Source: a virus
IMG/VR virus record: IMGVR_UViG_3300046786_000331
Coordinates: 81,728 to 145,727 of that record
Length of the DNA stretch: 64,000 nt
Reading direction: 5' to 3' (one strand)
Shown: in pieces, positions 1 through 64,000 of the stretch
How the letters are laid out: each line of letters starts with the position of its first letter
How positions within the stretch are numbered: position 1 is the first letter of the stretch
The notes under the pieces: model-generated
Databases searched by the model: none
What the model saw: only the letters and a program-made list of their open reading frames with translations
Told to the model about the DNA's origin: nothing
Program-made: the position numbers and the translations under genes

Positions 1-53
1 ATTAATAAAAGGCAATGAAGGATTGTACAACTACGCCACAAGGTTGGTGCTAA

Positions 54-320
54 ATGAAGACTGATCCTTGCTTCAAAGGATGGAACGACCCGGAGTTAAA
101 CACTGCGGGTCGTTGCTGTTGTAACTGTAGATATCAAAAACCTATAGTTGGACATCCTTGGAATACTCACGAGTTGACAAAAGGCAGTATTACTCGTACA
201 ATAGGTTACGGTTGTAATGCGCCGGAACTAGGATCAATTGTATTTTTTGAATTTGAGCATAGCATGTGCGAAATGCACGAATTTAAAAACAATGTCTATC
301 AACTAGAAAGCGTCAAGTAA
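54..320 (+). CDS. small Cys-rich hypothetical protein (possible Zn-binding)
   Basis: ORF with CCCNC...C...C motif; stop overlaps next start (TAATG). Confidence 0.7.
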   Translation: MKTDPCFKGWNDPELNTAGRCCCNCRYQKPIVGHPWNTHELTKGSITRTIGYGCNAPELGSIVFFEFEHSMCEMHEFKNNVYQLESVK

Positions 321-526
321 TGTTTAGTTTCTTTAAATGCAATCACCCTGCTGACTATCTTGTAGTCGAAAAGGATCAAACTGTTGTCAATCATGACGAA
401 GACTTTGATTATATTGACTATCATTTTATTTGTATGAAGTGCGATAAGCCTGTTACAATAGGCTATGCTAAAATGGTTGGCGGAGTAGAAGCATATATTG
501 AAAGAGGCCGAAAGAAATATGTTTAA
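320..526 (+). CDS. small hypothetical protein with CxxC (zinc-ribbon-like)
   Basis: CNH...CMKC; coupled to neighbouring genes. Confidence 0.7.
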   Translation: MFSFFKCNHPADYLVVEKDQTVVNHDEDFDYIDYHFICMKCDKPVTIGYAKMVGGVEAYIERGRKKYV

Positions 527-1424
527 AGACAAGTTAAAAGAGTATGTAGAAACCAGTAACTTAGTTAACATGAAAGAGTGTGGCGATGGTATCTACGTGC
601 TAAAGTACAAGAAAAAAGTCTTCTACGATAATCTGTGGAATGAGTATATTGCTGAATGTCGTGGAAGCATTGTGGACAAGGATTTCAATTTAGTTGCTTA
701 TCCATTTACAAAGATCTACAACTATGGTATTGAAAAAGAAGCACCAGTACTTGCTCTAGATACCAAGGTAACTGCCCACCGCAAAGTAAACGGCTTTATG
801 GTTGCTATGACTTGGTATAACCACGACATCCTTGTATCTACTACAGGATCTACAGATAGTCCATATGTTGATATGGCCAAGGAAATGATGTTGACTCACA
901 GTTCTTTAGCTGATTGGCATATAGCATTTTGTGACGATGAACTAGAAGGCATGACTGTGATGTTCGAGTGTGTTCATCCAGATGATCCACACATCGTTCC
1001 AGAGAAGCCTGGGTTGTATGTACTAGGTTATCGTGAAAATGAATTTGGTAGCAAGGTAGGTCACGACCCATTTGTGTTGCAAGATCTTGGACGTATGTTC
1101 AACTGCTTTGTGCCAGAAAGCATAACTACTAACATGGCTCAATTGCAGGTGTTGGCAAAGGAATGCAAGCACGAAGGTTATGTATTCTACACAGACGATG
1201 GCGTAAGTGCTAAGATCAAGTCACCATACTACTTGACATCGAAGTGGGTTGCTCGCAATCCACGTACAGACAAGTTAGTAGACTTGAATAAAGACATCAA
1301 GCAGAATCTAGATGAGGAATATTATCCTCTCGTAGACGCTATCCGTGCTAACATTGTTGAGTATACTGCCATGGACGAGCAAGCTCGACTAGAATGGGTC
1401 CGCAACTATCTGGAGGTTGCCTAA
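519..1424 (+). CDS. T4 Rnl1-like ATP-dependent RNA ligase
   Basis: Nucleotidyltransferase motifs: ECRG, PFTKIYN, KVNG (motif I), STTGS, MFE, EGYV (IV), KIKS (V). Start moved to ATG 519, preceded by GAGG. Confidence 0.8.
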   Translation: MFKDKLKEYVETSNLVNMKECGDGIYVLKYKKKVFYDNLWNEYIAECRGSIVDKDFNLVAYPFTKIYNYGIEKEAPVLALDTKVTAHRKVNGFMVAMTWYNHDILVSTTGSTDSPYVDMAKEMMLTHSSLADWHIAFCDDELEGMTVMFECVHPDDPHIVPEKPGLYVLGYRENEFGSKVGHDPFVLQDLGRMFNCFVPESITTNMAQLQVLAKECKHEGYVFYTDDGVSAKIKSPYYLTSKWVARNPRTDKLVDLNKDIKQNLDEEYYPLVDAIRANIVEYTAMDEQARLEWVRNYLEVA

Positions 1425-1431
1425 GGATGAA

Positions 1432-1647
1432 ATGTTTGACTATCCAACAGCATACGAAACCGTTGCTAGAAAAATAGAAAAAGGTCCTTGGGAACCTTGG
1501 TTCGCTTGGTATCCGATTAAGATCCGTGGCGGCAAAGTTTGGTTGCGTAAAGTTTACCGACGTTGTATCAATACCTATGTTGATCACGACGACTGGAAGC
1601 ATTACGAATACGGTACAATATTTGATATTATTAAGGACGACGAATGA
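1432..1647 (+). CDS. hypothetical protein (WFAWYP motif)
   Basis: ORF; ATG 1432 preceded by AAGGA. Confidence 0.7.
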   Translation: MFDYPTAYETVARKIEKGPWEPWFAWYPIKIRGGKVWLRKVYRRCINTYVDHDDWKHYEYGTIFDIIKDDE

Positions 1648-1796
1648 ATTGGACCGCTGGTATATTAGCAATAATCTTGCTTTGGATTCCTTGTATCGCT
1701 ATACTATTATGGATGCATCGATCAAATAAAAAGATCGATCAAGAATACAAAGAGAAATTAGCAGACATTGAAAAGAGATTCGGAGTTAAGCTGTGA
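1644..1796 (+). CDS. small single-pass membrane protein (50 aa, not in ORF track)
   Basis: Translated by hand: MNWTAGILAIILLWIPCIAILLWMHRSNKKIDQEYKEKLADIEKRFGVKL; ATGA overlap with upstream stop. Confidence 0.7.
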   Translation: MNWTAGILAIILLWIPCIAILLWMHRSNKKIDQEYKEKLADIEKRFGVKL

Positions 1797-1909
1797 GTTA
1801 TATTTCAAACAAAGCTGGAACAATTCAGTTTCCCTACGAACCTGGACTGTTAGAATGGTTGGTTGAACATTATCCGTTTAGTAAGTATTACCTAGTAGAG
1901 GCGGAATAA
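1793..1909 (+). CDS. small hypothetical protein (38 aa, not in ORF track)
   Basis: GTG start in GTGA overlap, GGAG upstream; MSYISNKAGTIQFPYEPGLLEWLVEHYPFSKYYLVEAE; fills the gap to 1913. Confidence 0.6.
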   Translation: MSYISNKAGTIQFPYEPGLLEWLVEHYPFSKYYLVEAE

Positions 1910-1912
1910 AAT

Positions 1913-2143
1913 ATGAAAGACATGAAAGGCTATGCTTTTAATGTAGGATGTACCGTTGCTCGAGCAGTTATGTACGGAAAGAGTCCTATGATCGACCTAT
2001 GTACAGTGACTAGAATCGAAAATGGAAAACTATATCTTGACGAAAGTAAGCAGGCCATGCGATTTCCTGAGAGATTACTAATTGTCGAACAAGACAAATT
2101 ATATCGAATGTTAAAAAATCACGAAGAATTAACCGATGACTAG
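1913..2143 (+). CDS. hypothetical protein
   Basis: ORF with GAGG upstream, in same-strand gene run. Confidence 0.7.
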   Translation: MKDMKGYAFNVGCTVARAVMYGKSPMIDLCTVTRIENGKLYLDESKQAMRFPERLLIVEQDKLYRMLKNHEELTDD

Positions 2144-2330
2144 AATACAAGAACTATTAGATAAAGAAGCCGAGCTATCTAATCGAGGACAGAATAACGA
2201 CTTTCGTTGGATTATTCATGCTGAGATTAAACAGCTTCGTGGAACAGATGCTCCTGTATGTTGGGGTGAAGATGATTGCTCAACAAATATATTGATGAGA
2301 TGTCCTTGGAGGATTGATTGTGGTAATTAA
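2136..2330 (+). CDS. hypothetical protein (C-terminal Cys cluster)
   Basis: ORF overlapping neighbours; CWGEDDC...RCPWRIDC. Confidence 0.65.
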   Translation: MTRIQELLDKEAELSNRGQNNDFRWIIHAEIKQLRGTDAPVCWGEDDCSTNILMRCPWRIDCGN

Positions 2331-2511
2331 TGAACAAGATATCATTTATCGTTTAAGAAAACGTGCTGAGATTCGCAGACAGATTCCCGGACGTAAGTCT
2401 GTAGTAGAGGGAACTCCAGATCGTATTGCTGACTTGTTAGAAGAAGCAGCAGACGAAATGGAACGATTGCGACAAATTATCGAGGATCACGATATTAGAC
2501 TCGATTGTTAA
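2314..2511 (+). CDS. hypothetical protein
   Basis: ORF (TTG/GTG start uncertain) ending right before a terminator; RLR...ADLLEEAADEMERLR helix typical of small phage proteins. Confidence 0.65.
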   Translation: MIVVINEQDIIYRLRKRAEIRRQIPGRKSVVEGTPDRIADLLEEAADEMERLRQIIEDHDIRLDC

Positions 2512-2538
2512 AATAGGACCTTCGGGTCCTATTTTTTT
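2510..2538. terminator. bidirectional intrinsic terminator
   Basis: AAAATAGGACC-TTCG-GGTCCTATTTTTTT between convergent genes; C(UUCG)G loop. Confidence 0.9.
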
Positions 2539-2540
2539 GA

Positions 2541-3080
2541 CTATACTAATTCCCAAGGATCTCTGACAAATCTAAGACTAACGGATATCCGCATTTCATT
2601 AGTTGGATTCCATACTTGATGAAGTTGTTTAGTATTAATTAGTGTAGCTGTAGTTAGATGAAACTTATCAACTTCGTCGATAATAGCATCTTCCGAAAAT
2701 GTTGTGTATGTTAATCCGTTTGGAAGAACCTGTTCTTGCTTAGTTCCTCTTGACAGTTTATAGAACGAAGTCCAGCAATCAGTGCAATTTCTCATAGGAA
2801 AATTCAAAGCAAGGTCATTACGTTGTGTATCAGTGTGCGGATCTACTTTTTTATTCTGGGGCGGTGTTCTGATTAATGCACATACTCGAAGATCCAGATT
2901 ACTGTTAGCTAACCATGCTTTCAATTGAGGACTATTTGCTAACAATCCGTCTTTGTTAATGTGACTAAATTGCGAACCGTCGTTGGGCATATTGTGTAAA
3001 CAATAAGATTGAAGTTCTGCGAGTATGGAATCGTATTCGGGAACCTCGATTGTTTTAAAAAAGAAATTATTTTTATCCAT
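2541..3080 (-). CDS. Fe(II)/2OG-type (DSBH/cupin) oxygenase-like protein
   Basis: HxD (PHTD), ALNFP, distal His (LHQV), terminal RxSxSxRF. Confidence 0.65.
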   Translation of the reverse strand: MDKNNFFFKTIEVPEYDSILAELQSYCLHNMPNDGSQFSHINKDGLLANSPQLKAWLANSNLDLRVCALIRTPPQNKKVDPHTDTQRNDLALNFPMRNCTDCWTSFYKLSRGTKQEQVLPNGLTYTTFSEDAIIDEVDKFHLTTATLINTKQLHQVWNPTNEMRISVSLRFVRDPWELV

Positions 3081-3089
3081 TAAATTTGC

Positions 3090-3115
3090 TATAAATATCG
3101 AAGTACACGTATTTA
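3090..3115. promoter_or_regulatory. pair of late-type promoters (TATAAATA on +, TAAATA on -)
   Basis: TATAAATA 3090-3097 matches the T4 late promoter consensus; TATTTA 3110-3115 serves the minus-strand gene. Confidence 0.6.
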
Positions 3116-3142
3116 TTGCGTCATTATAACCTGGTATTGAAA

Positions 3143-3904
3143 ATGAATGTTATTGGATTAGGAAGCAACAAGAAACCTTTTGTCTATTTAGACGAACATA
3201 TGCCTAAGCAGATAGATTGGGCAGGATTACATAATGAAGCAGCCTATGGCATTGCTAAATCAGAGTGGAGTAAAAGATACGTTTCTAGCGGAGTTCATCC
3301 TGATTGGGCTCATTTAGAAATTACTCCTGCTATGAGAAGCGCAGAACAAACATTGACATTAGAACAAAAGTTAATACTTCGAGATTTACAGACTACTGAC
3401 GAAAAGCTAAAGTTCATGGCAGCATTAAAATACATTGCTCATCCATTTTGGTTACTGTATCTAAGAAATAATAGACGTGTAGAATATTCCGGCATTGCAA
3501 ATAAGGCAGTAGGAAGAGATTGTGCTTGGACAGAGAATGCCAAATACTTTCCTAAGCTAGTTAAGTTTATAGAATCAATGCCCTTTACAGAAATAGGTCG
3601 TGTTGTATTCTTTATGACAGAACCAAATAATCAATTAGTTCCACATTATGATGCAGCAGACGAAAATCAAAGAATGAATAAACCACCAGATGATTTTATT
3701 TGGTTCACTACAAAGCCGGGAACTAAGAAAATGTTTGTAATGGACGGCGAGACTCACGAAAAAGCCTACGCCGAAGATGCCAAGAAGTTTGTATGGTGGA
3801 ATGAAATGGACTTTCACGGAACTGAGCCCATTGACCATTTTGCTTTTTCTATCAGAGTAGACGGCAAATTTAAGCCAGAAGTCTACGAAGCAGTTTTAAA
3901 ATAA
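3143..3904 (+). CDS. Fe(II)/2OG-type oxygenase-like protein (AspH-like)
   Basis: GRVVFF...PHYD...FHG...FSIRVDG; start moved to ATG 3143. Confidence 0.6.
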   Translation: MNVIGLGSNKKPFVYLDEHMPKQIDWAGLHNEAAYGIAKSEWSKRYVSSGVHPDWAHLEITPAMRSAEQTLTLEQKLILRDLQTTDEKLKFMAALKYIAHPFWLLYLRNNRRVEYSGIANKAVGRDCAWTENAKYFPKLVKFIESMPFTEIGRVVFFMTEPNNQLVPHYDAADENQRMNKPPDDFIWFTTKPGTKKMFVMDGETHEKAYAEDAKKFVWWNEMDFHGTEPIDHFAFSIRVDGKFKPEVYEAVLK

Positions 3905-4483
3905 AGCGTAACTAGAATCAGTTGAGTCAATATCAACAATCAAGTGTATTCTTTCTACATTTGAATTGTTTTCGGCAGCATGTAAATCTCTATTAGCAAG
4001 CTGGCACAGCATGCCTTCCGGCATGTGGGTAGGGTTAGATAGTCCAGGACCGAAAAACACCATGTCTTGATGTGTTATAAACGGTACATGAAACCTATAA
4101 TGAGCTTGGAAGTACGGACCTGGATCAATATGTTCTCCAATTTTACCCCCTGGTAATAATTTTACAAGCATAATTCGTCCTAGTCTAGATCCATTTACTC
4201 TATCGTAGATCCAATCGATTAGATCACCAACAGCAGGATACATTGCTCTAGCCCTTGTGTCCATGCAATCAACATAAACAGATAACGCTTCGACAGTATG
4301 CGGAGTACCCCAAGGAGCTTTATGCACTCTTAAGTGATTAGTAATGCTGGTTGCAAAGACAGCAGCTTCGCCGCGTCTATCTGGAATCGGTAAATCATTC
4401 CAATCAATATTTAGAACTTCGTTTTTAGCGTTAATAAATAGTTGAGCAGGAACTGTATCTATAATTTTTACATGAGGTTTCAT
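3896..4483 (-). CDS. aspartyl/asparaginyl beta-hydroxylase-family protein
   Basis: GRIMLVKLLPGGKIGEHID, RFHVP, HAAENNSNVERIHLIVD; start moved to ATG 4483, 5 nt after TAAATA. Confidence 0.8.
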   Translation of the reverse strand: MKPHVKIIDTVPAQLFINAKNEVLNIDWNDLPIPDRRGEAAVFATSITNHLRVHKAPWGTPHTVEALSVYVDCMDTRARAMYPAVGDLIDWIYDRVNGSRLGRIMLVKLLPGGKIGEHIDPGPYFQAHYRFHVPFITHQDMVFFGPGLSNPTHMPEGMLCQLANRDLHAAENNSNVERIHLIVDIDSTDSSYALF

Positions 4484-4520
4484 GCAAATATTTATTAGGA
4501 TGTAGTGAGGTTGAAAAATA

Positions 4521-5108
4521 ATGTTAGGCAAAACTGAGTATTACAGAAGTGTACCAATGTCTTCCTTTGAAGAAGGACACAAGTTAGTCTACGAAGCAAA
4601 CAAACATCGTTTCGATGTAACAAAGCTAGGAGCTACCGGCATTATTCCTTGGACAAAAGAAAACTTTCCAGGAATATTTGATGAAGTAAATGCAATAGGT
4701 TCTGCCAGAGGTCAACGTGTCGCACGTTGTAGGTTCTTTGTAACTCCTAAAAACTTTAAATTGAATGTTCATACCGATGGACATTTGATGGATATTGATG
4801 CCTATGCCTTAAACATTCCGATTGTGTTTGCAGAAGACAATCACTTTATGAATTGGTTTACATATGACGGTGAACTAAAAACAGAAACCTCCGATACCTA
4901 TGCTAATTCAATATCCCCAGCTAAGCCAGAAGAGCTTGTTTTAGCTGCAAAATTAACATTAACAACTCCACACTATGTAAAGATAGGAATCTTTCATTCT
5001 GTGGACAATCCAGTAGACAAAGAAAGAATAATTTTAAGTATTAGATTTACTGATTCGTTCCCTTTAACTAAATTAGAATATGAGCAAAATAACAAACGTA
5101 CACAGTAA
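4521..5108 (+). CDS. Fe(II)/2OG-type oxygenase-like protein
   Basis: VHTDG, ALNIP, FHSVDN, RIILSIRF; paralog-like to 2541..3080 and 8886..9467. Confidence 0.65.
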   Translation: MLGKTEYYRSVPMSSFEEGHKLVYEANKHRFDVTKLGATGIIPWTKENFPGIFDEVNAIGSARGQRVARCRFFVTPKNFKLNVHTDGHLMDIDAYALNIPIVFAEDNHFMNWFTYDGELKTETSDTYANSISPAKPEELVLAAKLTLTTPHYVKIGIFHSVDNPVDKERIILSIRFTDSFPLTKLEYEQNNKRTQ

Positions 5109-5958
5109 TTGGGCAACTCGAATCGAGTTTGATAATCCTAAAGATTTTTTTAATTCTCCTGCAGGCTATTGGAGAGATATGCTCTATGAAAGAAAGCTAC
5201 TAATCTTTAAAAAGATGACTTTTTCTAAAGAGGATTATGCAAAGTTTTCGTTAGAATTTGGAAAGCCTTGGGCTAATCAAGATTATAACTATAGTCAAGA
5301 ATCAAAAGAAGATGTATTAACCGACAAAGGTGTTATTACATTAAGTCCATTTAGTAATAAAACAAGTCATAGAATTAAATTACAGTCTATGCCTTACCAT
5401 GCTGATATTCCAAATAGAATACACAAGCCATTCCCTCACAGAAGTCTATGGATTACTAAAAATCCTAACCCTCTTAATTCTGGAATCACCGGTTTCTTAA
5501 ATATCAGCGAAGAAGCATTTAACTTTTTAACAGACGAGTTGAAAGAACTTCTGCCAAGAGTTACTGTTATTCAACAAAGTTGGTACAAAGCAGGAACAGA
5601 TATTCAAGAATATTCTCTAGTAAAGGTACATCCTATTACAGGAGAAAAATCATTACGCCTTAATTATTACAACAAAGGTGAAAATAAAGGTGCATGGATC
5701 TGTGGAGTAAAGATTGACGGTGTTCTACAACCTGATTGTTTGCTTATAGAAAAATACATGTGGCATTTATTAAAGTTTCAAGAACTGCAATACAAGCACA
5801 CCTGGGACGATTTTGATATTCTAATATACGACAACTATCCGTTCATACATAACAGAAGCGAACTGATTTTAGAAGGTGGTGATGAAAGACACTTTTATAG
5901 AATCAACATCGACCACACAACTAAAGAAGAGTTTTTAGATATTTCCGCCAATCGCTAA
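5080..5958 (+). CDS. TauD/TfdA-family 2OG-dependent dioxygenase
   Basis: LLIFK, YHAD, VKVHPITGEKSL, HTWDDFDILIYDN, HNR, terminal RxxxR. Confidence 0.8.
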   Translation: MSKITNVHSNWATRIEFDNPKDFFNSPAGYWRDMLYERKLLIFKKMTFSKEDYAKFSLEFGKPWANQDYNYSQESKEDVLTDKGVITLSPFSNKTSHRIKLQSMPYHADIPNRIHKPFPHRSLWITKNPNPLNSGITGFLNISEEAFNFLTDELKELLPRVTVIQQSWYKAGTDIQEYSLVKVHPITGEKSLRLNYYNKGENKGAWICGVKIDGVLQPDCLLIEKYMWHLLKFQELQYKHTWDDFDILIYDNYPFIHNRSELILEGGDERHFYRINIDHTTKEEFLDISANR

Positions 5959-6528
5959 CGGATTTCGATACTGTTGTTTTAAGAAAGTACATCTAACAAT
6001 AGTATCGTGAGGCAATAAAATTCTGTTAAAAAGAATTTGCCAATGATGTGTATATAGACATTTAGTTTTTGCAGGAACTAAACACTCGTCAAAATAATCA
6101 TAGCGTTCGTTTGCCCAGTCGCTAAAGTTAAATCTTCTTAAAAGTTTAGCGTGTTTAGCGTTCCATAGTGTGTAGAATTTAAACCTACCTGCTTCTTCAT
6201 TGAACTTAATCATGTGATCCAATAAAGCTCTAGCAATCTCTCTATTTTGCTTTGATCTAATCTGCGTACCATACCAAGCAGGTTCGTCTGTACTTTGATA
6301 GCAAGAAATTGCTCCAATGATATTGTCGTCTTCATCAAATGCTCCAAACGCATGATAGCTTTTTAAGTCAGATAGATATGTAGTACAAAATCCTTTGTGA
6401 TAAATGCGGGCCATATTTGCTTTGGCAAAGAAGTCCACATCGTCTACGTTTGCTCCCATGTACTTTTGTACATCGAATAATGGCTTTAATGCTTCTTCGT
6501 GTCCGCTGTTTAGTTTCTTAATAATCAT
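5935..6528 (-). CDS. GNAT-like acyltransferase
   Basis: AFGAFDEDDNIIGAI strand pair followed by REIARALLDHMIK helix (motif A-like). Confidence 0.5.
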   Translation of the reverse strand: MIIKKLNSGHEEALKPLFDVQKYMGANVDDVDFFAKANMARIYHKGFCTTYLSDLKSYHAFGAFDEDDNIIGAISCYQSTDEPAWYGTQIRSKQNREIARALLDHMIKFNEEAGRFKFYTLWNAKHAKLLRRFNFSDWANERYDYFDECLVPAKTKCLYTHHWQILFNRILLPHDTIVRCTFLKQQYRNPLAIGGNI

Positions 6529-7445
6529 AAGTTTGCTCTAAGTTGTCTTAATGTTTCTTCTAACGGAATTCCGTCTATATTAGATTCTAATCGTTTGATT
6601 TGATTCATACCGATTTCTTTGTAAGCACTATGATTAAATGCTAACAAACTTTCAAACCCGTGTGTCTTACGCTTAGGTGTTATATAAGGACACAGGCTTT
6701 TTAAAATTCTATTTTTACTTGAAACAGATGTTAATTTATAATTAAATCTATCAGTTACAAGTGATTCAATACTTGGATTCTCTAAGTAGTACAACAATAG
6801 TTCCGGAGTATAACTGAACCATTCGTTTACTAGTGGAACATTAAACTTATTTGTAAAACGCATTGCACTAGCATCTTCATTTTCACGGAAAGTATAGTAC
6901 CAAAAGCTGCCATCTCGATTAACACTTCTTGTTAGTAACGCTTCTCCGCCCATTACCGCAGGGGCACCTATCTTAAGAATGTTATAGTAGACCATAATAT
7001 AGGTAATTTGTGTACATTGAAGTTGTTCACCGAAGTCAGTTGCAGCACCTGATTCGAAGAAATCGATAACATCAAAGTCAATGATTTCTAAATCTAAACC
7101 CTTTTCTTCTGCAATTCTTTCTGCTTCCATAACATCGGCAGCATTGTAACCATCTTCAAATTTAATAGTTACGCATTTAGGTTTAACACCAATTGAAAGA
7201 AAGTTGTTTACAACAATTTCACTATCTGTACCGCCACTTAGAAATACAACCAAGTCCTTGCCAAACTCTTGATAAACACTATCTGCTGTACGTCTTAATT
7301 CGTTTTCGTAATTGCTTGTTCGATATTGATCGGGATCAACAGCTCCCACTGATACTTTAAATTTTTCAAAAGACTCTTCACGGTATCCCCATTCTCTTCC
7401 ACCGATAGAATATTTTAAATGATTATTGAGCGTGAAGTTTGTCAT
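6525..7445 (-). CDS. PP-loop (asparagine-synthetase-like) ATP pyrophosphatase
   Basis: VVFLSGGTDSE PP-loop, AVMGGE, C-terminal KxxGFE; no glutaminase domain; start moved to ATG 7445. Confidence 0.7.
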   Translation of the reverse strand: MTNFTLNNHLKYSIGGREWGYREESFEKFKVSVGAVDPDQYRTSNYENELRRTADSVYQEFGKDLVVFLSGGTDSEIVVNNFLSIGVKPKCVTIKFEDGYNAADVMEAERIAEEKGLDLEIIDFDVIDFFESGAATDFGEQLQCTQITYIMVYYNILKIGAPAVMGGEALLTRSVNRDGSFWYYTFRENEDASAMRFTNKFNVPLVNEWFSYTPELLLYYLENPSIESLVTDRFNYKLTSVSSKNRILKSLCPYITPKRKTHGFESLLAFNHSAYKEIGMNQIKRLESNIDGIPLEETLRQLRANL

Positions 7446-8259
7446 GTCTATCTTGGTAAATTTTTTCTCTGCTTTCTTTAGTTGCAATCAATGGGAGCAT
7501 AATCAACGACATATCAAATTCTTTCGAATTTCCACTTACTGTTGTTCCGAAATCATATGACGATGCCCTAGCATGATGATTATTGTGCCAACCTTGCCCC
7601 CAAGTGATCCATGCTAAGAATGGAACGTTGCGACTGTTATCCTTGGTATCAAAGTTTCTGTAACCGTATCCGTTAGTATGGCAGAATACATTGATGTTAC
7701 TTTCCATATAAAGACTCACCGCCGCCGGCAACATGAATCCAAATAGCAGCACTTGCCAACCGAATAAAATTAATACAGTGATATAGGTTACAAGAATAAT
7801 CTTAATATAGTTTTTAGCAAACCACATTTGCATAGGATCTCTAATTAAGTCAATTGCATACTTGGGATTGAAGTATTGATCCCAATCGTGTAACCACATG
7901 TGCCAAGCATAGAGCCAACCTTTCGTTGGGCTGTGTGCATCTTTGTCAGTATCGCTATATCTATGATGACTGCCTCTGTGTATAGCGGCCCAACCCAACG
8001 GACTGCCTTGTAGACTTAAACAACCTAGCCATAGCAGAATTGGTTTTAGACCCGGGCGAGCTTCGAACGCTTTATGGCTCACGTATCTATGTAGAGTAAT
8101 AGCAACTCCAACACCTTCGATTAAAATCCACCCTAGTGCAAAATATAAAACATTCGCCCATTCAAATCCAAAAAACAAATGGAAGAAAATTAGTCCTAGC
8201 CAAGCTAGGGCATGGACTGGGTACAAAACGTAGTTAAGGAAGGTGTTTATCTTGTTCAT
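7423..8259 (-). CDS. membrane fatty acid desaturase (delta-9 acyl-CoA type)
   Basis: Three His boxes HRYVSH, HRGSHH, HNNHH; D-x-HSP; TM segments. Confidence 0.9.
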   Translation of the reverse strand: MNKINTFLNYVLYPVHALAWLGLIFFHLFFGFEWANVLYFALGWILIEGVGVAITLHRYVSHKAFEARPGLKPILLWLGCLSLQGSPLGWAAIHRGSHHRYSDTDKDAHSPTKGWLYAWHMWLHDWDQYFNPKYAIDLIRDPMQMWFAKNYIKIILVTYITVLILFGWQVLLFGFMLPAAVSLYMESNINVFCHTNGYGYRNFDTKDNSRNVPFLAWITWGQGWHNNHHARASSYDFGTTVSGNSKEFDMSLIMLPLIATKESREKIYQDRHDKLHAQ

Positions 8260-8263
8260 AGTG

Positions 8264-8312
8264 TATTTAACGCCTCAGAGTGCGGCTAAGAGAGTTTTGT
8301 GAGTAGTAAATA
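8264..8312. promoter_or_regulatory. back-to-back TAAATA late-type promoters
   Basis: TATTTA 8264-8269 lies 4 nt from minus ATG 8259; TAAATA 8307-8312 lies 4 nt from ATG 8317. Confidence 0.65.
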
Positions 8313-8316
8313 CATG

Positions 8317-8889
8317 ATGTTAGTTACTGATCTTTCCAAAGACGATACACATATAAATCTGTGGTATGAATATCAATCACAGATAATGGAATCAGACGAC
8401 CCGTTAATTGAAAATTATCTATACCTAAATCCAAAATCTTTTGCTTGTTTTCCAACAGTAATCGAAGAGGATAGGATTGTTTGTTTTAGTGCTTTGCAAA
8501 TTAACAAATGGGGTAATGGTATTGCTCGATGCAGCACTAGAATGTGGGTTCACCCGGATCACAGATTACCAGGAATGTCAAAATTTTCAGGTGGGGATCG
8601 ATTTTTAAATACAACGCATTGCTTGCCTATACAATTTGAAGAAGCTAAAAGACTAGGAATAGAATGTTTGTTTATTAGCAGAGAAAAGAATAAAGTAGGA
8701 TTTCAAGAATACATCAATCTAATAAAAATAAATTGCGGATATAGCTTTGTACTAGAAGAACAAAAATATAACGTATGCGGATCGGAAGAGCCTGTGCCCG
8801 AATCATGCAAACAATTCGTAGCCATTTGTCCATTAACAGAGAATGGACACAATGTTTGGAAAGAAAATATGGATAAATTTAAATTATGA
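8317..8889 (+). CDS. GNAT-like protein
   Basis: IVCFSAL...ARCSTRMWVHPDHR motif A-like; start ATG 8317 or 8314. Confidence 0.5.
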   Translation: MLVTDLSKDDTHINLWYEYQSQIMESDDPLIENYLYLNPKSFACFPTVIEEDRIVCFSALQINKWGNGIARCSTRMWVHPDHRLPGMSKFSGGDRFLNTTHCLPIQFEEAKRLGIECLFISREKNKVGFQEYINLIKINCGYSFVLEEQKYNVCGSEEPVPESCKQFVAICPLTENGHNVWKENMDKFKL

Positions 8890-9467
8890 ACACTGAACTT
8901 TACTCTAAATATGCCTGGACCCCCGAGTTCCAAAAGCTCAGCGAATGGGGTACACATCTAATAGATGAGGAAAGAGCCCTGGGTATAGCTCAATTTACAA
9001 AAGAAGGACATAATATTGTAAATCGAGTCCTTGATAGAGATTTGCCTAAATGGGTAGTTGATCTGTTTAATGTTCCTATTAGTCATGTGCAGTTATTTTC
9101 TGCACAACCGCATGCTATAGGATCAGTACACAAAGACGGATCAGATAGATTGTGTGCATTTAACATTCCTGTTAAAAATGCGGATCAAGGAATAATGGAA
9201 TGGTTAGATGGACCAGTAGAAGGGCGCCTATTAGAGCTTGCCCACACGTCTATTAGATTGCTAAAAGATCGAAATGATCGATTAAAAATGGATACTTCTG
9301 CCCAAATTCTTCTAGATTTTCCAACATTGATTAATACAAATGAATGGCACAGAGTTGATAATTCTGCAAATAGTCGCTGGAGACATGTTCTAAGTATTAG
9401 ATTTTTAAATAATCCCGGCTATCAAGAAGTCAAAGATTCACTATCTGGCTTTTTAAAAAGTGCATAG
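8886..9467 (+). CDS. Fe(II)/2OG-type oxygenase-like protein
   Basis: VHKDG, AFNIP, WHRVDN, RHVLSIRF. Confidence 0.65.
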   Translation: MNTELYSKYAWTPEFQKLSEWGTHLIDEERALGIAQFTKEGHNIVNRVLDRDLPKWVVDLFNVPISHVQLFSAQPHAIGSVHKDGSDRLCAFNIPVKNADQGIMEWLDGPVEGRLLELAHTSIRLLKDRNDRLKMDTSAQILLDFPTLINTNEWHRVDNSANSRWRHVLSIRFLNNPGYQEVKDSLSGFLKSA

Positions 9468-9498
9468 TTAATGATTCTGAAATTAATTCTATTTTGAA

Positions 9499-9504
9499 TA
9501 AATA
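9499..9504 (+). promoter_or_regulatory. TAAATA late-type promoter
   Basis: AATAAATA in the intergenic region upstream of the fibre gene, followed by a GGAG SD. Confidence 0.55.
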
Positions 9505-9535
9505 TTAGAACTAACATAAACCCTGGAGTTTTATT

Positions 9536-10492
9536 ATGCCCTTACAGATTCGCAGAGGCAACACCGCTGAAATCAACGCTATCACGCCACTAGTAGGCGA
9601 GATTATTTACAATACACAAACCGGAAGCCTCCACGTTGGTAACGGTACAGATCCTGGTGGAGTAATTGCCACAGCATACAGCAATGACATGGCCAAAGAT
9701 GCTGCTGCTGAATCTATCGCAGACGGCACACATTCCAATATTTCCTTTACATACAATCCTACAACTAAAGCATTAAGTGCAGCGTTGGATGCAAAGATTT
9801 CAACAGATTTAAAAGGATCTGTTTATGATGCTACAGATACATTATTGCTAGATGCTACCACAAATACATACTACGGAAATGTTGATTCTGTTACCGGTTT
9901 GAGTTATTTTAGTGCTGTTAATATTCGTAGCAATGTTTATAGTTCTGTATCTAGTGCATTTTCAGTAACACAGTCTCATAACATTGCTGATGCCAGAAAC
10001 GTTTCTTTTTTAAGATCTAGAGGTACTTACAGTTTCCCAACTGATGTACAAACAGGCGACGATCTAGCAGAGTTTGCATGCCTAGGTTATGCAGGTGGAC
10101 AATATGTAGTGGGCGGTCAGATTACAGTAAAGGCAGACGACACTGCTATTTCTAGTACATCACTAAGAACCAAGTTCCAATTCTTTGCTAACGGTGGCGC
10201 TGGAGTTCTAAGAGAACAAATTTCTATCGAAGCAAACGGTTTGTTAAAAGCTAACTATGGTATTACAAACAATACACTAACATTAGATGGTAATAAGATT
10301 TCAACTATTGTATCTAATGCAGATATCGAATTAGATCCTAGTGGTACAGGTACTGTAGATTTTATGGTTGCTGAACAAACAACTGTTGGCTCAGCAGGTG
10401 GTGCAACTGCATTACCAGCAACTCCTACAAAATACTTTAAGATTAAAGTTAATGGTGTTGCATATGTTGTTCCAGCATACGCAGTTTCTTAA
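9536..10492 (+). CDS. tail-fibre/virion appendage protein with Mtd-N-like N-terminus
   Basis: MPLQIRRG...PLVGEIIYNTQT..LHVGNG resembles the major tropism determinant N-terminal pattern; Thr/Ser/Gly-rich; C-terminal ALPATPTKYFKIKVNGVAYVVP. Confidence 0.75.
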   Translation: MPLQIRRGNTAEINAITPLVGEIIYNTQTGSLHVGNGTDPGGVIATAYSNDMAKDAAAESIADGTHSNISFTYNPTTKALSAALDAKISTDLKGSVYDATDTLLLDATTNTYYGNVDSVTGLSYFSAVNIRSNVYSSVSSAFSVTQSHNIADARNVSFLRSRGTYSFPTDVQTGDDLAEFACLGYAGGQYVVGGQITVKADDTAISSTSLRTKFQFFANGGAGVLREQISIEANGLLKANYGITNNTLTLDGNKISTIVSNADIELDPSGTGTVDFMVAEQTTVGSAGGATALPATPTKYFKIKVNGVAYVVPAYAVS

Positions 10493-10505
10493 TTTAATTG
10501 ATAAT

Positions 10506-10534
10506 AAAATAGGACCTTCGGGTCCTATTTTTTT
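10506..10534. terminator. bidirectional intrinsic terminator, identical to the 2510 copy
   Basis: AAAATAGGACC-TTCG-GGTCCTATTTTTTT between convergent genes. Confidence 0.9.
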
Positions 10535-11022
10535 GAATATTCTTTATACCAATTTACTACATCGTGATAGTTTGTGCCCTTGGGCATGATAAGTGTAAAC
10601 AGTATTCGATCTCTATCGTCTAAATTTATTACAGTATGTCTTTCTTGAGAATTAAAAATATACCATGTTTCTGGTTTATATTTTAATTCTACGATAGGTT
10701 CAACGTACATATTATCTCGTTCTGGATGAGTAAACAATGAATGAGAATTGTATTCTTCTAATACCATGTTTAAGGAACATCCAATGTTTGCATCTTTGTG
10801 CCAGTGATATACCTGCTTAGATGGAAACTTATACAGTTTAAGTCTACCATTGAACTTGGTAGCAATATCTTTTATAAATGGATCTGAATGTATAGTTTCA
10901 TAAAAGTTTGAAGCAACAGTCATATAAGGAATCCATTGCCACTCTGCCGTAGGGATATACTTTTTAACCGCTTCTATATTTTGATAGGGCTTGTCCAATT
11001 CATAAAAGTAATTACTATTCAT
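10525..11022 (-). CDS. Fe(II)/2OG-type oxygenase-like protein
   Basis: WHKD, CSLN, RHTVIN, RILFTL. Confidence 0.65.
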   Translation of the reverse strand: MNSNYFYELDKPYQNIEAVKKYIPTAEWQWIPYMTVASNFYETIHSDPFIKDIATKFNGRLKLYKFPSKQVYHWHKDANIGCSLNMVLEEYNSHSLFTHPERDNMYVEPIVELKYKPETWYIFNSQERHTVINLDDRDRILFTLIMPKGTNYHDVVNWYKEYSKK

Positions 11023-11464
11023 CTAAACGTCTTTCCATAATTACCATCACACCTTTGTAGCCAACAGACTTACCAATCTGAAACATTTTTTGATTGTTCA
11101 AATTGAACCAGGTTACAACTTTATTGCGACCCAACTCTTTTGTTAAGGCAGATACATTATTGTGCAATTCTTTATAGATGCCTTGTTGACGATATGCAGG
11201 ATCTACATAAGCAAGTACTACCCAAACTCCGCCACTTTCCTTAGATCTTTCTAAATCGTAAAACAATGCTCCGGCAATGTTATCATTTACTCTTGCCCAA
11301 ATAACTCCATGTACATCTGGCAAAGAGTTTTTAATATCTCTACCATGCTTACCTGAATTAAGTTCTTGCAACTTTTCTAAAAAATATTCATTATGTTCGT
11401 TACATGATTCGTGAGTTAAAATAACTTCAAATCCCTTTGATGTAATAAATGACGATTGTTCCAT
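11015..11464 (-). CDS. GNAT family N-acetyltransferase
   Basis: AYVDPAYRQQGIYKEL acetyl-CoA motif A; N..M....KSVGY motif B; start moved to ATG 11464. Confidence 0.8.
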   Translation of the reverse strand: MEQSSFITSKGFEVILTHESCNEHNEYFLEKLQELNSGKHGRDIKNSLPDVHGVIWARVNDNIAGALFYDLERSKESGGVWVVLAYVDPAYRQQGIYKELHNNVSALTKELGRNKVVTWFNLNNQKMFQIGKSVGYKGVMVIMERRLDE

Positions 11465-11470
11465 AGCCTG

Positions 11471-11504
11471 ATATTTATTGTGTAAAATAACAGACAATAA
11501 ATAT
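11471..11504. promoter_or_regulatory. divergent late-type promoter pair forming an 11-bp inverted repeat
   Basis: ATATTTATTGT-N12-ACAATAAATAT; each arm holds AATAAATA pointing at an ATG 5-7 nt away. Confidence 0.7.
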
Positions 11505-11508
11505 TGCT

Positions 11509-12402
11509 ATGAATCACACAGACTTGTTTGGATGTAAGTATCCTATAATATCGGCACCTATGAATAAAGTGTCGGATTTAAAATTAGCAATAGCTTGCCA
11601 CAACGCAGGTGTGTTCCCTAGTCTATCCTTGTATACTTTTTATGTTATCGATACACTGAGGTTAGATTTATTTGACACAGCATTAAAAGAGTTTAAATCT
11701 CAAACAGGATCCAATAAAATCTTAGTAAGTTTGCTAACATCTGATCTACTCGATAAACAAATTCAAAATATACTAATCGAAAATCAAGTAAGTCATTTAG
11801 AAGTTATCGATGATAAAACTGTTGTTGACAGCGATGTTTGGAATACAGTAGTTAACGAAACAAAGTTTTTGCAGAGTAAAAATATTAAGATATTTCTCAA
11901 AGCATTAACATCTAGAAACACTTCTCTTGAAGTTGACGGAATAATTTTGAAAGGTAGTAAGGGTGCAGGACGTGGAGCAGAGTATGTTGACATTGACGAA
12001 GAACTAATCCATATCAAGAAAAAGTTTCCTAACATGCCCGTGGTAATGTCTGGTGGGATTACTTGTTCTGCAGATATACAAAAGTATTTAGATTTAGGTT
12101 GTAGTGCAGTTGCTATAGGAACATTGTTTGCTGCGGCTGAAGAAAGTCCTATCAGTGTCGAAAGCAAACAAAAGATGATAGATTCAACGTATTCGGATGT
12201 AGTAAGATTTGGAAAGGTAAATCAAAATGCTTTAGTTTTTAGACCTTTACCGAATGACGATTATAATAATACAGTATCATTATTGCACGGGATTAGAAAC
12301 CCCAAGCAGGGTATTATTTTTGCAGGCAAAGGAATTAATAATATTGAGAAGATACTGCCAATGAAAGATATTGTAAATGAATTAGTAAAGGATTTGAAAT
12401 AA
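11509..12402 (+). CDS. nitronate monooxygenase/FabK-like FMN TIM-barrel oxidoreductase
   Basis: YPIISAPM, PVVMSGGI, AVAIGTLFAAAEESP, FAGKG. Confidence 0.8.
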   Translation: MNHTDLFGCKYPIISAPMNKVSDLKLAIACHNAGVFPSLSLYTFYVIDTLRLDLFDTALKEFKSQTGSNKILVSLLTSDLLDKQIQNILIENQVSHLEVIDDKTVVDSDVWNTVVNETKFLQSKNIKIFLKALTSRNTSLEVDGIILKGSKGAGRGAEYVDIDEELIHIKKKFPNMPVVMSGGITCSADIQKYLDLGCSAVAIGTLFAAAEESPISVESKQKMIDSTYSDVVRFGKVNQNALVFRPLPNDDYNNTVSLLHGIRNPKQGIIFAGKGINNIEKILPMKDIVNELVKDLK

Positions 12403-12403
12403 G

Positions 12404-13225
12404 ATGTTTATAGGACATATAAATGATATTCGAGAAAACGAGTATCTGCCATTAAAGCAATTTAATAATAAAAAAGTTATTTCTAACTCAGATAGCCTAC
12501 AGCTTATCTCAAATGTGTGCCCACATCAAAAAAGTTTATTAAGCGTAGAGAAAGGATCCGGCGCCAGAGTATGTCCGTACCACGGATGGAGTTTTGACAT
12601 AAAGGGAAAGCCGTTAGGTTCAGGATTAACCGCCTGTAAGAATACTAAGGGACTTGAAACACAACCTGTATATCAGTGGAACAATTTATTGTTTACAAAG
12701 CCTGTGGCGGCTCCTGCTGCGGATTTTATTGATACAAAGAACATGAAACTAGTTGAGACTAGAGTAGATCATGTTAAGGCATCTGCAAATAATATCATGG
12801 ATCTATTCTTGGATGTGGATCATATTGAATTAGTTCATGCTGGAGTCTATGACGAACTAGGTATGCCCGATATCAGAGAAGTCGATTGGCACTATTATGA
12901 GTGGGGCAGTCTGCAACTAGTACCTGGGCCTGACGGTTACGGTGCTGCATGGTTGGCAGTGTATCCTAATACTATGATAGAGTGGCAACAAGGAGCAATG
13001 TTCATTACTGTTGCTAATGATCTAGGAAACGGTTCTAGCGATGTTGTTGTTTACAAATACAGAGACGTTGCTTATACTTCAGAACTATGGGAAACGAATA
13101 GTAGAATATGGGAAACCGCTTGGCACCAGGATAAGTCCCAAGCGGAATTGTTAACAGAGTTTAATCAGGATAATTTAGAACCTGCCAAACAACATTTTAG
13201 AAATTACTTATTTGGTTCTGTATAA
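12404..13225 (+). CDS. Rieske non-heme iron oxygenase (alpha-subunit-like, compact)
   Basis: Rieske ligands CPH...CPYHGW; mononuclear Fe motif DxxH-x4-H (DVDHIELVH) and distal QD. Confidence 0.85.
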   Translation: MFIGHINDIRENEYLPLKQFNNKKVISNSDSLQLISNVCPHQKSLLSVEKGSGARVCPYHGWSFDIKGKPLGSGLTACKNTKGLETQPVYQWNNLLFTKPVAAPAADFIDTKNMKLVETRVDHVKASANNIMDLFLDVDHIELVHAGVYDELGMPDIREVDWHYYEWGSLQLVPGPDGYGAAWLAVYPNTMIEWQQGAMFITVANDLGNGSSDVVVYKYRDVAYTSELWETNSRIWETAWHQDKSQAELLTEFNQDNLEPAKQHFRNYLFGSV

Positions 13226-14118
13226 GGAATGTTTTCGTAAAATCTACGAGTTTCACCTGTACCGGATTTTAGAAACTTAATAAAATCTCTAAACGGTGTA
13301 CGCATTGCGTGTTTCTCATAAAGCAATGGAGCTTTCAAAAACGGGACTTTTTCAAATCCTGCATACTTAGGAAAGTAAATCAACTCGTCCTTCCAATATT
13401 TTCCGTAGATCAAAGGCTTGATATAATAGTCCCATCGGTCAACAGTTCTTAAATTAACACCTTCCTTGGCTAATCCGTTAAAGGCAAAGTATGACCAAGA
13501 GTACATACAAGCATGAAGAATTTCTTCGTCTAAAATACTTGCTAGGAACTCACTAGTGTCTCCGTAAAAATGAAACTTTCCTTTTCTAGGAAGAGATTCA
13601 AAGGCACGTTGTCTTGCAATTTCCGGAGTGTTGTATCCCATAAACCAGAAGCTTGCACGTTCTTGCATTGAGATAATAACATAGGGATCATGTGTAATAG
13701 AAATAAAATCGTAATCGTCTGGCAGTAGGCTTAGGAATTTTTTCTGTAGGATAGAATTAACTTGTATGCCAGTTGCTTCAGCTTCGGCTTCCATTTCTTC
13801 TTTATAGTCGTAAGGATCAAAATCAATAATGTGTGTTTTGATTCCGTACTTCTTATCAACAATTTTTAAATTGTTGTATTCGTTATCGTTATACCCAGGC
13901 AAATACAAAAATGCTGTTTCGACAGGAATGTCTTGTGTTACAAAACTATGCAATACACTTTGGCTGTCAATGCCCGAACTCAAACTAATCATTAGTTTTG
14001 AATTTGATTGTGCAATGTCGAGTGCTCGCTTGTCCGATTCTTGGCGCATATTTCCTACAGGGCGAGTGCAGGCAGTGTAATCAATATACCATTTGCCATC
14101 TTCGAAACCGTGATTCAT
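13204..14118 (-). CDS. divergent PP-loop ATP pyrophosphatase-like protein
   Basis: ISLSSGIDSQ PP-loop variant; C-terminal KYAGFE like 6525..7445. Confidence 0.6.
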   Translation of the reverse strand: MNHGFEDGKWYIDYTACTRPVGNMRQESDKRALDIAQSNSKLMISLSSGIDSQSVLHSFVTQDIPVETAFLYLPGYNDNEYNNLKIVDKKYGIKTHIIDFDPYDYKEEMEAEAEATGIQVNSILQKKFLSLLPDDYDFISITHDPYVIISMQERASFWFMGYNTPEIARQRAFESLPRKGKFHFYGDTSEFLASILDEEILHACMYSWSYFAFNGLAKEGVNLRTVDRWDYYIKPLIYGKYWKDELIYFPKYAGFEKVPFLKAPLLYEKHAMRTPFRDFIKFLKSGTGETRRFYENIPYTEPNK

Positions 14119-14142
14119 AAACTGTCCTTATAATTAATACCA

Positions 14143-14165
14143 CGTATTTAATGCCTATAAATACG
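14143..14165. promoter_or_regulatory. divergent late-type promoter pair (8-bp inverted repeat)
   Basis: CGTATTTA-N7-TAAATACG; plus arm contains TATAAATA. Confidence 0.65.
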
Positions 14166-14179
14166 ATACGGAAATAATT

Positions 14180-15340
14180 ATGCTAGATAAAAAATTAGGT
14201 TACTACATCTGCAACGGGCAACACTTTGATTCCAAAATCAAAGCATTTATGTATTCACTAGAAGTAAAACAACCAGTTGCCTGGAATTTTAACAATCGTG
14301 CATTCAAAGAAAATAATTGGGCCTTGGAACCTGTAGAAACTTTGGATCAATTGTATGATGCTCGAGCTAGAGAGCTACGAGAGAAATACGATTATATCAT
14401 GTTAAGTTACAGTGGTGGGGCAGATAGTCATAACATCTTAATGGCATTTGTGCGACAGAATCTACATATAGATGAAATAGTCGTTAACACTATGACTAAG
14501 GCTACTGAAAAATTTACAGTCTTAGATCCCAATAACAAAGAAAATAAAAATGCCGCGGCAGAGTATGCTTTACAAACATTACCTCGCCTCAAGGAAGTAG
14601 AACATAAAATTCCTAAAACTAAAATTACAGTTCTAGACTTAACGGATCATTTATTCAATATGCTTGAGGGAGTAGGTGATGCAAGTTGGATTATGGACAA
14701 GCGAGAACAGGTAAACATTGCCGGTGCTACTCGATTCAACTACACACACTTTGATACTATTCGTAAGCAGTTTGATAAAGATAAAAAAATTGCGTTAGTA
14801 TTAGGTTTAGAAAAACCAAGGACATATATTGATAATGGAAACCTTTACATTGTATTTCACGATCGTGCTGCTAATATGGTTACTGTGGCAGAACATATTA
14901 GAGATTACACAAACAGCGCAGTTGAATATTTCTACTGGAGTCCAGACGCCCTTAGGATTCTAACCAAGCAGGCACATGTTATCAAACATTGGTTAGAAGC
15001 GTTTCCAGAAAATCAAACACTGTGGGCAAAAGAAAACTTTAGTCCAGAGAGTTATAGGTTTGTACACGAACGTATTCTCAGAGGATTGTTATATACAACC
15101 TGGGATAACAATTGGTATCAGGCAGACAAAGCAGTTAAAGATTGGTACAGTGAATTCGATGCTTGGTTCTATAACGGATACGCAGATACAAAAGCCTTCC
15201 GTGTTTGGCAGGAAGGCTTGCAGTATTTAGAAAACAACCTTGGCCCTTATGTTAAGAAAGCCAAGGATGGAACAGCCGATGCTCTTATTTCGCTGTCTCA
15301 GACGTATCTGGTTGGTCCAGTGCGGACTTACCCCAGGTAA
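14180..15340 (+). CDS. PP-loop (adenine nucleotide alpha-hydrolase) protein
   Basis: LY..RA..LREKYDYIMLSYSGGADSHN, GLEKP, EYFYWSP; paralog of 16557..17738. Confidence 0.7.
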   Translation: MLDKKLGYYICNGQHFDSKIKAFMYSLEVKQPVAWNFNNRAFKENNWALEPVETLDQLYDARARELREKYDYIMLSYSGGADSHNILMAFVRQNLHIDEIVVNTMTKATEKFTVLDPNNKENKNAAAEYALQTLPRLKEVEHKIPKTKITVLDLTDHLFNMLEGVGDASWIMDKREQVNIAGATRFNYTHFDTIRKQFDKDKKIALVLGLEKPRTYIDNGNLYIVFHDRAANMVTVAEHIRDYTNSAVEYFYWSPDALRILTKQAHVIKHWLEAFPENQTLWAKENFSPESYRFVHERILRGLLYTTWDNNWYQADKAVKDWYSEFDAWFYNGYADTKAFRVWQEGLQYLENNLGPYVKKAKDGTADALISLSQTYLVGPVRTYPR

Positions 15341-15749
15341 TTCTGTTCCACACACGTTCGTGTGTGTAGTAGATAATGATGTTGATAATTGTGGCAATTG
15401 TTAAAAATGCCGCTGCTGCTTTCCACGAACCTGTCATAATGTAAGGAATCATGAAGTTATTGATTGTAATCAATATACGCCATGTAATCGACTTGCTGAT
15501 AGTTCTAGGCTGTCCATCAACAAACATATTAGTATCACCTGGCTTGCGATTCCATTGTGCATAGTTCCATGCTCGCTCATGCAACCAATGTAAACACATA
15601 TTGATAACTGCGGCAACTCCGAGAATCTGTGCGCCAATGATCCAAGAACCCGATACAATGAATCCGTTCAATAAATGACTTAGTGAAAACAAAACTCGAA
15701 TAGTTAATGTTTTCGCAATGCTCCGAGATTGTGTCTCTGTATATTGCAT
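15285..15749 (-). CDS. tandem DUF2061-like membrane protein
   Basis: Two repeats of RSxxKxxTxR...HERxWN with TM helices; AAGG SD. Confidence 0.75.
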   Translation of the reverse strand: MQYTETQSRSIAKTLTIRVLFSLSHLLNGFIVSGSWIIGAQILGVAAVINMCLHWLHERAWNYAQWNRKPGDTNMFVDGQPRTISKSITWRILITINNFMIPYIMTGSWKAAAAFLTIATIINIIIYYTHERVWNRITWGKSALDQPDTSETAK

Positions 15750-15790
15750 ATTACACCTTAAAGAAAATACTTATCAATAATATTACACCA

Positions 15791-15796
15791 TAAATA
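15791..15796 (+). promoter_or_regulatory. TAAATA late-type promoter, leaderless configuration
   Basis: 5 nt before ATG 15802, no SD. Confidence 0.6.
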
Positions 15797-15801
15797 TCGT
15801 T

Positions 15802-16560
15802 ATGACTAAGCCAGCGTTATTAATTTTTGGAGATAGCTTTACTTCGGACTATCGTGATCCAAAAAGAGAACATTATGAGTTGCGAAAAAACATGTTTACA
15901 TTTCATGATGAACTAGCTGCATCAGGAATGTTTTCATCTATTAAAAATTTTTCAGCTCCTGGATCTAATTTCTGGTGGTCCTATGAAGAATTCAAAAAAG
16001 TCTACAATCCAAAAACTACAATTGTATTATGGGCAATAACCTATCCCGGTCGTGTGAGTGATTCTAAGTTTGGACATGTTCCTAGTTATATTGACGCAGT
16101 AGCTAAAATAAAAAATTTTAAAGAAACTAATGTCCTTAAATGGGAGAATTTAGAGTTCTATAAAGCTGCAAGAGATTATTTCTTTTATATAAGCAATCAA
16201 GAGTACAACATCAGGGCTCAACATCTTATTGTAGAATCTATTTTAAAAGATGAATTGCTTGATAATTTTTTATTGATGCCGTGTTATCACGAAAGTCTTC
16301 CTTTTGCTATTCAGCCCAAACATGCTTTAATTGATATTTTCAATCTAGAAAATCAAGCATTGAATATTAAGAACTATGCTGACTGGCTAGACAATTTTAC
16401 TGATTCGCGATGCAATCATATTACTGAAAAGAATCATAAAATTCTAGGACAGACAATAATCGAACACATTAATAATAATAAAAAAATACTAGATATTGAT
16501 CTACAAAATTTTGTTAAGCCAAGCAAAGAAGAACTTTCAACATATCTTTTTAAAAAGTGA
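15802..16560 (+). CDS. SGNH/GDSL-like hydrolase or acyltransferase
   Basis: IFGDSF block I, NFSAPGS block II, C-terminal DSRCNH...NHKIL. Confidence 0.6.
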   Translation: MTKPALLIFGDSFTSDYRDPKREHYELRKNMFTFHDELAASGMFSSIKNFSAPGSNFWWSYEEFKKVYNPKTTIVLWAITYPGRVSDSKFGHVPSYIDAVAKIKNFKETNVLKWENLEFYKAARDYFFYISNQEYNIRAQHLIVESILKDELLDNFLLMPCYHESLPFAIQPKHALIDIFNLENQALNIKNYADWLDNFTDSRCNHITEKNHKILGQTIIEHINNNKKILDIDLQNFVKPSKEELSTYLFKK

Positions 16561-17738
16561 ATACTGTACATCCAATACTAAACAGCAAATACGGTTGCTG
16601 GCTTGTTAATAAAATACCATTTACTTCTAAAGTAGAAGCGTTACGGTATGCAAGCCAGCACGGCAACCCAAGAGTATATTATTACTTTCACAATCATGTT
16701 TGGGAAGGAGTTGATAAAAATACGCTAGGTAAAATTCCTCTAACAACTCTATACAAAGAACGTGCTCTGCAACTTAGAGACAAATATGATTATCTAGTTT
16801 TACATTATTCTGGAGGCTCTGATAGCCATAACATATTACATACGTTTTTATCTAACAACATAAAATTAGACGAAGTTACAGTAAGATGGCCAAAGCCATT
16901 AGTGGACGGAAAGTTCTATACTCCAAACACTCAAGACAAGAGTGCCAGGAATAGTCCTAGCGAATGGAACTTTGCTATTAAGCCTACATTAGAATATTTG
17001 AAACAATATCACCCGGATATTAAAATAAACATTGTCGACTACGGATCAAACCTATCTGAAAGATTTTTAAAAATAGATCATATCGAATCTAGAATTAAAT
17101 TTAATGGAATTGCTAGAGGCGGACTTGCTAACACTGTTTGGCACGTGGATCCTAAAGTAGAAGGTGCAATGGCACAATTAAAAATAGATAGCGTAGGACA
17201 CTTATTCGGAATCGAAAAACCTATTTTGTATTTTAAAGATAATGCCATTTGGTTTCAATTTATGGATGGTGTGTGGGACACAGCAATAATGCCCAGGAAT
17301 AAAATAGAAGAAAAGGTAGAAGCATTTTACTGGAGTCCGGAAATTCCTTTGCTGCCTGTTGAACAAGCATATCAATCAGCATTGTGGTTCAAGGTAAACA
17401 AAGAAAAGCAAAAAGTTATTACCGAACGCACTGGTATGACTGATGCCGATTATCTAAAACAATTTGCAGATCAAGGCGAAATACACAAAGCAGTCTTGTA
17501 CAAAGAATCTTGGGATATGAATAAGTTTCAAGCAGGCAAACCTAATATATCTAGAAGCGATTGGTTTTTCTGGCTATTCGAAAATCCAGAAATGCTATCG
17601 ATGAGACAGAATTGGGAACGTGCAATGATTCACATTGCTGACGGAATACACGATTCTTATCTAACTAAAGTAACAGAGAATCTTAAATTTCTCAGACCCA
17701 TTCATACAAAATTATTCCATTTGTTGGATCTAGATTAA
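16557..17738 (+). CDS. PP-loop (adenine nucleotide alpha-hydrolase) protein
   Basis: LYKERALQLRDKYDYLVLHYSGGSDSHN, GIEKP, EAFYWSP; GTGA overlap start. Confidence 0.7.
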   Translation: MNTVHPILNSKYGCWLVNKIPFTSKVEALRYASQHGNPRVYYYFHNHVWEGVDKNTLGKIPLTTLYKERALQLRDKYDYLVLHYSGGSDSHNILHTFLSNNIKLDEVTVRWPKPLVDGKFYTPNTQDKSARNSPSEWNFAIKPTLEYLKQYHPDIKINIVDYGSNLSERFLKIDHIESRIKFNGIARGGLANTVWHVDPKVEGAMAQLKIDSVGHLFGIEKPILYFKDNAIWFQFMDGVWDTAIMPRNKIEEKVEAFYWSPEIPLLPVEQAYQSALWFKVNKEKQKVITERTGMTDADYLKQFADQGEIHKAVLYKESWDMNKFQAGKPNISRSDWFFWLFENPEMLSMRQNWERAMIHIADGIHDSYLTKVTENLKFLRPIHTKLFHLLDLD

Positions 17739-17764
17739 ATAGCTCTACACTATCAAGGAAAACC

Positions 17765-18694
17765 ATGAGTATATTAAAAACCATTTTGTTGGCGTTAATG
17801 TTCACGTCGATTAACGCTGTTGCGAATCCCTATAAAGATGTACCAAAAAATGTACAATTCTATATACCCTACGGTCCAGGAGGTGTTGCAGATGTACAAT
17901 ATAGACATCTAGAACAATACCTAGCTGGTAAAGGTATCACATTAACTGCAATTTATAAAGCAGGTGGAAACAGTACCATTGCCGCAGCGGAGTTTGTAAA
18001 TGCTCCGAAAGACGGATCTGTTCTTATGTTAAACTCAACAAGTAACTCTTGGTTAGCTGAACAGAGATTAAATAAAAAAGTTATCGATCCTATAGTTACT
18101 ACCGGTGGAAATGCTAATGCAATTATTACATATCCCGGCAGTAAGTATGAAAACTTCGATGACTTTATCAAGTACCTACGTGCAGGCGATACTGATATTA
18201 AAATAGGTTGGCATGCAGTTGCTAATTTGTTAAATATTCGACAACTTGCAGACAGGGTAGGAGCTCCTACTCCGTTAACTGTACCTTACAAAACTTCAAC
18301 TGATTCTAGTAGAGATGTTGCAGGCAAGCATCTTTCAGTGGCAATTGTTCCTATGACAACAGCAATACCTTTATTAGAAGCAGGGCGAGTTAAGATGATT
18401 TTTGGATTTGCAGCAGGCTCGTCTGGATTGCCTCCTGGTACATTTAATATCAAGAGTCGATATCCGAACTGGAGACATGATGAATTATTCTTTATTGGAT
18501 TGCCACCAGGATCAGACGATAGTGCATTTAAAGCATGGACTCTGATACTTAGAGAATATTTGAATCTTAAAGAAACAGAGGAAGCATATCATAAAGCATA
18601 CTTTGGTAGAGATGTAGGTGGGCCAAATTATGTAAATGAAGTTGTTACACGTCAAGGTGAAGCTCTTAAAAAGTACAATGTTGAGATAAAGTAA
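17765..18694 (+). CDS. Bug/TctC tripartite tricarboxylate transporter substrate-binding protein
   Basis: Signal peptide; IPYGPGGVAD, YKAGG.STIAA, APKDG, VPYK, GLPPG; TAAATA 17736 and AAGGA SD. Confidence 0.8.
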   Translation: MSILKTILLALMFTSINAVANPYKDVPKNVQFYIPYGPGGVADVQYRHLEQYLAGKGITLTAIYKAGGNSTIAAAEFVNAPKDGSVLMLNSTSNSWLAEQRLNKKVIDPIVTTGGNANAIITYPGSKYENFDDFIKYLRAGDTDIKIGWHAVANLLNIRQLADRVGAPTPLTVPYKTSTDSSRDVAGKHLSVAIVPMTTAIPLLEAGRVKMIFGFAAGSSGLPPGTFNIKSRYPNWRHDELFFIGLPPGSDDSAFKAWTLILREYLNLKETEEAYHKAYFGRDVGGPNYVNEVVTRQGEALKKYNVEIK

Positions 18695-18695
18695 T

Positions 18696-18881
18696 ATGGA
18701 TTTTGATACCAGCAACTTTAAAGAAAGAAAATGGAAGACTGGAGTTCTTCCTCCCGAGGATGCGATGCGCCCAAGATGCAAGGTGCTGTATTGTTACGAC
18801 GGAGTAAAGGGAGTACCAGATGAAGATGAGACTGATTTAGTCGATTGGCTCATAGTTATAGCATACGAAACTAAGGAATAA
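18696..18881 (+). CDS. small hypothetical protein (61 aa)
   Basis: Exactly fills the gap between two plus-strand genes with 1-nt spacers. Confidence 0.6.
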   Translation: MDFDTSNFKERKWKTGVLPPEDAMRPRCKVLYCYDGVKGVPDEDETDLVDWLIVIAYETKE

Positions 18882-18882
18882 T

Positions 18883-19659
18883 ATGGAACCAAAAGACTAC
18901 GAAGCTAGGGCAAAATACAAATCGCTTCCTCTTGATTTTCAATATCAAGGTGCCGAGAAGTACAAGAGTAACTTTGACTATGTTAGAGAAAACTTTAGTA
19001 GCTACCATTTTGATAAATGGAAGAAAGAAGACGAAGGCGAATGGTATCATCAACTTGGAAGATTTGAACTAGATCCATCTATTGACGAAATGCTTCCATG
19101 GCTAATTGAAAAGTCTAAAGATGTAGGATGGAATGACTTATCTAAGATCGGTGCCCATCCTGGGTTCCCTGGAGGAGTTAGTCCGTTACACGCACAAGAA
19201 GAACATGATAGAATTGCCAGTGGCGTGGAGACAGACTTCGTGCAAATGGTTCCAGAACCAGACATGGTGAATATCCCTGCGCTACAAAAGATGGGAGAGT
19301 ACTGGAAATTTAAACGCCTACGTACTCGAGTTCATGTTCAGTTTCCTGGACAACTATTTTCAACACACGTTGATAAACTATGGCATCGTAATCCGTTGGC
19401 ACCTCACAAGATGTGTAGGATGGTTATTTTCTTACAAGACTACGAGCCAGGTCAGGTAATGATTTACGGAAATGCAGTATTAACACAGTGGCGTAAGGGA
19501 GATGTACACATTTTCGATACTCTCAATGTTCCTCATTCTACTGCTAATATGAGTTACAGTCCGAGAGCTGTTATGATTATTACTGCGGCAAGGACTGACG
19601 AGAGTGATGAAATACTAAGGGCATGTAACAAAGATAGTATTCATAGAATTACTTTGTAA
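18883..19659 (+). CDS. Fe(II)/2OG-type oxygenase-like protein (AspH-like)
   Basis: VQFPGQ..STHVD, RMVIFLQDYEPGQ, PHSTAN, PRAVMIIT; AAGGA SD. Confidence 0.7.
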   Translation: MEPKDYEARAKYKSLPLDFQYQGAEKYKSNFDYVRENFSSYHFDKWKKEDEGEWYHQLGRFELDPSIDEMLPWLIEKSKDVGWNDLSKIGAHPGFPGGVSPLHAQEEHDRIASGVETDFVQMVPEPDMVNIPALQKMGEYWKFKRLRTRVHVQFPGQLFSTHVDKLWHRNPLAPHKMCRMVIFLQDYEPGQVMIYGNAVLTQWRKGDVHIFDTLNVPHSTANMSYSPRAVMIITAARTDESDEILRACNKDSIHRITL

Positions 19660-20720
19660 GTCTTTAGAAAATATTCATCAACATCAATACCTAATCCTAT
19701 CCCATTAGGTAACAAGGACCCAACAGGGTCCTTTGTTATATCTGCTTCGAGATAATTGTTAGTAACACTAACGCCCCAATCAACGTTTGGAACTACCGCA
19801 GCACAATGCAATAACGCTGCTGTGGCTATTCCTGTTTCTGAAACTTTTCCTGATATATTAATTGCCAAGCCTAATTGGCTGCAAAGGTCGGAACACTCAA
19901 CAACACTTAACGGTCCACCTAATTTAATATTTTTAAGATTAATTCCACGAGCAGCATCGAGTCTTTTTATTTCGTATAGATCGTTTATATCAAATACAAA
20001 TTCATCCATACATAGGTTAGTTGATAATCGTTGAATCAATACCATGTCGTCAACACTAGACACAGGTTGCTCTAAGAATTTTAAATTACAATCTGTTGTT
20101 CCTTCTATATAACAGATTGTTTGATCCAATGTTAACCCTGCATTAGCATCTGCACAGATGATTGCAGAATCCCCGAGTTGCTTACGAAGTTCTACGGTAC
20201 CTTGAATGTCTTCATCGATGTCCTTGCTGGCAACTTTAATTTTAAACCAAGATGCTGTAGAAGACATTGCTTCGACAATATTTTCTTCCCAGCTTTTATT
20301 TCCTAGAATATGAATGCTGTTAAAAGTATCACGCTTTACAGTTCCCAAAATATTTGCCACAGATGTGTTTTGAGATTTTGAATACGCATCTAACAACGCT
20401 ATTTCTATCGCACTCTTGGCTCCTGGATTGGCATATATCGATTTGTTTATTTTTAACAACAGGGTTTTGTAATCGGATATATTTTGTCCCACCAAAATTT
20501 TAACAAATACAGATTCAATCACTAGTTTAATTGTGCTTTGAAGCTCTCCAGTCATTCTCGGAGCTGATGCTGTTTCTCCCCACCCTACAATTCCCGAAGA
20601 TAATTCTAACCGTACAATTACGTTTTCTGCTGTCTTTAAACAGCGATCATTCATGTACATTGGTTTTTTTAAAGGTATTGTTACTGGAAAAATTTCTATT
20701 TTTGCAATTGTATCTATCAT
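19641..20720 (-). CDS. enolase superfamily, mandelate racemase/muconate lactonizing enzyme subgroup
   Basis: GIVGWGE, AKSAIEIALLD, KxK (FKIK), metal ligands DAN/EQP/DE, second Lys (NLK..KLGG), P.GIGLGIDVD. Confidence 0.88.
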   Translation of the reverse strand: MIDTIAKIEIFPVTIPLKKPMYMNDRCLKTAENVIVRLELSSGIVGWGETASAPRMTGELQSTIKLVIESVFVKILVGQNISDYKTLLLKINKSIYANPGAKSAIEIALLDAYSKSQNTSVANILGTVKRDTFNSIHILGNKSWEENIVEAMSSTASWFKIKVASKDIDEDIQGTVELRKQLGDSAIICADANAGLTLDQTICYIEGTTDCNLKFLEQPVSSVDDMVLIQRLSTNLCMDEFVFDINDLYEIKRLDAARGINLKNIKLGGPLSVVECSDLCSQLGLAINISGKVSETGIATAALLHCAAVVPNVDWGVSVTNNYLEADITKDPVGSLLPNGIGLGIDVDEYFLKTYKVIL

Positions 20721-20771
20721 AACTATAATTATCTGCTAAATAAACGCAGTAATATCTTTACGGGAACTATT

Positions 20772-21077
20772 ATGGCATTTAAAGTAACCACAATTTATAA
20801 GCGTCCATCGTTGGACATACCATGGCACATCCAATGGTTTTTTGGAAAATATTCTCAGCAATATATCGATTGCCAGGTTTTATATATGATGGACTTACGT
20901 AGAGTTGTTAAGGGCGGCGACACGCTAACCCTAACTATCGAAAATACTTGGGATAGTGAAGAACAATTCATAGAATACACAAATAATACCGGAGTTGTTA
21001 ATCACATGGCCAAGGTTGATGAATATCACCAATCATGCGGAATCATTGCCGAGCCTAAAATATACGAAGAAATTTAA
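20772..21077 (+). CDS. small hypothetical protein (possible dimeric alpha/beta barrel)
   Basis: ORF with TAAATA at 20737; WDSEEQF motif. Confidence 0.6.
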   Translation: MAFKVTTIYKRPSLDIPWHIQWFFGKYSQQYIDCQVLYMMDLRRVVKGGDTLTLTIENTWDSEEQFIEYTNNTGVVNHMAKVDEYHQSCGIIAEPKIYEEI

Positions 21078-21090
21078 ATAATTTGGACAT

Positions 21091-21118
21091 AAAAAAAGGA
21101 CCCCGGAGGGTCCTTTTT
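21091..21118. terminator. bidirectional intrinsic terminator
   Basis: AAAAAGGACCC-CGGA-GGGTCCTTTTT; reads C(UCCG)G on the minus strand. Confidence 0.9.
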
Positions 21119-21131
21119 GCATTTATGCAGA

Positions 21132-21695
21132 TTAAAATGTTCTGGTGTAATTAAATGCTACGTTGTTTTGATTAGTATCTCCACGAACTTGGTCGTATCT
21201 AACTCCAACTGTGTCTTGCTTTGTTACAGCATAGCTCATACCAACTCTCCATGTGTTAGTTGTATCAGCATATGCAGTTGAATCAAATGCAGTTCTATAT
21301 CTGTAACCGAGACGTGCAGTTAGTCCAGTATTTCCTAACGGAGCAGTTACACCTGGTTCGACAGAGTAATAGCTGTAGTTAGTAACAGTTGTAAACTTTT
21401 GTCCAACGGCTACTCTCATATACGGACTAACCAATCCGACTGTTGTTCTGCCAGTTAGACTTCCTTCTATTCGACTATTGCTTACTGCACCAGTTGAATC
21501 CTTTGCACCAAAGTTTGTGGTGACTCCGCCGGAGAAATTCTTATTAATATTCTCCGAAACAGAAACTAGATAGAGTGAACTGTCAGTAGTACCTTTTACT
21601 CCTGTCTGATCCTGATACTCAACGGTTGCCGATGCTGCATACACAGCACTGTTTGATAAAATTGCTAAAGTTAAAATAGCCAATAGTTTTTTCAT
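21132..21695 (-). CDS. outer-membrane beta-barrel (porin-like) protein
   Basis: Sec signal peptide, alternating beta strands, C-terminal YTRTF Bam signal; AAGGAG SD. Confidence 0.75.
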   Translation of the reverse strand: MKKLLAILTLAILSNSAVYAASATVEYQDQTGVKGTTDSSLYLVSVSENINKNFSGGVTTNFGAKDSTGAVSNSRIEGSLTGRTTVGLVSPYMRVAVGQKFTTVTNYSYYSVEPGVTAPLGNTGLTARLGYRYRTAFDSTAYADTTNTWRVGMSYAVTKQDTVGVRYDQVRGDTNQNNVAFNYTRTF

Positions 21696-21783
21696 GTAAA
21701 CTCCTTAAAAAAGTAAAGTATATATACAATGTAATTTAGCTACATGAAAAATCTGAGAGATTGCCAAATAATAATAATTTCTG

Positions 21784-21812
21784 TTGTATATTTGCAATAA
21801 AGGTTATATACT
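21784..21812 (+). promoter_or_regulatory. sigma70-type promoter for the tRNA-like RNA
   Basis: TTGTAT(21784)-17 nt-TATACT(21807); predicted +1 near 21818-21819. Confidence 0.6.
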
Positions 21813-21818
21813 AACAAT

Positions 21819-21932
21819 GTGGTCGTGAGCGGAATTGGCATACCTCCCGATTCTTCCTTTTTGGAAAATTGGGGCCGGGGCGCTGAGTATAACTCGCAGC
21901 CTTTGTAGGTTCGAAACCTACCGACCACACCG
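21819..21932 (+). ncRNA. atypical tRNA-like RNA (extended anticodon and variable arms; identity unassignable)
   Basis: Acceptor stem GTGGTCG/CGACCAC, class-II-like D loop GGAATTGGCATA, T arm GTAGG-TTCGAAA-CCTAC, 3' ACCG; anticodon arm non-canonical. Confidence 0.7.
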
Positions 21933-21975
21933 ATTACTTTTATAAGTAAAGACACATAACAATAAGGAATTTATT

Positions 21976-22167
21976 ATGTCAAACACAGTAGAACAACTCA
22001 AGGCAGACTTCGAAGCATTCTTAGCTGAAGATGCAAAATTTACAGCAGGTAACGGTGCAGCAGGTACAAGAGCACGTAAGGCACTACAAGAAGTAGCTAA
22101 AGGCGTTAAAGCTCGTCGTAACGAAATCACAGCAGAGAAGAACGCTCGCAAAGAAGCCAAGGTCTAA
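21976..22167 (+). CDS. histone H1-like (Hc1-family) small basic protein
   Basis: KFTAGNGAAGTRARKALQE motif; AAGGA SD; TATAAGTA upstream. Confidence 0.75.
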   Translation: MSNTVEQLKADFEAFLAEDAKFTAGNGAAGTRARKALQEVAKGVKARRNEITAEKNARKEAKV

Positions 22168-22169
22168 TC

Positions 22170-22661
22170 ATGGACGACAAGGACAGTATCACTTTTGATG
22201 ATATTGAAATTGATCTAAGCAGTTATGGTGCTCAAGGTAGCACCATGACTAGTACCATAGATACAATTACCCTTGGGTCCGGTGTGTCAACAATTACACT
22301 ACCTTCGCCTACACTTTCTTACAATTATGGAGCAACTGTAGGCGGTATCACAACTATCAATAACATCAGCAATAACAGTCAATGGACGACTGGGACGAAC
22401 TGTTATACATTTGCTAATACCTCTACCTCGCCCACTGTTAATATTAGTACTGACGGCATCGATATGGCTGCTGGGACTGATATTAAAATTGATGGCAAAA
22501 GTCTAAAAGATTTTATGACTAAAATGGAAAAACGTTTAGCAATACTCGTACCAGACCCAACTAAATTAGAAAAGTTTGAAGCACTCAAAAAGGCTTATGA
22601 ACATTACAAAACAATGGAAAGTCTTTGTTTTGACGAACCAACTGAAGAAGAACCAAAATGA
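22170..22661 (+). CDS. hypothetical protein (Thr/Ser-rich middle, helical C-terminus)
   Basis: ORF in operon. Confidence 0.75.
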   Translation: MDDKDSITFDDIEIDLSSYGAQGSTMTSTIDTITLGSGVSTITLPSPTLSYNYGATVGGITTINNISNNSQWTTGTNCYTFANTSTSPTVNISTDGIDMAAGTDIKIDGKSLKDFMTKMEKRLAILVPDPTKLEKFEALKKAYEHYKTMESLCFDEPTEEEPK

Positions 22662-23329
22662 CCGTTAGACTATTATCATATAGCCAGCCAACTGAAGAAT
22701 TTGCAAACATGGGCATTGACAATGCGCAGGAACTTATTGCATATTGCGCCCGTGTTTCAAATCCTTCAAATCAATTTAACACAGAGACATCAGAAAAACT
22801 TATCAATTATCTTGTCAAACATCAACATTGGAGTCCATTAGAAATGGTTAGTGCCTGTGTTGAAATTGAAACTACACGAGATATTGCTCGACAAATTTTG
22901 CGTCATCGCAGTTTTAGCTTTCAAGAGTTTAGTCAACGCTATGCTGATCCTACTAAGGATCTAGATTTTGTTGTTCGTGAAGCTCGTCTTCAAGATACCA
23001 AGAATAGACAAAACAGTATTGAAACTGACGATGTTGAGCTACAGGCTTGGTGGGATGCTAAACAAAAGTTTCTAATTGAGTATGTCAAAGAAACATATGC
23101 TGAAGCAATTTCTAGGGGCATTGCTAAAGAACAAGCCCGTGCTATTCTCCCAGAAGGCAATACAGTAAGTCGCTTGTACATGAATGGAACTCTACGCAGT
23201 TGGGTTCATTTTATTACATTGCGTTCAGCAAATGGAACTCAGAAAGAACATCAGTTAGTTGCACTAGCCTGTGCTAAAGCAATTGCTGCTATCTTTCCAA
23301 TGAGCCAATCACTAGTGTCCAATGGATAA
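22658..23329 (+). CDS. thyX: flavin-dependent thymidylate synthase
   Basis: HWSPLE, RQILRHRSFSFQEFSQRY signature, EQARAILP, TQKEH. Confidence 0.95.
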   Translation: MTVRLLSYSQPTEEFANMGIDNAQELIAYCARVSNPSNQFNTETSEKLINYLVKHQHWSPLEMVSACVEIETTRDIARQILRHRSFSFQEFSQRYADPTKDLDFVVREARLQDTKNRQNSIETDDVELQAWWDAKQKFLIEYVKETYAEAISRGIAKEQARAILPEGNTVSRLYMNGTLRSWVHFITLRSANGTQKEHQLVALACAKAIAAIFPMSQSLVSNG

Positions 23330-23705
23330 GTCTAAGTTAGAAAAGTTTTGCGAGAACTACGAAGTTAAGGTGGTTAACGATAACGGGCGATATGCTCGCT
23401 ATCGTCCACCATCTTTTTTCTGTAATCCAGAACGTGCAGATCTTGTACGAAATGATTTAGAAGAATTTAGAACTGAAAAGTTATACACTATTCAAATCCC
23501 AGAAAGCAGATTGCAAACTTTAGTAGAATTAGAAAATCGTTTTTACAATCATCGAAACTCCGAAGGTATGCGTAACATGTTTGAAGTCCTAATGGAAAAA
23601 GAACGTGAAGAATTGCATCTTCGAAACTCAAACGAGGCTATAAAAAAAGCCTACGAACAATATTCCATTTTGCTCAACCTTGCCGGTTATCAACGAAAAT
23701 TCTAA
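23322..23705 (+). CDS. hypothetical protein
   Basis: ORF overlapping the thyX stop. Confidence 0.75.
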   Translation: MDKSKLEKFCENYEVKVVNDNGRYARYRPPSFFCNPERADLVRNDLEEFRTEKLYTIQIPESRLQTLVELENRFYNHRNSEGMRNMFEVLMEKEREELHLRNSNEAIKKAYEQYSILLNLAGYQRKF

Positions 23706-23709
23706 CATA

Positions 23710-23738
23710 TTGACATGTTTTTGTTTTGACTGTATAAT
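23710..23738 (+). promoter_or_regulatory. consensus sigma70 promoter (early), leaderless
   Basis: TTGACA-17 nt-TATAAT; ATG 23745 lies 6 nt downstream. Confidence 0.85.
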
Positions 23739-23744
23739 TACTGT

Positions 23745-24548
23745 ATGAGATCACATTACTGGACATGTTCTACATTTGCGGACTGGCTTCGTGGCACTCC
23801 TAAGCCAGGAGCCGAAACATCTAAAGGCTGGAGAGAATGGACAAAGAAAGCCAAATCTGCACATCCGTTCCGTTACTGGCTAGCAGACGATGCGTTAAGG
23901 ACTTTACAAACTATTGTATATTGGCCTGTGGACAAACTAAACGATGTTAGATATTACATCAACAATCGGTTCGTTAGTCGTAGCCACGCTCTTACTGCTC
24001 ATCCTCGAGACATTAGACCCGGAAACTGGTGTGATGTTGGTAATCGTTTTTTACCTTGCCTTTTCAATGAACTTGTTAACTTTGTAGAAATTGAAACAGC
24101 ATGGAATCATTGTATGTGGAGCGACGAAGCTCGAAACAAATATATGGTACCTTGGTATCGAAAAGGGTGGCTTCGTCTTAGAACCTGGCGTTGCCCTGCT
24201 GCCGGTATGGATCATCTAATCTGGGCAGCGGCTCTACTTGACGACAATAACGAACCTACTCGTCAAGCAATTAACGCAAAAGAGGCCATTGACTTATATG
24301 TTTGGTGGACTGCAATTCGCCCAAGTCGTCCTGATCCATATGAAGTCAGCGGATGGTCCGCTATCTGTGCAAATCGTCGAAAAAATAGCGATGATGACAT
24401 TTTTGGACTAGACGACGAAACCCCAGAAGAACAACTTTTGAGCAAACAGGCTCTTGACAAATGTCATGAACTTGAACAACAATACGAACAAGAAGACGAA
24501 GAAATGATGATTCGTTTAATTAAAATTAGACAAGGACTTTGGACATAA
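23745..24548 (+). CDS. hypothetical protein (Trp-rich)
   Basis: Long ORF behind a consensus promoter. Confidence 0.8.
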   Translation: MRSHYWTCSTFADWLRGTPKPGAETSKGWREWTKKAKSAHPFRYWLADDALRTLQTIVYWPVDKLNDVRYYINNRFVSRSHALTAHPRDIRPGNWCDVGNRFLPCLFNELVNFVEIETAWNHCMWSDEARNKYMVPWYRKGWLRLRTWRCPAAGMDHLIWAAALLDDNNEPTRQAINAKEAIDLYVWWTAIRPSRPDPYEVSGWSAICANRRKNSDDDIFGLDDETPEEQLLSKQALDKCHELEQQYEQEDEEMMIRLIKIRQGLWT

Positions 24549-24961
24549 TGAAAACAGAAGTGCCAGCAGAAGGTATTCTAAAACGCGGCGATTTTGGCGA
24601 TAGTAAATTCTATCAAGTTGTCTGCGGCTGTGGACAAGAGTATCATGATCATAATGTCGAAGTTGAAGCCTCTGACACTGGCGTAAATGTTAATGTCTAT
24701 ATGTCTGTCAAAACTGATTACTGGTCAGAGCTTATCGAAAAGCGATACGATATCGATAGCACTTGGCAACAAGAGTTTGATTGGTTCTGGAAAGACGTTG
24801 TTAATGGTCTTATTCGACGATTAAAAGTAACTTGGGAACTGTGGACTACCGGTGCTGTTACTGCCCACAGTACTATTGCAATGACCGAGCAACAAGCTCT
24901 TAACTACGCAGAAACTTTAAAGACTGCAATTGAAGATGTCAAAAATTTCAAAAAGCCCTAA
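24548..24961 (+). CDS. hypothetical protein
   Basis: TAATG coupling; CGC...H motif. Confidence 0.75.
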   Translation: MKTEVPAEGILKRGDFGDSKFYQVVCGCGQEYHDHNVEVEASDTGVNVNVYMSVKTDYWSELIEKRYDIDSTWQQEFDWFWKDVVNGLIRRLKVTWELWTTGAVTAHSTIAMTEQQALNYAETLKTAIEDVKNFKKP

Positions 24962-25481
24962 TCGACATACTTTTCAAAGAGACAGTTATCTTGAAAGAAT
25001 GGCTGAAGAAGGCAGGACTCCCGAGAATGACGAAACAGTCAAAGCAATGCTAGACTACTATAATAGTTGGAGTTTTGATTCGGAAGAAAAAGAAACAGAT
25101 CCAAGTTGGTATGAAAACAACATGGAAGCAGATATGCGTGTCTGCGACTGGATGTTAGAAAAAGTTCGTAACAGTGACACATATGCTCAAAATTTATATG
25201 CAGCTATGTGCAATAGAGAATTCCAAAAATTAGAAGTACTACCTGTATTGAAAGAGCAAACATGGAGTTGCTCTTGGAGATATGCTGGCGGTGTTATTGC
25301 AGACATGCGCCAAGAGGGTGATTATATAGATTGGTATTGTTCAGGTATAGGTGACGGCCTGGGGAATGGGGATGCTAGCGGAACATTACGTTACGTTAGC
25401 GAAGGAAACGTCACCGACGAAATTAGAGAGGATCTACAGAAGTTGGGCTGGATAGTTCTGCCCGATGAAATGGACGAATAA
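24936..25481 (+). CDS. hypothetical protein (YAQNLYAAMCN / WSCSWRYAG / DYIDWYCSG motifs)
   Basis: ORF with conserved-looking motifs; start ATG 24936. Confidence 0.8.
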   Translation: MSKISKSPNRHTFQRDSYLERMAEEGRTPENDETVKAMLDYYNSWSFDSEEKETDPSWYENNMEADMRVCDWMLEKVRNSDTYAQNLYAAMCNREFQKLEVLPVLKEQTWSCSWRYAGGVIADMRQEGDYIDWYCSGIGDGLGNGDASGTLRYVSEGNVTDEIREDLQKLGWIVLPDEMDE

Positions 25482-25482
25482 T

Positions 25483-25677
25483 ATGTTCATGCTATTTGAA
25501 ATTTGGGTTGAAGACGAAGATGGTCGTCAAGAACTTATTGAGACCACGGCTAGTCAAACCGAAGCATTTAAAATTGCCGAAAAGGCAGTTGCAGAAGGTG
25601 CATTTGCATCTATTGTATTAAAAGAAGATGACGACGGTGATCTTAAAGAAGTACAGCGTTTTGAAGCAGAAGAGTAA
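25483..25677 (+). CDS. small acidic hypothetical protein
   Basis: ORF right after the previous stop. Confidence 0.65.
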   Translation: MFMLFEIWVEDEDGRQELIETTASQTEAFKIAEKAVAEGAFASIVLKEDDDGDLKEVQRFEAEE

Positions 25678-25685
25678 CTTGTCTG

Positions 25686-25715
25686 TTGACATTGTTATAT
25701 TATTAATGTTACATT
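25686..25715 (+). promoter_or_regulatory. sigma70-type promoter
   Basis: TTGACA(25686)-18 nt-TACATT with extended TG; AGGAG SD downstream. Confidence 0.55.
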
Positions 25716-25745
25716 AAAAGTTGTTAATTAATACAGGAGTAGCAA

Positions 25746-26918
25746 ATGGCTACAAAAACAAAGGCAGAACATCTAGCAGCCGCTAGAGCTAGTAAAGGCA
25801 GAGATTTAAGTCCTAAATGGGATGGATGTGATTCTTGGGATGCTAATCAATTTCTAAGACATTTCCATACCAGTATGGCTTGGTATCGCTTAGAGTCAAG
25901 CGGCAAAGAACTTAAACCCAAAGTTATCAATTGGATGTCTGCTAACGGTTATACTAAAGATCAAATTGCAGAATTTAAGAAAACTAAAGATAATCGCTGT
26001 GGAACAACCGTAGGTGCTATTGCTGCCTGCTTGATTAAAGGAATGCCAGATGTACGTGCAGACTTTAATGACGGAAGAAGCACAGCGGCTTGGCTTAAGG
26101 CATCTATTTCTAAAATCGTAGCCGAAGGCAAAGACGATAAAGACGATGAAGAAGTTGTTGATGATAAACCCGCAGTAGTACAACCTAGCATTCAAGAGCG
26201 TGTTCGAGAAGCTAGTTATAAAATGACTGAAGAAATTGAAACAGCCATTGAAGCGTTTCAAACAGATCCAGATACTTTTGATCCTAAAGCATTTAAAGTT
26301 CTTAATTTGCTCAAGGCAAAAGAAGCCAAGGCAGCACATGCTCGTATCATTAAAGAATTCTACAGCAGAAATCTTGCAGAATTAATTGAAGCTGCTGGCA
26401 CAAAAGATGATCAGCTTAAAGAAGCATACAGTCATCTGAGCAAAGCTAATCTAAAGAAAATTACACTTTTCTATCAAGAAATTGTCAGTGCCTGCGATAT
26501 GCTTGCACAAGAAGCCAAAGTTAATCGTGCTCCACGTAAGACTAAGGCTGTGTCTAAAGATAAACTTGTTGCTAAACTCAAGTATAAGAAAGCAGACGAA
26601 CCTCTTAAGTTAGTAAGCGTTAACCCTGTTGACGTTATCGGTTCTAAAGAACTTTGGGTTTACAATACTAAAACTCGTAAATTAGGCAAATATGTGTCTA
26701 CAGAGTTTGCAGAATTAGGAATCAAGGGCACAAGCATTACTAACTTTGATGAGTTCAAGAGTGTGCAAAAGACACTACGCAAGCCCGCAGAGCAGTTAAA
26801 AGCGTTTAAAGACGCCGGAAAAGTAGCACTACGCAAGTTCTTAGATGATATCAATGCTGTTGATACTAAAATGAACGGGCGAATTAGCGAAGAAATTATC
26901 CTACTAAAAGTGGCATAA
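25746..26918 (+). CDS. hypothetical protein (basic, 390 aa)
   Basis: Long ORF with AGGAG SD; WVYNTKTRKL and KTLRKP motifs. Confidence 0.8.
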   Translation: MATKTKAEHLAAARASKGRDLSPKWDGCDSWDANQFLRHFHTSMAWYRLESSGKELKPKVINWMSANGYTKDQIAEFKKTKDNRCGTTVGAIAACLIKGMPDVRADFNDGRSTAAWLKASISKIVAEGKDDKDDEEVVDDKPAVVQPSIQERVREASYKMTEEIETAIEAFQTDPDTFDPKAFKVLNLLKAKEAKAAHARIIKEFYSRNLAELIEAAGTKDDQLKEAYSHLSKANLKKITLFYQEIVSACDMLAQEAKVNRAPRKTKAVSKDKLVAKLKYKKADEPLKLVSVNPVDVIGSKELWVYNTKTRKLGKYVSTEFAELGIKGTSITNFDEFKSVQKTLRKPAEQLKAFKDAGKVALRKFLDDINAVDTKMNGRISEEIILLKVA

Positions 26919-26947
26919 TGTTTGTTTAGAGTTTGATAAATATTGGT

Positions 26948-27817
26948 ATGGACAATACTAATATGGATCAAACTCTTCTCAACCTAAACGATGCGCTAAA
27001 AGCTGTCATCGCAGCAAACTTCTCTTCTCAAGAAGTTACCAAATTCTTAGAATTCAACGCTAAAAAAGGCGGCGATAATTCTGGCAAGGGCATAATTTGG
27101 AGTGGGCAAGGCCACACCAAACAATTTGTTTATAACTCAAACCCCGATAGATTTTTTAGCTCTGAGTCAATTGATTTAGACAAAGACAAAAATATTTCTT
27201 TCGGTGGCACTAAAGTTCTTGACAGTAAGGAATTAGGATCAACTGTTACAAAAAGTAATCTACAACAAGTAGGTCGCTTAAAAGGTTTAATTGTTGATGG
27301 TTCTGTAAACATCAATCAGTATTTGATTTACAACGGTACGTCCGATCGTTTAGGTCTAGGAACAGATGCTCCCAACGCAGCATTTAGTGTTGCAGAGAAT
27401 GCCATTGAAGTAATGCTAGGCACTAGTGAAGATTTACACGGAATGGTTGGAACATTTGCTAGTACCGACTTTGACATTGTTACCGATAACACTCCTCGTA
27501 TTTCTGTTAAAGCAAATGGTAATATTGATTTAGGAAATCCAAATCGTAATCCTGTTCAAGTTAAGGTTAACGGTAAACTAAGTGTTGGCGTTACAAATCC
27601 TGATCCAGCTGTTGATTTGCATGTCGCCGGTGGTGTTCGTTTCAGCGGACGTCTACAAGTTTATGCAGAGTCAACTCCGACAGAAGGCAATTATATTGTC
27701 GGCGATATTATTTGGAATGCCAATCCAAGAGTCGGTAGCACAATCGGTTGGGTATGCCTACGAGCAGGAAGCCCAGGCGCTTGGTATCCTTTCGGCGAAA
27801 TCAAAGAAAGAGGTTAA
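26948..27817 (+). CDS. putative virion structural/fibre-like protein
   Basis: LGSTVTKSNLQQVG, RLGLGT..P, LHVAG fibre-type motifs; TAAATA 5 nt before ATG 26948. Confidence 0.6.
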   Translation: MDNTNMDQTLLNLNDALKAVIAANFSSQEVTKFLEFNAKKGGDNSGKGIIWSGQGHTKQFVYNSNPDRFFSSESIDLDKDKNISFGGTKVLDSKELGSTVTKSNLQQVGRLKGLIVDGSVNINQYLIYNGTSDRLGLGTDAPNAAFSVAENAIEVMLGTSEDLHGMVGTFASTDFDIVTDNTPRISVKANGNIDLGNPNRNPVQVKVNGKLSVGVTNPDPAVDLHVAGGVRFSGRLQVYAESTPTEGNYIVGDIIWNANPRVGSTIGWVCLRAGSPGAWYPFGEIKERG

Positions 27818-27820
27818 ACT

Positions 27821-28438
27821 ATGGGCAGCATTGCCCTAGCTATAGGTAACGGTGAAAGCCGTAGGAGCCTAGATCTTAATTCTATCAATAAAGAATTTAT
27901 AACTGTAGGGTGTAATGCCCTGCATCGTGATTTCATCCCTAATCATTTAGTGTGCTGTGATGCAAGGATGGTTAGAGAAGCTCTCGAGAATCCACTAACA
28001 GACAACTGTGAAATTCACGTAAGAGAAAACTGGCATCAGTACTTTAGAAAAATTCTTAAGAATAAGCACGTTAAACTTCTTCCGGAACTTCCGTATAAAG
28101 GAACACTTCGTCCCGACAATCACATACATTGGGGATCAGGACCATATGCTGTATTGATAGCCGCAATGCAAGAAGTTGATACTGTATATCTTGTGGGCTT
28201 TGATTTATATGGACGAAATAATCTTGTAAACAATGTCTACAAAGACACAGACAATTATCAAGGATCGCATACAGCCGCGGTGGATTACAGCTATTGGGTC
28301 TATCAAATTTCAAAAATATTTGATTGCTTTCCAAATAAAAAATTTATCGTTGTCAACCAAGAACTATGGAATTTGCCTGCAGAATGGCAAAAATCTAATA
28401 CAAGTGTTGTATTTTCGTTAAATACCCTGTATAATTAA
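27821..28438 (+). CDS. sialyltransferase/MptE-like Rossmann-fold protein
   Basis: IGNGESR, GCNAL, WGSG, VYLVGFD pattern. Confidence 0.55.
   Translation: MGSIALAIGNGESRRSLDLNSINKEFITVGCNALHRDFIPNHLVCCDARMVREALENPLTDNCEIHVRENWHQYFRKILKNKHVKLLPELPYKGTLRPDNHIHWGSGPYAVLIAAMQEVDTVYLVGFDLYGRNNLVNNVYKDTDNYQGSHTAAVDYSYWVYQISKIFDCFPNKKFIVVNQELWNLPAEWQKSNTSVVFSLNTLYN
28407..28435 (+). promoter_or_regulatory. sigma70-type promoter for queD, with an embedded TAAATA
   Basis: TTGTAT(28407)-17 nt-TATAAT(28430); TAAATA 28419-28424. Confidence 0.65.
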
Positions 28439-28443
28439 AAGCT

Positions 28444-28486
28444 AGAGGACTTAGACGCTCATCCCTCTTAAAAAATTCTGCGTGTC
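28444..28486 (+). promoter_or_regulatory. candidate preQ1-I-like riboswitch pseudoknot in the queD 5' leader
   Basis: P1 AGAGG/CCTCT, A-rich tail TAAAAAA, loop ACGC pairing with downstream GCGT; lies between the promoter and the queD SD. Confidence 0.55.
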
Positions 28487-28509
28487 ATTGCTAATCTTAG
28501 GAGATAACA

Positions 28510-29016
28510 ATGGCAAATCTACAACCAGTACTTTACAAGTACACATCAACAAAAGAATATCACGACGCCTTTCCTTGCGCTTATCGTCAATGGCGAGCTG
28601 ATAGTCACTGTAACTTAATTCACGGATACAGTTTTTCAATGAAGTTCTACTTTGGAACTAACGATCTAGATGTTCGTAACTGGGCTGCTGACTACGGCGG
28701 ACTCAAAGAACTCAAGAAAACATTAGAAGATCAATTTGATCATACCCTAATCGTTGCCGCAGACGATCCAGAAATGGAAACGTATAATCTTTTAGTAGAA
28801 AAGAAAATGGCAAAGGTCGTTGTATTACCTAAACTAGGATGTGAAGGTCTTAGCGATATGCTCTACAAGTATGTCAACGGAGTTTACATTCCTGAAATGT
28901 GGGGTCCAGGTGAAGCGGAAAGACTTTGGTGCTATCGCGTCGAAGTCCGTGAAACACAAAGCAATATGGCTTTCCGTGAAGGTCATCGTGAATGGAATGA
29001 AGACTTATTTGCATAA
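28510..29016 (+). CDS. queD: 6-carboxy-5,6,7,8-tetrahydropterin synthase (PTPS/QueD family)
   Basis: HCNLIHGY, DYGGLK, FDH, G-C-E, VEVRET; AGGAG SD. Confidence 0.85.
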   Translation: MANLQPVLYKYTSTKEYHDAFPCAYRQWRADSHCNLIHGYSFSMKFYFGTNDLDVRNWAADYGGLKELKKTLEDQFDHTLIVAADDPEMETYNLLVEKKMAKVVVLPKLGCEGLSDMLYKYVNGVYIPEMWGPGEAERLWCYRVEVRETQSNMAFREGHREWNEDLFA

Positions 29017-29709
29017 ATGGTAACAGTTCTTTGTGTAAGGTTTGGTACCAAGTACGGGCCCGAATATGTAGAAAAATTAAGGAACATGGTGTCCCGGCAC
29101 CTAACTGCTCCTTATGAATTTGTTTGTCTTACAGACGATCAACGTCCTATAGAAGGTGTACGAAGTATCATCTTACCTAATGCAGGATATGCTAAAGGCT
29201 GGTGGCACAAGGTTCACATGTTCGATCCAGGATTGGGGTTATCTGGTAGAATACTATATTTTGATCTAGATGTTATCATACACGACAATATCGATAAACT
29301 AGTTTCAAAAGAAGACAGTAACTTCTACGGTATTCGAGATTTCAACAGAAAGTTCAATCCAGGTTGGAATATCTTGAACAGTTCTGTAATGAGCTGGCCT
29401 GCGGGACTTCATACTGATATCTTTACAGTTTTTAAAACTAATCCAGCTAAAGCACAGAAGCTGCATGGTGATCAAGATTGGATATGGCAGGTTGCTAAAA
29501 ATAGAATAACATTTTGGCCAGATGCATGGATACAAAGCTATAAATGGGAAATCAGAGATCGTAGTGAACTTATCTATGCAAATGGTAAACGTGTTTTTAA
29601 ATTAGCAAAGAATCCTGTTATTCCTGCAAATTGTAGCATTGCAGTATTTCATGGAGATCCTAATCCTCATGAAATACAAGATCAATATGTGCTTGACAAT
29701 TGGAAGTAA
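29017..29709 (+). CDS. GT-A fold glycosyltransferase
   Basis: GTKYGPEYV, FVCLTD, WWHK, LYFDLD (DxD), NSSVM, GDQDWI, VFHGDPNP. Confidence 0.8.
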   Translation: MVTVLCVRFGTKYGPEYVEKLRNMVSRHLTAPYEFVCLTDDQRPIEGVRSIILPNAGYAKGWWHKVHMFDPGLGLSGRILYFDLDVIIHDNIDKLVSKEDSNFYGIRDFNRKFNPGWNILNSSVMSWPAGLHTDIFTVFKTNPAKAQKLHGDQDWIWQVAKNRITFWPDAWIQSYKWEIRDRSELIYANGKRVFKLAKNPVIPANCSIAVFHGDPNPHEIQDQYVLDNWK

Positions 29710-29721
29710 TGGTGCTATACT
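29693..29721 (+). promoter_or_regulatory. sigma70 promoter with extended -10, leaderless
   Basis: TTGACA-17 nt-TATACT with TGn; ATG 29728 lies 6 nt downstream. Confidence 0.8.
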
Positions 29722-29727
29722 AGCATC

Positions 29728-29919
29728 ATGACTAAGACATATACAATTGTTGTTGAAGAAGATCCGGTAACTGGAGATCTTGTACTTCCTTTTACTCCTG
29801 ACATGCTTGCACAAGTAGGTTGGGATTTTGGTGATACAATTGTCTGGACCGAATCTGATCACGGTTCTTTCATTCTTTCTAAGAAAGAAACTAATGACTC
29901 CGAAACAAAAGAGAGTTGA
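29728..29919 (+). CDS. AbrB/MazE-like small DNA-binding protein
   Basis: GDLVLPF..DML..VGW..GDTIVW swapped-hairpin pattern. Confidence 0.6.
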   Translation: MTKTYTIVVEEDPVTGDLVLPFTPDMLAQVGWDFGDTIVWTESDHGSFILSKKETNDSETKES

Positions 29920-30109
29920 GATTAAACGACTGTTGCATCTTCTAAACGAAGACAATCGTTACACGTTTAATCGCATGTATGCTCCAAATAATTTAGATCA
30001 AGATGTTGATTTAACGGTTGACAAGATGCCGGCAAAACAGTTATCATGGGCATTGCAACAATGTCAAAACTCCTACTACAGACTTTTTAAGGTTATTCAA
30101 AGTGCTTAA
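29894..30109 (+). CDS. hypothetical protein
   Basis: ORF from ATG 29894. Confidence 0.6.
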   Translation: MTPKQKRVEIKRLLHLLNEDNRYTFNRMYAPNNLDQDVDLTVDKMPAKQLSWALQQCQNSYYRLFKVIQSA

Positions 30110-31127
30110 ACGAATCGGCTTCGCCTGCAAACTTATCGACGGTCCTAGCCAAATTGATGGCATTAAGCAGACTGATAACTGCAAACAATATAATACCAAC
30201 ACCACAACTGTTGCCTGGTTAAATAGACAATCGCGGGCCGTTGCTGAAGAAAAGTTGTGGGACTTAATGAAACACAACATCGAAGCATGTCGCCTGCTTG
30301 TTAAAAAGGTAGGCACTTTTGATGAAAATCTTAGAATGGTACGACTCAGTAGCGATATACTTCCTGTTTTCACTCACAGTGATTGGGGGTTCTTTTATGG
30401 GCTACCCGATGTTAGAAGTTATTGCGAAAGAGAATTTAGAAAAGTGGGAGATTTGGCTCGCCAGAATAACGTTCGCCTCAGTTTTCATCCCGGTCAGTTT
30501 ACTGTGCTTGCATCTGCTAATCCAGGTATTGTAGATCGTAGCATTGAAGAATTTGAATATCATGCACTAATGGCTGCATGGATGGGCTACGGACAAACTT
30601 TCCAGGACCTTAAAATTAACGTGCATATTTCGGGCCAGCAAGGTCCTGACGGTATTCGTAAGGCATATCAACGCCTTAGCCCCGAAGCACGTAACACACT
30701 CACAATTGAAAATGAAGAAATTACACACAACCTTGAAACCTGTTTGGAACTTGCTGATCTCGTTCCAATTGTATTGGACATACACCATCACTGGATTAAC
30801 TCGGGGGAATATATTGACCCTACTGACGAACGTGTTCAACGGGTTATTGACAGTTGGCGCGGTGTGCGCCCTACTATTCATTACAGTGTATCTCGCGAAG
30901 ATGTACTCGTTAATCATGCCACTGGACTCCGTCCCGATCTTCCGACCCTCCTAACAGAAGGTCACAAGAAAGCAAAGCTCAGGGCACATTCAAACTTCTA
31001 TTGGAATACAGAAGTTAACAAATGGGCACTGAGCTTTAGGGAAGTTGCAGATATCATGTGCGAAAGCAAGGCTAAGAATCTAGCCAGTTTCGCACTCTAC
31101 GAAGAAGCTAAACTATTAGGCCTGTGA
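30102..31127 (+). CDS. uvsE: UV DNA damage endonuclease
   Basis: RIGFAC, RLSSDILP, RLSFHPGQF, INVH, LTIENEE, LDIHHH, HYS, RAHS, MCESKAK; start moved to GTG 30102. Confidence 0.92.
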   Translation: MLKRIGFACKLIDGPSQIDGIKQTDNCKQYNTNTTTVAWLNRQSRAVAEEKLWDLMKHNIEACRLLVKKVGTFDENLRMVRLSSDILPVFTHSDWGFFYGLPDVRSYCEREFRKVGDLARQNNVRLSFHPGQFTVLASANPGIVDRSIEEFEYHALMAAWMGYGQTFQDLKINVHISGQQGPDGIRKAYQRLSPEARNTLTIENEEITHNLETCLELADLVPIVLDIHHHWINSGEYIDPTDERVQRVIDSWRGVRPTIHYSVSREDVLVNHATGLRPDLPTLLTEGHKKAKLRAHSNFYWNTEVNKWALSFREVADIMCESKAKNLASFALYEEAKLLGL

Positions 31128-31400
31128 CTTAGGAGCTTTTGGCTTCTTAGGTGCAGCAGGCTTTTTCTGTGCTGGCTTCTTTTCACCGGCAGGCTTCTTA
31201 GCAAATTGTTGCTTTTTAGGTGCTGGTTTTTTCTTCTCTGGTGCTGTAGCAACAACAGGTGCAGGCGCAGCTTCTACAACTGGCGCTGGTTCTGCAACTG
31301 GAGCAGCTTCTACAACTGGTGCTACTTCAACTTTATATGGGGCTTCCGCAGTTTGTTCTGCTGGCTTACCGCCAAATAGTTTCTTTAAAAATCCGATCAT
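31116..31400 (-). CDS. Ala/Pro/Lys-rich low-complexity protein
   Basis: AAGGAG SD; amphipathic GFLKKLFG N-terminus, APVVEAAP repeats, KKPA repeats. Confidence 0.75.
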   Translation of the reverse strand: MIGFLKKLFGGKPAEQTAEAPYKVEVAPVVEAAPVAEPAPVVEAAPAPVVATAPEKKKPAPKKQQFAKKPAGEKKPAQKKPAAPKKPKAPKSQA

Positions 31401-31421
31401 ATCGAAATCTCCTTGTGGTTT

Positions 31422-31437
31422 TATTTATTAATAAATA
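31422..31437. promoter_or_regulatory. perfect 16-bp palindrome made of two back-to-back late-type promoters
   Basis: TATTTATTAATAAATA between divergent genes. Confidence 0.7.
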
Positions 31438-31442
31438 TCATC

Positions 31443-32063
31443 ATGATAATATCTTGCGGTCCTGAATCTGATAAAAGAACATTAACATTAGAACTTCCAA
31501 CAGAACCTAGCAAAATTGGTATATTTGTTAGTGGCGGCTTAGATAGTGCAATTTTGTATTATCTTTTAATGGAAGAAAATAAACGTCAAAATAACATTCA
31601 CGAAATTGTTCCGTTAACAGTATTGAGAAAAGAAGGATCCAAAAACTTCTCACAATTAGTTGTAGCACACGTTCAGAGTGCTTTTCATTATTCATACACA
31701 GAATCATTAAAAGTTGGGGACAATACATTACCCGAGCCTGAGCAAGTTAAATCAGGCGTACAGGAAGCATTTAAACTAGGTTTTAAGCGTGTTTATACAG
31801 GACTAATAGAACAACTATCAGAGCATATGATCGGCTGGGATAAGATACCCTACAACGAAAACGACTTCTTCAAAGCACCTATGAAGGATTTAAACAAAAG
31901 TCATGTAGTAGATCTTTGCTATTTGTTCAATCAAGAAACCTTATTCTACATTACGCATAGTTGTGCGGCTTGGGAAGTCAGTAGATGTTATAGCTGCAAT
32001 GGCTGTAACGAAAGACGTTGGGGTTTTGAGCAACTACTCAAAATAGATCCGGGTACTATTTAA
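31443..32063 (+). CDS. QueC-like PP-loop ATPase
   Basis: FVSGGLDSA, P..DLNKSHVV, THSC-x6-CYSCNGC.ER Zn site; start moved to ATG 31443. Confidence 0.75.
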   Translation: MIISCGPESDKRTLTLELPTEPSKIGIFVSGGLDSAILYYLLMEENKRQNNIHEIVPLTVLRKEGSKNFSQLVVAHVQSAFHYSYTESLKVGDNTLPEPEQVKSGVQEAFKLGFKRVYTGLIEQLSEHMIGWDKIPYNENDFFKAPMKDLNKSHVVDLCYLFNQETLFYITHSCAAWEVSRCYSCNGCNERRWGFEQLLKIDPGTI

Positions 32064-32347
32064 AACTTACCAACAGGTAGTTCTGTACTAGCGGGCATAT
32101 CCCAAATTTTCTTGCGCTCGACGCCTTTTCGTTGGGCAAATCTTTTAGCATCACAGTTTGAACAAACATGAAAATAGTTGTTGTTCAACCTTTTAGTTTG
32201 AATTTTTTTAAGTTCTCTTTCGAACAATTCATCGCAGTTATCACAACGAAACACAGCAATCGTTTTATTTCTAGTATAAGGATGCTCAACTCCAAGTTTA
32301 CTGATCCTAACGTGTTGAGTTTGCAGAGTTTTTGTTTTTAAGAACAT
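32060..32347 (-). CDS. small zinc-finger protein
   Basis: CDNC...HVCSNC; TAAATA 4 nt before ATG. Confidence 0.75.
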   Translation of the reverse strand: MFLKTKTLQTQHVRISKLGVEHPYTRNKTIAVFRCDNCDELFERELKKIQTKRLNNNYFHVCSNCDAKRFAQRKGVERKKIWDMPASTELPVGKF

Positions 32348-32417
32348 ATGTTATTTACATTAGGCTTATAAAATTTTTAGCTAAATACCATAGATATCCA
32401 AAAACATAGGATGAACT

Positions 32418-35400
32418 ATGGCAAGAAAAATAATTGACATCGGCGTTGTAGGTAACGACGGCACAGGCGACAGTATTCGCGATTCGTTTAGAAAAGTAAA
32501 CGACAACTTTAGAGAATTATATAGCTCTCTCGGCTTAGGTGAAAGACTAACATTCATCGGATTAGATGACGTTAAAGCCGATTCCGGCAGTCAGCCTTAC
32601 AGAGAGCTCGGCGGTTACTTAGGACAAGAAAATGCTATCTTGTCAGTTAACCCAGACGAAAGCGGTATTAAGTTTAAACAACTAATTCCAGGTTCTGGTA
32701 TTAACTTAGATTTTACTACTAACAACAACGAAATTAGAATTAGCTCAGAATTTTCTGAAGTTGTTGCAGACCCAAGCCCACAGCTAGGCGGCGATCTAAG
32801 TGTAAAGTCCGGTGGTGTTACACACCGAATTAAGGACATGGAAGAGTTTGGTATTCCTATCAAACCTATATTTGAACACGAAGCAGTTAATAAAAATTAC
32901 GCAGATACTAAGATTTCTCGTGCTGGCGTTGATGCTATTGATCCTAGAACAGGTGTGTCAAATCCTGCGTTCGGAACAATGTCTGGACCGTTGGTTCTAT
33001 CTAGAGATCCACAACCAGATGATGATGAAAAATATGATGGCTTAGTTGCTGCAACTAAACGATATGTTGACAACTCTGCGTTTGGTAGTAGCGTTAACTT
33101 GTATGTTGCTACATCAGGTGCTGATGATAGAGTTGGGGTTAGTTCTGCTTTACAAGGTCGTGCATTAGCTTATGCTTATCGCACAATTGAAGCCGCATGT
33201 AAACGAGCAGAAGAAATTATGCTTGAATCTCGTTTGGAGATCGGGCCATACAAGAAAGTATTAACTTACAATCAAGGTCAAGGCGAGTGTTCGTTAGACT
33301 TCATCGATATTGCTCCTGGTTCAGGTGGCGGATTCAGTGGAACTGTATTGATGAGTGTTGACACCATCACAGTTAGCAACGTAGGTGTTAACTACAGACC
33401 CGGAGACATTATTACTGTAGCCGGTGGCACTTATACACAACCTGCCACATACGAAGTTTTATCCATTACAGCAGCAGGCGGTGTTCTAACATTTAGACAA
33501 TTGAGTTCTGGTGTGTATACCGCACTACCTGGAAATACTGATGTATTAACAACTACCGACAGCGACTTTGGTGGATTAGGCGGCGGTGATGCTGTTGTAA
33601 AATTCAACATTACTTACAAAGTTAATAATGTTCAAATCAATTCCGGCGGTTCAGGTTACGGACTTGTATCTGTACGTATCGTCGGAGGTGGTGGTCAAGG
33701 AGCCTTTGGTACTGCTGATATCGTCGGCGGTAGCGTTATGGGAATTACAATCACTGACCAAGGTACAGGATTTACTAGTTTACCAAACGTTGTTGTAAAT
33801 CTTCCTCGCTTCTTAATTAAGACAGAAGGATATAAAACAGACTTTACAGGTGATTACTCTACATCAACTCCTTCGGCAATTAGAGGAAGAGACATTAGAG
33901 AAGGTTTGTATCTAAGAGGAGAAAGCTCAGGCGCTCTAGCACAAATCTTAGCGCACCAAGGAGCATTAGATAGCGACGGTAATGAAATATTTGATGTTGA
34001 TATCAAATACGGTTCTTTTATTATAGGCGAAGCAATTTCCTACGGTGATGTTACTAAGAACACACAAATTACAATTTTAGTTGAAAGCGGTATCTACGAA
34101 GAAAACTTACCATTACGTGTTCCTCAAAACGTATCTATCGTAGGTGATGAATTTAGACGTTGTATTATTCGTCCAAAGAACGGAGTTAGTTCAAGCCCAT
34201 GGGCATTCTTAAACTTCCGTAGAGATCTAACAATTGGACAAGAGAACTTAGATCAACTAGTTATTGCTGATAGATTGTTTGGATATCACTATCTAACAGA
34301 TAGCAGCACTCCTGTATATCCTATTGTAAACAACAAAGGCTATTATCGTGCTGCTGCTGAACTTCTTTCACTAAACAGACAGTTCATTCAGAAAGAAGTC
34401 ATTGGTTGGATCAACAGTGAAATTATAAATCAAAATTCACCGTTCACAAGTTCATTCTTATATAATCAAGAATTATGTGAAAGAGACGTTGGTTTAATTA
34501 TTGACGCTATGGTCTTTGACTTAAAGTGGGGCGGTTCAAACAGAACTATTTCTGCTGCATTAAAATACTATGGCAGTGCTAGTGGTTTAATTGCTATTGG
34601 AACTGGACAGCTAAGTCAAACAATTGCAGGAATTAACCGTATTGGAACACTAGCACAATTAGTGATTAGAAACGTTCCTATTACTGAAACCTACAATACT
34701 ACAATTACTCAAATTGTTGATAATGCTTATGTTGCAGAAACCGGATCCGGTGGAGTTTCATTCAGTATTGGAAGTGCTACTAATGCCAATCCAGTTGTTG
34801 TTACAACAACATCTGCACACGGACTAACAAACGGTAGTCAAGTTTTAATTAGTGATGTTAGTGGCATGGAAGAAATTAACGGTAATGATTTCTACGTAAG
34901 CCTTATTGATTCAACATCATTCTATCTCTATAACGATCCTGCACTAAGTGATTCCGTTGATGGTACCGATTACGGAATTTACACTTCTGGTGGTAATGCT
35001 ACAAACACCGGCGGAGTGATCGGTGCATTAATTAATGTTATTGTTGATGTTATTGATAACTCAGGAAGTGTAAACTATCCTAAAGACAACGACAGAATGG
35101 ACGTTCTTTTATGTAACGATTCTGTTCGTGTACAATCTATTACATTCCAAGGGCATGGCGGATTTGCTATGGTACTTGATCCAGAAGGACAAATCCTTGC
35201 AAAATCTCCTTATGCACAAGAATGTGCCAGCTTTACAAAGAGTAACGGAGAACAAAGATTTGCTGGTGGACAATATGTTGACGGATTTACAGGAAACTTA
35301 AAATTTAAGATTCTCAGCAAAGACAGCAATACATTCTTGCGTGTTGGTGAATTAAATCGTATGCCGCAATTGCCGGCTTCGTTTATTGTTGAAGATACAG

Positions 35401-38400
35401 TTTATAGAATTAACTATGTTAGAGATTATACTTTCAACACAGCAGGTTCTACTGCGTCTTTTGTTTTAGATGAATCAACACCTTGGCCCTTTGGAGTATT
35501 CACTTATGACAGTGATATTTGCTCTAGAGACGTTGGATTGATCCTTGATGGTCTAGGGTACGACATTGTATTAGGAACTAACTATCACGCAAGAAAAGCA
35601 GGTCTAAGTTATAGACAAGCCAATGCTGCTGTAGTTATTAGCGATCAATTAGATCTAACTATACGAGCTATCGAATATGCACACGATCTTGCTTATGCAG
35701 CAATTTCGTCATATCCAGCTGCACAGCCTACAGTATTAACAAGTAAAAATGCAATAGCATCAATTGTGCAGAACGGTTCAACATTTGCACCGAATCTGTT
35801 GTTTACATTGCCTAGTGGATTATCGGCAAACGTAACCAATGCTAAAATTCTTTTAGAATCTAACATTGATTTTATCAAAGACGAAACAGTTGGATACATT
35901 ACTTCAACTTACCCGTCGTTAACATATACTGTTGATACATGTGCTAGAGATGTTCAATACATTATTGAAGCATTAATTTATGATTTAATCTATGGCGGTA
36001 ATAGTGAAACACGAAAGGCAGGTATCAAGTATTATGATGCTGTAGGTTCTGTTGAATCTCTACAGATACCTGTAGGACAATTAACCGAAACAGTAGATGG
36101 TATTAATTATGCCAACTATCTAGCCAAGAGAGTTATTCAAAACCTAGCACCTGCAACAACATATTCTTCAACAGTAAGAACTAGCGGAACTCCAGCTAGT
36201 GGTGCTGAAGTAACTATTGTTGATACTTTATTAACCAATGTTGCTGCTATTATTTCTGGCGGAACTGGTGCTGCTGCCGCAGAAACACTTCCTAGCTTAA
36301 CTGGATATCTAACAACATTAACTAATGCTAGAGATGAATTAGTATCGAGTACAGCATCTATACAGTCTGGTACTATAAACTTTGTAGACGAAAATGCAAA
36401 CGTTTTTGAAGTATTAATGCCTGGTAATAGATCTATGTTGAGCAATGACTACACACAGATCAACGACTTAGGTTATGGTATCGTTGTTAATAACGGTGGT
36501 TTGGCAGAATGTGTAAGTATGTTCACGTACTATTGCCATATTTCATATTACTCAATCGGTGGTGGACAAATTCGTTCAGTTGGCGGTTCTAGCTCGCATG
36601 GTAACTATGCTTTAGTTGCTGAAGGCGCTGACCCATTAGAAGTTCCAACTCCAGTTACACTCTACTACGATCTAGCTCAGGGCGCAGAATGTTATTACCC
36701 ATCGGGTGCATTTGCTAACGCTGTTGCTGGTTTGGAAATTTACATTACAAATTACGATTATGTTCCACTAGAGAGCAGTGAGCTTGAAGTTGATCATGGA
36801 CTTGGATCAATCTATAGATATCCAATCACTTCTGTATCAACTGCTGGATTACCAGCAGGTGTTGCTAGATTAGGACTAGGCAGCAGTGAAGGAACAGGAG
36901 TTGATGGTTTGGCGGCTGTAGTCGCAGACGGAACAGTTTTAACCATTAGACAAAACGCACAGGTTGTATTAACAGGTAACGTTGTTGAAGTAGCTGTTCG
37001 TCCAAGTACTGGTTTGGTATTAAGAGAAAGTTCAGACGTTTATCGTATCTTACAATTTGAAGCATTTGAAGACCCAGCGGGTGCAAATGTATTCACAGTG
37101 TCTATTGCTAACCCCGGAGTCATTACAAATGTTGGTCATGGATTACAACCTGGTTATCAGATTAAATTATCAACTACAGGTTCATTGCCAACAGGATTAG
37201 ATACGCTAGCAACTTACTACGTATTGTCAGATGGCTGGACTGCTAATTCTTTCAGGATTGGTGTTAACAAACGAGGTCCTGCGATTGTAACAACCGGTTC
37301 ACAATCAGGTGTTCATAGCTATACTGTTGAAGGGCTTGCTCGTACTACAATGCGAGAAAACTACAACTATGTAGACATGTCAATCTATCCGCAGCAGCCT
37401 TTCGATGCTACAGAACGTGTTTGCACAGTTAGTATTGCAAGTCCGGGAGTTGTAAATTTATCAAGTCATGGATTTATTGCAGGGGATGTTATTAGATTTA
37501 CATCTACTGGTTCTTTACCTGTTGGATTAAGTACTACTAGACATTATTTTGTTAAGAATGTTTTAAGTCCTAGCACATTCACTGTAACCGATACTGCAAC
37601 ATCAACTTCTACAGAAGTTGCAACTTCTGGAACACAATCCGGTATACACAAGGTTGGAAAGGTTCTTGGAGCAGCAGGTAGCACAACATTTGCTATTACA
37701 GGTTTAGGTACATCAGAAGCTGACAGAGTTTTAAATTCTAAATTTGTTTGGAAGGGCCAAGAATACATTGTTCAAAGTTATAGCAGTGAATTAGTGACTG
37801 GAGAGCCATATGCTACAGTAACAGTAAGTCCTGCACTTAACGACAGCGTAGTATATTGGACATCATTACCAACACTGAAATCAGCTGTAGCTAAAGATGA
37901 ACCAGGTACACTAACAATTCGTATTTCGTTAACTCGTGTTACATCACATGACTTGTTAGAGATTGGTACCGGATCATATGCTGACACCAACTATCCTAAC
38001 GAAATTTATGGACAGTCTGTAAACCCATTAAATGATGCTAACGAAACAGAAGAACGTGGAGTAGGTCGTGTATTCTATGTTACCACAGACCAATTTGGTA
38101 ACTTTAGCGTTGGACCATATTTCCGAGTAGACCAAGGTACAGGTACTGTTACATTTGCTGCTGCGATTGCTCTAAGTAACTTAGACGGTATTGGTTTCAA
38201 ACGTGGTGTTCCAGTTAGTGAGTTTTCCACAGACTCTGCAATGTCAGATAACGCAACTGACACAGTTCCTACAGAAAACGCAACTAGAGGTTATATAGAA
38301 CGTAGATTAGGTATTACACATAATGGTTCTGTTGTTAGTGCAGGAACATTAATTCCTCCAATTTCAGGAGGATTCTTAGCCCTAGACGGACAGTTGGCTA

Positions 38401-39806
38401 TGAAAGCCGACATGGACTTGGATCAACATAGAATCATTAATGTTGCTGATCCTGTAGGAGCTCAAGATGCTGTAAACTTACAAAGTCTACAAATAGGTAA
38501 TATTGCAGACGTTGGAATAACAAATCCAAGATCCGGTGACTTGTTTACATTTACCGGTGTAGGAAATTATGTACAAAACTCTGCAATGGTTGGAGACATT
38601 AGTCTTAACATTGACAGCACTGCTAACACCGTAGATGCTCAAATTAATCCAGGGGTAATTGTTAACGCAGACATTAATGCCAGTGCAGCAATTGCACAAA
38701 GCAAGTTAAACATGACTGCGGCAACGACTCGTGCAAATGCTACAGGTATTACTCAAGCTGATCGTGGTCTAGCAAGTTTTGACGATAGTCAATTTACTGC
38801 AACCAACGGTTGGATCAGTATTAAAGATAACAGTATTGTGTTATCTAGAATTGAACAGATTGCTTCTAAGACCGTTTTAGGTAACAATACACTAATAGCC
38901 GGCAACGTGGCGGCAGTATCATACAGTACTATTGTAAACGAAGGCGGAGCAATTAAGAAGAGCCAGTACAACACCGGAACTGGTTATCTACGAAGAATTG
39001 GTTTCACAGCAACTAACGATGCTGATTATGCTATCGTTGATGAATCAACTACTGCTACCGCAAGCACTTTAGTTAAGCGTGATAGTAACGGCGACTTTGC
39101 TGCTAGAAATATTTCCATAGAAAAACTAATTGTTGATACTAAGACTGTATTAGATACTACAACTAGTGCAACAGGTGGTTACACACAAGTTTATGGTTAT
39201 CTAGGACAAGTTGGTATTTTAGTTGGTGACGGAAGTGTAGGTACCGATAAGAGAACGTACTACGATAATGACGGACACGTCTTTAGAACACAAAACGGTC
39301 TTTCTAATGCGCCTATTACAGCTTCTAGTGTACAGACTATTGCACTAACTACTGGTGCTACTGGAACACAAGGAAATATCACAGGCGACTGGAGATTAAA
39401 CTCTGGTAGCAAACTACAGGCAACCTATGCCGACTTAGCTGAATATTACGAAGGTGATAAAGACTATCCTGTGGGAACTGTTTTAATATTCGGAGGTGAT
39501 AAAGAAGTTACGTTATCTAACACTAAAGAAGATCATAGAGTAGCAGGAGTTGTTAGTGATAACGCTGCTTATGTTATGAATTCCGAGTGCGGTGGTACTA
39601 AAGTACTAATAGCTCTACAAGGTCGTGTACCAGTTAGGGTAGTGGGTAAAATCCGCAAAGGAGACTTGATAGTAACTTCAAACATCCCAGGTGTTGCTGT
39701 GTCAGTCGGTGGTGTTGCTAGACCAGGAACAATCATCGGCAAGTCACTGGAAGACTTTGATTCAGATCACATTGGCACCATTGAGGTAGCCGTAGGAAGA
39801 ACATAA
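32418..39806 (+). CDS. very large virion structural protein (baseplate/tail-fibre), 2462 aa
   Basis: T4 gp9/gp10-like N-terminus (IGxxGNDGTGDSIRDSFRKVNDNF); three CxRDV repeats; three S-x-A-x-P...HG repeats; C-terminal ADLAEYY...GRVPV chaperone-like domain. Confidence 0.85.
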   Translation: MARKIIDIGVVGNDGTGDSIRDSFRKVNDNFRELYSSLGLGERLTFIGLDDVKADSGSQPYRELGGYLGQENAILSVNPDESGIKFKQLIPGSGINLDFTTNNNEIRISSEFSEVVADPSPQLGGDLSVKSGGVTHRIKDMEEFGIPIKPIFEHEAVNKNYADTKISRAGVDAIDPRTGVSNPAFGTMSGPLVLSRDPQPDDDEKYDGLVAATKRYVDNSAFGSSVNLYVATSGADDRVGVSSALQGRALAYAYRTIEAACKRAEEIMLESRLEIGPYKKVLTYNQGQGECSLDFIDIAPGSGGGFSGTVLMSVDTITVSNVGVNYRPGDIITVAGGTYTQPATYEVLSITAAGGVLTFRQLSSGVYTALPGNTDVLTTTDSDFGGLGGGDAVVKFNITYKVNNVQINSGGSGYGLVSVRIVGGGGQGAFGTADIVGGSVMGITITDQGTGFTSLPNVVVNLPRFLIKTEGYKTDFTGDYSTSTPSAIRGRDIREGLYLRGESSGALAQILAHQGALDSDGNEIFDVDIKYGSFIIGEAISYGDVTKNTQITILVESGIYEENLPLRVPQNVSIVGDEFRRCIIRPKNGVSSSPWAFLNFRRDLTIGQENLDQLVIADRLFGYHYLTDSSTPVYPIVNNKGYYRAAAELLSLNRQFIQKEVIGWINSEIINQNSPFTSSFLYNQELCERDVGLIIDAMVFDLKWGGSNRTISAALKYYGSASGLIAIGTGQLSQTIAGINRIGTLAQLVIRNVPITETYNTTITQIVDNAYVAETGSGGVSFSIGSATNANPVVVTTTSAHGLTNGSQVLISDVSGMEEINGNDFYVSLIDSTSFYLYNDPALSDSVDGTDYGIYTSGGNATNTGGVIGALINVIVDVIDNSGSVNYPKDNDRMDVLLCNDSVRVQSITFQGHGGFAMVLDPEGQILAKSPYAQECASFTKSNGEQRFAGGQYVDGFTGNLKFKILSKDSNTFLRVGELNRMPQLPASFIVEDTVYRINYVRDYTFNTAGSTASFVLDESTPWPFGVFTYDSDICSRDVGLILDGLGYDIVLGTNYHARKAGLSYRQANAAVVISDQLDLTIRAIEYAHDLAYAAISSYPAAQPTVLTSKNAIASIVQNGSTFAPNLLFTLPSGLSANVTNAKILLESNIDFIKDETVGYITSTYPSLTYTVDTCARDVQYIIEALIYDLIYGGNSETRKAGIKYYDAVGSVESLQIPVGQLTETVDGINYANYLAKRVIQNLAPATTYSSTVRTSGTPASGAEVTIVDTLLTNVAAIISGGTGAAAAETLPSLTGYLTTLTNARDELVSSTASIQSGTINFVDENANVFEVLMPGNRSMLSNDYTQINDLGYGIVVNNGGLAECVSMFTYYCHISYYSIGGGQIRSVGGSSSHGNYALVAEGADPLEVPTPVTLYYDLAQGAECYYPSGAFANAVAGLEIYITNYDYVPLESSELEVDHGLGSIYRYPITSVSTAGLPAGVARLGLGSSEGTGVDGLAAVVADGTVLTIRQNAQVVLTGNVVEVAVRPSTGLVLRESSDVYRILQFEAFEDPAGANVFTVSIANPGVITNVGHGLQPGYQIKLSTTGSLPTGLDTLATYYVLSDGWTANSFRIGVNKRGPAIVTTGSQSGVHSYTVEGLARTTMRENYNYVDMSIYPQQPFDATERVCTVSIASPGVVNLSSHGFIAGDVIRFTSTGSLPVGLSTTRHYFVKNVLSPSTFTVTDTATSTSTEVATSGTQSGIHKVGKVLGAAGSTTFAITGLGTSEADRVLNSKFVWKGQEYIVQSYSSELVTGEPYATVTVSPALNDSVVYWTSLPTLKSAVAKDEPGTLTIRISLTRVTSHDLLEIGTGSYADTNYPNEIYGQSVNPLNDANETEERGVGRVFYVTTDQFGNFSVGPYFRVDQGTGTVTFAAAIALSNLDGIGFKRGVPVSEFSTDSAMSDNATDTVPTENATRGYIERRLGITHNGSVVSAGTLIPPISGGFLALDGQLAMKADMDLDQHRIINVADPVGAQDAVNLQSLQIGNIADVGITNPRSGDLFTFTGVGNYVQNSAMVGDISLNIDSTANTVDAQINPGVIVNADINASAAIAQSKLNMTAATTRANATGITQADRGLASFDDSQFTATNGWISIKDNSIVLSRIEQIASKTVLGNNTLIAGNVAAVSYSTIVNEGGAIKKSQYNTGTGYLRRIGFTATNDADYAIVDESTTATASTLVKRDSNGDFAARNISIEKLIVDTKTVLDTTTSATGGYTQVYGYLGQVGILVGDGSVGTDKRTYYDNDGHVFRTQNGLSNAPITASSVQTIALTTGATGTQGNITGDWRLNSGSKLQATYADLAEYYEGDKDYPVGTVLIFGGDKEVTLSNTKEDHRVAGVVSDNAAYVMNSECGGTKVLIALQGRVPVRVVGKIRKGDLIVTSNIPGVAVSVGGVARPGTIIGKSLEDFDSDHIGTIEVAVGRT

Positions 39807-41131
39807 TGGCAATAGAACAAATTAATTCAGGAGCGGCTCCGATAGTTTGGAGTACGGTAGACGAAGCTTTTAGAATCGTCAACCAAAACTTTACTACTCT
39901 AGTAGCTACTATCGGAGATTACGGAGTTACTCCGATTGACTTCAATACATTAAGTACTAACGTATCTCCGGGTACTTCCGGTGCTTACGATCTAGGAGCA
40001 AGTTCGTTTAAGTGGAGAGATTTGTATCTTTCTTCAACTCTACATATTGGCAGTGCTTCGATAACTTCCTCTGGGAGCATTGTTCAATTACCAGCAGGTT
40101 CGACTATTGGTGGATTGCTACTAGACGAAAGTTACTTCAAGACTATTGCAGTTTCCGGACAAGATAGCATTGTAGCCGATACTGGAACTGATACATTAAC
40201 TGTAGCAGGCGGAGCAGGAATTACTGTATCAACTACTGCTACAACTGACACTCTTACAATTACAAACACAGGTGTTACACAATTAATCGGAACTGTTGGA
40301 CAAATCGGCGTAAGCGGAAGTACTGGTAGTATTACATTATCAAACTTAGGTGTTACTAAGGCAACCGCAGGCGCAGGAATTTCAATAAGCAGTAGCACTG
40401 GTGATATTACAATTTCTAATGCAGGTATTATTTCTATTGTCACTGATCCAGGATCAGGCATTAGTTTAGATACAAGTGTTCCAAATACTGTTCGTATTAC
40501 TAATAGTGCTCCAAACATTACACAAAATACTTTTAGAAACATTAACGTAGCCGGACAAGATCCGGTTATCGCTGAAACTGGAACAGATACATTAACATTA
40601 GTTGCAGGCACTGGCATAACATTGACTACAAATGCTGCGGCTGATTCAGTTACTATTTCAAATAATAGTAGTAGTGCATATCAATTAGTGAATGGTGACT
40701 ATACCCTATTATTAGCAGCAGATGGTAGTTTAGAATTAGGCAACGGATTTACTGTTAATCATTCAACTAGTACAGGAGTAAATTGTCCTGTATCTGTGGA
40801 CACTGTTGTTTATACTTCAGTTGATGCCGATGCAAGAACTATTAAATTATTAGCACAATTTGAAGGTCCAGAAGACGGCGGTGATGGTAATTATCACACA
40901 CAGTCATGTGACATAATTGTTGTAAAAAGAACAGGACCGCTAGGAACTGTTTTAGTAGATGCAACAGTCTACGGCGGCATTTATACCAGCACCGGATCGC
41001 TTGTTACGTTTGATGCACAGTGGAATGCTATTTCAGAAAGAATTGAAGTAACTGCTCGACCAGTAAGTTTAACTAATGATGGATGGGTTAAGGTATATGC
41101 TACAGAAGTAAACTTCGGAGGACCGGCATAA
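39806..41131 (+). CDS. tail fibre protein
   Basis: AF..VN.NF N-terminal module; repeated DTLT.(A/V)G.GI motifs; Gly/Thr/Ser-rich. Confidence 0.8.
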   Translation: MAIEQINSGAAPIVWSTVDEAFRIVNQNFTTLVATIGDYGVTPIDFNTLSTNVSPGTSGAYDLGASSFKWRDLYLSSTLHIGSASITSSGSIVQLPAGSTIGGLLLDESYFKTIAVSGQDSIVADTGTDTLTVAGGAGITVSTTATTDTLTITNTGVTQLIGTVGQIGVSGSTGSITLSNLGVTKATAGAGISISSSTGDITISNAGIISIVTDPGSGISLDTSVPNTVRITNSAPNITQNTFRNINVAGQDPVIAETGTDTLTLVAGTGITLTTNAAADSVTISNNSSSAYQLVNGDYTLLLAADGSLELGNGFTVNHSTSTGVNCPVSVDTVVYTSVDADARTIKLLAQFEGPEDGGDGNYHTQSCDIIVVKRTGPLGTVLVDATVYGGIYTSTGSLVTFDAQWNAISERIEVTARPVSLTNDGWVKVYATEVNFGGPA

Positions 41132-42457
41132 ATGACAAAACAAACGATAAACGTAGGCACCTCGGCCAATGACCGTAAAGGTGATAGTCTCCGAACTGCT
41201 TTTCAAAAGGTAAATGCAAATTTTACAGAGTTATACTCTAGTAGTGGATTTACAGGAACAACCGATAGATTAGTTAACAATACTTCAGAAGTAGTATTAA
41301 GTTCTTCTGGAATACTAACCCTTCCGTATAGCAATTATTTAGAAACAATTGATATTAATTTACAAATTGGTTCTCAAGGTGTTGTTACTATTCGCAGTGA
41401 TGCTGCTAGCAATCTTACTACAAAATCTTGGACATTTGATACAGACGGTAGTTTAACTGTACCGAGTCCTGTGTCACCTACAATAACATTAACATTTGAC
41501 GCTGCACATTATGTTGCTACAGATCCTAAACCAACGCTTACATTAACTGGTGCTCCATGGGAACTAATGGGCGAATATGTTTACGCTCCAGACGGCCAGT
41601 CAATGCTAGCACTCAACAATATTTGGCCCACACTAGACAACCCAGGATATGATTCAGGTGATCAATTTACATTCGATGAATCAGTACACGGCAGAGCAGG
41701 CTATACTTTAACTATAACATTAAATGATGTTGTACAAGCAGGTCCTGCAGGATGGACTGCTAATGTAGCAGCAAGTCCAGCACCGGCGTATACTCCTACT
41801 ATTCAATCAAATGGTGCTATCAAGTTAGTTGCTGATGAGGCTAGTTGGTCATTTGGCACAGATGGTACGTTAACAGTTCCCGGACCAATCTTTAGAGATG
41901 GTGGTTTATACATGAATAGTAGCGGGTCTACAACTGCTGCATCGGTTTTTGTAAGCGGTAATTCAGGTGGTGTAATTTTAAGAACCGCAGACAATGCACA
42001 ACAAGTTAGTCACGATTTGATATTTGATGTTACCGGTGGCTTAACTTTGCCATCTGCAGGATTCGTTAGACAAAGACATAGTTTTACTAGAACAACTGTT
42101 GAATCGGCTCCGGCGGCAACGGCAACAGTAATATGGTCAGCAAGTCAAGATTGGATCTCGTCGATTAAGCTAACTATACAAGTAGAAGGAAATGTCACTG
42201 GAGATGCTACAGGATGGCACGTACAGACCTGCGAAGCTACTATTGCTTCGAGAGGCTATGCCGACGGAACCTACGGATACGGAGATCCGGAGATGACAGT
42301 CTATGGAGTAATTCATACTAGCGTATCTCCACTAGCAACTTTTGAAGTACAAAGAAACCCAACGACAAGATTAGTCGAAGTAGTGGCAACAGGTACAGAC
42401 ATTAGTAACAATATTATAGTATCGATTCATTCTGTAGAAATCGGTACAACAGATTAA
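41132..42457 (+). CDS. tail fibre/baseplate-associated protein
   Basis: gp9/10-like N-terminus (INVGTSANDRKGDSLRTAFQKVNANF); WxFxxDGxLxxP repeats. Confidence 0.8.
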   Translation: MTKQTINVGTSANDRKGDSLRTAFQKVNANFTELYSSSGFTGTTDRLVNNTSEVVLSSSGILTLPYSNYLETIDINLQIGSQGVVTIRSDAASNLTTKSWTFDTDGSLTVPSPVSPTITLTFDAAHYVATDPKPTLTLTGAPWELMGEYVYAPDGQSMLALNNIWPTLDNPGYDSGDQFTFDESVHGRAGYTLTITLNDVVQAGPAGWTANVAASPAPAYTPTIQSNGAIKLVADEASWSFGTDGTLTVPGPIFRDGGLYMNSSGSTTAASVFVSGNSGGVILRTADNAQQVSHDLIFDVTGGLTLPSAGFVRQRHSFTRTTVESAPAATATVIWSASQDWISSIKLTIQVEGNVTGDATGWHVQTCEATIASRGYADGTYGYGDPEMTVYGVIHTSVSPLATFEVQRNPTTRLVEVVATGTDISNNIIVSIHSVEIGTTD

Positions 42458-42468
42458 GGAGCAATAAT

Positions 42469-45400
42469 ATGGCAATTAAACCATTCGCAATTCAAGGCGC
42501 TGACCTAACACTAGGCGGTGTTAATTTACAAGCAGGTACAACTGGTGTTGTTATTCCTGGCGTTACACAAGCGACTAACTATCTAGCAGAAGAAGTTAAT
42601 GATACTAATATTGATCAAAGTGTACAATTTGTACAACTTTCTATAGTAATAGACGCTGTAACTTATAATGCGTTATCGACTAGCGCAAGTATAGAAGCCT
42701 ATGCGAGTTATACTGTAGAGGTAGACGATGATTTTTATATTGACAATATCGAAGTAAGTAGCCCAGGTTCGTATACACAACAAGAAAAGACCACCAATGA
42801 AACAACAGATATGTGGGCTTATACTGGTTTAGTTGATCCATTCACAACACCCTTTGACGAGGCTGATTGGCTGCAAGTTCCATTCCGTCCTAAGATGAGA
42901 GCAGGCGAAATTGAAAACGTTGGCGGTGGCGGAAGCGGCATTAATAAAGTTTATTCATACGGCGGTTTATATAAAATTGTAGCAGTCATCCCTGGAGAAA
43001 ACGTTGTTTTCATAGCGGGCGACCAAACAGGCACCCTAAACAACTGCGAGTACATTAACGTTAGTGTTGCTCCTCCACAGGTAGCATTTGCGACACTTGA
43101 CATATCTTATAACAATATTACTGATCAAACTGCTATAACTTTTGATGGAGACCTCACTGTTCAATCGTGGTTTGCCACTCAAGATACTCAAGTTGCTGCC
43201 ATTAATCTAACAAACAATCTAACTGGTTTGTTTGTTTCTGGTGGATACTCAGAGGATGGTACATTTGCCATTAACGCTACAGATAGAATTTACTCTCCTA
43301 ATAATCCGAGTTCGTTTATAGTAAATGACGATTTCACAGTTACATTCCCAGATGGTACTGTACAAACTACAGCCTACACTGGTTATGCCAGACGTTCATT
43401 CTTGTTACATGAGTATGCCGATCCAGCTGGATTTACAATCCCATCTACAATCACAATTGATGGTATGGACTATGCGGGCGGCGAGGTTCAACAGGATAAC
43501 GTATTTGGCACAAGCAGTAGCCGTGTTACCCTATACGCAGACAGTATGTTTGCTATAATTGCTCTAAACACTGACATCAACGCAGTCTATTACAATGGTG
43601 AATTTGGTTCAGATGGTGATGGACAAAAATCAGTTAGTTCAGGTTTAGAAAACTATCGTGATGGTTATTATTCTTGGTACAATAAACTTTCAGGGGATGA
43701 TCCTGCTGTAACACAGATTGTTATTGCCAAGAACCCTACTAACCCCGGTGGTGTTAATTACTATAATAGAAGCACAGATACTAACAACGATGACTTTACA
43801 GTAACAGGCTTAGACGGTGCTACAACTGTTATTGTGTTCAATGTCTACTGGGACGCTGTCAACGGACCAGGTTATGAAAGTTCTATTGAAATAGCCACTA
43901 AGGCCATTATTGATGGAGCAATTTACGACGACAGTCCAACAGAACTAACTGATCTGGCTGCTATAAAGGCAGCGTTCTATGCTAGATCCACCGATAGAAA
44001 AAATGCTATCGAAGGTTGGGAAGGCGACTTATTATTCGCCAATGGATTTGATTTCTTTGGCGACACCTATCAAGCAGTTAAGCCAACAGGTGGAAGCGGC
44101 ACAGGTGCTGTGCTAGAATTACAGGTATATCCAGACGGTAGTGATTTTGTATATGATGAGCAGGATGTGATTTTACCTGGCTCGGGATATCAAATAGGAG
44201 ATACACTAACTGTTCCAGGATCGGAGTTTGGCGGTACAAGTCCTGCTAATGATGTAACTATCACTGTAGATACTGTCAGTTTTCCAAGCGGCGGCATTGT
44301 AGATTATACTGTTAATGGAACAGCACCTAGTCAAGTATGGCCGCAGTCATACATTCGTGACGGTGACAACGATCAATACGACATTGGCAACTTCATTGGT
44401 ACAGACCGTACTCGTGTAACTGCTGTCGGTACTTTAACATATACTCCAGAAGGCGGCAGCGAGAGTGGCAACGATGTATTCCAAGTATTGAATATTATCA
44501 GTGCTGACAAGGCTATTCGCCCAGGACAGTGGGCATGGTTTGAAAACGCAGGCCGTGGGGCATTTATCAACTGGGCATTGAGCTACGGTGATAATAACGA
44601 AGCCAGTTACCTAGATGAATACACTGGTTATACCAGCACAGCGGCACTAAACTACGACTATCAAGTAGACGTAGACAACGCACACTTAAACATAAACGGA
44701 GCAGGCGATTGGTTTATTGGCAGTGAGAACTTTAACACTAGCATACAAGGTATTGACGAGATAGCCCCAGAGCCTCGAGATATAGAAGTCAGAGCCGATG
44801 GTAAAACTTGGTTATTTGGACGTGATGGTAGCATATACTTGCCGCAGAATGGTGATATCAAAGACAGCTATGGCAATTCAGTGCTAGGTATTGGTAACAG
44901 CGGTATTCCACTACCAGATTGGTTAAATGTAGTAGCAGGCACAGAGCACTTGCCAACACTTAATGTTGACTACGGTTGGGACAAAGACGGCGTATGGACT
45001 CGTAACTTTACTATTACTGGTAACGACGAGGGAATATCATATCCATTCCGTACTACTGATTCTGCTCTAGCGAATCAGACAACCATAGTCACAGTTGAAT
45101 TTGATGTATCCGCAGATTTCCAAACAGACTTTGGTATCGGTGTATTTGCCGCTTCTACTACAAATCCAGTATGGGGTTGGGACTTGACTGAGGGTAACCC
45201 AACTGCCAATAGAATTGGAGCACAGTACAACGGACCTGTTCCCGAACTACATGGTATCAGCAGTGGTGCTACTGCCGACGTTCCTAATCCAAGTAACTGG
45301 AGTATTCCAAGTGCTGGCACATACGTGGCAAGACTAACAGTACAACCTACTGAACCAGGTATAGCGACTATTACACTGGAAACACTAGACACTGATGGTA

Positions 45401-48400
45401 ATGTATTAAACACTATCACTTACACCGAAGAATCGTTCTTTACTACTCCTTATAAGATTGGATTTGCCAGCGACAACGACGGTGGTATTGTCAAAGGATA
45501 CTTTAGAAATCTATCAGTTGACATTGACGGCGGAACATTCCATCAAGACGCACTGGTTAACTACACTTCAGTACCAACTACTAATGCTGACATAATTGGC
45601 GACAGCGGAGTAAGCACTAATGGTTCTAAAGTTACAATTTACACTGATGTCTACGGATATCAAGGTGGCGAAGAAACTAGAGTACGTGTCAAAGATCCTG
45701 CCAGTGAAATATTAAACACTTACTATGACGATGAAGGCCCATTTGGTACAGGCACTATCACATTCCGTAACGGTGAAGTAAGAATTATTACTAATGCCTA
45801 CAATGACGGGCAACAAGATGGCGTTGATATGACAGTAATTGATTGGTCTGGTAGTGTACCCGGCGGCTCTGACAATCCACGCTTCCCTGTTACATTCAAG
45901 ACTGCTAACTATGTTGAAGAAGTTAGAGATTCAGTACGCATCAAACCAAGTGAAGGTGCGGCACAGTATCAAGATCAGTACATGAAAGTCTACGCAGGCG
46001 GCGGTGTTGCTCCTGCTATAGATAGCCTACACATCCACATGGCCGGTGCTCAAGAAAATGTAGAACTGTTCCTAGGCACAGACAACAACTATGTGTCTGC
46101 TAAAGAAGCAGGTACTACACCAGCAGGTGTACGTCTACACAGTGATAACGATGTTGAAGTAGTCAACAGCAATCTACGTATTAATCGCAAGGGCAGTAAC
46201 TGGGTTCACATTTATGGTGATGGCGATAACCGCAACATACACGGTCAAACCTACGATGTAAGTTGGTCCACAATGGCTGCTGATGAACACGGTGATTTGT
46301 ATGTGGGTGGTGAAGCCAACAGTTATGCTGAGGCTATCGTCAGCAAGATTGGACGTGATGGTAACCTAATCTGGAGCAAGTACAACAACGGAGACAACGT
46401 TGAAGGCTGGCAACTTGATGGTATTGCCTATCATGATGGGCAAGTGGCTACCCTGGTACAGACTAACAGCGGACGTGGACAAAATTACTATAAACTGTCA
46501 GTTATGGACAGCAATAATGGTGACGTAATATCTACCACTGACATCTATGATGATGAAGGCGATCTAAATGCTAGTAGCATGATATATCACAGCACACTGG
46601 GTTGGACCATTGTTGGACAAACCTACGGTGAGTTTGGTACAACAACAAGTATGGCAGACACCAACAATCCTAAGGACTACACTGATTGGATTCGTTTACC
46701 TGGTGACAGCACTATCATTGATGGACAGTATCCTTCAAACTATAACAATTGGGCCATAACAGGTACAGGTATCACTGGCACACAGCAACTAAACGGTGGT
46801 GTTGGTTTCTACAGAAACTGCCAAGTTCTCAACGTTACAGGATCAGGTGAAAATGCCACAGTAAATGTTGTTGCTGACTATAACAGCAACATTTATTATA
46901 TTGATCAGATTACCAGCGGCGGTATTAACTATGCCACAGGTGACACTCTTAAAGTATCGGGTGCTGTATTTGGCGGCGTTCCAGGAGCCACAGCACAGGT
47001 AGCCACTCCAACTGCTATTGCTCTTAACGGCAGTAATCTAGTTGAGATGACATTTACCAAGGCAGGCTATCCAAACTTATACAATCAACTCAAGTGGGCT
47101 GGTTGGACCGCAGAGTACAACACTAATATTTACAACGTGGTTAACATTGTAAGCAGTGGATCAAACTGGATTGTTGCTATTGATAGTACAGATACTAACA
47201 GCGGTACACCGCCTGAGGTAACATTCTACACAGTCAGCGGTAATGATTTCTTGTTTACCTGTGGCAGTGATGGCGGCCTTGTCAGTACCTCCGGCCCTAC
47301 CGGAACAGTCAGCAAGGCATACATTGACATTAACCTAACTCAGTTGGGCTATAATGGGCAAGACCTAAGAGCCAGTGTAACAAAAACTTCTGGTACAGAC
47401 TTTACTCCTGGTGATTATAGAATTTATGGTGACGGTGTAACTTCATACTTTGTTCTAGCAGACGACAGTATTGACCCAACAGGCGTTAAAACTTGGTTTA
47501 GAAATGCTGACACAATTACCGTAACAGAACCAACATACGGCACATCTGAAGTTAACTTAGTCAGTCAGTATGTTCCTGTTCCAGGAACATCTTACAGTGG
47601 TTGGACTCTAAGTGCTAACATTGGTGGCGGTGATCCGTTTGATTCTAACATTACATCAGTGGTATACAAAGGTGCTCCGGGTACATTTACTGTTACAAGA
47701 CAGAGAAATGCTCGTGCTTGGGTCTGGACAAGTGAATGGACACGCTACTTAGGAGTTGTAATCGACGCCAATGACGCTTATCCAAACAGTCGCGGACGTT
47801 GTATCGCAGAAGATCCTAACGATCAAAGTCTAGTAGTTGGTGGTTATATGAATTCACCTAACGGTACAGGCAATGCTTTAGTTTGGAAACTGTCTAAGAC
47901 TGGTACCACTCTGTGGGCCAAGACCATTGACGATGATGGTAACTATGTACGAGGCATAGCCGTTAGCCCATTGACCAGTGAGATTTATGTAGCATCCAAC
48001 GCAACCGCTATTACTAAGATAGCCAGTGGTGGCGGCTCAATCGCTGGTCGTGTATATCCAACAGGCATGTGGGGTGTCAGCGAGCCTGAAGTACATGTAA
48101 AGGTAGAAGATGACGGCTATGAATATGTTTATGTAGGTGCCAGAGGTAATGCTATATGGACCAACAGTCAAGACGTATTCTGCTTGAACAAACTAACTAG
48201 TGACTTACAAACAGTATGGGGAAGATGGTTAGGCTATTCAAATGACAGTTTTAGCACAGACTACGACATAGATCATACCAAGTTTGTCATAGCCAACGGA
48301 CAGGCAAGTATAGCAGGCTACGGTTATATATACAGTGACAATAACACAAATGGTTTAATCTATACACTGAGCACACAGGATCAGTTTGATAGTTACTACA

Positions 48401-49056
48401 ACAGTAATTGGTCAGTTCAACAGAACGCTGATCAAGTGTGGGCCTTAGATACTAGCAGTTATACCTTGTTTGACTTATTGGCCAATGGTGTTACAGCCAC
48501 TACCGCTACAACACAGACTCAACTCGATTCCGGCCAACTAGCATGGAACAATTACGCATTCCAGTCACAACTAGTGAACTTGAACAAGGAACAGCGAGGT
48601 ATCAAGGGAGTTGAAACTATCGAGTTTGCTGACGGTGGCATACTAGATCACAACCCTAGTGATATTCCTCCAAGTCAGTTCTTTGATCCTACCACTACCA
48701 ACTGGGAATACACACTACAGTTAAGCGACCGTGGTAGATTTATTCTAAATCAAACAGTACCTAATGATACTTATTGTCAAAACTTGTATGTGTATGTTCC
48801 ACGCAATGACGATGTGCCGTTCCCAGTGGGCACAGTGATTACATTGATTAATGCTAGTAGCAGTAGTGCAGGCGGACAAAGAATCTATGTATATCCTGTG
48901 GATTATAACAATCAAGAATGTGCTAAGATTTGGTCAACCAGCGGCAATCAAAACTCAAGTCAATGGAGTTTCCAAGGCATACAGACTGCTACCTTGATGA
49001 AGATTAGCACTAATGCTTGGTTGTTAACTGCTAACGATATTTCAAACGAGGACTAA
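42469..49056 (+). CDS. large tail fibre/receptor-binding protein, 2195 aa
   Basis: AAGGAG SD; FPDGTVQTTA, GGSGTGA, beta-propeller-like segments, C-terminal FPVGTVITLIN...ATLMKISTNAWLL fibre module. Confidence 0.8.
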   Translation: MAIKPFAIQGADLTLGGVNLQAGTTGVVIPGVTQATNYLAEEVNDTNIDQSVQFVQLSIVIDAVTYNALSTSASIEAYASYTVEVDDDFYIDNIEVSSPGSYTQQEKTTNETTDMWAYTGLVDPFTTPFDEADWLQVPFRPKMRAGEIENVGGGGSGINKVYSYGGLYKIVAVIPGENVVFIAGDQTGTLNNCEYINVSVAPPQVAFATLDISYNNITDQTAITFDGDLTVQSWFATQDTQVAAINLTNNLTGLFVSGGYSEDGTFAINATDRIYSPNNPSSFIVNDDFTVTFPDGTVQTTAYTGYARRSFLLHEYADPAGFTIPSTITIDGMDYAGGEVQQDNVFGTSSSRVTLYADSMFAIIALNTDINAVYYNGEFGSDGDGQKSVSSGLENYRDGYYSWYNKLSGDDPAVTQIVIAKNPTNPGGVNYYNRSTDTNNDDFTVTGLDGATTVIVFNVYWDAVNGPGYESSIEIATKAIIDGAIYDDSPTELTDLAAIKAAFYARSTDRKNAIEGWEGDLLFANGFDFFGDTYQAVKPTGGSGTGAVLELQVYPDGSDFVYDEQDVILPGSGYQIGDTLTVPGSEFGGTSPANDVTITVDTVSFPSGGIVDYTVNGTAPSQVWPQSYIRDGDNDQYDIGNFIGTDRTRVTAVGTLTYTPEGGSESGNDVFQVLNIISADKAIRPGQWAWFENAGRGAFINWALSYGDNNEASYLDEYTGYTSTAALNYDYQVDVDNAHLNINGAGDWFIGSENFNTSIQGIDEIAPEPRDIEVRADGKTWLFGRDGSIYLPQNGDIKDSYGNSVLGIGNSGIPLPDWLNVVAGTEHLPTLNVDYGWDKDGVWTRNFTITGNDEGISYPFRTTDSALANQTTIVTVEFDVSADFQTDFGIGVFAASTTNPVWGWDLTEGNPTANRIGAQYNGPVPELHGISSGATADVPNPSNWSIPSAGTYVARLTVQPTEPGIATITLETLDTDGNVLNTITYTEESFFTTPYKIGFASDNDGGIVKGYFRNLSVDIDGGTFHQDALVNYTSVPTTNADIIGDSGVSTNGSKVTIYTDVYGYQGGEETRVRVKDPASEILNTYYDDEGPFGTGTITFRNGEVRIITNAYNDGQQDGVDMTVIDWSGSVPGGSDNPRFPVTFKTANYVEEVRDSVRIKPSEGAAQYQDQYMKVYAGGGVAPAIDSLHIHMAGAQENVELFLGTDNNYVSAKEAGTTPAGVRLHSDNDVEVVNSNLRINRKGSNWVHIYGDGDNRNIHGQTYDVSWSTMAADEHGDLYVGGEANSYAEAIVSKIGRDGNLIWSKYNNGDNVEGWQLDGIAYHDGQVATLVQTNSGRGQNYYKLSVMDSNNGDVISTTDIYDDEGDLNASSMIYHSTLGWTIVGQTYGEFGTTTSMADTNNPKDYTDWIRLPGDSTIIDGQYPSNYNNWAITGTGITGTQQLNGGVGFYRNCQVLNVTGSGENATVNVVADYNSNIYYIDQITSGGINYATGDTLKVSGAVFGGVPGATAQVATPTAIALNGSNLVEMTFTKAGYPNLYNQLKWAGWTAEYNTNIYNVVNIVSSGSNWIVAIDSTDTNSGTPPEVTFYTVSGNDFLFTCGSDGGLVSTSGPTGTVSKAYIDINLTQLGYNGQDLRASVTKTSGTDFTPGDYRIYGDGVTSYFVLADDSIDPTGVKTWFRNADTITVTEPTYGTSEVNLVSQYVPVPGTSYSGWTLSANIGGGDPFDSNITSVVYKGAPGTFTVTRQRNARAWVWTSEWTRYLGVVIDANDAYPNSRGRCIAEDPNDQSLVVGGYMNSPNGTGNALVWKLSKTGTTLWAKTIDDDGNYVRGIAVSPLTSEIYVASNATAITKIASGGGSIAGRVYPTGMWGVSEPEVHVKVEDDGYEYVYVGARGNAIWTNSQDVFCLNKLTSDLQTVWGRWLGYSNDSFSTDYDIDHTKFVIANGQASIAGYGYIYSDNNTNGLIYTLSTQDQFDSYYNSNWSVQQNADQVWALDTSSYTLFDLLANGVTATTATTQTQLDSGQLAWNNYAFQSQLVNLNKEQRGIKGVETIEFADGGILDHNPSDIPPSQFFDPTTTNWEYTLQLSDRGRFILNQTVPNDTYCQNLYVYVPRNDDVPFPVGTVITLINASSSSAGGQRIYVYPVDYNNQECAKIWSTSGNQNSSQWSFQGIQTATLMKISTNAWLLTANDISNED

Positions 49057-49057
49057 T

Positions 49058-50272
49058 ATGCCAGTAACACAAATAATGTCAGTGGCGGGTAGAACAGGTG
49101 GAGGAGGTGGAGGTCCACCTCCAGTTACCGGAGATTTCTTTTGGTCACCTGACAACGAACTATGGATAGCATTTGGTAGTTTTTATGCCGCAACTACTTA
49201 CTCTGGCACACAGCCTACTAAAACAGCCTATACCTATCCGGACGGTAGTTATAGTGGATATGTTCGCGAGTTTACCGGAAGTCAGTGGGCGTCAAGTCCT
49301 AACCTAGGAATAGGCGGTGCTTGGCAAAGTAATACTATTTCTATAAACTATTGGTTCTATCCTACTGCTAATGGTGTACAACTAATAAGCGAGTCAAATG
49401 TACCCGAAGCTCTTAACAGTTACCACTATAGTGTGTTGGAAATCACTAGCAGTGGTTATGTAAAGGCATGTTATTATAACGGCACTTATCCGTTTAACTC
49501 ACTTACTTCGACTAACCAAGTACAATTAAACAAATGGAATCACATTTACTTTGCCGAAGACTCTCAAGGTGGACATATATTTGAACTTAACGGTATAGGT
49601 ACTACAGGACTCCCAACGTATGTCAGAGCAGGGCCAGGAAGCACTAGTGAATACTTTATTATAGGTGACAGTGATGCTACCCATATGGGCAACACTGGTC
49701 GTTTTCAAGGCAAGATAGGTTACTTGTCTATCAACGATTATGTGGCAGGATCTACTTACAATAATAACTGGGCAAGATTTAATGCTAACAATACTGGACT
49801 AGTATTAGGTTCAAGTTGGACTATTGAGATTATTGCCGAACTAACCCCAAGTACCTTCTGGGCAAGTTTGTGGGGCAATGAAAGTTTTGATAATTCGACT
49901 GGATTTGTTGCTTATCTTAACGGTTCAGTAAGTCTTAATGTAGGCTCACCAACTGGTCAAGATGCATATAATGTCACCGGAATTGATCAGAAGGGGTATT
50001 GGGCATTTACACACGAGTCGGGTCAAGGTATAAAAATGTACAGAAACGGTGTGTTAGTCAATCCTAATACTCCAGGATTTGCTCAACCAGCCGGCGGAGC
50101 AGGAAGTGTTCCATTAGTCATTGGAAGTAGACACACTAACGCCGGCACAGGCTTTACTGATCCGTGCCCGGGAGTTTACTACTACAATAATGTAAACACT
50201 ACAACAGCATTAGATGCCACTGCTATTCAGGCAAGTTATGATGCTCTTAAAACAACCTACGGATTGCCTTAA
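49058..50272 (+). CDS. virion protein with concanavalin A/LamG-like domains
   Basis: SINYWFYP, LNKWNHI, FQGKIG, MYRNG, LVIGS motifs. Confidence 0.7.
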   Translation: MPVTQIMSVAGRTGGGGGGPPPVTGDFFWSPDNELWIAFGSFYAATTYSGTQPTKTAYTYPDGSYSGYVREFTGSQWASSPNLGIGGAWQSNTISINYWFYPTANGVQLISESNVPEALNSYHYSVLEITSSGYVKACYYNGTYPFNSLTSTNQVQLNKWNHIYFAEDSQGGHIFELNGIGTTGLPTYVRAGPGSTSEYFIIGDSDATHMGNTGRFQGKIGYLSINDYVAGSTYNNNWARFNANNTGLVLGSSWTIEIIAELTPSTFWASLWGNESFDNSTGFVAYLNGSVSLNVGSPTGQDAYNVTGIDQKGYWAFTHESGQGIKMYRNGVLVNPNTPGFAQPAGGAGSVPLVIGSRHTNAGTGFTDPCPGVYYYNNVNTTTALDATAIQASYDALKTTYGLP

Positions 50273-50868
50273 CGAATCCCTTGTTCTTTGAGCTTGATAC
50301 AAGTATCGCATCTTCCACAAGGTGCGATATTTTTTTCTGTGTATATAGGACGTCTACAACTCCAGAACATATTACGTAACGACTCGGGTAGCATGTCATA
50401 TATCTCACGTTTAGTCATGTCCATTACAGGAAATATCTTTTCCGCATCAGTAAATGCCTGTAATATTTTATTAGCACGTACACGGCGATCTTCTAATGAT
50501 TGATTAGCATCGTTAGCCTGCATACCCATGGCAACTTTTTGTATGTCTGGATTAACACTAGCGACATATCCAGCAAAAAAATTCATGCTATCTGTATCAA
50601 ACAAAAACTTTCTACCAAACGGTTGTGTACCTATTTCGCTTTCACTGTAGGCAAACTTAAATCCTAATCGTTTTAATTCTTTAATGGCTGTATTCACAGC
50701 AATAGATTCTGCCCGCCAACGATTTTCTATATTTTTATTGTGTACATGATGTATATGGATATCGTGGTCTTTGTAGGCATCTTCTGTTAAGAGTTTGTAG
50801 ACCATTCCTAGACTGTCAAGTCCGCCTGAGTACATGGCAAGTATTGTTGGTTTTATTTGTTGTTCCAT
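50269..50868 (-). CDS. QueC-like PP-loop ATPase
   Basis: AMYSGGLDS, P.MDMTKREI, WSCRRP...PCGRCDTC Zn site. Confidence 0.8.
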   Translation of the reverse strand: MEQQIKPTILAMYSGGLDSLGMVYKLLTEDAYKDHDIHIHHVHNKNIENRWRAESIAVNTAIKELKRLGFKFAYSESEIGTQPFGRKFLFDTDSMNFFAGYVASVNPDIQKVAMGMQANDANQSLEDRRVRANKILQAFTDAEKIFPVMDMTKREIYDMLPESLRNMFWSCRRPIYTEKNIAPCGRCDTCIKLKEQGIR

Positions 50869-51305
50869 ATATAAAATGTGTAAACTTCGTCGATAGGGTG
50901 TTCTTGTGGCTGCGGAGTTAATTCGGTAGCTTTAGGAAAATATACGGCATACTTTGTGGGCCAGTTAGGATTTAAGAACGCACGGGCCACTAATCTATCG
51001 CAGTTAGGCAATACTGTTTTTAGCACACGAGCACAAAATTCTTCGCCCAGTGCTAGTCCGCCATCTATAATAATTGTGTCCCAGTGTTCGTCTAGGCTAA
51101 ACCAATCCTTGTTCTTAATTTTAGGATCCGCATACTTGGGTTCTAGATCCCATGCTTCTGTAGCTAATGGCAACAGCAGTCTAGTGCTACCTAGCAGTAG
51201 TACACGACCTGTACAATAGCTTTCAAATACTTTAAAATCGTCTAAATTTGGAGCTGCTGGCCATTTAAGACCCGTCCAAAACTCTTTATCTGAGTGTATA
51301 TCCAT
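50853..51305 (-). CDS. hypothetical protein, degenerate class I SAM methyltransferase-like
   Basis: VLLLGST, WDL, DWF, WDTIIIDG; start moved to ATG 51305, 4 nt after TAAATA. Confidence 0.5.
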   Translation of the reverse strand: MDIHSDKEFWTGLKWPAAPNLDDFKVFESYCTGRVLLLGSTRLLLPLATEAWDLEPKYADPKIKNKDWFSLDEHWDTIIIDGGLALGEEFCARVLKTVLPNCDRLVARAFLNPNWPTKYAVYFPKATELTPQPQEHPIDEVYTFYIWNNK

Positions 51306-51309
51306 GCGG

Positions 51310-51337
51310 TATTTATTGTAGATCAACAGGCTAAATA
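51310..51337. promoter_or_regulatory. back-to-back TAAATA late-type promoters
   Basis: TATTTA 51310-51315 and TAAATA 51332-51337 between divergent genes. Confidence 0.6.
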
Positions 51338-51355
51338 TATAAAAGAGAGCGAATT

Positions 51356-51910
51356 ATGGCAATTCAAACAATTAATATTGGTAACGTAGTCAACGACGGA
51401 TTGGGTGACGATTTACGCACGGCATTTCAAAAGGTTAATGCTAATTTTTCAGATTTAAGTTCGAGTTTAACTGTTACAGCATCTAATGCTGGTGTTACTG
51501 GAGCAGGAATTTTTAAAGAAAAAGTTGGTGCAGATTTAAAATTCAAGCGTTTAGTTTCCGGTACTAAGATATTCATCGATGAATTAACAGATTCATTAAT
51601 TATTAATAATCAACAGCCCGACGGTTTTGTAAGAATTGATACTAATAACGGTACATTACTAGGTAATGACTATATTAATATTACCTTGGAAGGTGCCAAC
51701 GGTGCTGAAAACATTGAAGCTACTGTTTTAGATAGTGTTATTTCTATTGACACTGTTATTCCTGTAACTAAAATTTTAACAACTTTTGATTTTGGTTATA
51801 TTAACGGAGCATTTGAATATACTACACAACTTGCTCTAGCTAATGCTAATGTTGATTTTGGAACTATTACAAATCCCGGAACCATTGAATTAGATCTAGG
51901 CACAGTATAA
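51356..51910 (+). CDS. baseplate/fibre connector protein (gp9/10-like N-terminus)
   Basis: INIGNVVNDGLGDDLRTAFQKVNANF. Confidence 0.75.
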   Translation: MAIQTINIGNVVNDGLGDDLRTAFQKVNANFSDLSSSLTVTASNAGVTGAGIFKEKVGADLKFKRLVSGTKIFIDELTDSLIINNQQPDGFVRIDTNNGTLLGNDYINITLEGANGAENIEATVLDSVISIDTVIPVTKILTTFDFGYINGAFEYTTQLALANANVDFGTITNPGTIELDLGTV

Positions 51911-51921
51911 GGAATTGCTAG

Positions 51922-54369
51922 ATGGCTATTACTTGGGTAACACCCGCAGGCAGCTTAGGAATTATTGTTGAGCGTATTACACTCAACATTCCTTTAACCG
52001 CAACATCGACCGTAGGGCCTATAACATACAGCTTGATAGCTGGAAGTTTGCCTCGCGGACTTAGACTACAAGATAATTCCATTAAGGGAAGCCCTACTGA
52101 AGTAAGGCAGTTTACAGAAAAAAGATTTGTTATTAGAGCAGACGACGGTACTGATATCGAAGATAGAACATTTAGTTTATCAGTAGATGGTTACGATACA
52201 CCTACCTGGATTACAAACGAAGGATTTTTAAAAGTAGGCGATAATAATGCTTACTTTGTGTTAGACAATGCTTATGTTAATCTGCAACTAGAAGCAGACG
52301 ACACAGACTTGAATGCCGGAGATACCTTAGAATATTATCTAATTCCATCGGGTGGAGAACTTCCTCCGGGACTATCGTTAAGTAGTACTGGTTTAATTTC
52401 TGGTTTTACCGATCCTGTATTTGCCGTGGATTATCAAGAAAATCCAACTGGGGCATACGACACTAATGGATTTGATATTACACCACTTGACGTTGCACAA
52501 TCAAGATCAAACGGCTACGATAGTTTCCTTTATGATATTACTACGTTTGACTATAATGAACCTAGTCGCACTCCAAGAAAACTTAGCAGATTCTATACAT
52601 TTATTGTAGCAGTCACCGACGGCGTTAACGAAGTAAGAAGATTATTTAGAATCTGGGTAGTCACTGAAGAATTCTTAAAAGCTGACAACAGCATTATTCA
52701 GGTTGATACTAATTTATTCCAGGCTGATGCAACCAGTGATCGTGTGCCTTTATGGATTACTGAATCTAACCTAGGGCGTCATAGAGCCAATAACTATGTA
52801 ACCATTTACCTTGATGTATACGATCCTCCAAGTTTGAGTGGAACTATTTCCTATTTCTTATTAAGCACAAACCCAGACGGTTCTCCTAGCGTGTTGCCAC
52901 CTGGCATGGAATTAGATACTATCACTGGAGAAATTGCAGGCCGTGTTCCTTATCAAGCAGCAATAACAAAGACATATCAGTTTACCATGAAAGCGGTAAA
53001 CTTTCCAATTACACTAGCTAATGAAAATTATACATTAGTTGGAGACTGGAATAGTACAAGAACCTATCTAGAAAATGAAGCTGTTAGATACGGCGGTTTT
53101 GTTTATATCTGTTTACAGCTTAATAGAAACGTTGTTCCTATCGACGGTCCTTATTGGAGCCTAGGTGTAGGCACAGCAGACAAAACATTCACAGTTGATA
53201 TCATTGGAGAAATTGAAAGCGCCATTGAATGGATTTCAGATTCTAACAGAGGCAGTATTAAACCAAATCAACCTAGTACATTAAAAGTTGAAGCTCAGAG
53301 TTTATTGTATGGTGGAAAAGTTGTTTATGAATTTGTCAGCGGTAAACTTCCTCCGGGATTGAGTTTACTATCAACAGGTATCATCCAAGGAAAAGTTAAA
53401 CAGTTTGCTGATAGTACCGGTGATGGATTGACTCGTTTTTATGACGATGATGGTTCTAACATTACCTACAACACAACCTTTGACAGCAGCGAAACCAGCT
53501 TCGATCAGAAATTTACATTTACCATCAAAGCCAAAGACTCTGCAAACTTTGCAGAGAACTTAAAAGAATTCTATATAACAGTTATTGCTAACAATACAAA
53601 GACATTTGCTAATTTGTATGTTAAGGCGTTCCAACACAAAGACAAACGATTAGAGTGGTATAATTTTATTACTGATTCTAATATTTTTAGAAGTAGTGAA
53701 ATTTATCGATACGGCGATCCTAACTTTGGAATTCAAAGTGAATTAAAAATGTTAATGTTTGCCGGCATTGAAAGTGTAACCGCTGTTCAATATGTGCAGG
53801 CAATGAGCAGAAATCATTATCGAAAGCAATTAAGATTCGGTGATGTAAAATCTGCTGTTGCTAAAGACTTAGATACTCAAGAATCGTTATATGAAGTGAT
53901 ATATGTTGAAATCATAGACGAATACGAAAAGAATGGAAAGAGCATAAGCAAAACTATAGAGCTTCCCGACTATATCGAAAGCAAGGTATTAATCAGTTAC
54001 GATTCGATTAAAGTTGACAGCGATATTCCGTTTGGCAGCGATAGCGATCACCAACGTATCTTTCCTAACAGCATTAAGAATATGCGCTCTAGGATAAAGA
54101 ATATTGGCGAAAGAGATAGAGAATTTTTGCCACTTTGGATGCGCAGCATACAACCAAATAGCTTTGTAGAAACTGGTTTTGTAAAAGCTCTAGTACTTTG
54201 CTATGTGTCTCCGGGCACAAGCGATGGGGTTATTTCTAGAATCAAGTCCAGCAATTACGATTTTAAGAGCATAGATTTTACTGTAGATAGATACATAATA
54301 GATATTTTAGACAACGAAATAGAGGATAAATACCTTGCGTTTCCGCAACGTGGAGAAAAATTACCGTGA
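51922..54369 (+). CDS. baseplate-associated protein with putative Ig-like repeats
   Basis: Repeated G.LP.GL.L...G.I.G motifs. Confidence 0.75.
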   Translation: MAITWVTPAGSLGIIVERITLNIPLTATSTVGPITYSLIAGSLPRGLRLQDNSIKGSPTEVRQFTEKRFVIRADDGTDIEDRTFSLSVDGYDTPTWITNEGFLKVGDNNAYFVLDNAYVNLQLEADDTDLNAGDTLEYYLIPSGGELPPGLSLSSTGLISGFTDPVFAVDYQENPTGAYDTNGFDITPLDVAQSRSNGYDSFLYDITTFDYNEPSRTPRKLSRFYTFIVAVTDGVNEVRRLFRIWVVTEEFLKADNSIIQVDTNLFQADATSDRVPLWITESNLGRHRANNYVTIYLDVYDPPSLSGTISYFLLSTNPDGSPSVLPPGMELDTITGEIAGRVPYQAAITKTYQFTMKAVNFPITLANENYTLVGDWNSTRTYLENEAVRYGGFVYICLQLNRNVVPIDGPYWSLGVGTADKTFTVDIIGEIESAIEWISDSNRGSIKPNQPSTLKVEAQSLLYGGKVVYEFVSGKLPPGLSLLSTGIIQGKVKQFADSTGDGLTRFYDDDGSNITYNTTFDSSETSFDQKFTFTIKAKDSANFAENLKEFYITVIANNTKTFANLYVKAFQHKDKRLEWYNFITDSNIFRSSEIYRYGDPNFGIQSELKMLMFAGIESVTAVQYVQAMSRNHYRKQLRFGDVKSAVAKDLDTQESLYEVIYVEIIDEYEKNGKSISKTIELPDYIESKVLISYDSIKVDSDIPFGSDSDHQRIFPNSIKNMRSRIKNIGERDREFLPLWMRSIQPNSFVETGFVKALVLCYVSPGTSDGVISRIKSSNYDFKSIDFTVDRYIIDILDNEIEDKYLAFPQRGEKLP

Positions 54370-54971
54370 CCAGCAATATTAACTATTCAGCAATTAATGA
54401 AAACTTCCCTGTAGCAGGGCAAGACAATGACACACAGGTGTTCAGAGATAACTTTGATACTATCAAAACCAGTCTCCAAACTGCCAATACAGAAGTTACA
54501 GCATTACAAGCTGCAACACAAGGATTAGAACTACTCGCTTTTGACGACGAGGGAGGCAGCGGAAGTGACTTTAACAAACGAGTTATTTTTAATGCTGTTC
54601 TACAAAACAGTTTTAATAAAAAATTTGATCAAGGTGCTCCGGAAGGCGCTGTCACAGTAGATTACGAAAACGGTAGCTACCAGATTGTTAGATTTACAGC
54701 AGATACTACAGTTGAGTTTTTAAACTTTCCAGACAGTGACTCTTTCCCGGCCAGAGTTGGTAAAGTTACATTGGAACTCTACGGCGACAATAAAACTATT
54801 ACGTTCATTACGTCCGGTGGAACTGTCATTAAAAAGAATTCAACATTTCCAAGTCCGTTTATAGTAAACTCTGTAGAAGGTGCTGCCGGCGCCGGAAATC
54901 CATTAATTATTGAAGTTTGGAAACATAAAAGTGACCGAATCTTCCTTAACTACGTAGGCGAGTTCAGCTAA
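54366..54971 (+). CDS. putative virion structural protein
   Basis: GTG start; FPVAGQDNDTQVFRDNF followed by coiled coil; TAAATA at 54327. Confidence 0.7.
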   Translation: MTSNINYSAINENFPVAGQDNDTQVFRDNFDTIKTSLQTANTEVTALQAATQGLELLAFDDEGGSGSDFNKRVIFNAVLQNSFNKKFDQGAPEGAVTVDYENGSYQIVRFTADTTVEFLNFPDSDSFPARVGKVTLELYGDNKTITFITSGGTVIKKNSTFPSPFIVNSVEGAAGAGNPLIIEVWKHKSDRIFLNYVGEFS

Positions 54972-55207
54972 TGTTTCACCCTTTAGAACAGGATCTTACT
55001 AAACTTACCGATTCGGAAGTTGAAGCTAAGATCCAAGAGCTTTCTAGAAAATATTTTGCAGCTCAGCGTTTAGGCAAACCTGAGATGTTGACACAGATTG
55101 CAACTTTTGTTACAATATACAAACAGGAGATGTCTAGACGTTACATTGAGAAATCACGTAACGATTATGACACCGATTTGGGTCAACTAATTAATGTTAA
55201 CAACTAA
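54971..55207 (+). CDS. hypothetical protein
   Basis: TAATG coupling; helical. Confidence 0.7.
   Translation: MFHPLEQDLTKLTDSEVEAKIQELSRKYFAAQRLGKPEMLTQIATFVTIYKQEMSRRYIEKSRNDYDTDLGQLINVNN
55088..55116 (+). promoter_or_regulatory. intragenic sigma70 promoter upstream of the dnaE-like/groES block
   Basis: TTGACA-17 nt-TACAAT with TGn. Confidence 0.6.
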
Positions 55208-55670
55208 CACACAAGACAAACTAATAAAAGGCGTGATGATACACGGTCCAGAAATTCTGGAAAAATGTCTTGCAGATCCAAACGAACTTATACAATATCT
55301 CACAGTTCTTGAAAAAGAACATCTAAATTATCCAATTCCCTTAACTGAAATAAATCCAAATCGTTGGTTTATTCCCGACGACTATTATCCAAACCTAACA
55401 GAAATGCTCTACGGAATGTGTGAAACAGACATTCAAAGAGATCGTGTTAGTCAGGAATTAGAACTATATATTAGACACGGAATGTACGATATATTACATG
55501 TTATGAAATTTATTGTGGATACACTTAGAAAAAATAACATAGTTTGGGGTGTTGGACGTGGATCAAGTGTAGCAAGTTATGTACTCTATTTGATAGGGGT
55601 ACACAAGATAGACAGTATTAAATACAATATACCAATAGACGAATTCTTCAAAGGAGAAACAAATGGGTAA
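55194..55670 (+). CDS. stand-alone fragment of DNA polymerase III alpha (DnaE-like)
   Basis: RV..EL, FIVD.LR, VWGVGRGSSVASYVLYLIG.HKID.IKY; ends before the catalytic PDxD. Confidence 0.8.
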   Translation: MLTTNTQDKLIKGVMIHGPEILEKCLADPNELIQYLTVLEKEHLNYPIPLTEINPNRWFIPDDYYPNLTEMLYGMCETDIQRDRVSQELELYIRHGMYDILHVMKFIVDTLRKNNIVWGVGRGSSVASYVLYLIGVHKIDSIKYNIPIDEFFKGETNG

Positions 55671-55893
55671 AATTTACACAAGTATGCAAGGCAAGCAAAT
55701 TGATATGGAGAAATTGAATCTTCAGAATGAATTGCTACCAGCAGTAGGTAACATGAAAGTAAATGCACGTGGTGACGAAATCGGTGCAGGCGGTAAGATC
55801 ATTCGCACAAAAGAACAGATCCTACAAGATTATTATAGAGATAATCCAAGAGCAGCTAGAGAAGACGTTGGCGTTCGAGGAAGTAAGAAATAA
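55663..55893 (+). CDS. hypothetical protein
   Basis: AAGGAG SD; AVGNMKVNARGD motif. Confidence 0.75.
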   Translation: MGKIYTSMQGKQIDMEKLNLQNELLPAVGNMKVNARGDEIGAGGKIIRTKEQILQDYYRDNPRAAREDVGVRGSKK

Positions 55894-55895
55894 TC

Positions 55896-56303
55896 ATGGC
55901 AACAGCATATGACATCAAGCACGTTAAGTTACGTGCCCTGCACGACTGGGTCATAGTTTCTGACATGGATTTTGGTGAGATGGTATCTTCCGGAGGCATT
56001 GTTGTACAAAGTGATAATGCCAAAGCACACGGTATCAAACCACGTTGGGCTAAAGTCTATTGCATTGGACCAGAACAGAAAGACGTTAAAGTTGGAGATT
56101 GGATTCTAATCGAACACGGTCGCTGGACTAGAGCTATGCACATCAATGACGGAGAGCGTGAAGTTAAAGCGCATAGAGTTGACGTTAAAGGCATTATAGG
56201 TGTTAGCCTAGACGGAGAACGTCCTAACGATTTCTATATTGGAAACGAAATCAACAACGGTGATAGTATCACTATTAGACCCGAAGACTTCGGGGCAAGG
56301 TAA
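55896..56303 (+). CDS. groES: GroES/Cpn10-like co-chaperonin
   Basis: LRALHDWVIV, SSGGIVV, VYCIGP, VKVGD. Confidence 0.8.
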   Translation: MATAYDIKHVKLRALHDWVIVSDMDFGEMVSSGGIVVQSDNAKAHGIKPRWAKVYCIGPEQKDVKVGDWILIEHGRWTRAMHINDGEREVKAHRVDVKGIIGVSLDGERPNDFYIGNEINNGDSITIRPEDFGAR

Positions 56304-56305
56304 TT

Positions 56306-56671
56306 ATGGCAAATATATTTCGTGATCAAGAAAAGTTTATGCGGGCCTGCGATCAAACCGTGGGTGACTTAAACGAAACACAGTACAAACTTTATCTCGA
56401 CCTTATGGAAGAGGAATGGAAAGAACTTAAGGCAGCGTTACTTATGGAAGATCGAGTAGAGCAGCTAGATGCCCTACTGGACTTTATTGTTGTTACTACT
56501 GGCGCTATTCATTCAGCTGGTTTCGACGGCGAAGGTGGCTGGAAAGAAGTTATGAAAACTAACTTTGCCAAGATCGACAAAGAAACTGGTAAAGTTCGCA
56601 AGCGTGAAGACGGTAAGGTACTTAAGCCAGTTGGTTGGACACCTCCGGATTTAAAACCTTTTGTTAAATGA
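56306..56671 (+). CDS. MazG-like/PRA-PH-like all-alpha NTP pyrophosphohydrolase
   Basis: LMEEEWKEL, DALLD, EV..TNFAK, REDGKVLKP. Confidence 0.8.
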   Translation: MANIFRDQEKFMRACDQTVGDLNETQYKLYLDLMEEEWKELKAALLMEDRVEQLDALLDFIVVTTGAIHSAGFDGEGGWKEVMKTNFAKIDKETGKVRKREDGKVLKPVGWTPPDLKPFVK

Positions 56672-56672
56672 T

Positions 56673-56700
56673 AAAAAGGGTCTTTACAGACCCTTTTTTT
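56673..56700 (+). terminator. intrinsic terminator
   Basis: AAAAAGGGTCT-TTAC-AGACCCTTTTTTT. Confidence 0.85.
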
Positions 56701-56711
56701 ATCTGTATAAT
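56683..56711 (+). promoter_or_regulatory. sigma70 promoter overlapping the terminator, leaderless
   Basis: TTTACA-17 nt-TATAAT; ATG 56717 lies 5 nt downstream. Confidence 0.7.
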
Positions 56712-56716
56712 ATATT

Positions 56717-57019
56717 ATGACTAATACGGACTACTTAAAAAGGCTGCAAGAATATTCGGAAGAATTGCGAAAAGATCCAGTAAGACTTAAAGAGTTTATG
56801 CGAAATGTTATGGGTCCTCCTAGCGTAACGTTAGAAGGCAAAGAAAAAGAACAAGCTATTATGTTACTTGCTCTTGTCGAACCATATAAAGCAACAAACA
56901 ATCAACATAGCTATACCGAGTATTATATGGTAGGCGAAACTGAATATCATGCAACATATTTTCCAGAAGATAAAAATGCTCCGATAATTGATAAAATGTT
57001 GCCAGAGGATAAAGAATGA
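56717..57019 (+). CDS. hypothetical protein
   Basis: ORF behind a promoter; ATGA overlap with the next gene. Confidence 0.7.
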   Translation: MTNTDYLKRLQEYSEELRKDPVRLKEFMRNVMGPPSVTLEGKEKEQAIMLLALVEPYKATNNQHSYTEYYMVGETEYHATYFPEDKNAPIIDKMLPEDKE

Positions 57020-57462
57020 AAATTGGATTTACCTGTAGTACTTTTGATTTGTTCCATGCGGGGCATATTATGATGCTCAAGGAAGCAAAAACACAATGCA
57101 ATCATCTGATTGTAGGATTACAAACTGATCCAACAATTGATCGTCCTGGAATTAAAAATAAACCTGTTCAAAGTGTGTTTGAACGATACGAGCAACTCAA
57201 AGCCTGTAAGTATATTGACGAAATCCTTGTCTACGAAACTGAGCAAGATCTTGTAAACATCTTGCTTTCTTATCCTATAAATGTTAGAATATTAGGACAA
57301 GAATACGAACATGAAGATTTTACAGGCAGATATGAGTGCATGGATCGTGGCATTGAATTTTATTTTAATAAACGTGAACACAATTTTTCAACTAGTGAAT
57401 TACGACAACGTGTAATTGCTGCTGAAGTTAATAAAGGATTAAGAGATGGAAGAAAAGTTTGA
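57016..57462 (+). CDS. cytidylyltransferase (TagD/glycerol-3-phosphate cytidylyltransferase-like)
   Basis: FDLFHAGH (HxGH), LIVGLQTD, ER...L.ACKYIDE, STSELR. Confidence 0.85.
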   Translation: MKIGFTCSTFDLFHAGHIMMLKEAKTQCNHLIVGLQTDPTIDRPGIKNKPVQSVFERYEQLKACKYIDEILVYETEQDLVNILLSYPINVRILGQEYEHEDFTGRYECMDRGIEFYFNKREHNFSTSELRQRVIAAEVNKGLRDGRKV

Positions 57463-57631
57463 AATTGAAGTACAACCTAAAGACCCTAGCAAGGGACACT
57501 TTTATGTCAGCCTTGTAAAAAGTGGATTTAGAATTGGCGCAGGTATTGCACTAGTTCGAGGCGAATTAGTTACTGCTGGAGCATTGTTAATCTTTGCAGA
57601 ATTATTGGGCATTGTAGAGGAACTAGTATGA
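57446..57631 (+). CDS. small membrane protein
   Basis: HFYVSLVKSGFRI plus hydrophobic hairpin, AELLGIVEEL. Confidence 0.7.
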   Translation: MEEKFEIEVQPKDPSKGHFYVSLVKSGFRIGAGIALVRGELVTAGALLIFAELLGIVEELV

Positions 57632-58542
57632 AAGAACTTTGGGTAGAGAAATACCGTCCTAAAAATGTAGACGGCTACGTTTTTCGAGATGATCATCAAC
57701 GTAAACAAATTAATACTTGGATCAAGGATAAGAGTATCCCTCATCTATTGTTAAGCGGTGCTGCTGGTATTGGCAAAACAACACTTGCTAAGATTCTTAT
57801 TAATGAGCTTGGCATTGAAGAATATGACGTACTTGAAATTAATGCAAGTCGTACAAACTCCGTAGAAGACGTTAGAGACAAGATTACTAATTTTGTGTCA
57901 ATGATTCCATTCGGACCATTTAAGGTAGTACTATTAGATGAAGCAGATTATCTTAGCCCTAATGCGCAAGCGGCTCTCCGTGGAGTCATGGAGGAGTATC
58001 ATTCGACCGCTCGTTTCATACTTACTTGTAATTATCCTAACCGTATTATCCCTGCTCTCCATTCCAGGTGTCAAGGATTCCACGTTGAAAGAACCGACCA
58101 AACAGAGTTCACCGCAAGAGTTGCGACCATCTTGGTAGAGGAAAATGTTGACTTTGATTTAGATACATTAGACATCTATGTCAAGGTTGCATATCCAGAT
58201 TTGCGTAAATGTATTAATCTTGTTCAACAAAATGTAAACGAAGGTGTACTTTCTGCGCCTAGCAAAGGTGATGAAGGTGCAGCAGAGTGGAAGTTTGAAA
58301 TGGTTGAGATGTTTAAAGCAGGAAAAATTAACGAAGCACGTAAATTTCTATGTGGCAAAATTCGTGCTGAAGAAATGGAAGAAGTATATCGTTGGCTTTA
58401 CGATAACTTAGAAATCTTTGGCGATGAGTCAAAACAAGATTCTGCTATCCTAATCATCAAGCAAGGACTAGTGGATCATACGTTGATTGCAGATGCAGAA
58501 ATTAATTTGTCTGCTGTATTGGTTAAACTAGGAAGACTATGA
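57628..58542 (+). CDS. sliding-clamp loader AAA+ subunit (RFC small subunit / T4 gp44-like)
   Basis: LWVEKYRP, Walker A GAAGIGKTT, EINAS, Walker B LLDEAD, SRC motif. Confidence 0.92.
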   Translation: MKELWVEKYRPKNVDGYVFRDDHQRKQINTWIKDKSIPHLLLSGAAGIGKTTLAKILINELGIEEYDVLEINASRTNSVEDVRDKITNFVSMIPFGPFKVVLLDEADYLSPNAQAALRGVMEEYHSTARFILTCNYPNRIIPALHSRCQGFHVERTDQTEFTARVATILVEENVDFDLDTLDIYVKVAYPDLRKCINLVQQNVNEGVLSAPSKGDEGAAEWKFEMVEMFKAGKINEARKFLCGKIRAEEMEEVYRWLYDNLEIFGDESKQDSAILIIKQGLVDHTLIADAEINLSAVLVKLGRL

Positions 58543-58787
58543 GCGCACGTTATATGATTGTTACATATCTCAAAAAGCCGAATGGCAAATGGGATGAGTT
58601 CACTGAATTTAAAAATAACATCAAAACTAAACACATTCAAAGTGCTAAGGTTATCTTAGACTTTAAAGAAAAGAAGTGTGTAGTGAACAGTCTTAATAAA
58701 GAAGCCACGTTTGATGATATGTTAGATTTTTATAAAAGGATGTTAGGGGATCAGTTGACTCCCCATTTACCAAAGGATAATGACTGA
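58539..58787 (+). CDS. hypothetical protein
   Basis: ATGA overlap; ORF in operon. Confidence 0.7.
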   Translation: MSARYMIVTYLKKPNGKWDEFTEFKNNIKTKHIQSAKVILDFKEKKCVVNSLNKEATFDDMLDFYKRMLGDQLTPHLPKDND

Positions 58788-59157
58788 AACTAGACCTACA
58801 TGTATAAATTACGGCTGTAACGAACCTGTTGTTTATTCTCATAAAGAGAAAGACGGCCGTCCTAGGTGGAGAATCCACTGTTCACATTGTCAGAAAGCCA
58901 GTTACGGAAAATGGGAGCATAGACAAGGAGTACATCCTTATAAGTTAGGCGAATGCTCAAACGTAGATGGACATTTAGGATTTAGATGTGTAATGAACTG
59001 GAGTTTAATTCCAGAGTGGGCAAAAGGAATGACCGAAGTCGACCATAAAGATGGCGATCATTCTAATAATAATTTAGACAACCTAGAAGAACTGTGTCCC
59101 ATATGTCATAAACTTAAGGGGCAATTAATGGGTGACTATAAAGGTCACCGATACTAA
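58780..59157 (+). CDS. HNH endonuclease
   Basis: EVDHKDGDHSNN.LDNL..LCPICH; N-terminal C-x4-C...CxxC. Confidence 0.85.
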   Translation: MTETRPTCINYGCNEPVVYSHKEKDGRPRWRIHCSHCQKASYGKWEHRQGVHPYKLGECSNVDGHLGFRCVMNWSLIPEWAKGMTEVDHKDGDHSNNNLDNLEELCPICHKLKGQLMGDYKGHRY

Positions 59158-59185
59158 AATAAGGGCCCGGAGGCCCTTATTTTTT
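59156..59185. terminator. bidirectional intrinsic terminator
   Basis: AAAATAAGGGCC-CGGA-GGCCCTTATTTTTT between convergent genes. Confidence 0.9.
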
Positions 59186-59188
59186 AAC

Positions 59189-59923
59189 TTAAGAATCTCC
59201 GTAAATCGCTAGTATCTCCTTAACTGCTTCATGACGTTCCACATCGCCTACGTCGAAGTGGCATAGATCCACATATCTATGTTTTTCAAAGTTATCATAC
59301 AACCTCAAGAATTCTAATAGACCGTTATTATTAGGACGATCTGCTTGTTGCAAATCACCGGTAACAACCATCTTAGAACCTGTACCTAATCTAGTTAGCA
59401 GCATTTTCATCTGACTAGGAGTTGTATTCTGCATTTCATCGGCTATAACGACCGCATTTTTAAAAGTTCTGCCTCGCATGTATGCTAGTGGACTGGTCTC
59501 AATCACCCCCTCTGCAACCATAGTCTCTATTTCTTTAGCATTATAGTTCTCAGCAAAGACATCAAAAATAGGTCTTGTCCAAGGAGCCATCTTTTCGTTA
59601 AGATCCCCAGGTAGGAATCCATGCTCCTCGTCTACTGAAACGGCTGGTCTAGTTACAATAATCTTAGTAGCTTCTCCGTATTTGAGTTGATCAATTGCCC
59701 ATTGCACCGCTAGCATAGTTTTACCCGTACCGGCTGGTCCGATAGCAAAAACAATCATTTTTTTAGGATCGTTTAGCTTCAATAGATAGCTTTCTTGGTT
59801 TAGGTTTTTGGGATATATTTGAACTCTAGGACGTTTTTGATACGTTTTATCCACTAATTTGATTACGTTAGACGCTTCTTGATAGGTGTTAGCCTTCAGT
59901 ACTGCTGCTCTTTTTCTCTTCAT
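59189..59923 (-). CDS. phoH: PhoH-like ATPase
   Basis: GPAGTGKT, TRPAV, GFLPGD..EKM.PW, LAYMRGRTF, DEMQN, LTRLG, TGD..Q.D; AGGAGG SD. Confidence 0.95.
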   Translation of the reverse strand: MKRKRAAVLKANTYQEASNVIKLVDKTYQKRPRVQIYPKNLNQESYLLKLNDPKKMIVFAIGPAGTGKTMLAVQWAIDQLKYGEATKIIVTRPAVSVDEEHGFLPGDLNEKMAPWTRPIFDVFAENYNAKEIETMVAEGVIETSPLAYMRGRTFKNAVVIADEMQNTTPSQMKMLLTRLGTGSKMVVTGDLQQADRPNNNGLLEFLRLYDNFEKHRYVDLCHFDVGDVERHEAVKEILAIYGDS

Positions 59924-60066
59924 ATAAGGTTAGCCCTCCTTGTTTTGCGTTAGGCACGGACCTTTCAACCGTTGTGTCCGTGTCCGAACACAAAAGTATT
60001 TAACATTTGGGCTGAAAAGTAATATGATATGTTTGTATTTTGACGATAAATACAAAGGGAGAAATT

Positions 60067-60603
60067 ATGGCAGATATTAAAGACATCATCAGCAATATCG
60101 AGAACATTTACGGGTCAAATAACAGCTTAAATCTGTTAAAAGACTTCGAGCGTGTTATTGATGAATTAGACACCTATGTCTACGATAACTGGATTGACGG
60201 GGAACTCGTTGAAGGGCCCAAAGAAAGTCGTTATTTTGTAGAATGCACATTCATGTGGCCTAAGGATAAGATGCCCGAACCTAAGGGCGGAGTTCGTTTA
60301 CTAGATTACGGCTGCAAAGTTCAGTTTGCCGAAAGCCATATTTCTAAAGTAAGAAAGATTAAGAAGCCAGATGATATTCGTCCTGGCACTAAAAAAGGTA
60401 AAATTGATCACGAAGAAGTTTGGATGGTTAAAATTACCATGCCTAAGAAATTAATGAACGACATTAATCGTGGTTATCAGAACCTAGACAAGAATAAGGT
60501 TGAAGACATTCTAAATCAGAATGGCATTATTTCAAGTCAACCAGAACAAGAAGTACCAGCACCAACACAGGAAGCCTCAAATGCAGAACAGCCAGCAGCT
60601 TAA
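60067..60603 (+). CDS. hypothetical protein
   Basis: TAAATA at 60047 and AAGGGAG SD before ATG 60067. Confidence 0.8.
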   Translation: MADIKDIISNIENIYGSNNSLNLLKDFERVIDELDTYVYDNWIDGELVEGPKESRYFVECTFMWPKDKMPEPKGGVRLLDYGCKVQFAESHISKVRKIKKPDDIRPGTKKGKIDHEEVWMVKITMPKKLMNDINRGYQNLDKNKVEDILNQNGIISSQPEQEVPAPTQEASNAEQPAA

Positions 60604-61324
60604 TGAAGGATTGAGGTCTGGTGATCTCGAGAATATGATTATCCCAATGTTCGTTATCGACTCATTTAGATCTAAAATGGGCGAGGATCGTGATGTCTGT
60701 GTTTTAAGCCTTACAGTCAAGGACAGAAATCCAGCTAAGGATGTTATGGAGTTTGTTGAGAAAGGTTATAACTTTGTTCTCGACGCAGATGTTAGTGCAG
60801 GTGAAGATGATCAAGGACAGTATCACGTGTTCATTGAGTTAGCTAGAACTCCTAAACTAGCAGAACAGATTCAAGAATTGCAATACGGCATTAAAAAGCT
60901 CACAGGCTTGAACGAATTCAAATTCAAGTATTACAAAGAAAAGACAGAACACGATCTTACAGAAGAAAGTTTAAAAAAGGTTATTCCATCTACTCCACAA
61001 ATGTATGAAGGGATGTTGAATAAAATTAAAACAGAAAGCATCAAACGTTTCTTTAACAAAACACTAATGGATGATCTAACATTAGACGGAGATGTAATTA
61101 CTATTCACAAAGCATTTGATAAAAAAGTTCAACTGCGTATGGTGAAAGAAGCAACTACTGAATCCATCTTAGAAGGTGTTAGTGATGCTATCACAATGGA
61201 TCAAACAGCCATGAGCGAAATATTTTGGCTAACCAAGGTATTGGGCGACTACAACATTAATAAAGTAGGCGACAAGTTTATGTTTGACAACAAAGGTCAG
61301 GCAATGTTACTACAGAGGATATAA
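60581..61324 (+). CDS. hypothetical protein
   Basis: ORF; likely start ATG 60581. Confidence 0.75.
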   Translation: MQNSQQLNEGLRSGDLENMIIPMFVIDSFRSKMGEDRDVCVLSLTVKDRNPAKDVMEFVEKGYNFVLDADVSAGEDDQGQYHVFIELARTPKLAEQIQELQYGIKKLTGLNEFKFKYYKEKTEHDLTEESLKKVIPSTPQMYEGMLNKIKTESIKRFFNKTLMDDLTLDGDVITIHKAFDKKVQLRMVKEATTESILEGVSDAITMDQTAMSEIFWLTKVLGDYNINKVGDKFMFDNKGQAMLLQRI

Positions 61325-61326
61325 TA

Positions 61327-61953
61327 ATGAGTTTTACATTTACATTTACTAAAGACCACCTAGGACAGATGATTGGTAAGAATCCTTACTTAGATCACTG
61401 GTATGATGCAATTTGTGAAATTTGTCCAGAGTACGAAATCAATACTCCGCAGCGCCTAGCAGCGTTTATTGCTCAGTGTGCTCACGAAAGCGGAAACTTT
61501 GTTTTCTTAAAAGAAAATTTAAACTACAAAGCAGCTAGTCTGCGCCGTGTATTTCCTAAGTATTTCCCAGATGATGCAATTGCTGCTCAGTATGCAGGCA
61601 AGCAAGAAATGATTGCCAACAGAGTCTATGCTAATCGTATGGGCAACGGAGACGAAGCAAGTGGCGATGGCTGGCGTTATTGCGGACGTGGTCTTATCCA
61701 GTTAACTGGTAAGAACAACTATACATTCTTTGCAGGCAGTTTAGATATCCCTGTAGAAGAATGTTCCGAATATCTTGGAACATTCGAAGGCGCTTTACAA
61801 AGTGCATGTTTCTTCTGGGAACAAAACAAACTAAATCAATACGCAGACAGCGGAGATATTCTAACTATGACTAAACGTATCAATGGTGGTACTATTGGGT
61901 TAGAAGATCGTATCAAGCATTACAACCACGCCCTACATGTATTAGGAATCTAA
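61327..61953 (+). CDS. glycoside hydrolase family 19 endolysin
   Basis: AAFIAQCAHES, ENLNY, YANRMGNG, GRGLIQLTGKNNY, TKRINGG..GLEDR. Confidence 0.9.
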   Translation: MSFTFTFTKDHLGQMIGKNPYLDHWYDAICEICPEYEINTPQRLAAFIAQCAHESGNFVFLKENLNYKAASLRRVFPKYFPDDAIAAQYAGKQEMIANRVYANRMGNGDEASGDGWRYCGRGLIQLTGKNNYTFFAGSLDIPVEECSEYLGTFEGALQSACFFWEQNKLNQYADSGDILTMTKRINGGTIGLEDRIKHYNHALHVLGI

Positions 61954-61954
61954 T

Positions 61955-62422
61955 ATGTGGCAATTTCAGTGGGTGCTAAGTTTAATTCCAGATAGTTTTC
62001 TACTCTGGTTTATTAACATTTTGCTTGTTGTTGGCTTAGCAGGCACAGTAGCTGGTTTCTTCATCAAATTTATTCCATTTGTAAATCAATACAGATTACC
62101 TGTACAAATTGTCAGTGTAATTTTATTGGTAGCAGGCGTTTATTTTAAAGGCGGATATGCTAATGAAATGGCTTGGCGTGATAAAGTAAAGGCTGCTGAA
62201 GAACGTGCAGCCATTGCTGAAAAGAAAGCTGAAGAAACTAATGTTCAGATAGAAACTAAAATTGTTGAACGTGTTAAGAAAGTTAAAGAAGTTCAATACG
62301 TGATACAAGAGAAAATTGTCAAAGAAAAAGAACTCATAGATAAAGACTGCCGAGTTCCTCAAGTTGCTATAGATATTCACAACGATGCAGCAAAGAATAG
62401 AAAGCCGGAGGAAAAGAAATGA
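61955..62422 (+). CDS. putative inner-membrane spanin (Rz-like)
   Basis: N-terminal TM helices, coiled coil, C-terminal Cys; follows the endolysin. Confidence 0.65.
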   Translation: MWQFQWVLSLIPDSFLLWFINILLVVGLAGTVAGFFIKFIPFVNQYRLPVQIVSVILLVAGVYFKGGYANEMAWRDKVKAAEERAAIAEKKAEETNVQIETKIVERVKKVKEVQYVIQEKIVKEKELIDKDCRVPQVAIDIHNDAAKNRKPEEKK

Positions 62423-62679
62423 GATATTTAATTATTTCTTTGGTATTTTGTTTATCTGGTTGTTTATCAACTGCACCCAAGTTTCCAGAGATCCCCGAAC
62501 ATCTAAAAACAGGCTGTCCAGAACTTAACGAAGTAGCAAACGGAACTCAAGAATTAAGCAAAGTGCTAGACGTAGTAGTTGTTAATTACAGCACATATTA
62601 CGAATGCCGTGTTAAGGTAGATGCTTGGTTAGAATGGCACAAATCACAAAAGAAGATATTTGACGAAGCAGTTAAATAA
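62419..62679 (+). CDS. putative outer-membrane spanin lipoprotein (Rz1-like)
   Basis: Lipobox LSGC, Pro-rich start, two more Cys. Confidence 0.7.
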   Translation: MRYLIISLVFCLSGCLSTAPKFPEIPEHLKTGCPELNEVANGTQELSKVLDVVVVNYSTYYECRVKVDAWLEWHKSQKKIFDEAVK

Positions 62680-62703
62680 GAGTATATTAAGCAGGAGCGA
62701 AAA

Positions 62704-63270
62704 ATGGCAGGATTAGTAGATTCAGTACTAAATTTAATTAACAAACAACCAAAAGATCCGGATGCACCAAAGCCTCCAGTAGGGTCACGTAGCGAGCGTG
62801 AAGCAAAACTAAAAGACAAAGCAGGTATGGTTATTTCCATCTTTGCATTGTTACTAGCAGTCAACGCATGGTACGGTGGTAAGTTATCCAGCACAGTATT
62901 AAACAATACACTAGGTGCTAACAATACATGGGCACAGTATCAAGCTAAAGCAGGACGTGGTGTTAGCTATGAAATTGCCGCTAAGACAACTAACGATGCA
63001 AAACTAAAAGCAGAGTTCATGGCAGAGAAAGAACGCATGGATTCTGATAAGAAAGAAATTGCCGAAAAAGCAAGAGCAATGGAAGCTGCTCGTGAAGAAG
63101 CTAAAAAGTCTAGTCCATGGATTGGATATGCATCAACTGCATATCAATTAGCAATCGTTGTGTTATCAGCAAGTATTCTTGCAGTTAGCATGGCTATGTT
63201 CTGGGGTAGCTTTGCTGTCGCAGGAGTTGGTATACTATTAAGCCTAAATGGATTATTCCTTTGGTTTTAA
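62704..63270 (+). CDS. membrane protein (DUF4337-like)
   Basis: TM, N.WAQYQAK, coiled coil, two TMs; AGGAG SD; TAAATA at 62673. Confidence 0.6.
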   Translation: MAGLVDSVLNLINKQPKDPDAPKPPVGSRSEREAKLKDKAGMVISIFALLLAVNAWYGGKLSSTVLNNTLGANNTWAQYQAKAGRGVSYEIAAKTTNDAKLKAEFMAEKERMDSDKKEIAEKARAMEAAREEAKKSSPWIGYASTAYQLAIVVLSASILAVSMAMFWGSFAVAGVGILLSLNGLFLWF

Positions 63271-63295
63271 AATAAACGACAAATAGGAGCGAACT

Positions 63296-63805
63296 ATGTC
63301 AGAAGAAGTAAAGAGCGCAAGCGAACAAAAGAAAGAAGATTGGATGAACAGCAAATGGCGTCCAATGATGGGCTGGATGTATATGCTAGTCTGTACTATG
63401 GATATGGTTGTATTTCCGATCCTATGGAGTCTATTACAAACTATGACTCACACACAAATTACACAATGGCAACCACTAACCTTGCAAGGTGCAGGATTAT
63501 TCCATATTGCCATGGGTGCAGTTCTAGGTATTGCGGCATTTGGTCGTACACAAGAAAAATTAGGAGGAGCCAACAATGGCGGAGCACAATTACCATCAGG
63601 TCAACCAGCAGCATTTAGCGTACCTCCAGCAGCACCAAGCAGCTTCCAGACACCAGTTGCGCCAAGTTTCTCTGCACCAAGCACCCCAAGCAGCTTTGGC
63701 GGAGGCGGCTTTGGAAGCGTACCTAAAGCAGCACCAGCAGCAACCCCGATGATGTCGAGCACCGGCAAACCAATGCCTGTTCCTCCACAAGACCCTGAAC
63801 TATAA
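63296..63805 (+). CDS. putative holin (3TM/GTA-holin-like) with Pro/Ser-rich tail
   Basis: WMNSKWRPMMGW, TM segments, LGIAAFGRTQEK; AGGAG SD. Confidence 0.65.
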   Translation: MSEEVKSASEQKKEDWMNSKWRPMMGWMYMLVCTMDMVVFPILWSLLQTMTHTQITQWQPLTLQGAGLFHIAMGAVLGIAAFGRTQEKLGGANNGGAQLPSGQPAAFSVPPAAPSSFQTPVAPSFSAPSTPSSFGGGGFGSVPKAAPAATPMMSSTGKPMPVPPQDPEL

Positions 63806-63815
63806 AGGAAATATC

Positions 63816-64000
63816 ATGAAAAAATTATTAGCACTATTAGTAGCAGCAGCATTTGTTGTTCCAGCAATGGCAGCAGACGAAGCTCCAAAAACTCGTAAAG
63901 TTTGTGTTGATGTACAAGGAAAAGACGGTAAACCCGTAGTTGATCCAAAGACTAAGAAAAACAAACAAGAATGTAAAGAAGTCAAGGCACACAAGAAGCA
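63816..64000 (+). CDS. secreted protein, truncated by the window end
   Basis: AAGGA SD; MKKLLALLVAAAFVVPAMA signal peptide, then a two-Cys basic segment; open to the end. Confidence 0.7.
   Translation, partial: MKKLLALLVAAAFVVPAMAADEAPKTRKVCVDVQGKDGKPVVDPKTKKNKQECKEVKAHKK

Follow-up and report, generated by a model that had tools for sequence, protein, structure and literature searches.

T4-like aquatic phages are already known to carry 2OG oxygenases in multiple copies, their function unexplained. T4-like cyanophages have from 1 to 24 such genes, scattered along the genome—24 in the case of S-SCSM1—and these encode divergent small enzymes and occupy variable regions (PMC3037559, PMC9602691). 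Cyanophages also encode Delta9 lipid desaturases (vFAD) of demonstrated activity, which are membrane FA_desaturase proteins with three His boxes and the Delta9-typical GxxWHNNHH box (PMC5776448). Asparagine-synthetase-like, ATP-dependent amide ligases are known from phages, too: in the CmoA/CmoX/CmoY system, the asparagine-synthetase homologue CmoY joins glycine to 5-carboxymethylcytosine in DNA (PMC12783734).

The enzyme island described here occupies 19 kb (positions 2541-21695) of a 64,000-nucleotide stretch of DNA, the window, and it resembles these systems in part. Unlike the oxygenases of cyanophages, those of the island mostly match no Pfam family, and they adjoin amide-ligase and desaturase cassettes. 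The desaturase has the same boxes as vFAD, but rather than standing alone it is tied in an operon to a PP-loop enzyme and two GNAT-like proteins, joined in some relatives by an ACP; it shares no more than 31% identity with the desaturases of cultured phages. In contrast to the Cmo system, there is no CmoX on the contig or in its complete relatives, and the PP-loop proteins have no detectable similarity to cultured-phage proteins. One of these, g14180, has the SGGxDS PP-loop and overall fold of the AsnB synthetase domain, beta-lactam synthetase, carbapenam synthetase and TsnB9, and by implication their chemistry, carboxylate adenylation followed by amide formation. It differs from AsnB in having no N-terminal glutaminase domain, and is 7-12% identical to AsnB-type enzymes. 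The ornithine-lipid pathway (OlsB, OlsC/LpxO, OlsE) makes an amide-linked lipid with a GNAT-fold N-acyltransferase, an AspH/LpxO acyl hydroxylase and di-iron membrane hydroxylases/desaturases. The island's kit resembles this one in its enzyme types although, to our knowledge, the ornithine-lipid pathway, unlike the island, includes no PP-loop enzymes.

Organization of the island

The island lies on a 145.7-kb contig, about 41% of the genome of an uncultured, T4-like jumbo phage that has no cultured relatives, and is flanked by ThyX, queD and queC. All 26 ORFs of the preliminary description are present where they were placed, and the enzyme content agrees: eight cupins, four PP-loop ATPases, three GNAT-like proteins, a Delta9-type desaturase, a FabK/NMO-like FMN enzyme, a Rieske oxygenase, an enolase-superfamily epimerase, a TctC-like exported binding protein and a small outer-membrane barrel. 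Family matches bear out the desaturase, FMN enzyme, Rieske oxygenase and enolase-superfamily assignments, and, as was claimed of scaffold synthases, the 145.7-kb contig yielded no PKS, NRPS or carrier protein. The one-system view of the island does not survive comparison with relatives, which retain two small cassettes only and exchange the remainder. The island is not a single pathway, but two conserved, nearly virus-only cassettes—M1 and M2—together with variable oxygenases and single genes.

The left boundary is a bidirectional intrinsic terminator at 2512-2538 (A-tract, AGGACC-TTCG-GGTCCT stem, T-tract; -15.3 kcal/mol, z -3.98). Kindred hairpins occur at 10511, 19715 and 21097, making four copies in the window where none is expected; the last of these is a terminator hairpin at 21090-21118 (-21.2 kcal/mol, z -3.9). 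The island was said to be bounded by terminators; this is strongly so at 2512-2538, but there is none at 21695. The TAAATA motif, of the T4-like late-promoter type, is enriched about 9-fold ahead of genes: 37 of its 94 copies lie 8-60 nt 5' of a start on the same strand, where about 4 would be expected and the opposite-strand control gives 18. It lies only 4-5 nt 5' of the start codon in three cases, and it also precedes a probable ribonucleotide reductase large-subunit gene. Within the island it stands ahead of 10 of the 26 genes, which is to say 10 of the 17 transcription units, and so the earlier ‘nearly every’ is too strong. By the motif, the island genes may be expressed late.

The desaturase cassette, M2

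M2 is a minus-strand operon (5935-8259) in which a Delta9-type membrane desaturase, g7423 (7423-8259; FA_desaturase 66.7 bits, three invariant His boxes), is followed by PP-loop C, g6525 (6525-7487), and then by the GNAT-like g5935 (5935-6528). PP-loop C has an SGGTDS motif and weak QueC, Asn_synthase and NAD-synthetase matches; it probably starts at an internal ATG near 7445. The divergent partner of the operon, g8299 (8299-8889, plus strand), is also GNAT-like, its profile matching five GNAT structures in the PDB at E 9e-4 to 1e-2. It replaces the ‘c4’ of other lineages and, across loci, the two are mutually exclusive. Three GNATs had been claimed; g11015 scores above the Pfam cutoff (Acetyltransf_1, 25.9 bits), whereas for g8299 and g5935 there are weak profile or language-model leads.

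Among 81 desaturase-centred loci, the best-scoring matches, the M2 genes lie side by side in about 67, operon blocks with the desaturase and PP-loop gene together number 67, and the PP-loop B/C and g5935 families occur in 77 and 66, respectively. Such counts are inflated because many of the 80 best-scoring desaturase loci come from related phages. The adjacency persists while desaturase identity ranges from 36 to 82%, and although gene order is shuffled among lineages, the neighbourhood is retained. In seven of the 81 loci, the nearest relative's among them, the gene immediately 5' of PP-loop C encodes an ACP and has a DSL motif, and relatives also have an FA_hydroxylase gene. PP-loop C is paired with a desaturase in Bdellovibrionota genomes as well; one Bdellovibrionales cluster contains PP-loop C, two desaturases, an ACP (PF00550, E 5e-12) and an SDR.

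The putative amide-ligase cassette, M1

The M1 core (11509-15340, both strands) comprises an NMO/FabK-like FMN enzyme (11509-12402, plus; NMO 61 bits), a Rieske oxygenase with a Rieske domain (12404-13225, plus), PP-loop B, g13204 (13204-14118, minus), and the AsnB-shaped PP-loop A, g14180 (14180-15340, plus). The best NCBIfam match of the FMN enzyme is the FabK equivalog (E 5e-14), a distant one that falls far under the equivalog cutoff. A second PP-loop A paralogue, g16557 (16557-17738, plus), is 27% identical to g14180 (E 1e-29), and 3' of it lies a TctC/Bug-type exported binding protein (17765-18694, plus; TctC E 5e-5). All four PP-loop ATPases claimed earlier have the signature, SGGxDS in g6525, g14180 and g16557, and SSGIDS in g13204; three of the four are acidic or neutral (pI 5.2-6.6).

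PP-loop A (g14180) has no sequence match in Pfam, NCBIfam or the PDB. Its AF2 model (pLDDT 90) resembles AsnB (1ct9; Z 11.2, 284 residues) and also beta-lactam synthetase, TsnB9 and carbapenam synthetase (1jgt, 7ylz and 1q15; Z 8.4-9.5). The protein is only 386 residues long, and therefore has no glutaminase domain. The family is nearly all viral: it forms at least 923 metagenomic clusters, and a pattern scan of 185,579 species genomes found none. When 50,697 phage records were searched by tblastn with PP-loops A and B, no match was found; GenBank includes Synechococcus phage S-B43, from which CmoY comes, and these records presumably do too. The micro-synteny of NMO, PP-loop B and PP-loop A recurs in six loci, and of 13 loci centred on PP-loop A, 11 have the PP-loop B/C family, nine NMO and eight the desaturase. 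In six of the 13, a TctC protein that scores above the Pfam cutoff lies 3' of PP-loop A. M1 and M2 are not invariably together: the complete relative G001 (354 kb) retains, of the whole island, only NMO, PP-loop A and PP-loop B, and is missing the desaturase.

Oxygenases and single genes

Eight 2OG oxygenases had been claimed. The HxD...H(...R) motif is present in all eight, and seven have support past the motif; g18883 is a putative member by motif only. Three small 2OG/Fe(II) oxygenases (cupins), g2541 (2541-3080, minus; TAAATA at -35), g4521 (4521-5108, plus; invariant triad) and g8886 (8886-9467, plus), form a single family (alignment A3) in which H82, D84, H155 and R166 are invariant. The AF2 model of g8886 (pLDDT 89.8) is a 2OG-oxygenase-like double-stranded beta-helix, which Foldseek matches at probability 1.0 to an aKG oxygenase, ALKBH5, FIH, MINA53 and YcfD. 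The small oxygenase g10525, which follows the GNAT g11015 (10525-11497, minus), belongs to a family (A9) homologous to A3 (hhalign 96.8%, E 2e-10). Of the AspH/LpxO family is g3896 (3896-4531, minus; PF05118, Asp_Arg_Hydrox, 29.2 bits, cutoff 22.6), which matches LpxO weakly and whose family occurs in 65 of the 81 best-scoring desaturase-centred loci; g5080 (5080-5958, plus) is of the TauD/TfdA family (PF02668, TauD, 47.8 bits, cutoff 27). Another 2OG oxygenase-like protein, g3116 (3116-3904, plus), has an HYD...H motif, a weak Asp/Asn hydroxylase match (PF05118, E 0.0036, under cutoff), and homologues in 24 of the 80 best-scoring desaturase loci. In g18883, which together with a 61-aa ORF occupies 18696-19659 (plus), H162, D164, H218 and R228 are invariant; hhalign found no profile link (1.2%). 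The oxygenase set differs between relatives, as it does in T4-like cyanophages.

The single genes include a fibre-like protein with an Mtd_N domain (9536-10492, plus; PF18454 E 4e-10), a DUF2061 membrane protein with two repeats (15285-15749, minus; PF09834, 90 bits), and g20772, a conserved 101-aa ORF (from 20772, plus) present in five of the 13 PP-loop A-centred loci. A possible SGNH/GDSL hydrolase (15802-16560, plus) has the GDS motif close to its N-terminus, in line with the earlier call, but neither a family match nor a homologue in the relatives examined was found. The enolase-superfamily enzyme (19641-20720, minus; MR_MLE N and C domains; PDB 1jpm, E 4e-33) is nearest to L-Ala-D/L-Glu epimerase and muconate cycloisomerase, and no relative examined has a copy. 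The small outer-membrane beta-barrel protein (21132-21695, minus) has a signal peptide and a C-terminal Phe. The proteins called solute-binding protein and porin earlier, TctC (23.4 bits, cutoff 27) and the barrel (OMP_b-brl, E 0.007), are both under threshold in this copy. Six island genes have no homologue across the 80 best-scoring desaturase loci.

Possible functions

The island could be a pure mosaic, unrelated auxiliary genes or morons with separate promoters and no common chemistry, heaped by the tRNA array in a hypervariable region. Relatives do carry these genes between tRNA genes, three gene families alone stay clustered in G001, and the 17 short units alternate between strands. The six genes without homologues, the enolase-family and SGNH-like genes confined to this phage among the relatives examined, the paralogues of one 2OG oxygenase and of the desaturase elsewhere on the contig, and the scattered oxygenase genes of cyanophages all point the same way. 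A mosaic does not account, however, for M2 adjacency that holds across such divergent desaturases with the order permuted, for the recurrent M1 micro-synteny, or for the pairing in Bdellovibrionota, and we consider it unlikely, if not strikingly so. Decoration of the virion, in which amide ligases, acyltransferases and hydroxylases would alter a structural protein during late morphogenesis, strikes us as improbable. The fibre-like protein encoded within the island would be a possible target, the late-type motif fits, the small oxygenase has the protein hydroxylases FIH, MINA53, NO66, YcfD and JMJD7 among its best fold matches, and glutaminase-less AsnB-shaped enzymes include the peptide-cyclising lasso cyclases. 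But this idea is little supported because the fibre-like gene accompanies the cassettes in few close relatives: full-length homologues occur in two of the 80 best-scoring desaturase loci, the nearest relatives only, and G001, for example, has a cassette without it. TM-scores against protein hydroxylases are only 0.4-0.5, moreover, and a membrane desaturase and ACP fit poorly.

Much the same doubt attaches to modification of nucleic acid, whereby PP-loop amide ligases and oxygenases would hypermodify phage DNA, much as CmoY does with 5-carboxymethylcytosine, or would modify the phage's tRNAs. CmoY itself is a precedent (PMC12783734), ALKBH5 is within the g8886 fold matches, ThyX, queD and queC are neighbours (ThyX occurs in 31 of the 81 best-scoring desaturase-centred loci), and PP-loop A and NMO lie amid tRNA genes in G001, L006, L009, L010 and L014. 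Accessory genes are known to gather in tRNA regions, however (PMC3037559), and neither a C5-methyltransferase (CmoX) nor TGT/DpdA was found on the contig or in relatives that are 92-100% complete. The empty tblastn search, the pI of the PP-loop proteins, and the tie to a membrane desaturase and ACP also argue against it. Both decoration and nucleic-acid modification are weaker readings than synthesis of an acyl amide.

That this is a hyperplastic accessory island whose core yields an unsaturated fatty-acyl amide is a proposition we hold in even balance with its negation. Counting against it, ACP is missing from the contig and in-operon in few loci, and we know of no case of ACP loading by PP-loop enzymes; two of the GNAT calls are weak, the FabK similarity is distant, M1 and M2 are sometimes apart, and the small oxygenases find their top fold matches in oxygenases of protein and RNA rather than in lipid enzymes. 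The FabK equivalog match, the weak LpxO match and the FA_hydroxylase gene of relatives lean toward lipid.

From the enzyme families we infer substrates and product as follows. M2 would act on a fatty acyl chain on a carrier or lipid: the desaturase would add a double bond, the PP-loop enzyme would activate a carboxylate at the expense of ATP, and the GNAT-like proteins would transfer the acyl group onto an amine, the product being an unsaturated fatty-acyl amide of the host membrane. M1, with its flavoenzyme, PP-loop B, two glutaminase-less AsnB-shaped enzymes and exported carboxylate-binding protein, may capture a carboxylic acid and amidate it, or reduce it. Hydroxylation, of the substrates of M1 and M2 or of others, would probably fall to the AspH/LpxO-like, TauD-like and small cupin oxygenases. 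The evidence is compatible with the earlier idea of a host-envelope lipid or small molecule, and it seems most likely that what the island makes or modifies is a fatty molecule of the infected cell with an amide linkage.

Two cassettes in a variable background

All 26 ORFs of the island (window 2541–21695; genes are named here by their window start, as in g2541) are present. The preliminary description took them for parts of a single system, and comparison with relatives speaks against this. In G001, a complete relative of 354 kb, only the genes for the NMO enzyme, PP-loop B and PP-loop A—the last in three copies—have stayed clustered; those for DUF2061 and for the g6525-like and g18883-like proteins are single and scattered. 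In the two nearest relatives, L002 and L003, most of the island is retained in the same order; missing are g3116, g3896, g4521, g5080 and the genes for the SGNH-like and enolase-family proteins. Since some neighbors stay adjacent across relatives while other genes turn over, we recognize two conserved cassettes. M1 comprises the NMO/FabK-like FMN enzyme (g11509), PP-loop B (g13204), PP-loop A (g14180, with its paralogue g16557) and often a TctC protein (g17765 here). M2 comprises a desaturase (g7423), PP-loop C (g6525) and the GNAT-like g5935 and g8299, the last replaced in other lineages by a protein we call c4. Judged from sequence, the island is M1 plus M2 within a variable background, not one system, and we rate it an auxiliary-gene island with a putative lipid-tailoring core.

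The window covers bases 81728–145727 of an IMG/VR virus contig of 145,727 bases. The contig is 41% complete according to CheckV, so the phage genome is probably ~350 kb in length. A megablast search with the island found no nucleotide match among cultured phages (50,697 records), and proteins encoded outside the island resemble those of jumbo phages such as PA5oct, phiN3 and Atu_ph07 only distantly. G001 shares 93 of the 233 genes called on the contig. Upstream of the window lie 34 tRNA genes and a tmRNA gene (contig 25844–26269); the tRNA array stops ~9 kb before the island. G001 likewise has tmRNA, together with a CTA-anticodon tRNA, which would decode amber (179583–179981 and 174391–174465). 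Three phages share an unusually long tRNA-Ile (~92 nt; anticodon TAT): at 64326–64417 of our contig, at 14780–14871 of locus L009 and at 17316–17407 of locus L010. Downstream of the island are two giant ORFs, at window 32418–39806 (2462 aa, with TAAATA upstream) and 42469–49056 (2195 aa).

Oxygenases and single enzymes

Eight proteins of the island had been called 2OG oxygenases. Two, the AspH-like g3896 and the TauD-like g5080, pass the Pfam cutoff, as do the desaturase, GNAT g11015, the NMO/FMN enzyme, the Rieske oxygenase, DUF2061 and the enolase-superfamily enzyme. Another, g3116, scores below it, and g2541, g4521, g8886, g10525 and g18883 have no Pfam match. H82, D84, H155 and R166 are invariant among g2541, g4521, g8886 and their relatives; H75, D77 and H129 are invariant in the family of g10525, which is homologous to the first (hhalign 96.8%); and H162, D164, H218 and R228 are invariant in the family of g18883, for which this conserved H..D..H..R motif is the only sign of a 2OG oxygenase. 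One member, g8886, was modeled with AF2 (pLDDT 89.8) and adopts a double-stranded beta-helix that Foldseek matches to aKG oxygenases, ALKBH5, FIH, MINA53 and YcfD with probability 1.0 and TM 0.4–0.5. A PDB profile search with the g2541/g4521/g8886 alignment gave no match. The small oxygenases, although Pfam places them in no family, have the look of genuine 2OG oxygenases.

Other assignments stand in part. Among the three proposed GNATs, g11015 passes with Pfam; g8299 and g5935 may be called GNAT-like, on weak grounds—five GNAT structures matched by the g8299/c4 profile at E 9e-4 to 1e-2, and, for g5935, a single match at E 2e-3 plus GNAT-named Atlas neighbors. A GDS motif is the one feature that suggests an SGNH-like protein for g15802. 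The putative solute-binding protein, TctC, scores 23.4 bits in the contig copy (cutoff 27) and 55–65 bits in relatives, and has what appears by eye to be a signal-like N-terminal segment. The proposed porin matches an outer-membrane barrel below threshold in the contig copy. NCBIfam offered no match for ten unannotated island proteins, and PHROGs added almost no annotation.

Promoter-type motifs and hairpins

The island was said to lie between terminator hairpins. A strong bidirectional terminator does mark its left edge (2512–2538); there is no hairpin at 21695. GC-rich hairpins of the form AGGACC-N4-6-GGTCCT occur at window 2515, 10511, 19715 and 21097—four, against none expected—and all are inside the island, with none elsewhere in the 64-kb window. 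Three of the four sit at convergent gene ends; that at 19715 falls within the 3′ end of the enolase-family gene, a gene absent from relatives.

The TAAATA motif occurs 94 times on the contig. In 37 cases it lies 8–60 nt before a start on the same strand (~4 expected; 18 in the opposite-strand control), and the motif is ~9-fold enriched upstream of genes. It had been placed before nearly every transcription unit, and we find it before 10 of 17 units; of the 26 island genes, 10 have it. So do 27 of the 207 genes elsewhere, among them those for a tail-spike-like and a structural-like protein, the giant ORF at 32418 and a probable ribonucleotide reductase large-subunit gene. Elements resembling TATAAATA precede genes; the complete TATAAATA is confined to two of them, g3116 and g14180. 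A counterpart of gp55, the late sigma factor of T4, is encoded by G001 (13917–14189; tblastn E 6e-6, 32% identity over 97 aa) and was not found on our partial contig. Given these signals, ‘late-type’ expression is a reasonable but putative inference from sequence. In three genes (7423–8259, 11509–12402 and 15802–16560) TAAATA lies only 4–5 nt upstream of the ATG, a spacing that about ten related loci preserve in front of the desaturase; if the motif is a –10-like element, leaderless mRNAs would follow. Sigma70-type promoters are at chance level in the island (73 found, 76 expected).

PP-loop proteins and the M1 cassette

The four PP-loop ATPases first proposed are borne out: three have SGGxDS (SGGADS in g14180) and g13204 has SSGIDS. 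Two of the four, g14180 and g16557, are paralogous (E 1e-29). Modeled with AF2 (pLDDT 90), PP-loop A lies nearest to asparagine synthetase B (1ct9; Z 11.2 over 284 residues), with further fold matches to human ASNS, beta-lactam synthetase, TsnB9 and carbapenam synthetase. PP-loop A and asparagine synthetase B share the PP-loop synthetase domain, but whereas asparagine synthetase B carries an N-terminal Ntn glutaminase domain with a catalytic Cys, g14180 (386 aa) has only ~50 residues before its PP-loop domain. A search for longer or fused forms of PP-loop A yielded none. The AsnB-like fold, the missing glutaminase domain and the lack of fusions point, on the strength of the model, to ATP-dependent formation of an amide from a carboxylate. 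PP-loops B and C fall into virus-only clusters with weak similarity to QueC, Asn_synthase and NAD-synthetase. Elsewhere in the window are queD and queC genes (28510–29016 and 31413–32063).

PP-loop A is represented by at least 923 protein clusters. Searches of cultured phages by tblastn with PP-loops A and B, and of the PDB with the PP-loop A profile, gave no match, and scanning 185,579 species genomes by pattern turned up no PP-loop A relative—weak evidence, because the method relies on short patterns. A single-protein locus scan with the NMO enzyme likewise gave no match. Neighbor clustering of 13 dereplicated PP-loop A loci placed PP-loop B or C in 11, NMO in nine and the desaturase in eight. 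The order NMO, divergent PP-loop B, PP-loop A recurs among them, followed in six loci by the TctC protein. In G001 (280156–302664) and in four other loci (L006, L009, L010 and L014), the genes for PP-loop A, PP-loop B and NMO sit inside a tRNA array, with tRNA genes on either side; in L010, genes for a small 2OG oxygenase and a desaturase do so as well. Matches of g6525 and g11509 to the sugar acetamidino proteins WbuX and WbuZ (E 0.007 and 1e-4) were rejected; they are far below cutoffs and span shared nucleotide- or phosphate-binding loops only.

The desaturase and the M2 cassette

The desaturase scores 66.7 bits against the FA_desaturase cutoff of 29.7, and its three His boxes are invariant in the family alignment. 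One of these, GxxWHNNHH, is the only feature by which this putative Delta9-type enzyme resembles Delta9 enzymes; its NCBIfam DesA score is 64, far below the cutoff of 400. Relatives were matched in at least 591 viral stretches, of which the best 80 loci were analyzed with the window as the 81st. PP-loop B or C accompanies the desaturase in 77 of the 81, the g5935 family in 66, an AspH-like oxygenase in 65 and ThyX in 31. The genes for c4 or g8299, PP-loop C, g5935 and the desaturase adjoin one another, though their order varies by lineage. Directly upstream of PP-loop C in seven of the 81 loci, that of the nearest relative included, is an ACP of 74 aa with a DSL motif. A thiotemplated cluster would be expected to have such a carrier protein; a PF00550 search found none on our contig.

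Cellular homologues of PP-loop C come mostly from Bdellovibrionota, and often lie beside desaturases. In one Bdellovibrionales MAG (L128, 6382–13968) such a homologue and two desaturases share a cluster with a B12-radical-SAM enzyme, an ACP (E 5e-12) and an SDR—a cellular counterpart of M2. Two contigs assigned to a Nitrososphaerales archaeon bin (L135 and L136) contain a phage-type cassette—desaturases, c4, FA hydroxylase, PP-loop C, g5935 and PP-loop A—and appear to be phage DNA that was binned wrongly. The FabK-like enzyme, a weak LpxO match and an FA_hydroxylase gene in relatives also lean toward lipids.

What the cassettes might make

Taken with the AsnB-like fold, the virus-only PP-loops, the desaturase and the ACP, these lipid-leaning signs point to cassettes that would act on a fatty acyl chain and end in an amide. 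Other explanations have been weighed. A pure mosaic of unrelated genes has in its favor the gene turnover and the multi-copy 2OG genes known from cyanophages (PMC3037559, PMC9602691); what speaks against it is that the adjacency is conserved. The enzymes might decorate the virion instead, as the fibre-like gene in the island and the fold matches to protein hydroxylases would suit, but very few loci with the cassettes also have the fibre gene.

Modification of nucleic acid has a precedent in CmoY, a phage asparagine-synthetase homologue that amidates 5-carboxymethylcytosine in DNA (PMC12783734), and the PP-loop A and NMO genes inside tRNA arrays of five relatives fit it too. Both of its forms we rate low. 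For DNA hypermodification of the CmoY type, the reason is that the CmoA/CmoX/CmoY system has a C5-methyltransferase, CmoX (PF00145), that is absent from the contig, from G001 (100% complete) and from a further relative, G002 (92% complete). For tRNA, it is that the four PP-loop proteins, with one exception, are acidic or neutral, and that the cassettes are linked to a membrane desaturase with ACP, ill-suited to a nucleic-acid substrate. As for 7-deazaguanine DNA modification, queC and queD are present on the contig; a search for TGT/DpdA with PF01702 found none there or in the 92–100% complete relatives, though phage DpdA may be too divergent for this model.

Returning to the fatty acyl chain, we suggest, tentatively and at odds we consider rather long, that M1 and M2 form a widespread, virus-specific pathway. 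In infected cells it would yield either an unsaturated lipid with an amide linkage or an N-acyl signal molecule, in each case not described before; this product would remodel the host envelope—for superinfection exclusion or lysis timing, for example—or be released as a signal. The enzyme superfamilies and oxygenase-rich phage regions are known already, as are viral desaturases (PMC5776448); for the conserved cassettes, our literature searches found neither a characterized counterpart nor a description.

Hundreds of uncultured large phage contigs carry the cassettes, none with a named function or a cultured carrier. If a lipid-like amide is made, these phages would run a small lipid or signal pathway of their own, beyond tuning fluidity with a lone desaturase. 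Because the AsnB-shaped proteins extend the class of ATP-dependent amide ligases whose use on DNA by phages was demonstrated recently, their substrate would be informative either way.

Follow-up and report, generated by a model that had tools for sequence, protein, structure and literature searches.

Is the leader of a phage queD-like gene a variant of the preQ1-I riboswitch, as a preliminary description of this locus had proposed, and if it departs from that plan, how would it act on the gene behind it? The window, i.e., the entire 64-kb stretch of DNA analyzed here, is the final part of a 145.7-kb IMG/VR virus record with a completeness of 41% (CheckV). Within it, a spacer of about 70 to 71 nt separates an upstream ORF from the start of the queD-like gene, and the leader elements that had been singled out, namely, a promoter, the AGAGG and CCUCU segments, an A-tract (positions 28470 to 28475), a Shine-Dalgarno sequence, and the AUG, are all found in the sequence where they had been placed (Table 1). 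The promoter sits within the 3' end of the upstream ORF. Folding of the single leader sequence was uninformative, being no better than that of shuffled sequences (z = +0.5 and z = -0.6), and the case for structure therefore rests on the comparison of relatives.

Table 1. Features of the queD-like leader and its surroundings (window coordinates; RNA letters for transcribed leader elements)
Feature	Position	Strand	Description
Upstream ORF	27821-28438	+	Stop codon at 28436-28438
Sigma70-like promoter	28407-28435	+	-35 TTGTAT (28407-28412), 17-nt spacer, -10 TATAAT (28430-28435)
H-type pseudoknot, candidate aptamer	28444-28486	+	Predicted 5' end of the queD-like mRNA
P1 5' arm, AGAGG	28444-28448	+	Pairs with 28464-28468; covariation
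L1, ACUUA	28449-28453	+	Positions 2 and 3 are CU in all true copies
P2 5' strand	28454-28461	+	P2a GACGC (28454-28458), U28459, P2b C28460 and A28461; covariation
L2	28462-28463	+	U28462 variable, C28463 invariant (alignments)
P1 3' arm, CCUCU	28464-28468	+	Pairs with 28444-28448; covariation
L3	28469-28478	+	A-rich, 10 nt, conserved Y-U-C end
P2 3' strand	28479-28486	+	P2b U28479 and G28480, C28481, P2a GUGUC (28482-28486); covariation
Alternative OFF-state helix	28483-28515	+	28483-28490 pairs with 28508-28515 (CAAUGGCA, AUG included); predicted in MFE and centroid folds of 28441-28525
Shine-Dalgarno, AGGAG	28499-28503	+	Sequence
queD-like start codon, AUG	28510-28512	+	Sequence
queD-like gene, 168 aa	28510-29016	+	T-fold PTPS/QueD; Pfam PTPS, 57 bits; PHROG QueD-like
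GT-A-like glycosyltransferase gene, 230 aa	29017-29709	+	PHROG 1962; protein-atlas neighbors
UvdE-type UV endonuclease gene	30018-31127		Between queD and the QueC-like gene
Divergent QueC-like PP-loop protein gene	31413-32063		SGGLDS PP-loop, C-terminal Cys cluster

Conservation and covariation of the leader

Viral contigs yielded 594 relatives of the QueD-like protein, and 80 of these were retrieved. The motif is present in all 76 leaders obtained by similarity of the QueD-like protein alone (76/76), in two of them further upstream, behind a small gene. A 14-base core pattern retrieved at least 119 further stretches; 97 of the matches listed have a complementary 5-bp P1, and the other listed matches, which do not, are chance matches in coding DNA. 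A covariance model built on 119 distinct copies gave exactly one match per source in 100 of 100 sources and scored the window at 49.8 bits.

Alignment of the related queD leaders bore out the conserved H-type pseudoknot that had been suggested for this leader, with covariation in P1 and in P2. The top two G-C pairs of the 5-bp P1, including G28448-C28464, are invariant among the relatives, and each of the three variable pairs shows compensatory changes (A-U/U-A/G.U, G-C/C-G/U-A, and C-G/A-U/U-A). As the alignment set was picked partly by P1 complementarity, the unbiased support for this helix comes from the protein-anchored set and the raw pattern matches.

The register of P2 had to be revised. 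The proposed pairing of ACGC (28455 to 28458) with GCGU (28480 to 28483) is not the conserved one; instead, positions 28454 to 28458 covary with 28482 to 28486, and G28480 and U28479, which the earlier register had used otherwise or left out, covary with C28460 and A28461. Across relatives, P2 consists of four to seven variable pairs (P2a), a conserved U.C mismatch, and two conserved pairs (P2b). Double changes occur at all five P2a pairs, 81% of the P2a cells are paired versus 33 to 50% in slid controls, and none of 500 shuffles reached the observed scores. In an anchored test that does not depend on an alignment, the observed stem length was reached by 0 of 2,000 permutations. Pairing is absent from about 19% of the P2a cells, and in some lineages the helix is interrupted by an internal mismatch or bulge. 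An unconstrained search for the best P2 helix anywhere did not separate cognate from noncognate partners, and the anchored and model-based tests were used in its place.

The two P2b pairs, C28460-G28480 and A28461-U28479, lie beyond the U28459.C28481 mismatch and were tested by targeted scans in which the partner base was left free. All variants at the A position are G, and all of these have C opposite (49 stretches, 26 distinct); all variants at the C position are U with A opposite (10 stretches). The targeted scans found no A opposite any base but U, no mixed P2b combinations, and no variants of the mismatch base U28459, and its partner C28481 is replaced, by U or A, in five copies only, on four contigs.

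The loops are conserved in sequence as well. L1 varies from 3 to 9 nt in length and begins with N-C-U in 89 of 91 distinct P1-bearing pattern matches, the remaining two being chance matches. L2 comprises 2 to 3 nt with an invariant C as its 3' base, and the alignments show a conserved A at positions 3, 5, 6, and 7 of L3. The RNA core stays constant while the QueD-like proteins behind it diverge down to 25 to 40% identity, and even across proteins that far apart, about a dozen unpaired bases show little or no variation. The structure, the selection acting on it, and its association with queD-like genes are secure.

Distribution of the motif

More than 600 contigs of uncultured phages carry the motif, and its carriers are exclusively uncultured, mostly jumbo, phages. 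Both the record containing the window and five large relatives, which include a 353-kb, 98%-complete genome, have one copy per genome. Contig L291 has two copies 800 nt apart (positions 9676 to 9711 and 10473 to 10508), the first preceding a 236-aa methyltransferase-like gene and the second preceding queD; in both, U replaces the C of the U.C mismatch.

A strict pattern, run against one genome each of 185,579 prokaryote species, gave 24 matches, of which only three are full length. These three copies lie on 4- to 8-kb contigs of metagenome bins and probably represent phage DNA. Three short motif-bearing contigs (L213, L222, and L223) have been placed in bins of Bacteroidetes, Nitrospira, and Chitinophagales, probably through phage contamination of bacterial bins. 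In cultured phages, the motif was not found by blastn, and the queD loci of phages Iggy, ACP17, X1, and Phosso gave no match to the covariance model. A search of the whole window against Rfam 15 at gathering thresholds returned no RNA family, and full-text literature searches found no description of the motif.

Gene context

The QueD-like protein of the window falls below the NCBIfam cutoff for QueD. It shares the CxxxHGY signature, present in 125 of 126 QueD-like proteins behind the motif, with the QueD-like protein of Pseudomonas phage Iggy, whose gene lies in a queE-queC-queD-folE-dpdA cluster, and it is therefore of the usual phage QueD type despite its NCBIfam score. In about 121 of 134 leaders, the motif is directly followed by a QueD-like gene. 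Five other leaders have a single additional ORF between the motif and QueD, methyltransferase-like in three of them, and most of the remaining cases are an effect of ORF chaining. At L158 / L010:2487-3504, a canonical CxxxHGH QueD-type gene comes first after the motif and one of the CxxxHGY type second, so that two T-fold paralogues stand behind one aptamer candidate.

In the window, the start of the glycosyltransferase gene abuts the queD stop codon, and the two genes are therefore probably coregulated. In many relatives (clusters 2 and 9), too, queD has a glycosyltransferase-like gene behind it. For the QueC-like protein encoded further on, Pfam QueC matches the C terminus only. Two giant ORFs lie downstream (32418 to 39806, 2,462 aa; 42469 to 49056, 2,195 aa).

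All five large relatives encode FolE, and three of the five encode QueE-like radical-SAM enzymes. G002 has folE, the motif, and queE together on the same strand within a 4-kb segment, and in G003 and G004, folE is found just 5' of the motif on the same strand. Neither DpdA/TGT nor QueF was detected in the six genomes G000 to G005, including the 98%-complete relative; as DpdA is divergent and most of the records are incomplete, this absence is weak evidence. With no QueF, the enzyme that makes preQ1, found among them, these phages have no visible route of their own to preQ1. The 353-kb, 98%-complete relative (G001; motif at positions 97577 to 97633) has genes for FolE, a QueD-like, and a QueE-like protein; TGT/DpdA and QueF were not found in it, and QueC appeared only as weak partial matches of the PP-loop type to Pfam QueC.

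Transcript start and expression platform

Among 136 distinct regions upstream of the motif in relatives, 102 have a promoter-like sequence ending 5 to 9 nt before P1. In 33 regions this is a sigma70-like promoter, whose -10 element ends 7 to 8 nt before P1, and in 69 it is a T4-late-like nATAAATA, 5 to 9 nt before P1. The promoter of the window is a weaker form of the sigma70-like class, the promoters of relatives being stronger and in the same position; it was missed by a consensus promoter scan because its -35 element matches at only three of six positions. Given this placement of the promoters, the transcript is expected to begin at the foot of this helix, and judging from the sequence, the leader in the window would start at about 28441 to 28443.

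The downstream part of the leader offers a competing fold. In the MFE structure of 28441 to 28525, P1 is kept, and the 5' strand of the alternative helix (Table 1) includes four of the five 3' bases of P2a, positions 28483 to 28486 being shared by this helix and P2; its 3' strand takes in the start codon and the codon that follows. An inner hairpin in the predicted fold (28494 to 28497 with 28502 to 28505) covers part of the Shine-Dalgarno sequence. Sorting of 118 distinct leaders gave three main platform types plus a few others. In type a (23 leaders), to which the window belongs, the partner of the P2 3' strand is the AUG region or, in four cases, the Shine-Dalgarno sequence itself. In type b (66 leaders), the last two bases of the P2 3' strand open a hairpin in which the Shine-Dalgarno sequence is enclosed, and in type c (26 leaders), the P2 3' strand pairs with the bases surrounding the AUG. 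Of the six bases that follow the conserved CUGC, two or more are paired with the ribosome-binding region in 92 to 100% of the 118 leaders, according to type, compared with about 45 to 70% when these six bases are shuffled.

In the types distinguished, P2 and the sequestration of the ribosome-binding site are mutually exclusive, which is how a translational ON switch would be wired. The feedback repression implied by the preliminary description was not borne out, as the platform is wired for activation, with the P2 3' strand serving as the anti-ribosome-binding-site strand. On these predicted folds, formation of the pseudoknot should turn translation of the queD-like gene on rather than off.

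In type-b leaders, L3 and the loop of the Shine-Dalgarno hairpin together spell a near-consensus sigma70 promoter, TTTACA-17-TGnTATAAT, in 61 of 66 cases. Such an internal promoter occurs in only 1 of 49 type-a and type-c leaders, a set that includes the window, and L3 is kept regardless. Type-b relatives (e.g., L004:2950-3000) mostly have a T4-late-like promoter 5' of the aptamer candidate (54 of 73). Transcripts from the platform-internal promoter could bypass the aptamer; if early type-b transcripts did so, switching might be limited to late ones.

Interpretation and alternatives

We lean, if only by a little, toward the reading that positions 28444 to 28486 are the aptamer of an uncatalogued, phage-restricted riboswitch, in which a knot held by its ligand frees the ribosome-binding region and turns translation of the queD-like gene on. 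The locus has the features by which riboswitches are generally recognized, i.e., a covarying structure in the 5' untranslated region, linked genes, and an alternative fold. The more specific proposal, that this is a new, phage-only riboswitch class that senses a guanine-like intermediate between GTP and 7-deazaguanine and switches on translation of the first committed enzyme, we put forward tentatively.

We infer metabolite sensing, a likely ligand, and an ON direction in vivo along the following lines. The transcript would begin at the foot of P1 and fold into an H-type pseudoknot, which would be held shut by a small molecule occupying either the P1/P2 junction or the U.C site, with C28463 as the likely ligand-pairing base. 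While the knot is held, the ribosome-binding region would be free, and the queD-like gene and the abutting glycosyltransferase gene would be translated; otherwise, the start-codon helix would prevail and translation would be low. In other lineages, the P2 3' strand would bury the Shine-Dalgarno sequence instead. Because transcription reaches the aptamer ahead of the competing strand, a ligand might already have fixed the knot by the time that strand is made.

The ligand would most likely be a guanine-like heterocycle of the route from GTP to 7-deazaguanine, the candidates being 7,8-dihydroneopterin triphosphate (the substrate of QueD), CDG, preQ0, and preQ1. The ON logic makes the QueD substrate the best-fitting candidate and, combined with the lack of a visible route to preQ1, renders dihydroneopterin triphosphate or CDG/preQ0 better guesses than feedback by preQ1.

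Several points count against a riboswitch. Biosynthetic genes are not usually under an ON switch, the fold energies of single sequences are nonsignificant, and about 19% of the P2a cells are unpaired. Furthermore, DpdA/TGT and QueF went undetected in the six genomes G000 to G005, and the internal promoter of type-b leaders could bypass the aptamer.

An alternative that we regard as unlikely is a translational operator, in which a protein of the phage or the host, perhaps the product of the queD-like gene, binds the pseudoknot in the way that gp32 binds the one in the T4 gene 32 leader. The computed evidence fits a protein and a metabolite alike, the conserved loops could be protein contacts, and the phages are T4-like, as judged by a gp9/10-like gene and the late-type promoters. 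However, the RNA stays constant while the neighboring genes and the QueD-like protein vary widely, and its small size, its invariant junction bases, and a competing helix at the ribosome-binding site are typical of metabolite aptamers. QueD-family proteins are not known to bind RNA, which we also count against an operator.

We give less credence still to a divergent but otherwise ordinary preQ1-I riboswitch that binds preQ1 and represses queD by feedback. The layout recognized in the preliminary description does stand: P1 (AGNGG/CCNCU), a UC before the P1 3' arm, and an A-rich L3 agree with the Rfam PreQ1 consensus, and the gene is a que gene. Membership in the family does not follow, as the Rfam PreQ1 model scored 0 to 11 bits against a cutoff of 39. 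A permissive search with this model (RF00522) returned nothing at an E value of ≤10 in positions 28380 to 28540 of the window, nor in the relative L003. In the relative L004, it gave a weak match of 11.3 bits (E, 2.6 to 4.5) at exactly this site and on the same strand; the aligned part takes in P1, the UC preceding its 3' arm, and the beginning of L3 and ends short of the P2 3' strand. Two pocket bases, U6 and A29, have no conserved counterparts, and P2, which is twice as long, lacks the Shine-Dalgarno sequence and on forming would expose the ribosome-binding site; QueF, as noted, was not found in these phages.

We give just as little credence to a leader that acts independently of any ligand, whether by fixing the level of translation, as a folding timer or thermometer, or as a stabilizer of the mRNA. 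Structure alone accounts for covariation, and lake phages meet variable temperatures; about a dozen near-invariant unpaired bases, however, exceed what a timer or thermometer needs, and the motif is specific to one gene family. Finally, that the conserved sequence is a promoter signal acting at the level of DNA, as the TTTACA-17-TGnTATAAT in L3 and the hairpin loop of 61 of 66 type-b leaders might suggest, seems to us highly improbable, since L3 is kept in the type-a and type-c leaders, only 1 of 49 of which has such a promoter, and since compensatory changes in three helices would go unexplained.

Returning to the riboswitch, which we favor, its size of about 45 nt, its abundance, and its clean structural support make this RNA directly testable. 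If a metabolite is indeed bound, the smallest known aptamer scaffold, that of the preQ1-I type, would have been rebuilt for another ligand and for activation, and a compact natural ON switch would become available to synthetic biology. Very few riboswitch classes are, to our knowledge, known from phages, and we know of none reported for the 7-deazaguanine pathways of phage DNA modification. If this is a new class, no earlier riboswitch would have served a phage pathway of nucleobase modification specifically, and the RNA would be a structural relative of preQ1-I in which the pocket is remodeled and the control is of the ON type. 

Comparison with known RNAs

The phage RNA shares with preQ1-I, known for example from Bacillus subtilis queC and from Thermoanaerobacter tengcongensis, an H-type pseudoknot at the 5' end of the mRNA, a 5-bp P1 topped by an invariant G-C pair, an A-rich L3, and a position upstream of a gene of the queuosine/7-deazaguanine pathway. 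It differs in its length (43 to 47 nt versus 33 to 34 nt), in a P2 of 7 to 10 layers with a conserved U.C mismatch versus about four pairs, in an L2 of 2 to 3 nt, and in being found in phages only. In preQ1-I, the P2 3' strand overlaps the Shine-Dalgarno sequence, or else a terminator forms, and the ligand shuts expression off, whereas here it is an anti-ribosome-binding-site strand, P2 of the window ending 13 nt before the Shine-Dalgarno sequence; the predicted outcome is accordingly ON instead of OFF.

The ligand pocket tells a similar story of partial likeness. In the T. tengcongensis preQ1-I riboswitch, the pocket is formed by C15, U6, A29, and the G5-C16 pair; C15 pairs with the ligand in Watson-Crick fashion, and the N9/N3/N2 edge of preQ1 is recognized by U6, which begins L1, and A29, which ends L3 (PMC8222354). 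In the phage RNA, C28463 is the invariant positional counterpart of C15 (C17) and, by analogy, may pair with a ligand, and the counterpart of G5-C16 is likewise invariant. The counterpart of U6 is not kept, as the first base of L1 is A, U, or C, and that of A29 is replaced by C28478, the invariant last base of L3. With two of the four ligand-contacting positions kept and two not, the phage RNA follows a preQ1-I-like plan and fails the tests for membership, and an altered ligand specificity relative to preQ1-I is a fair guess.

The models of preQ1-II (RF01054) and preQ1-III (RF02680) had no match in the window. Like the phage RNA, both of these classes are pseudoknotted, and they are 7-deazaguanine sensors that control translation. 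They are larger, adopt other folds (an embedded hairpin and an HLout pseudoknot), and are all known as OFF switches. The leader of T4 gene 32 also places a pseudoknot near the 5' end of a T4-like phage mRNA and governs translation; that leader is bound by the phage's own single-strand-binding protein, the gene's product, whereas the RNA described here precedes the gene of an enzyme. In the adenine riboswitch of Vibrio vulnificus add, ligand binding frees the Shine-Dalgarno sequence or the AUG from pairing with a strand of the aptamer. The fold of that RNA, a three-way junction, is unrelated, and the ligand and the class of gene differ, but there, as in the phage leader, one strand of the aptamer also pairs with the ribosome-binding region.
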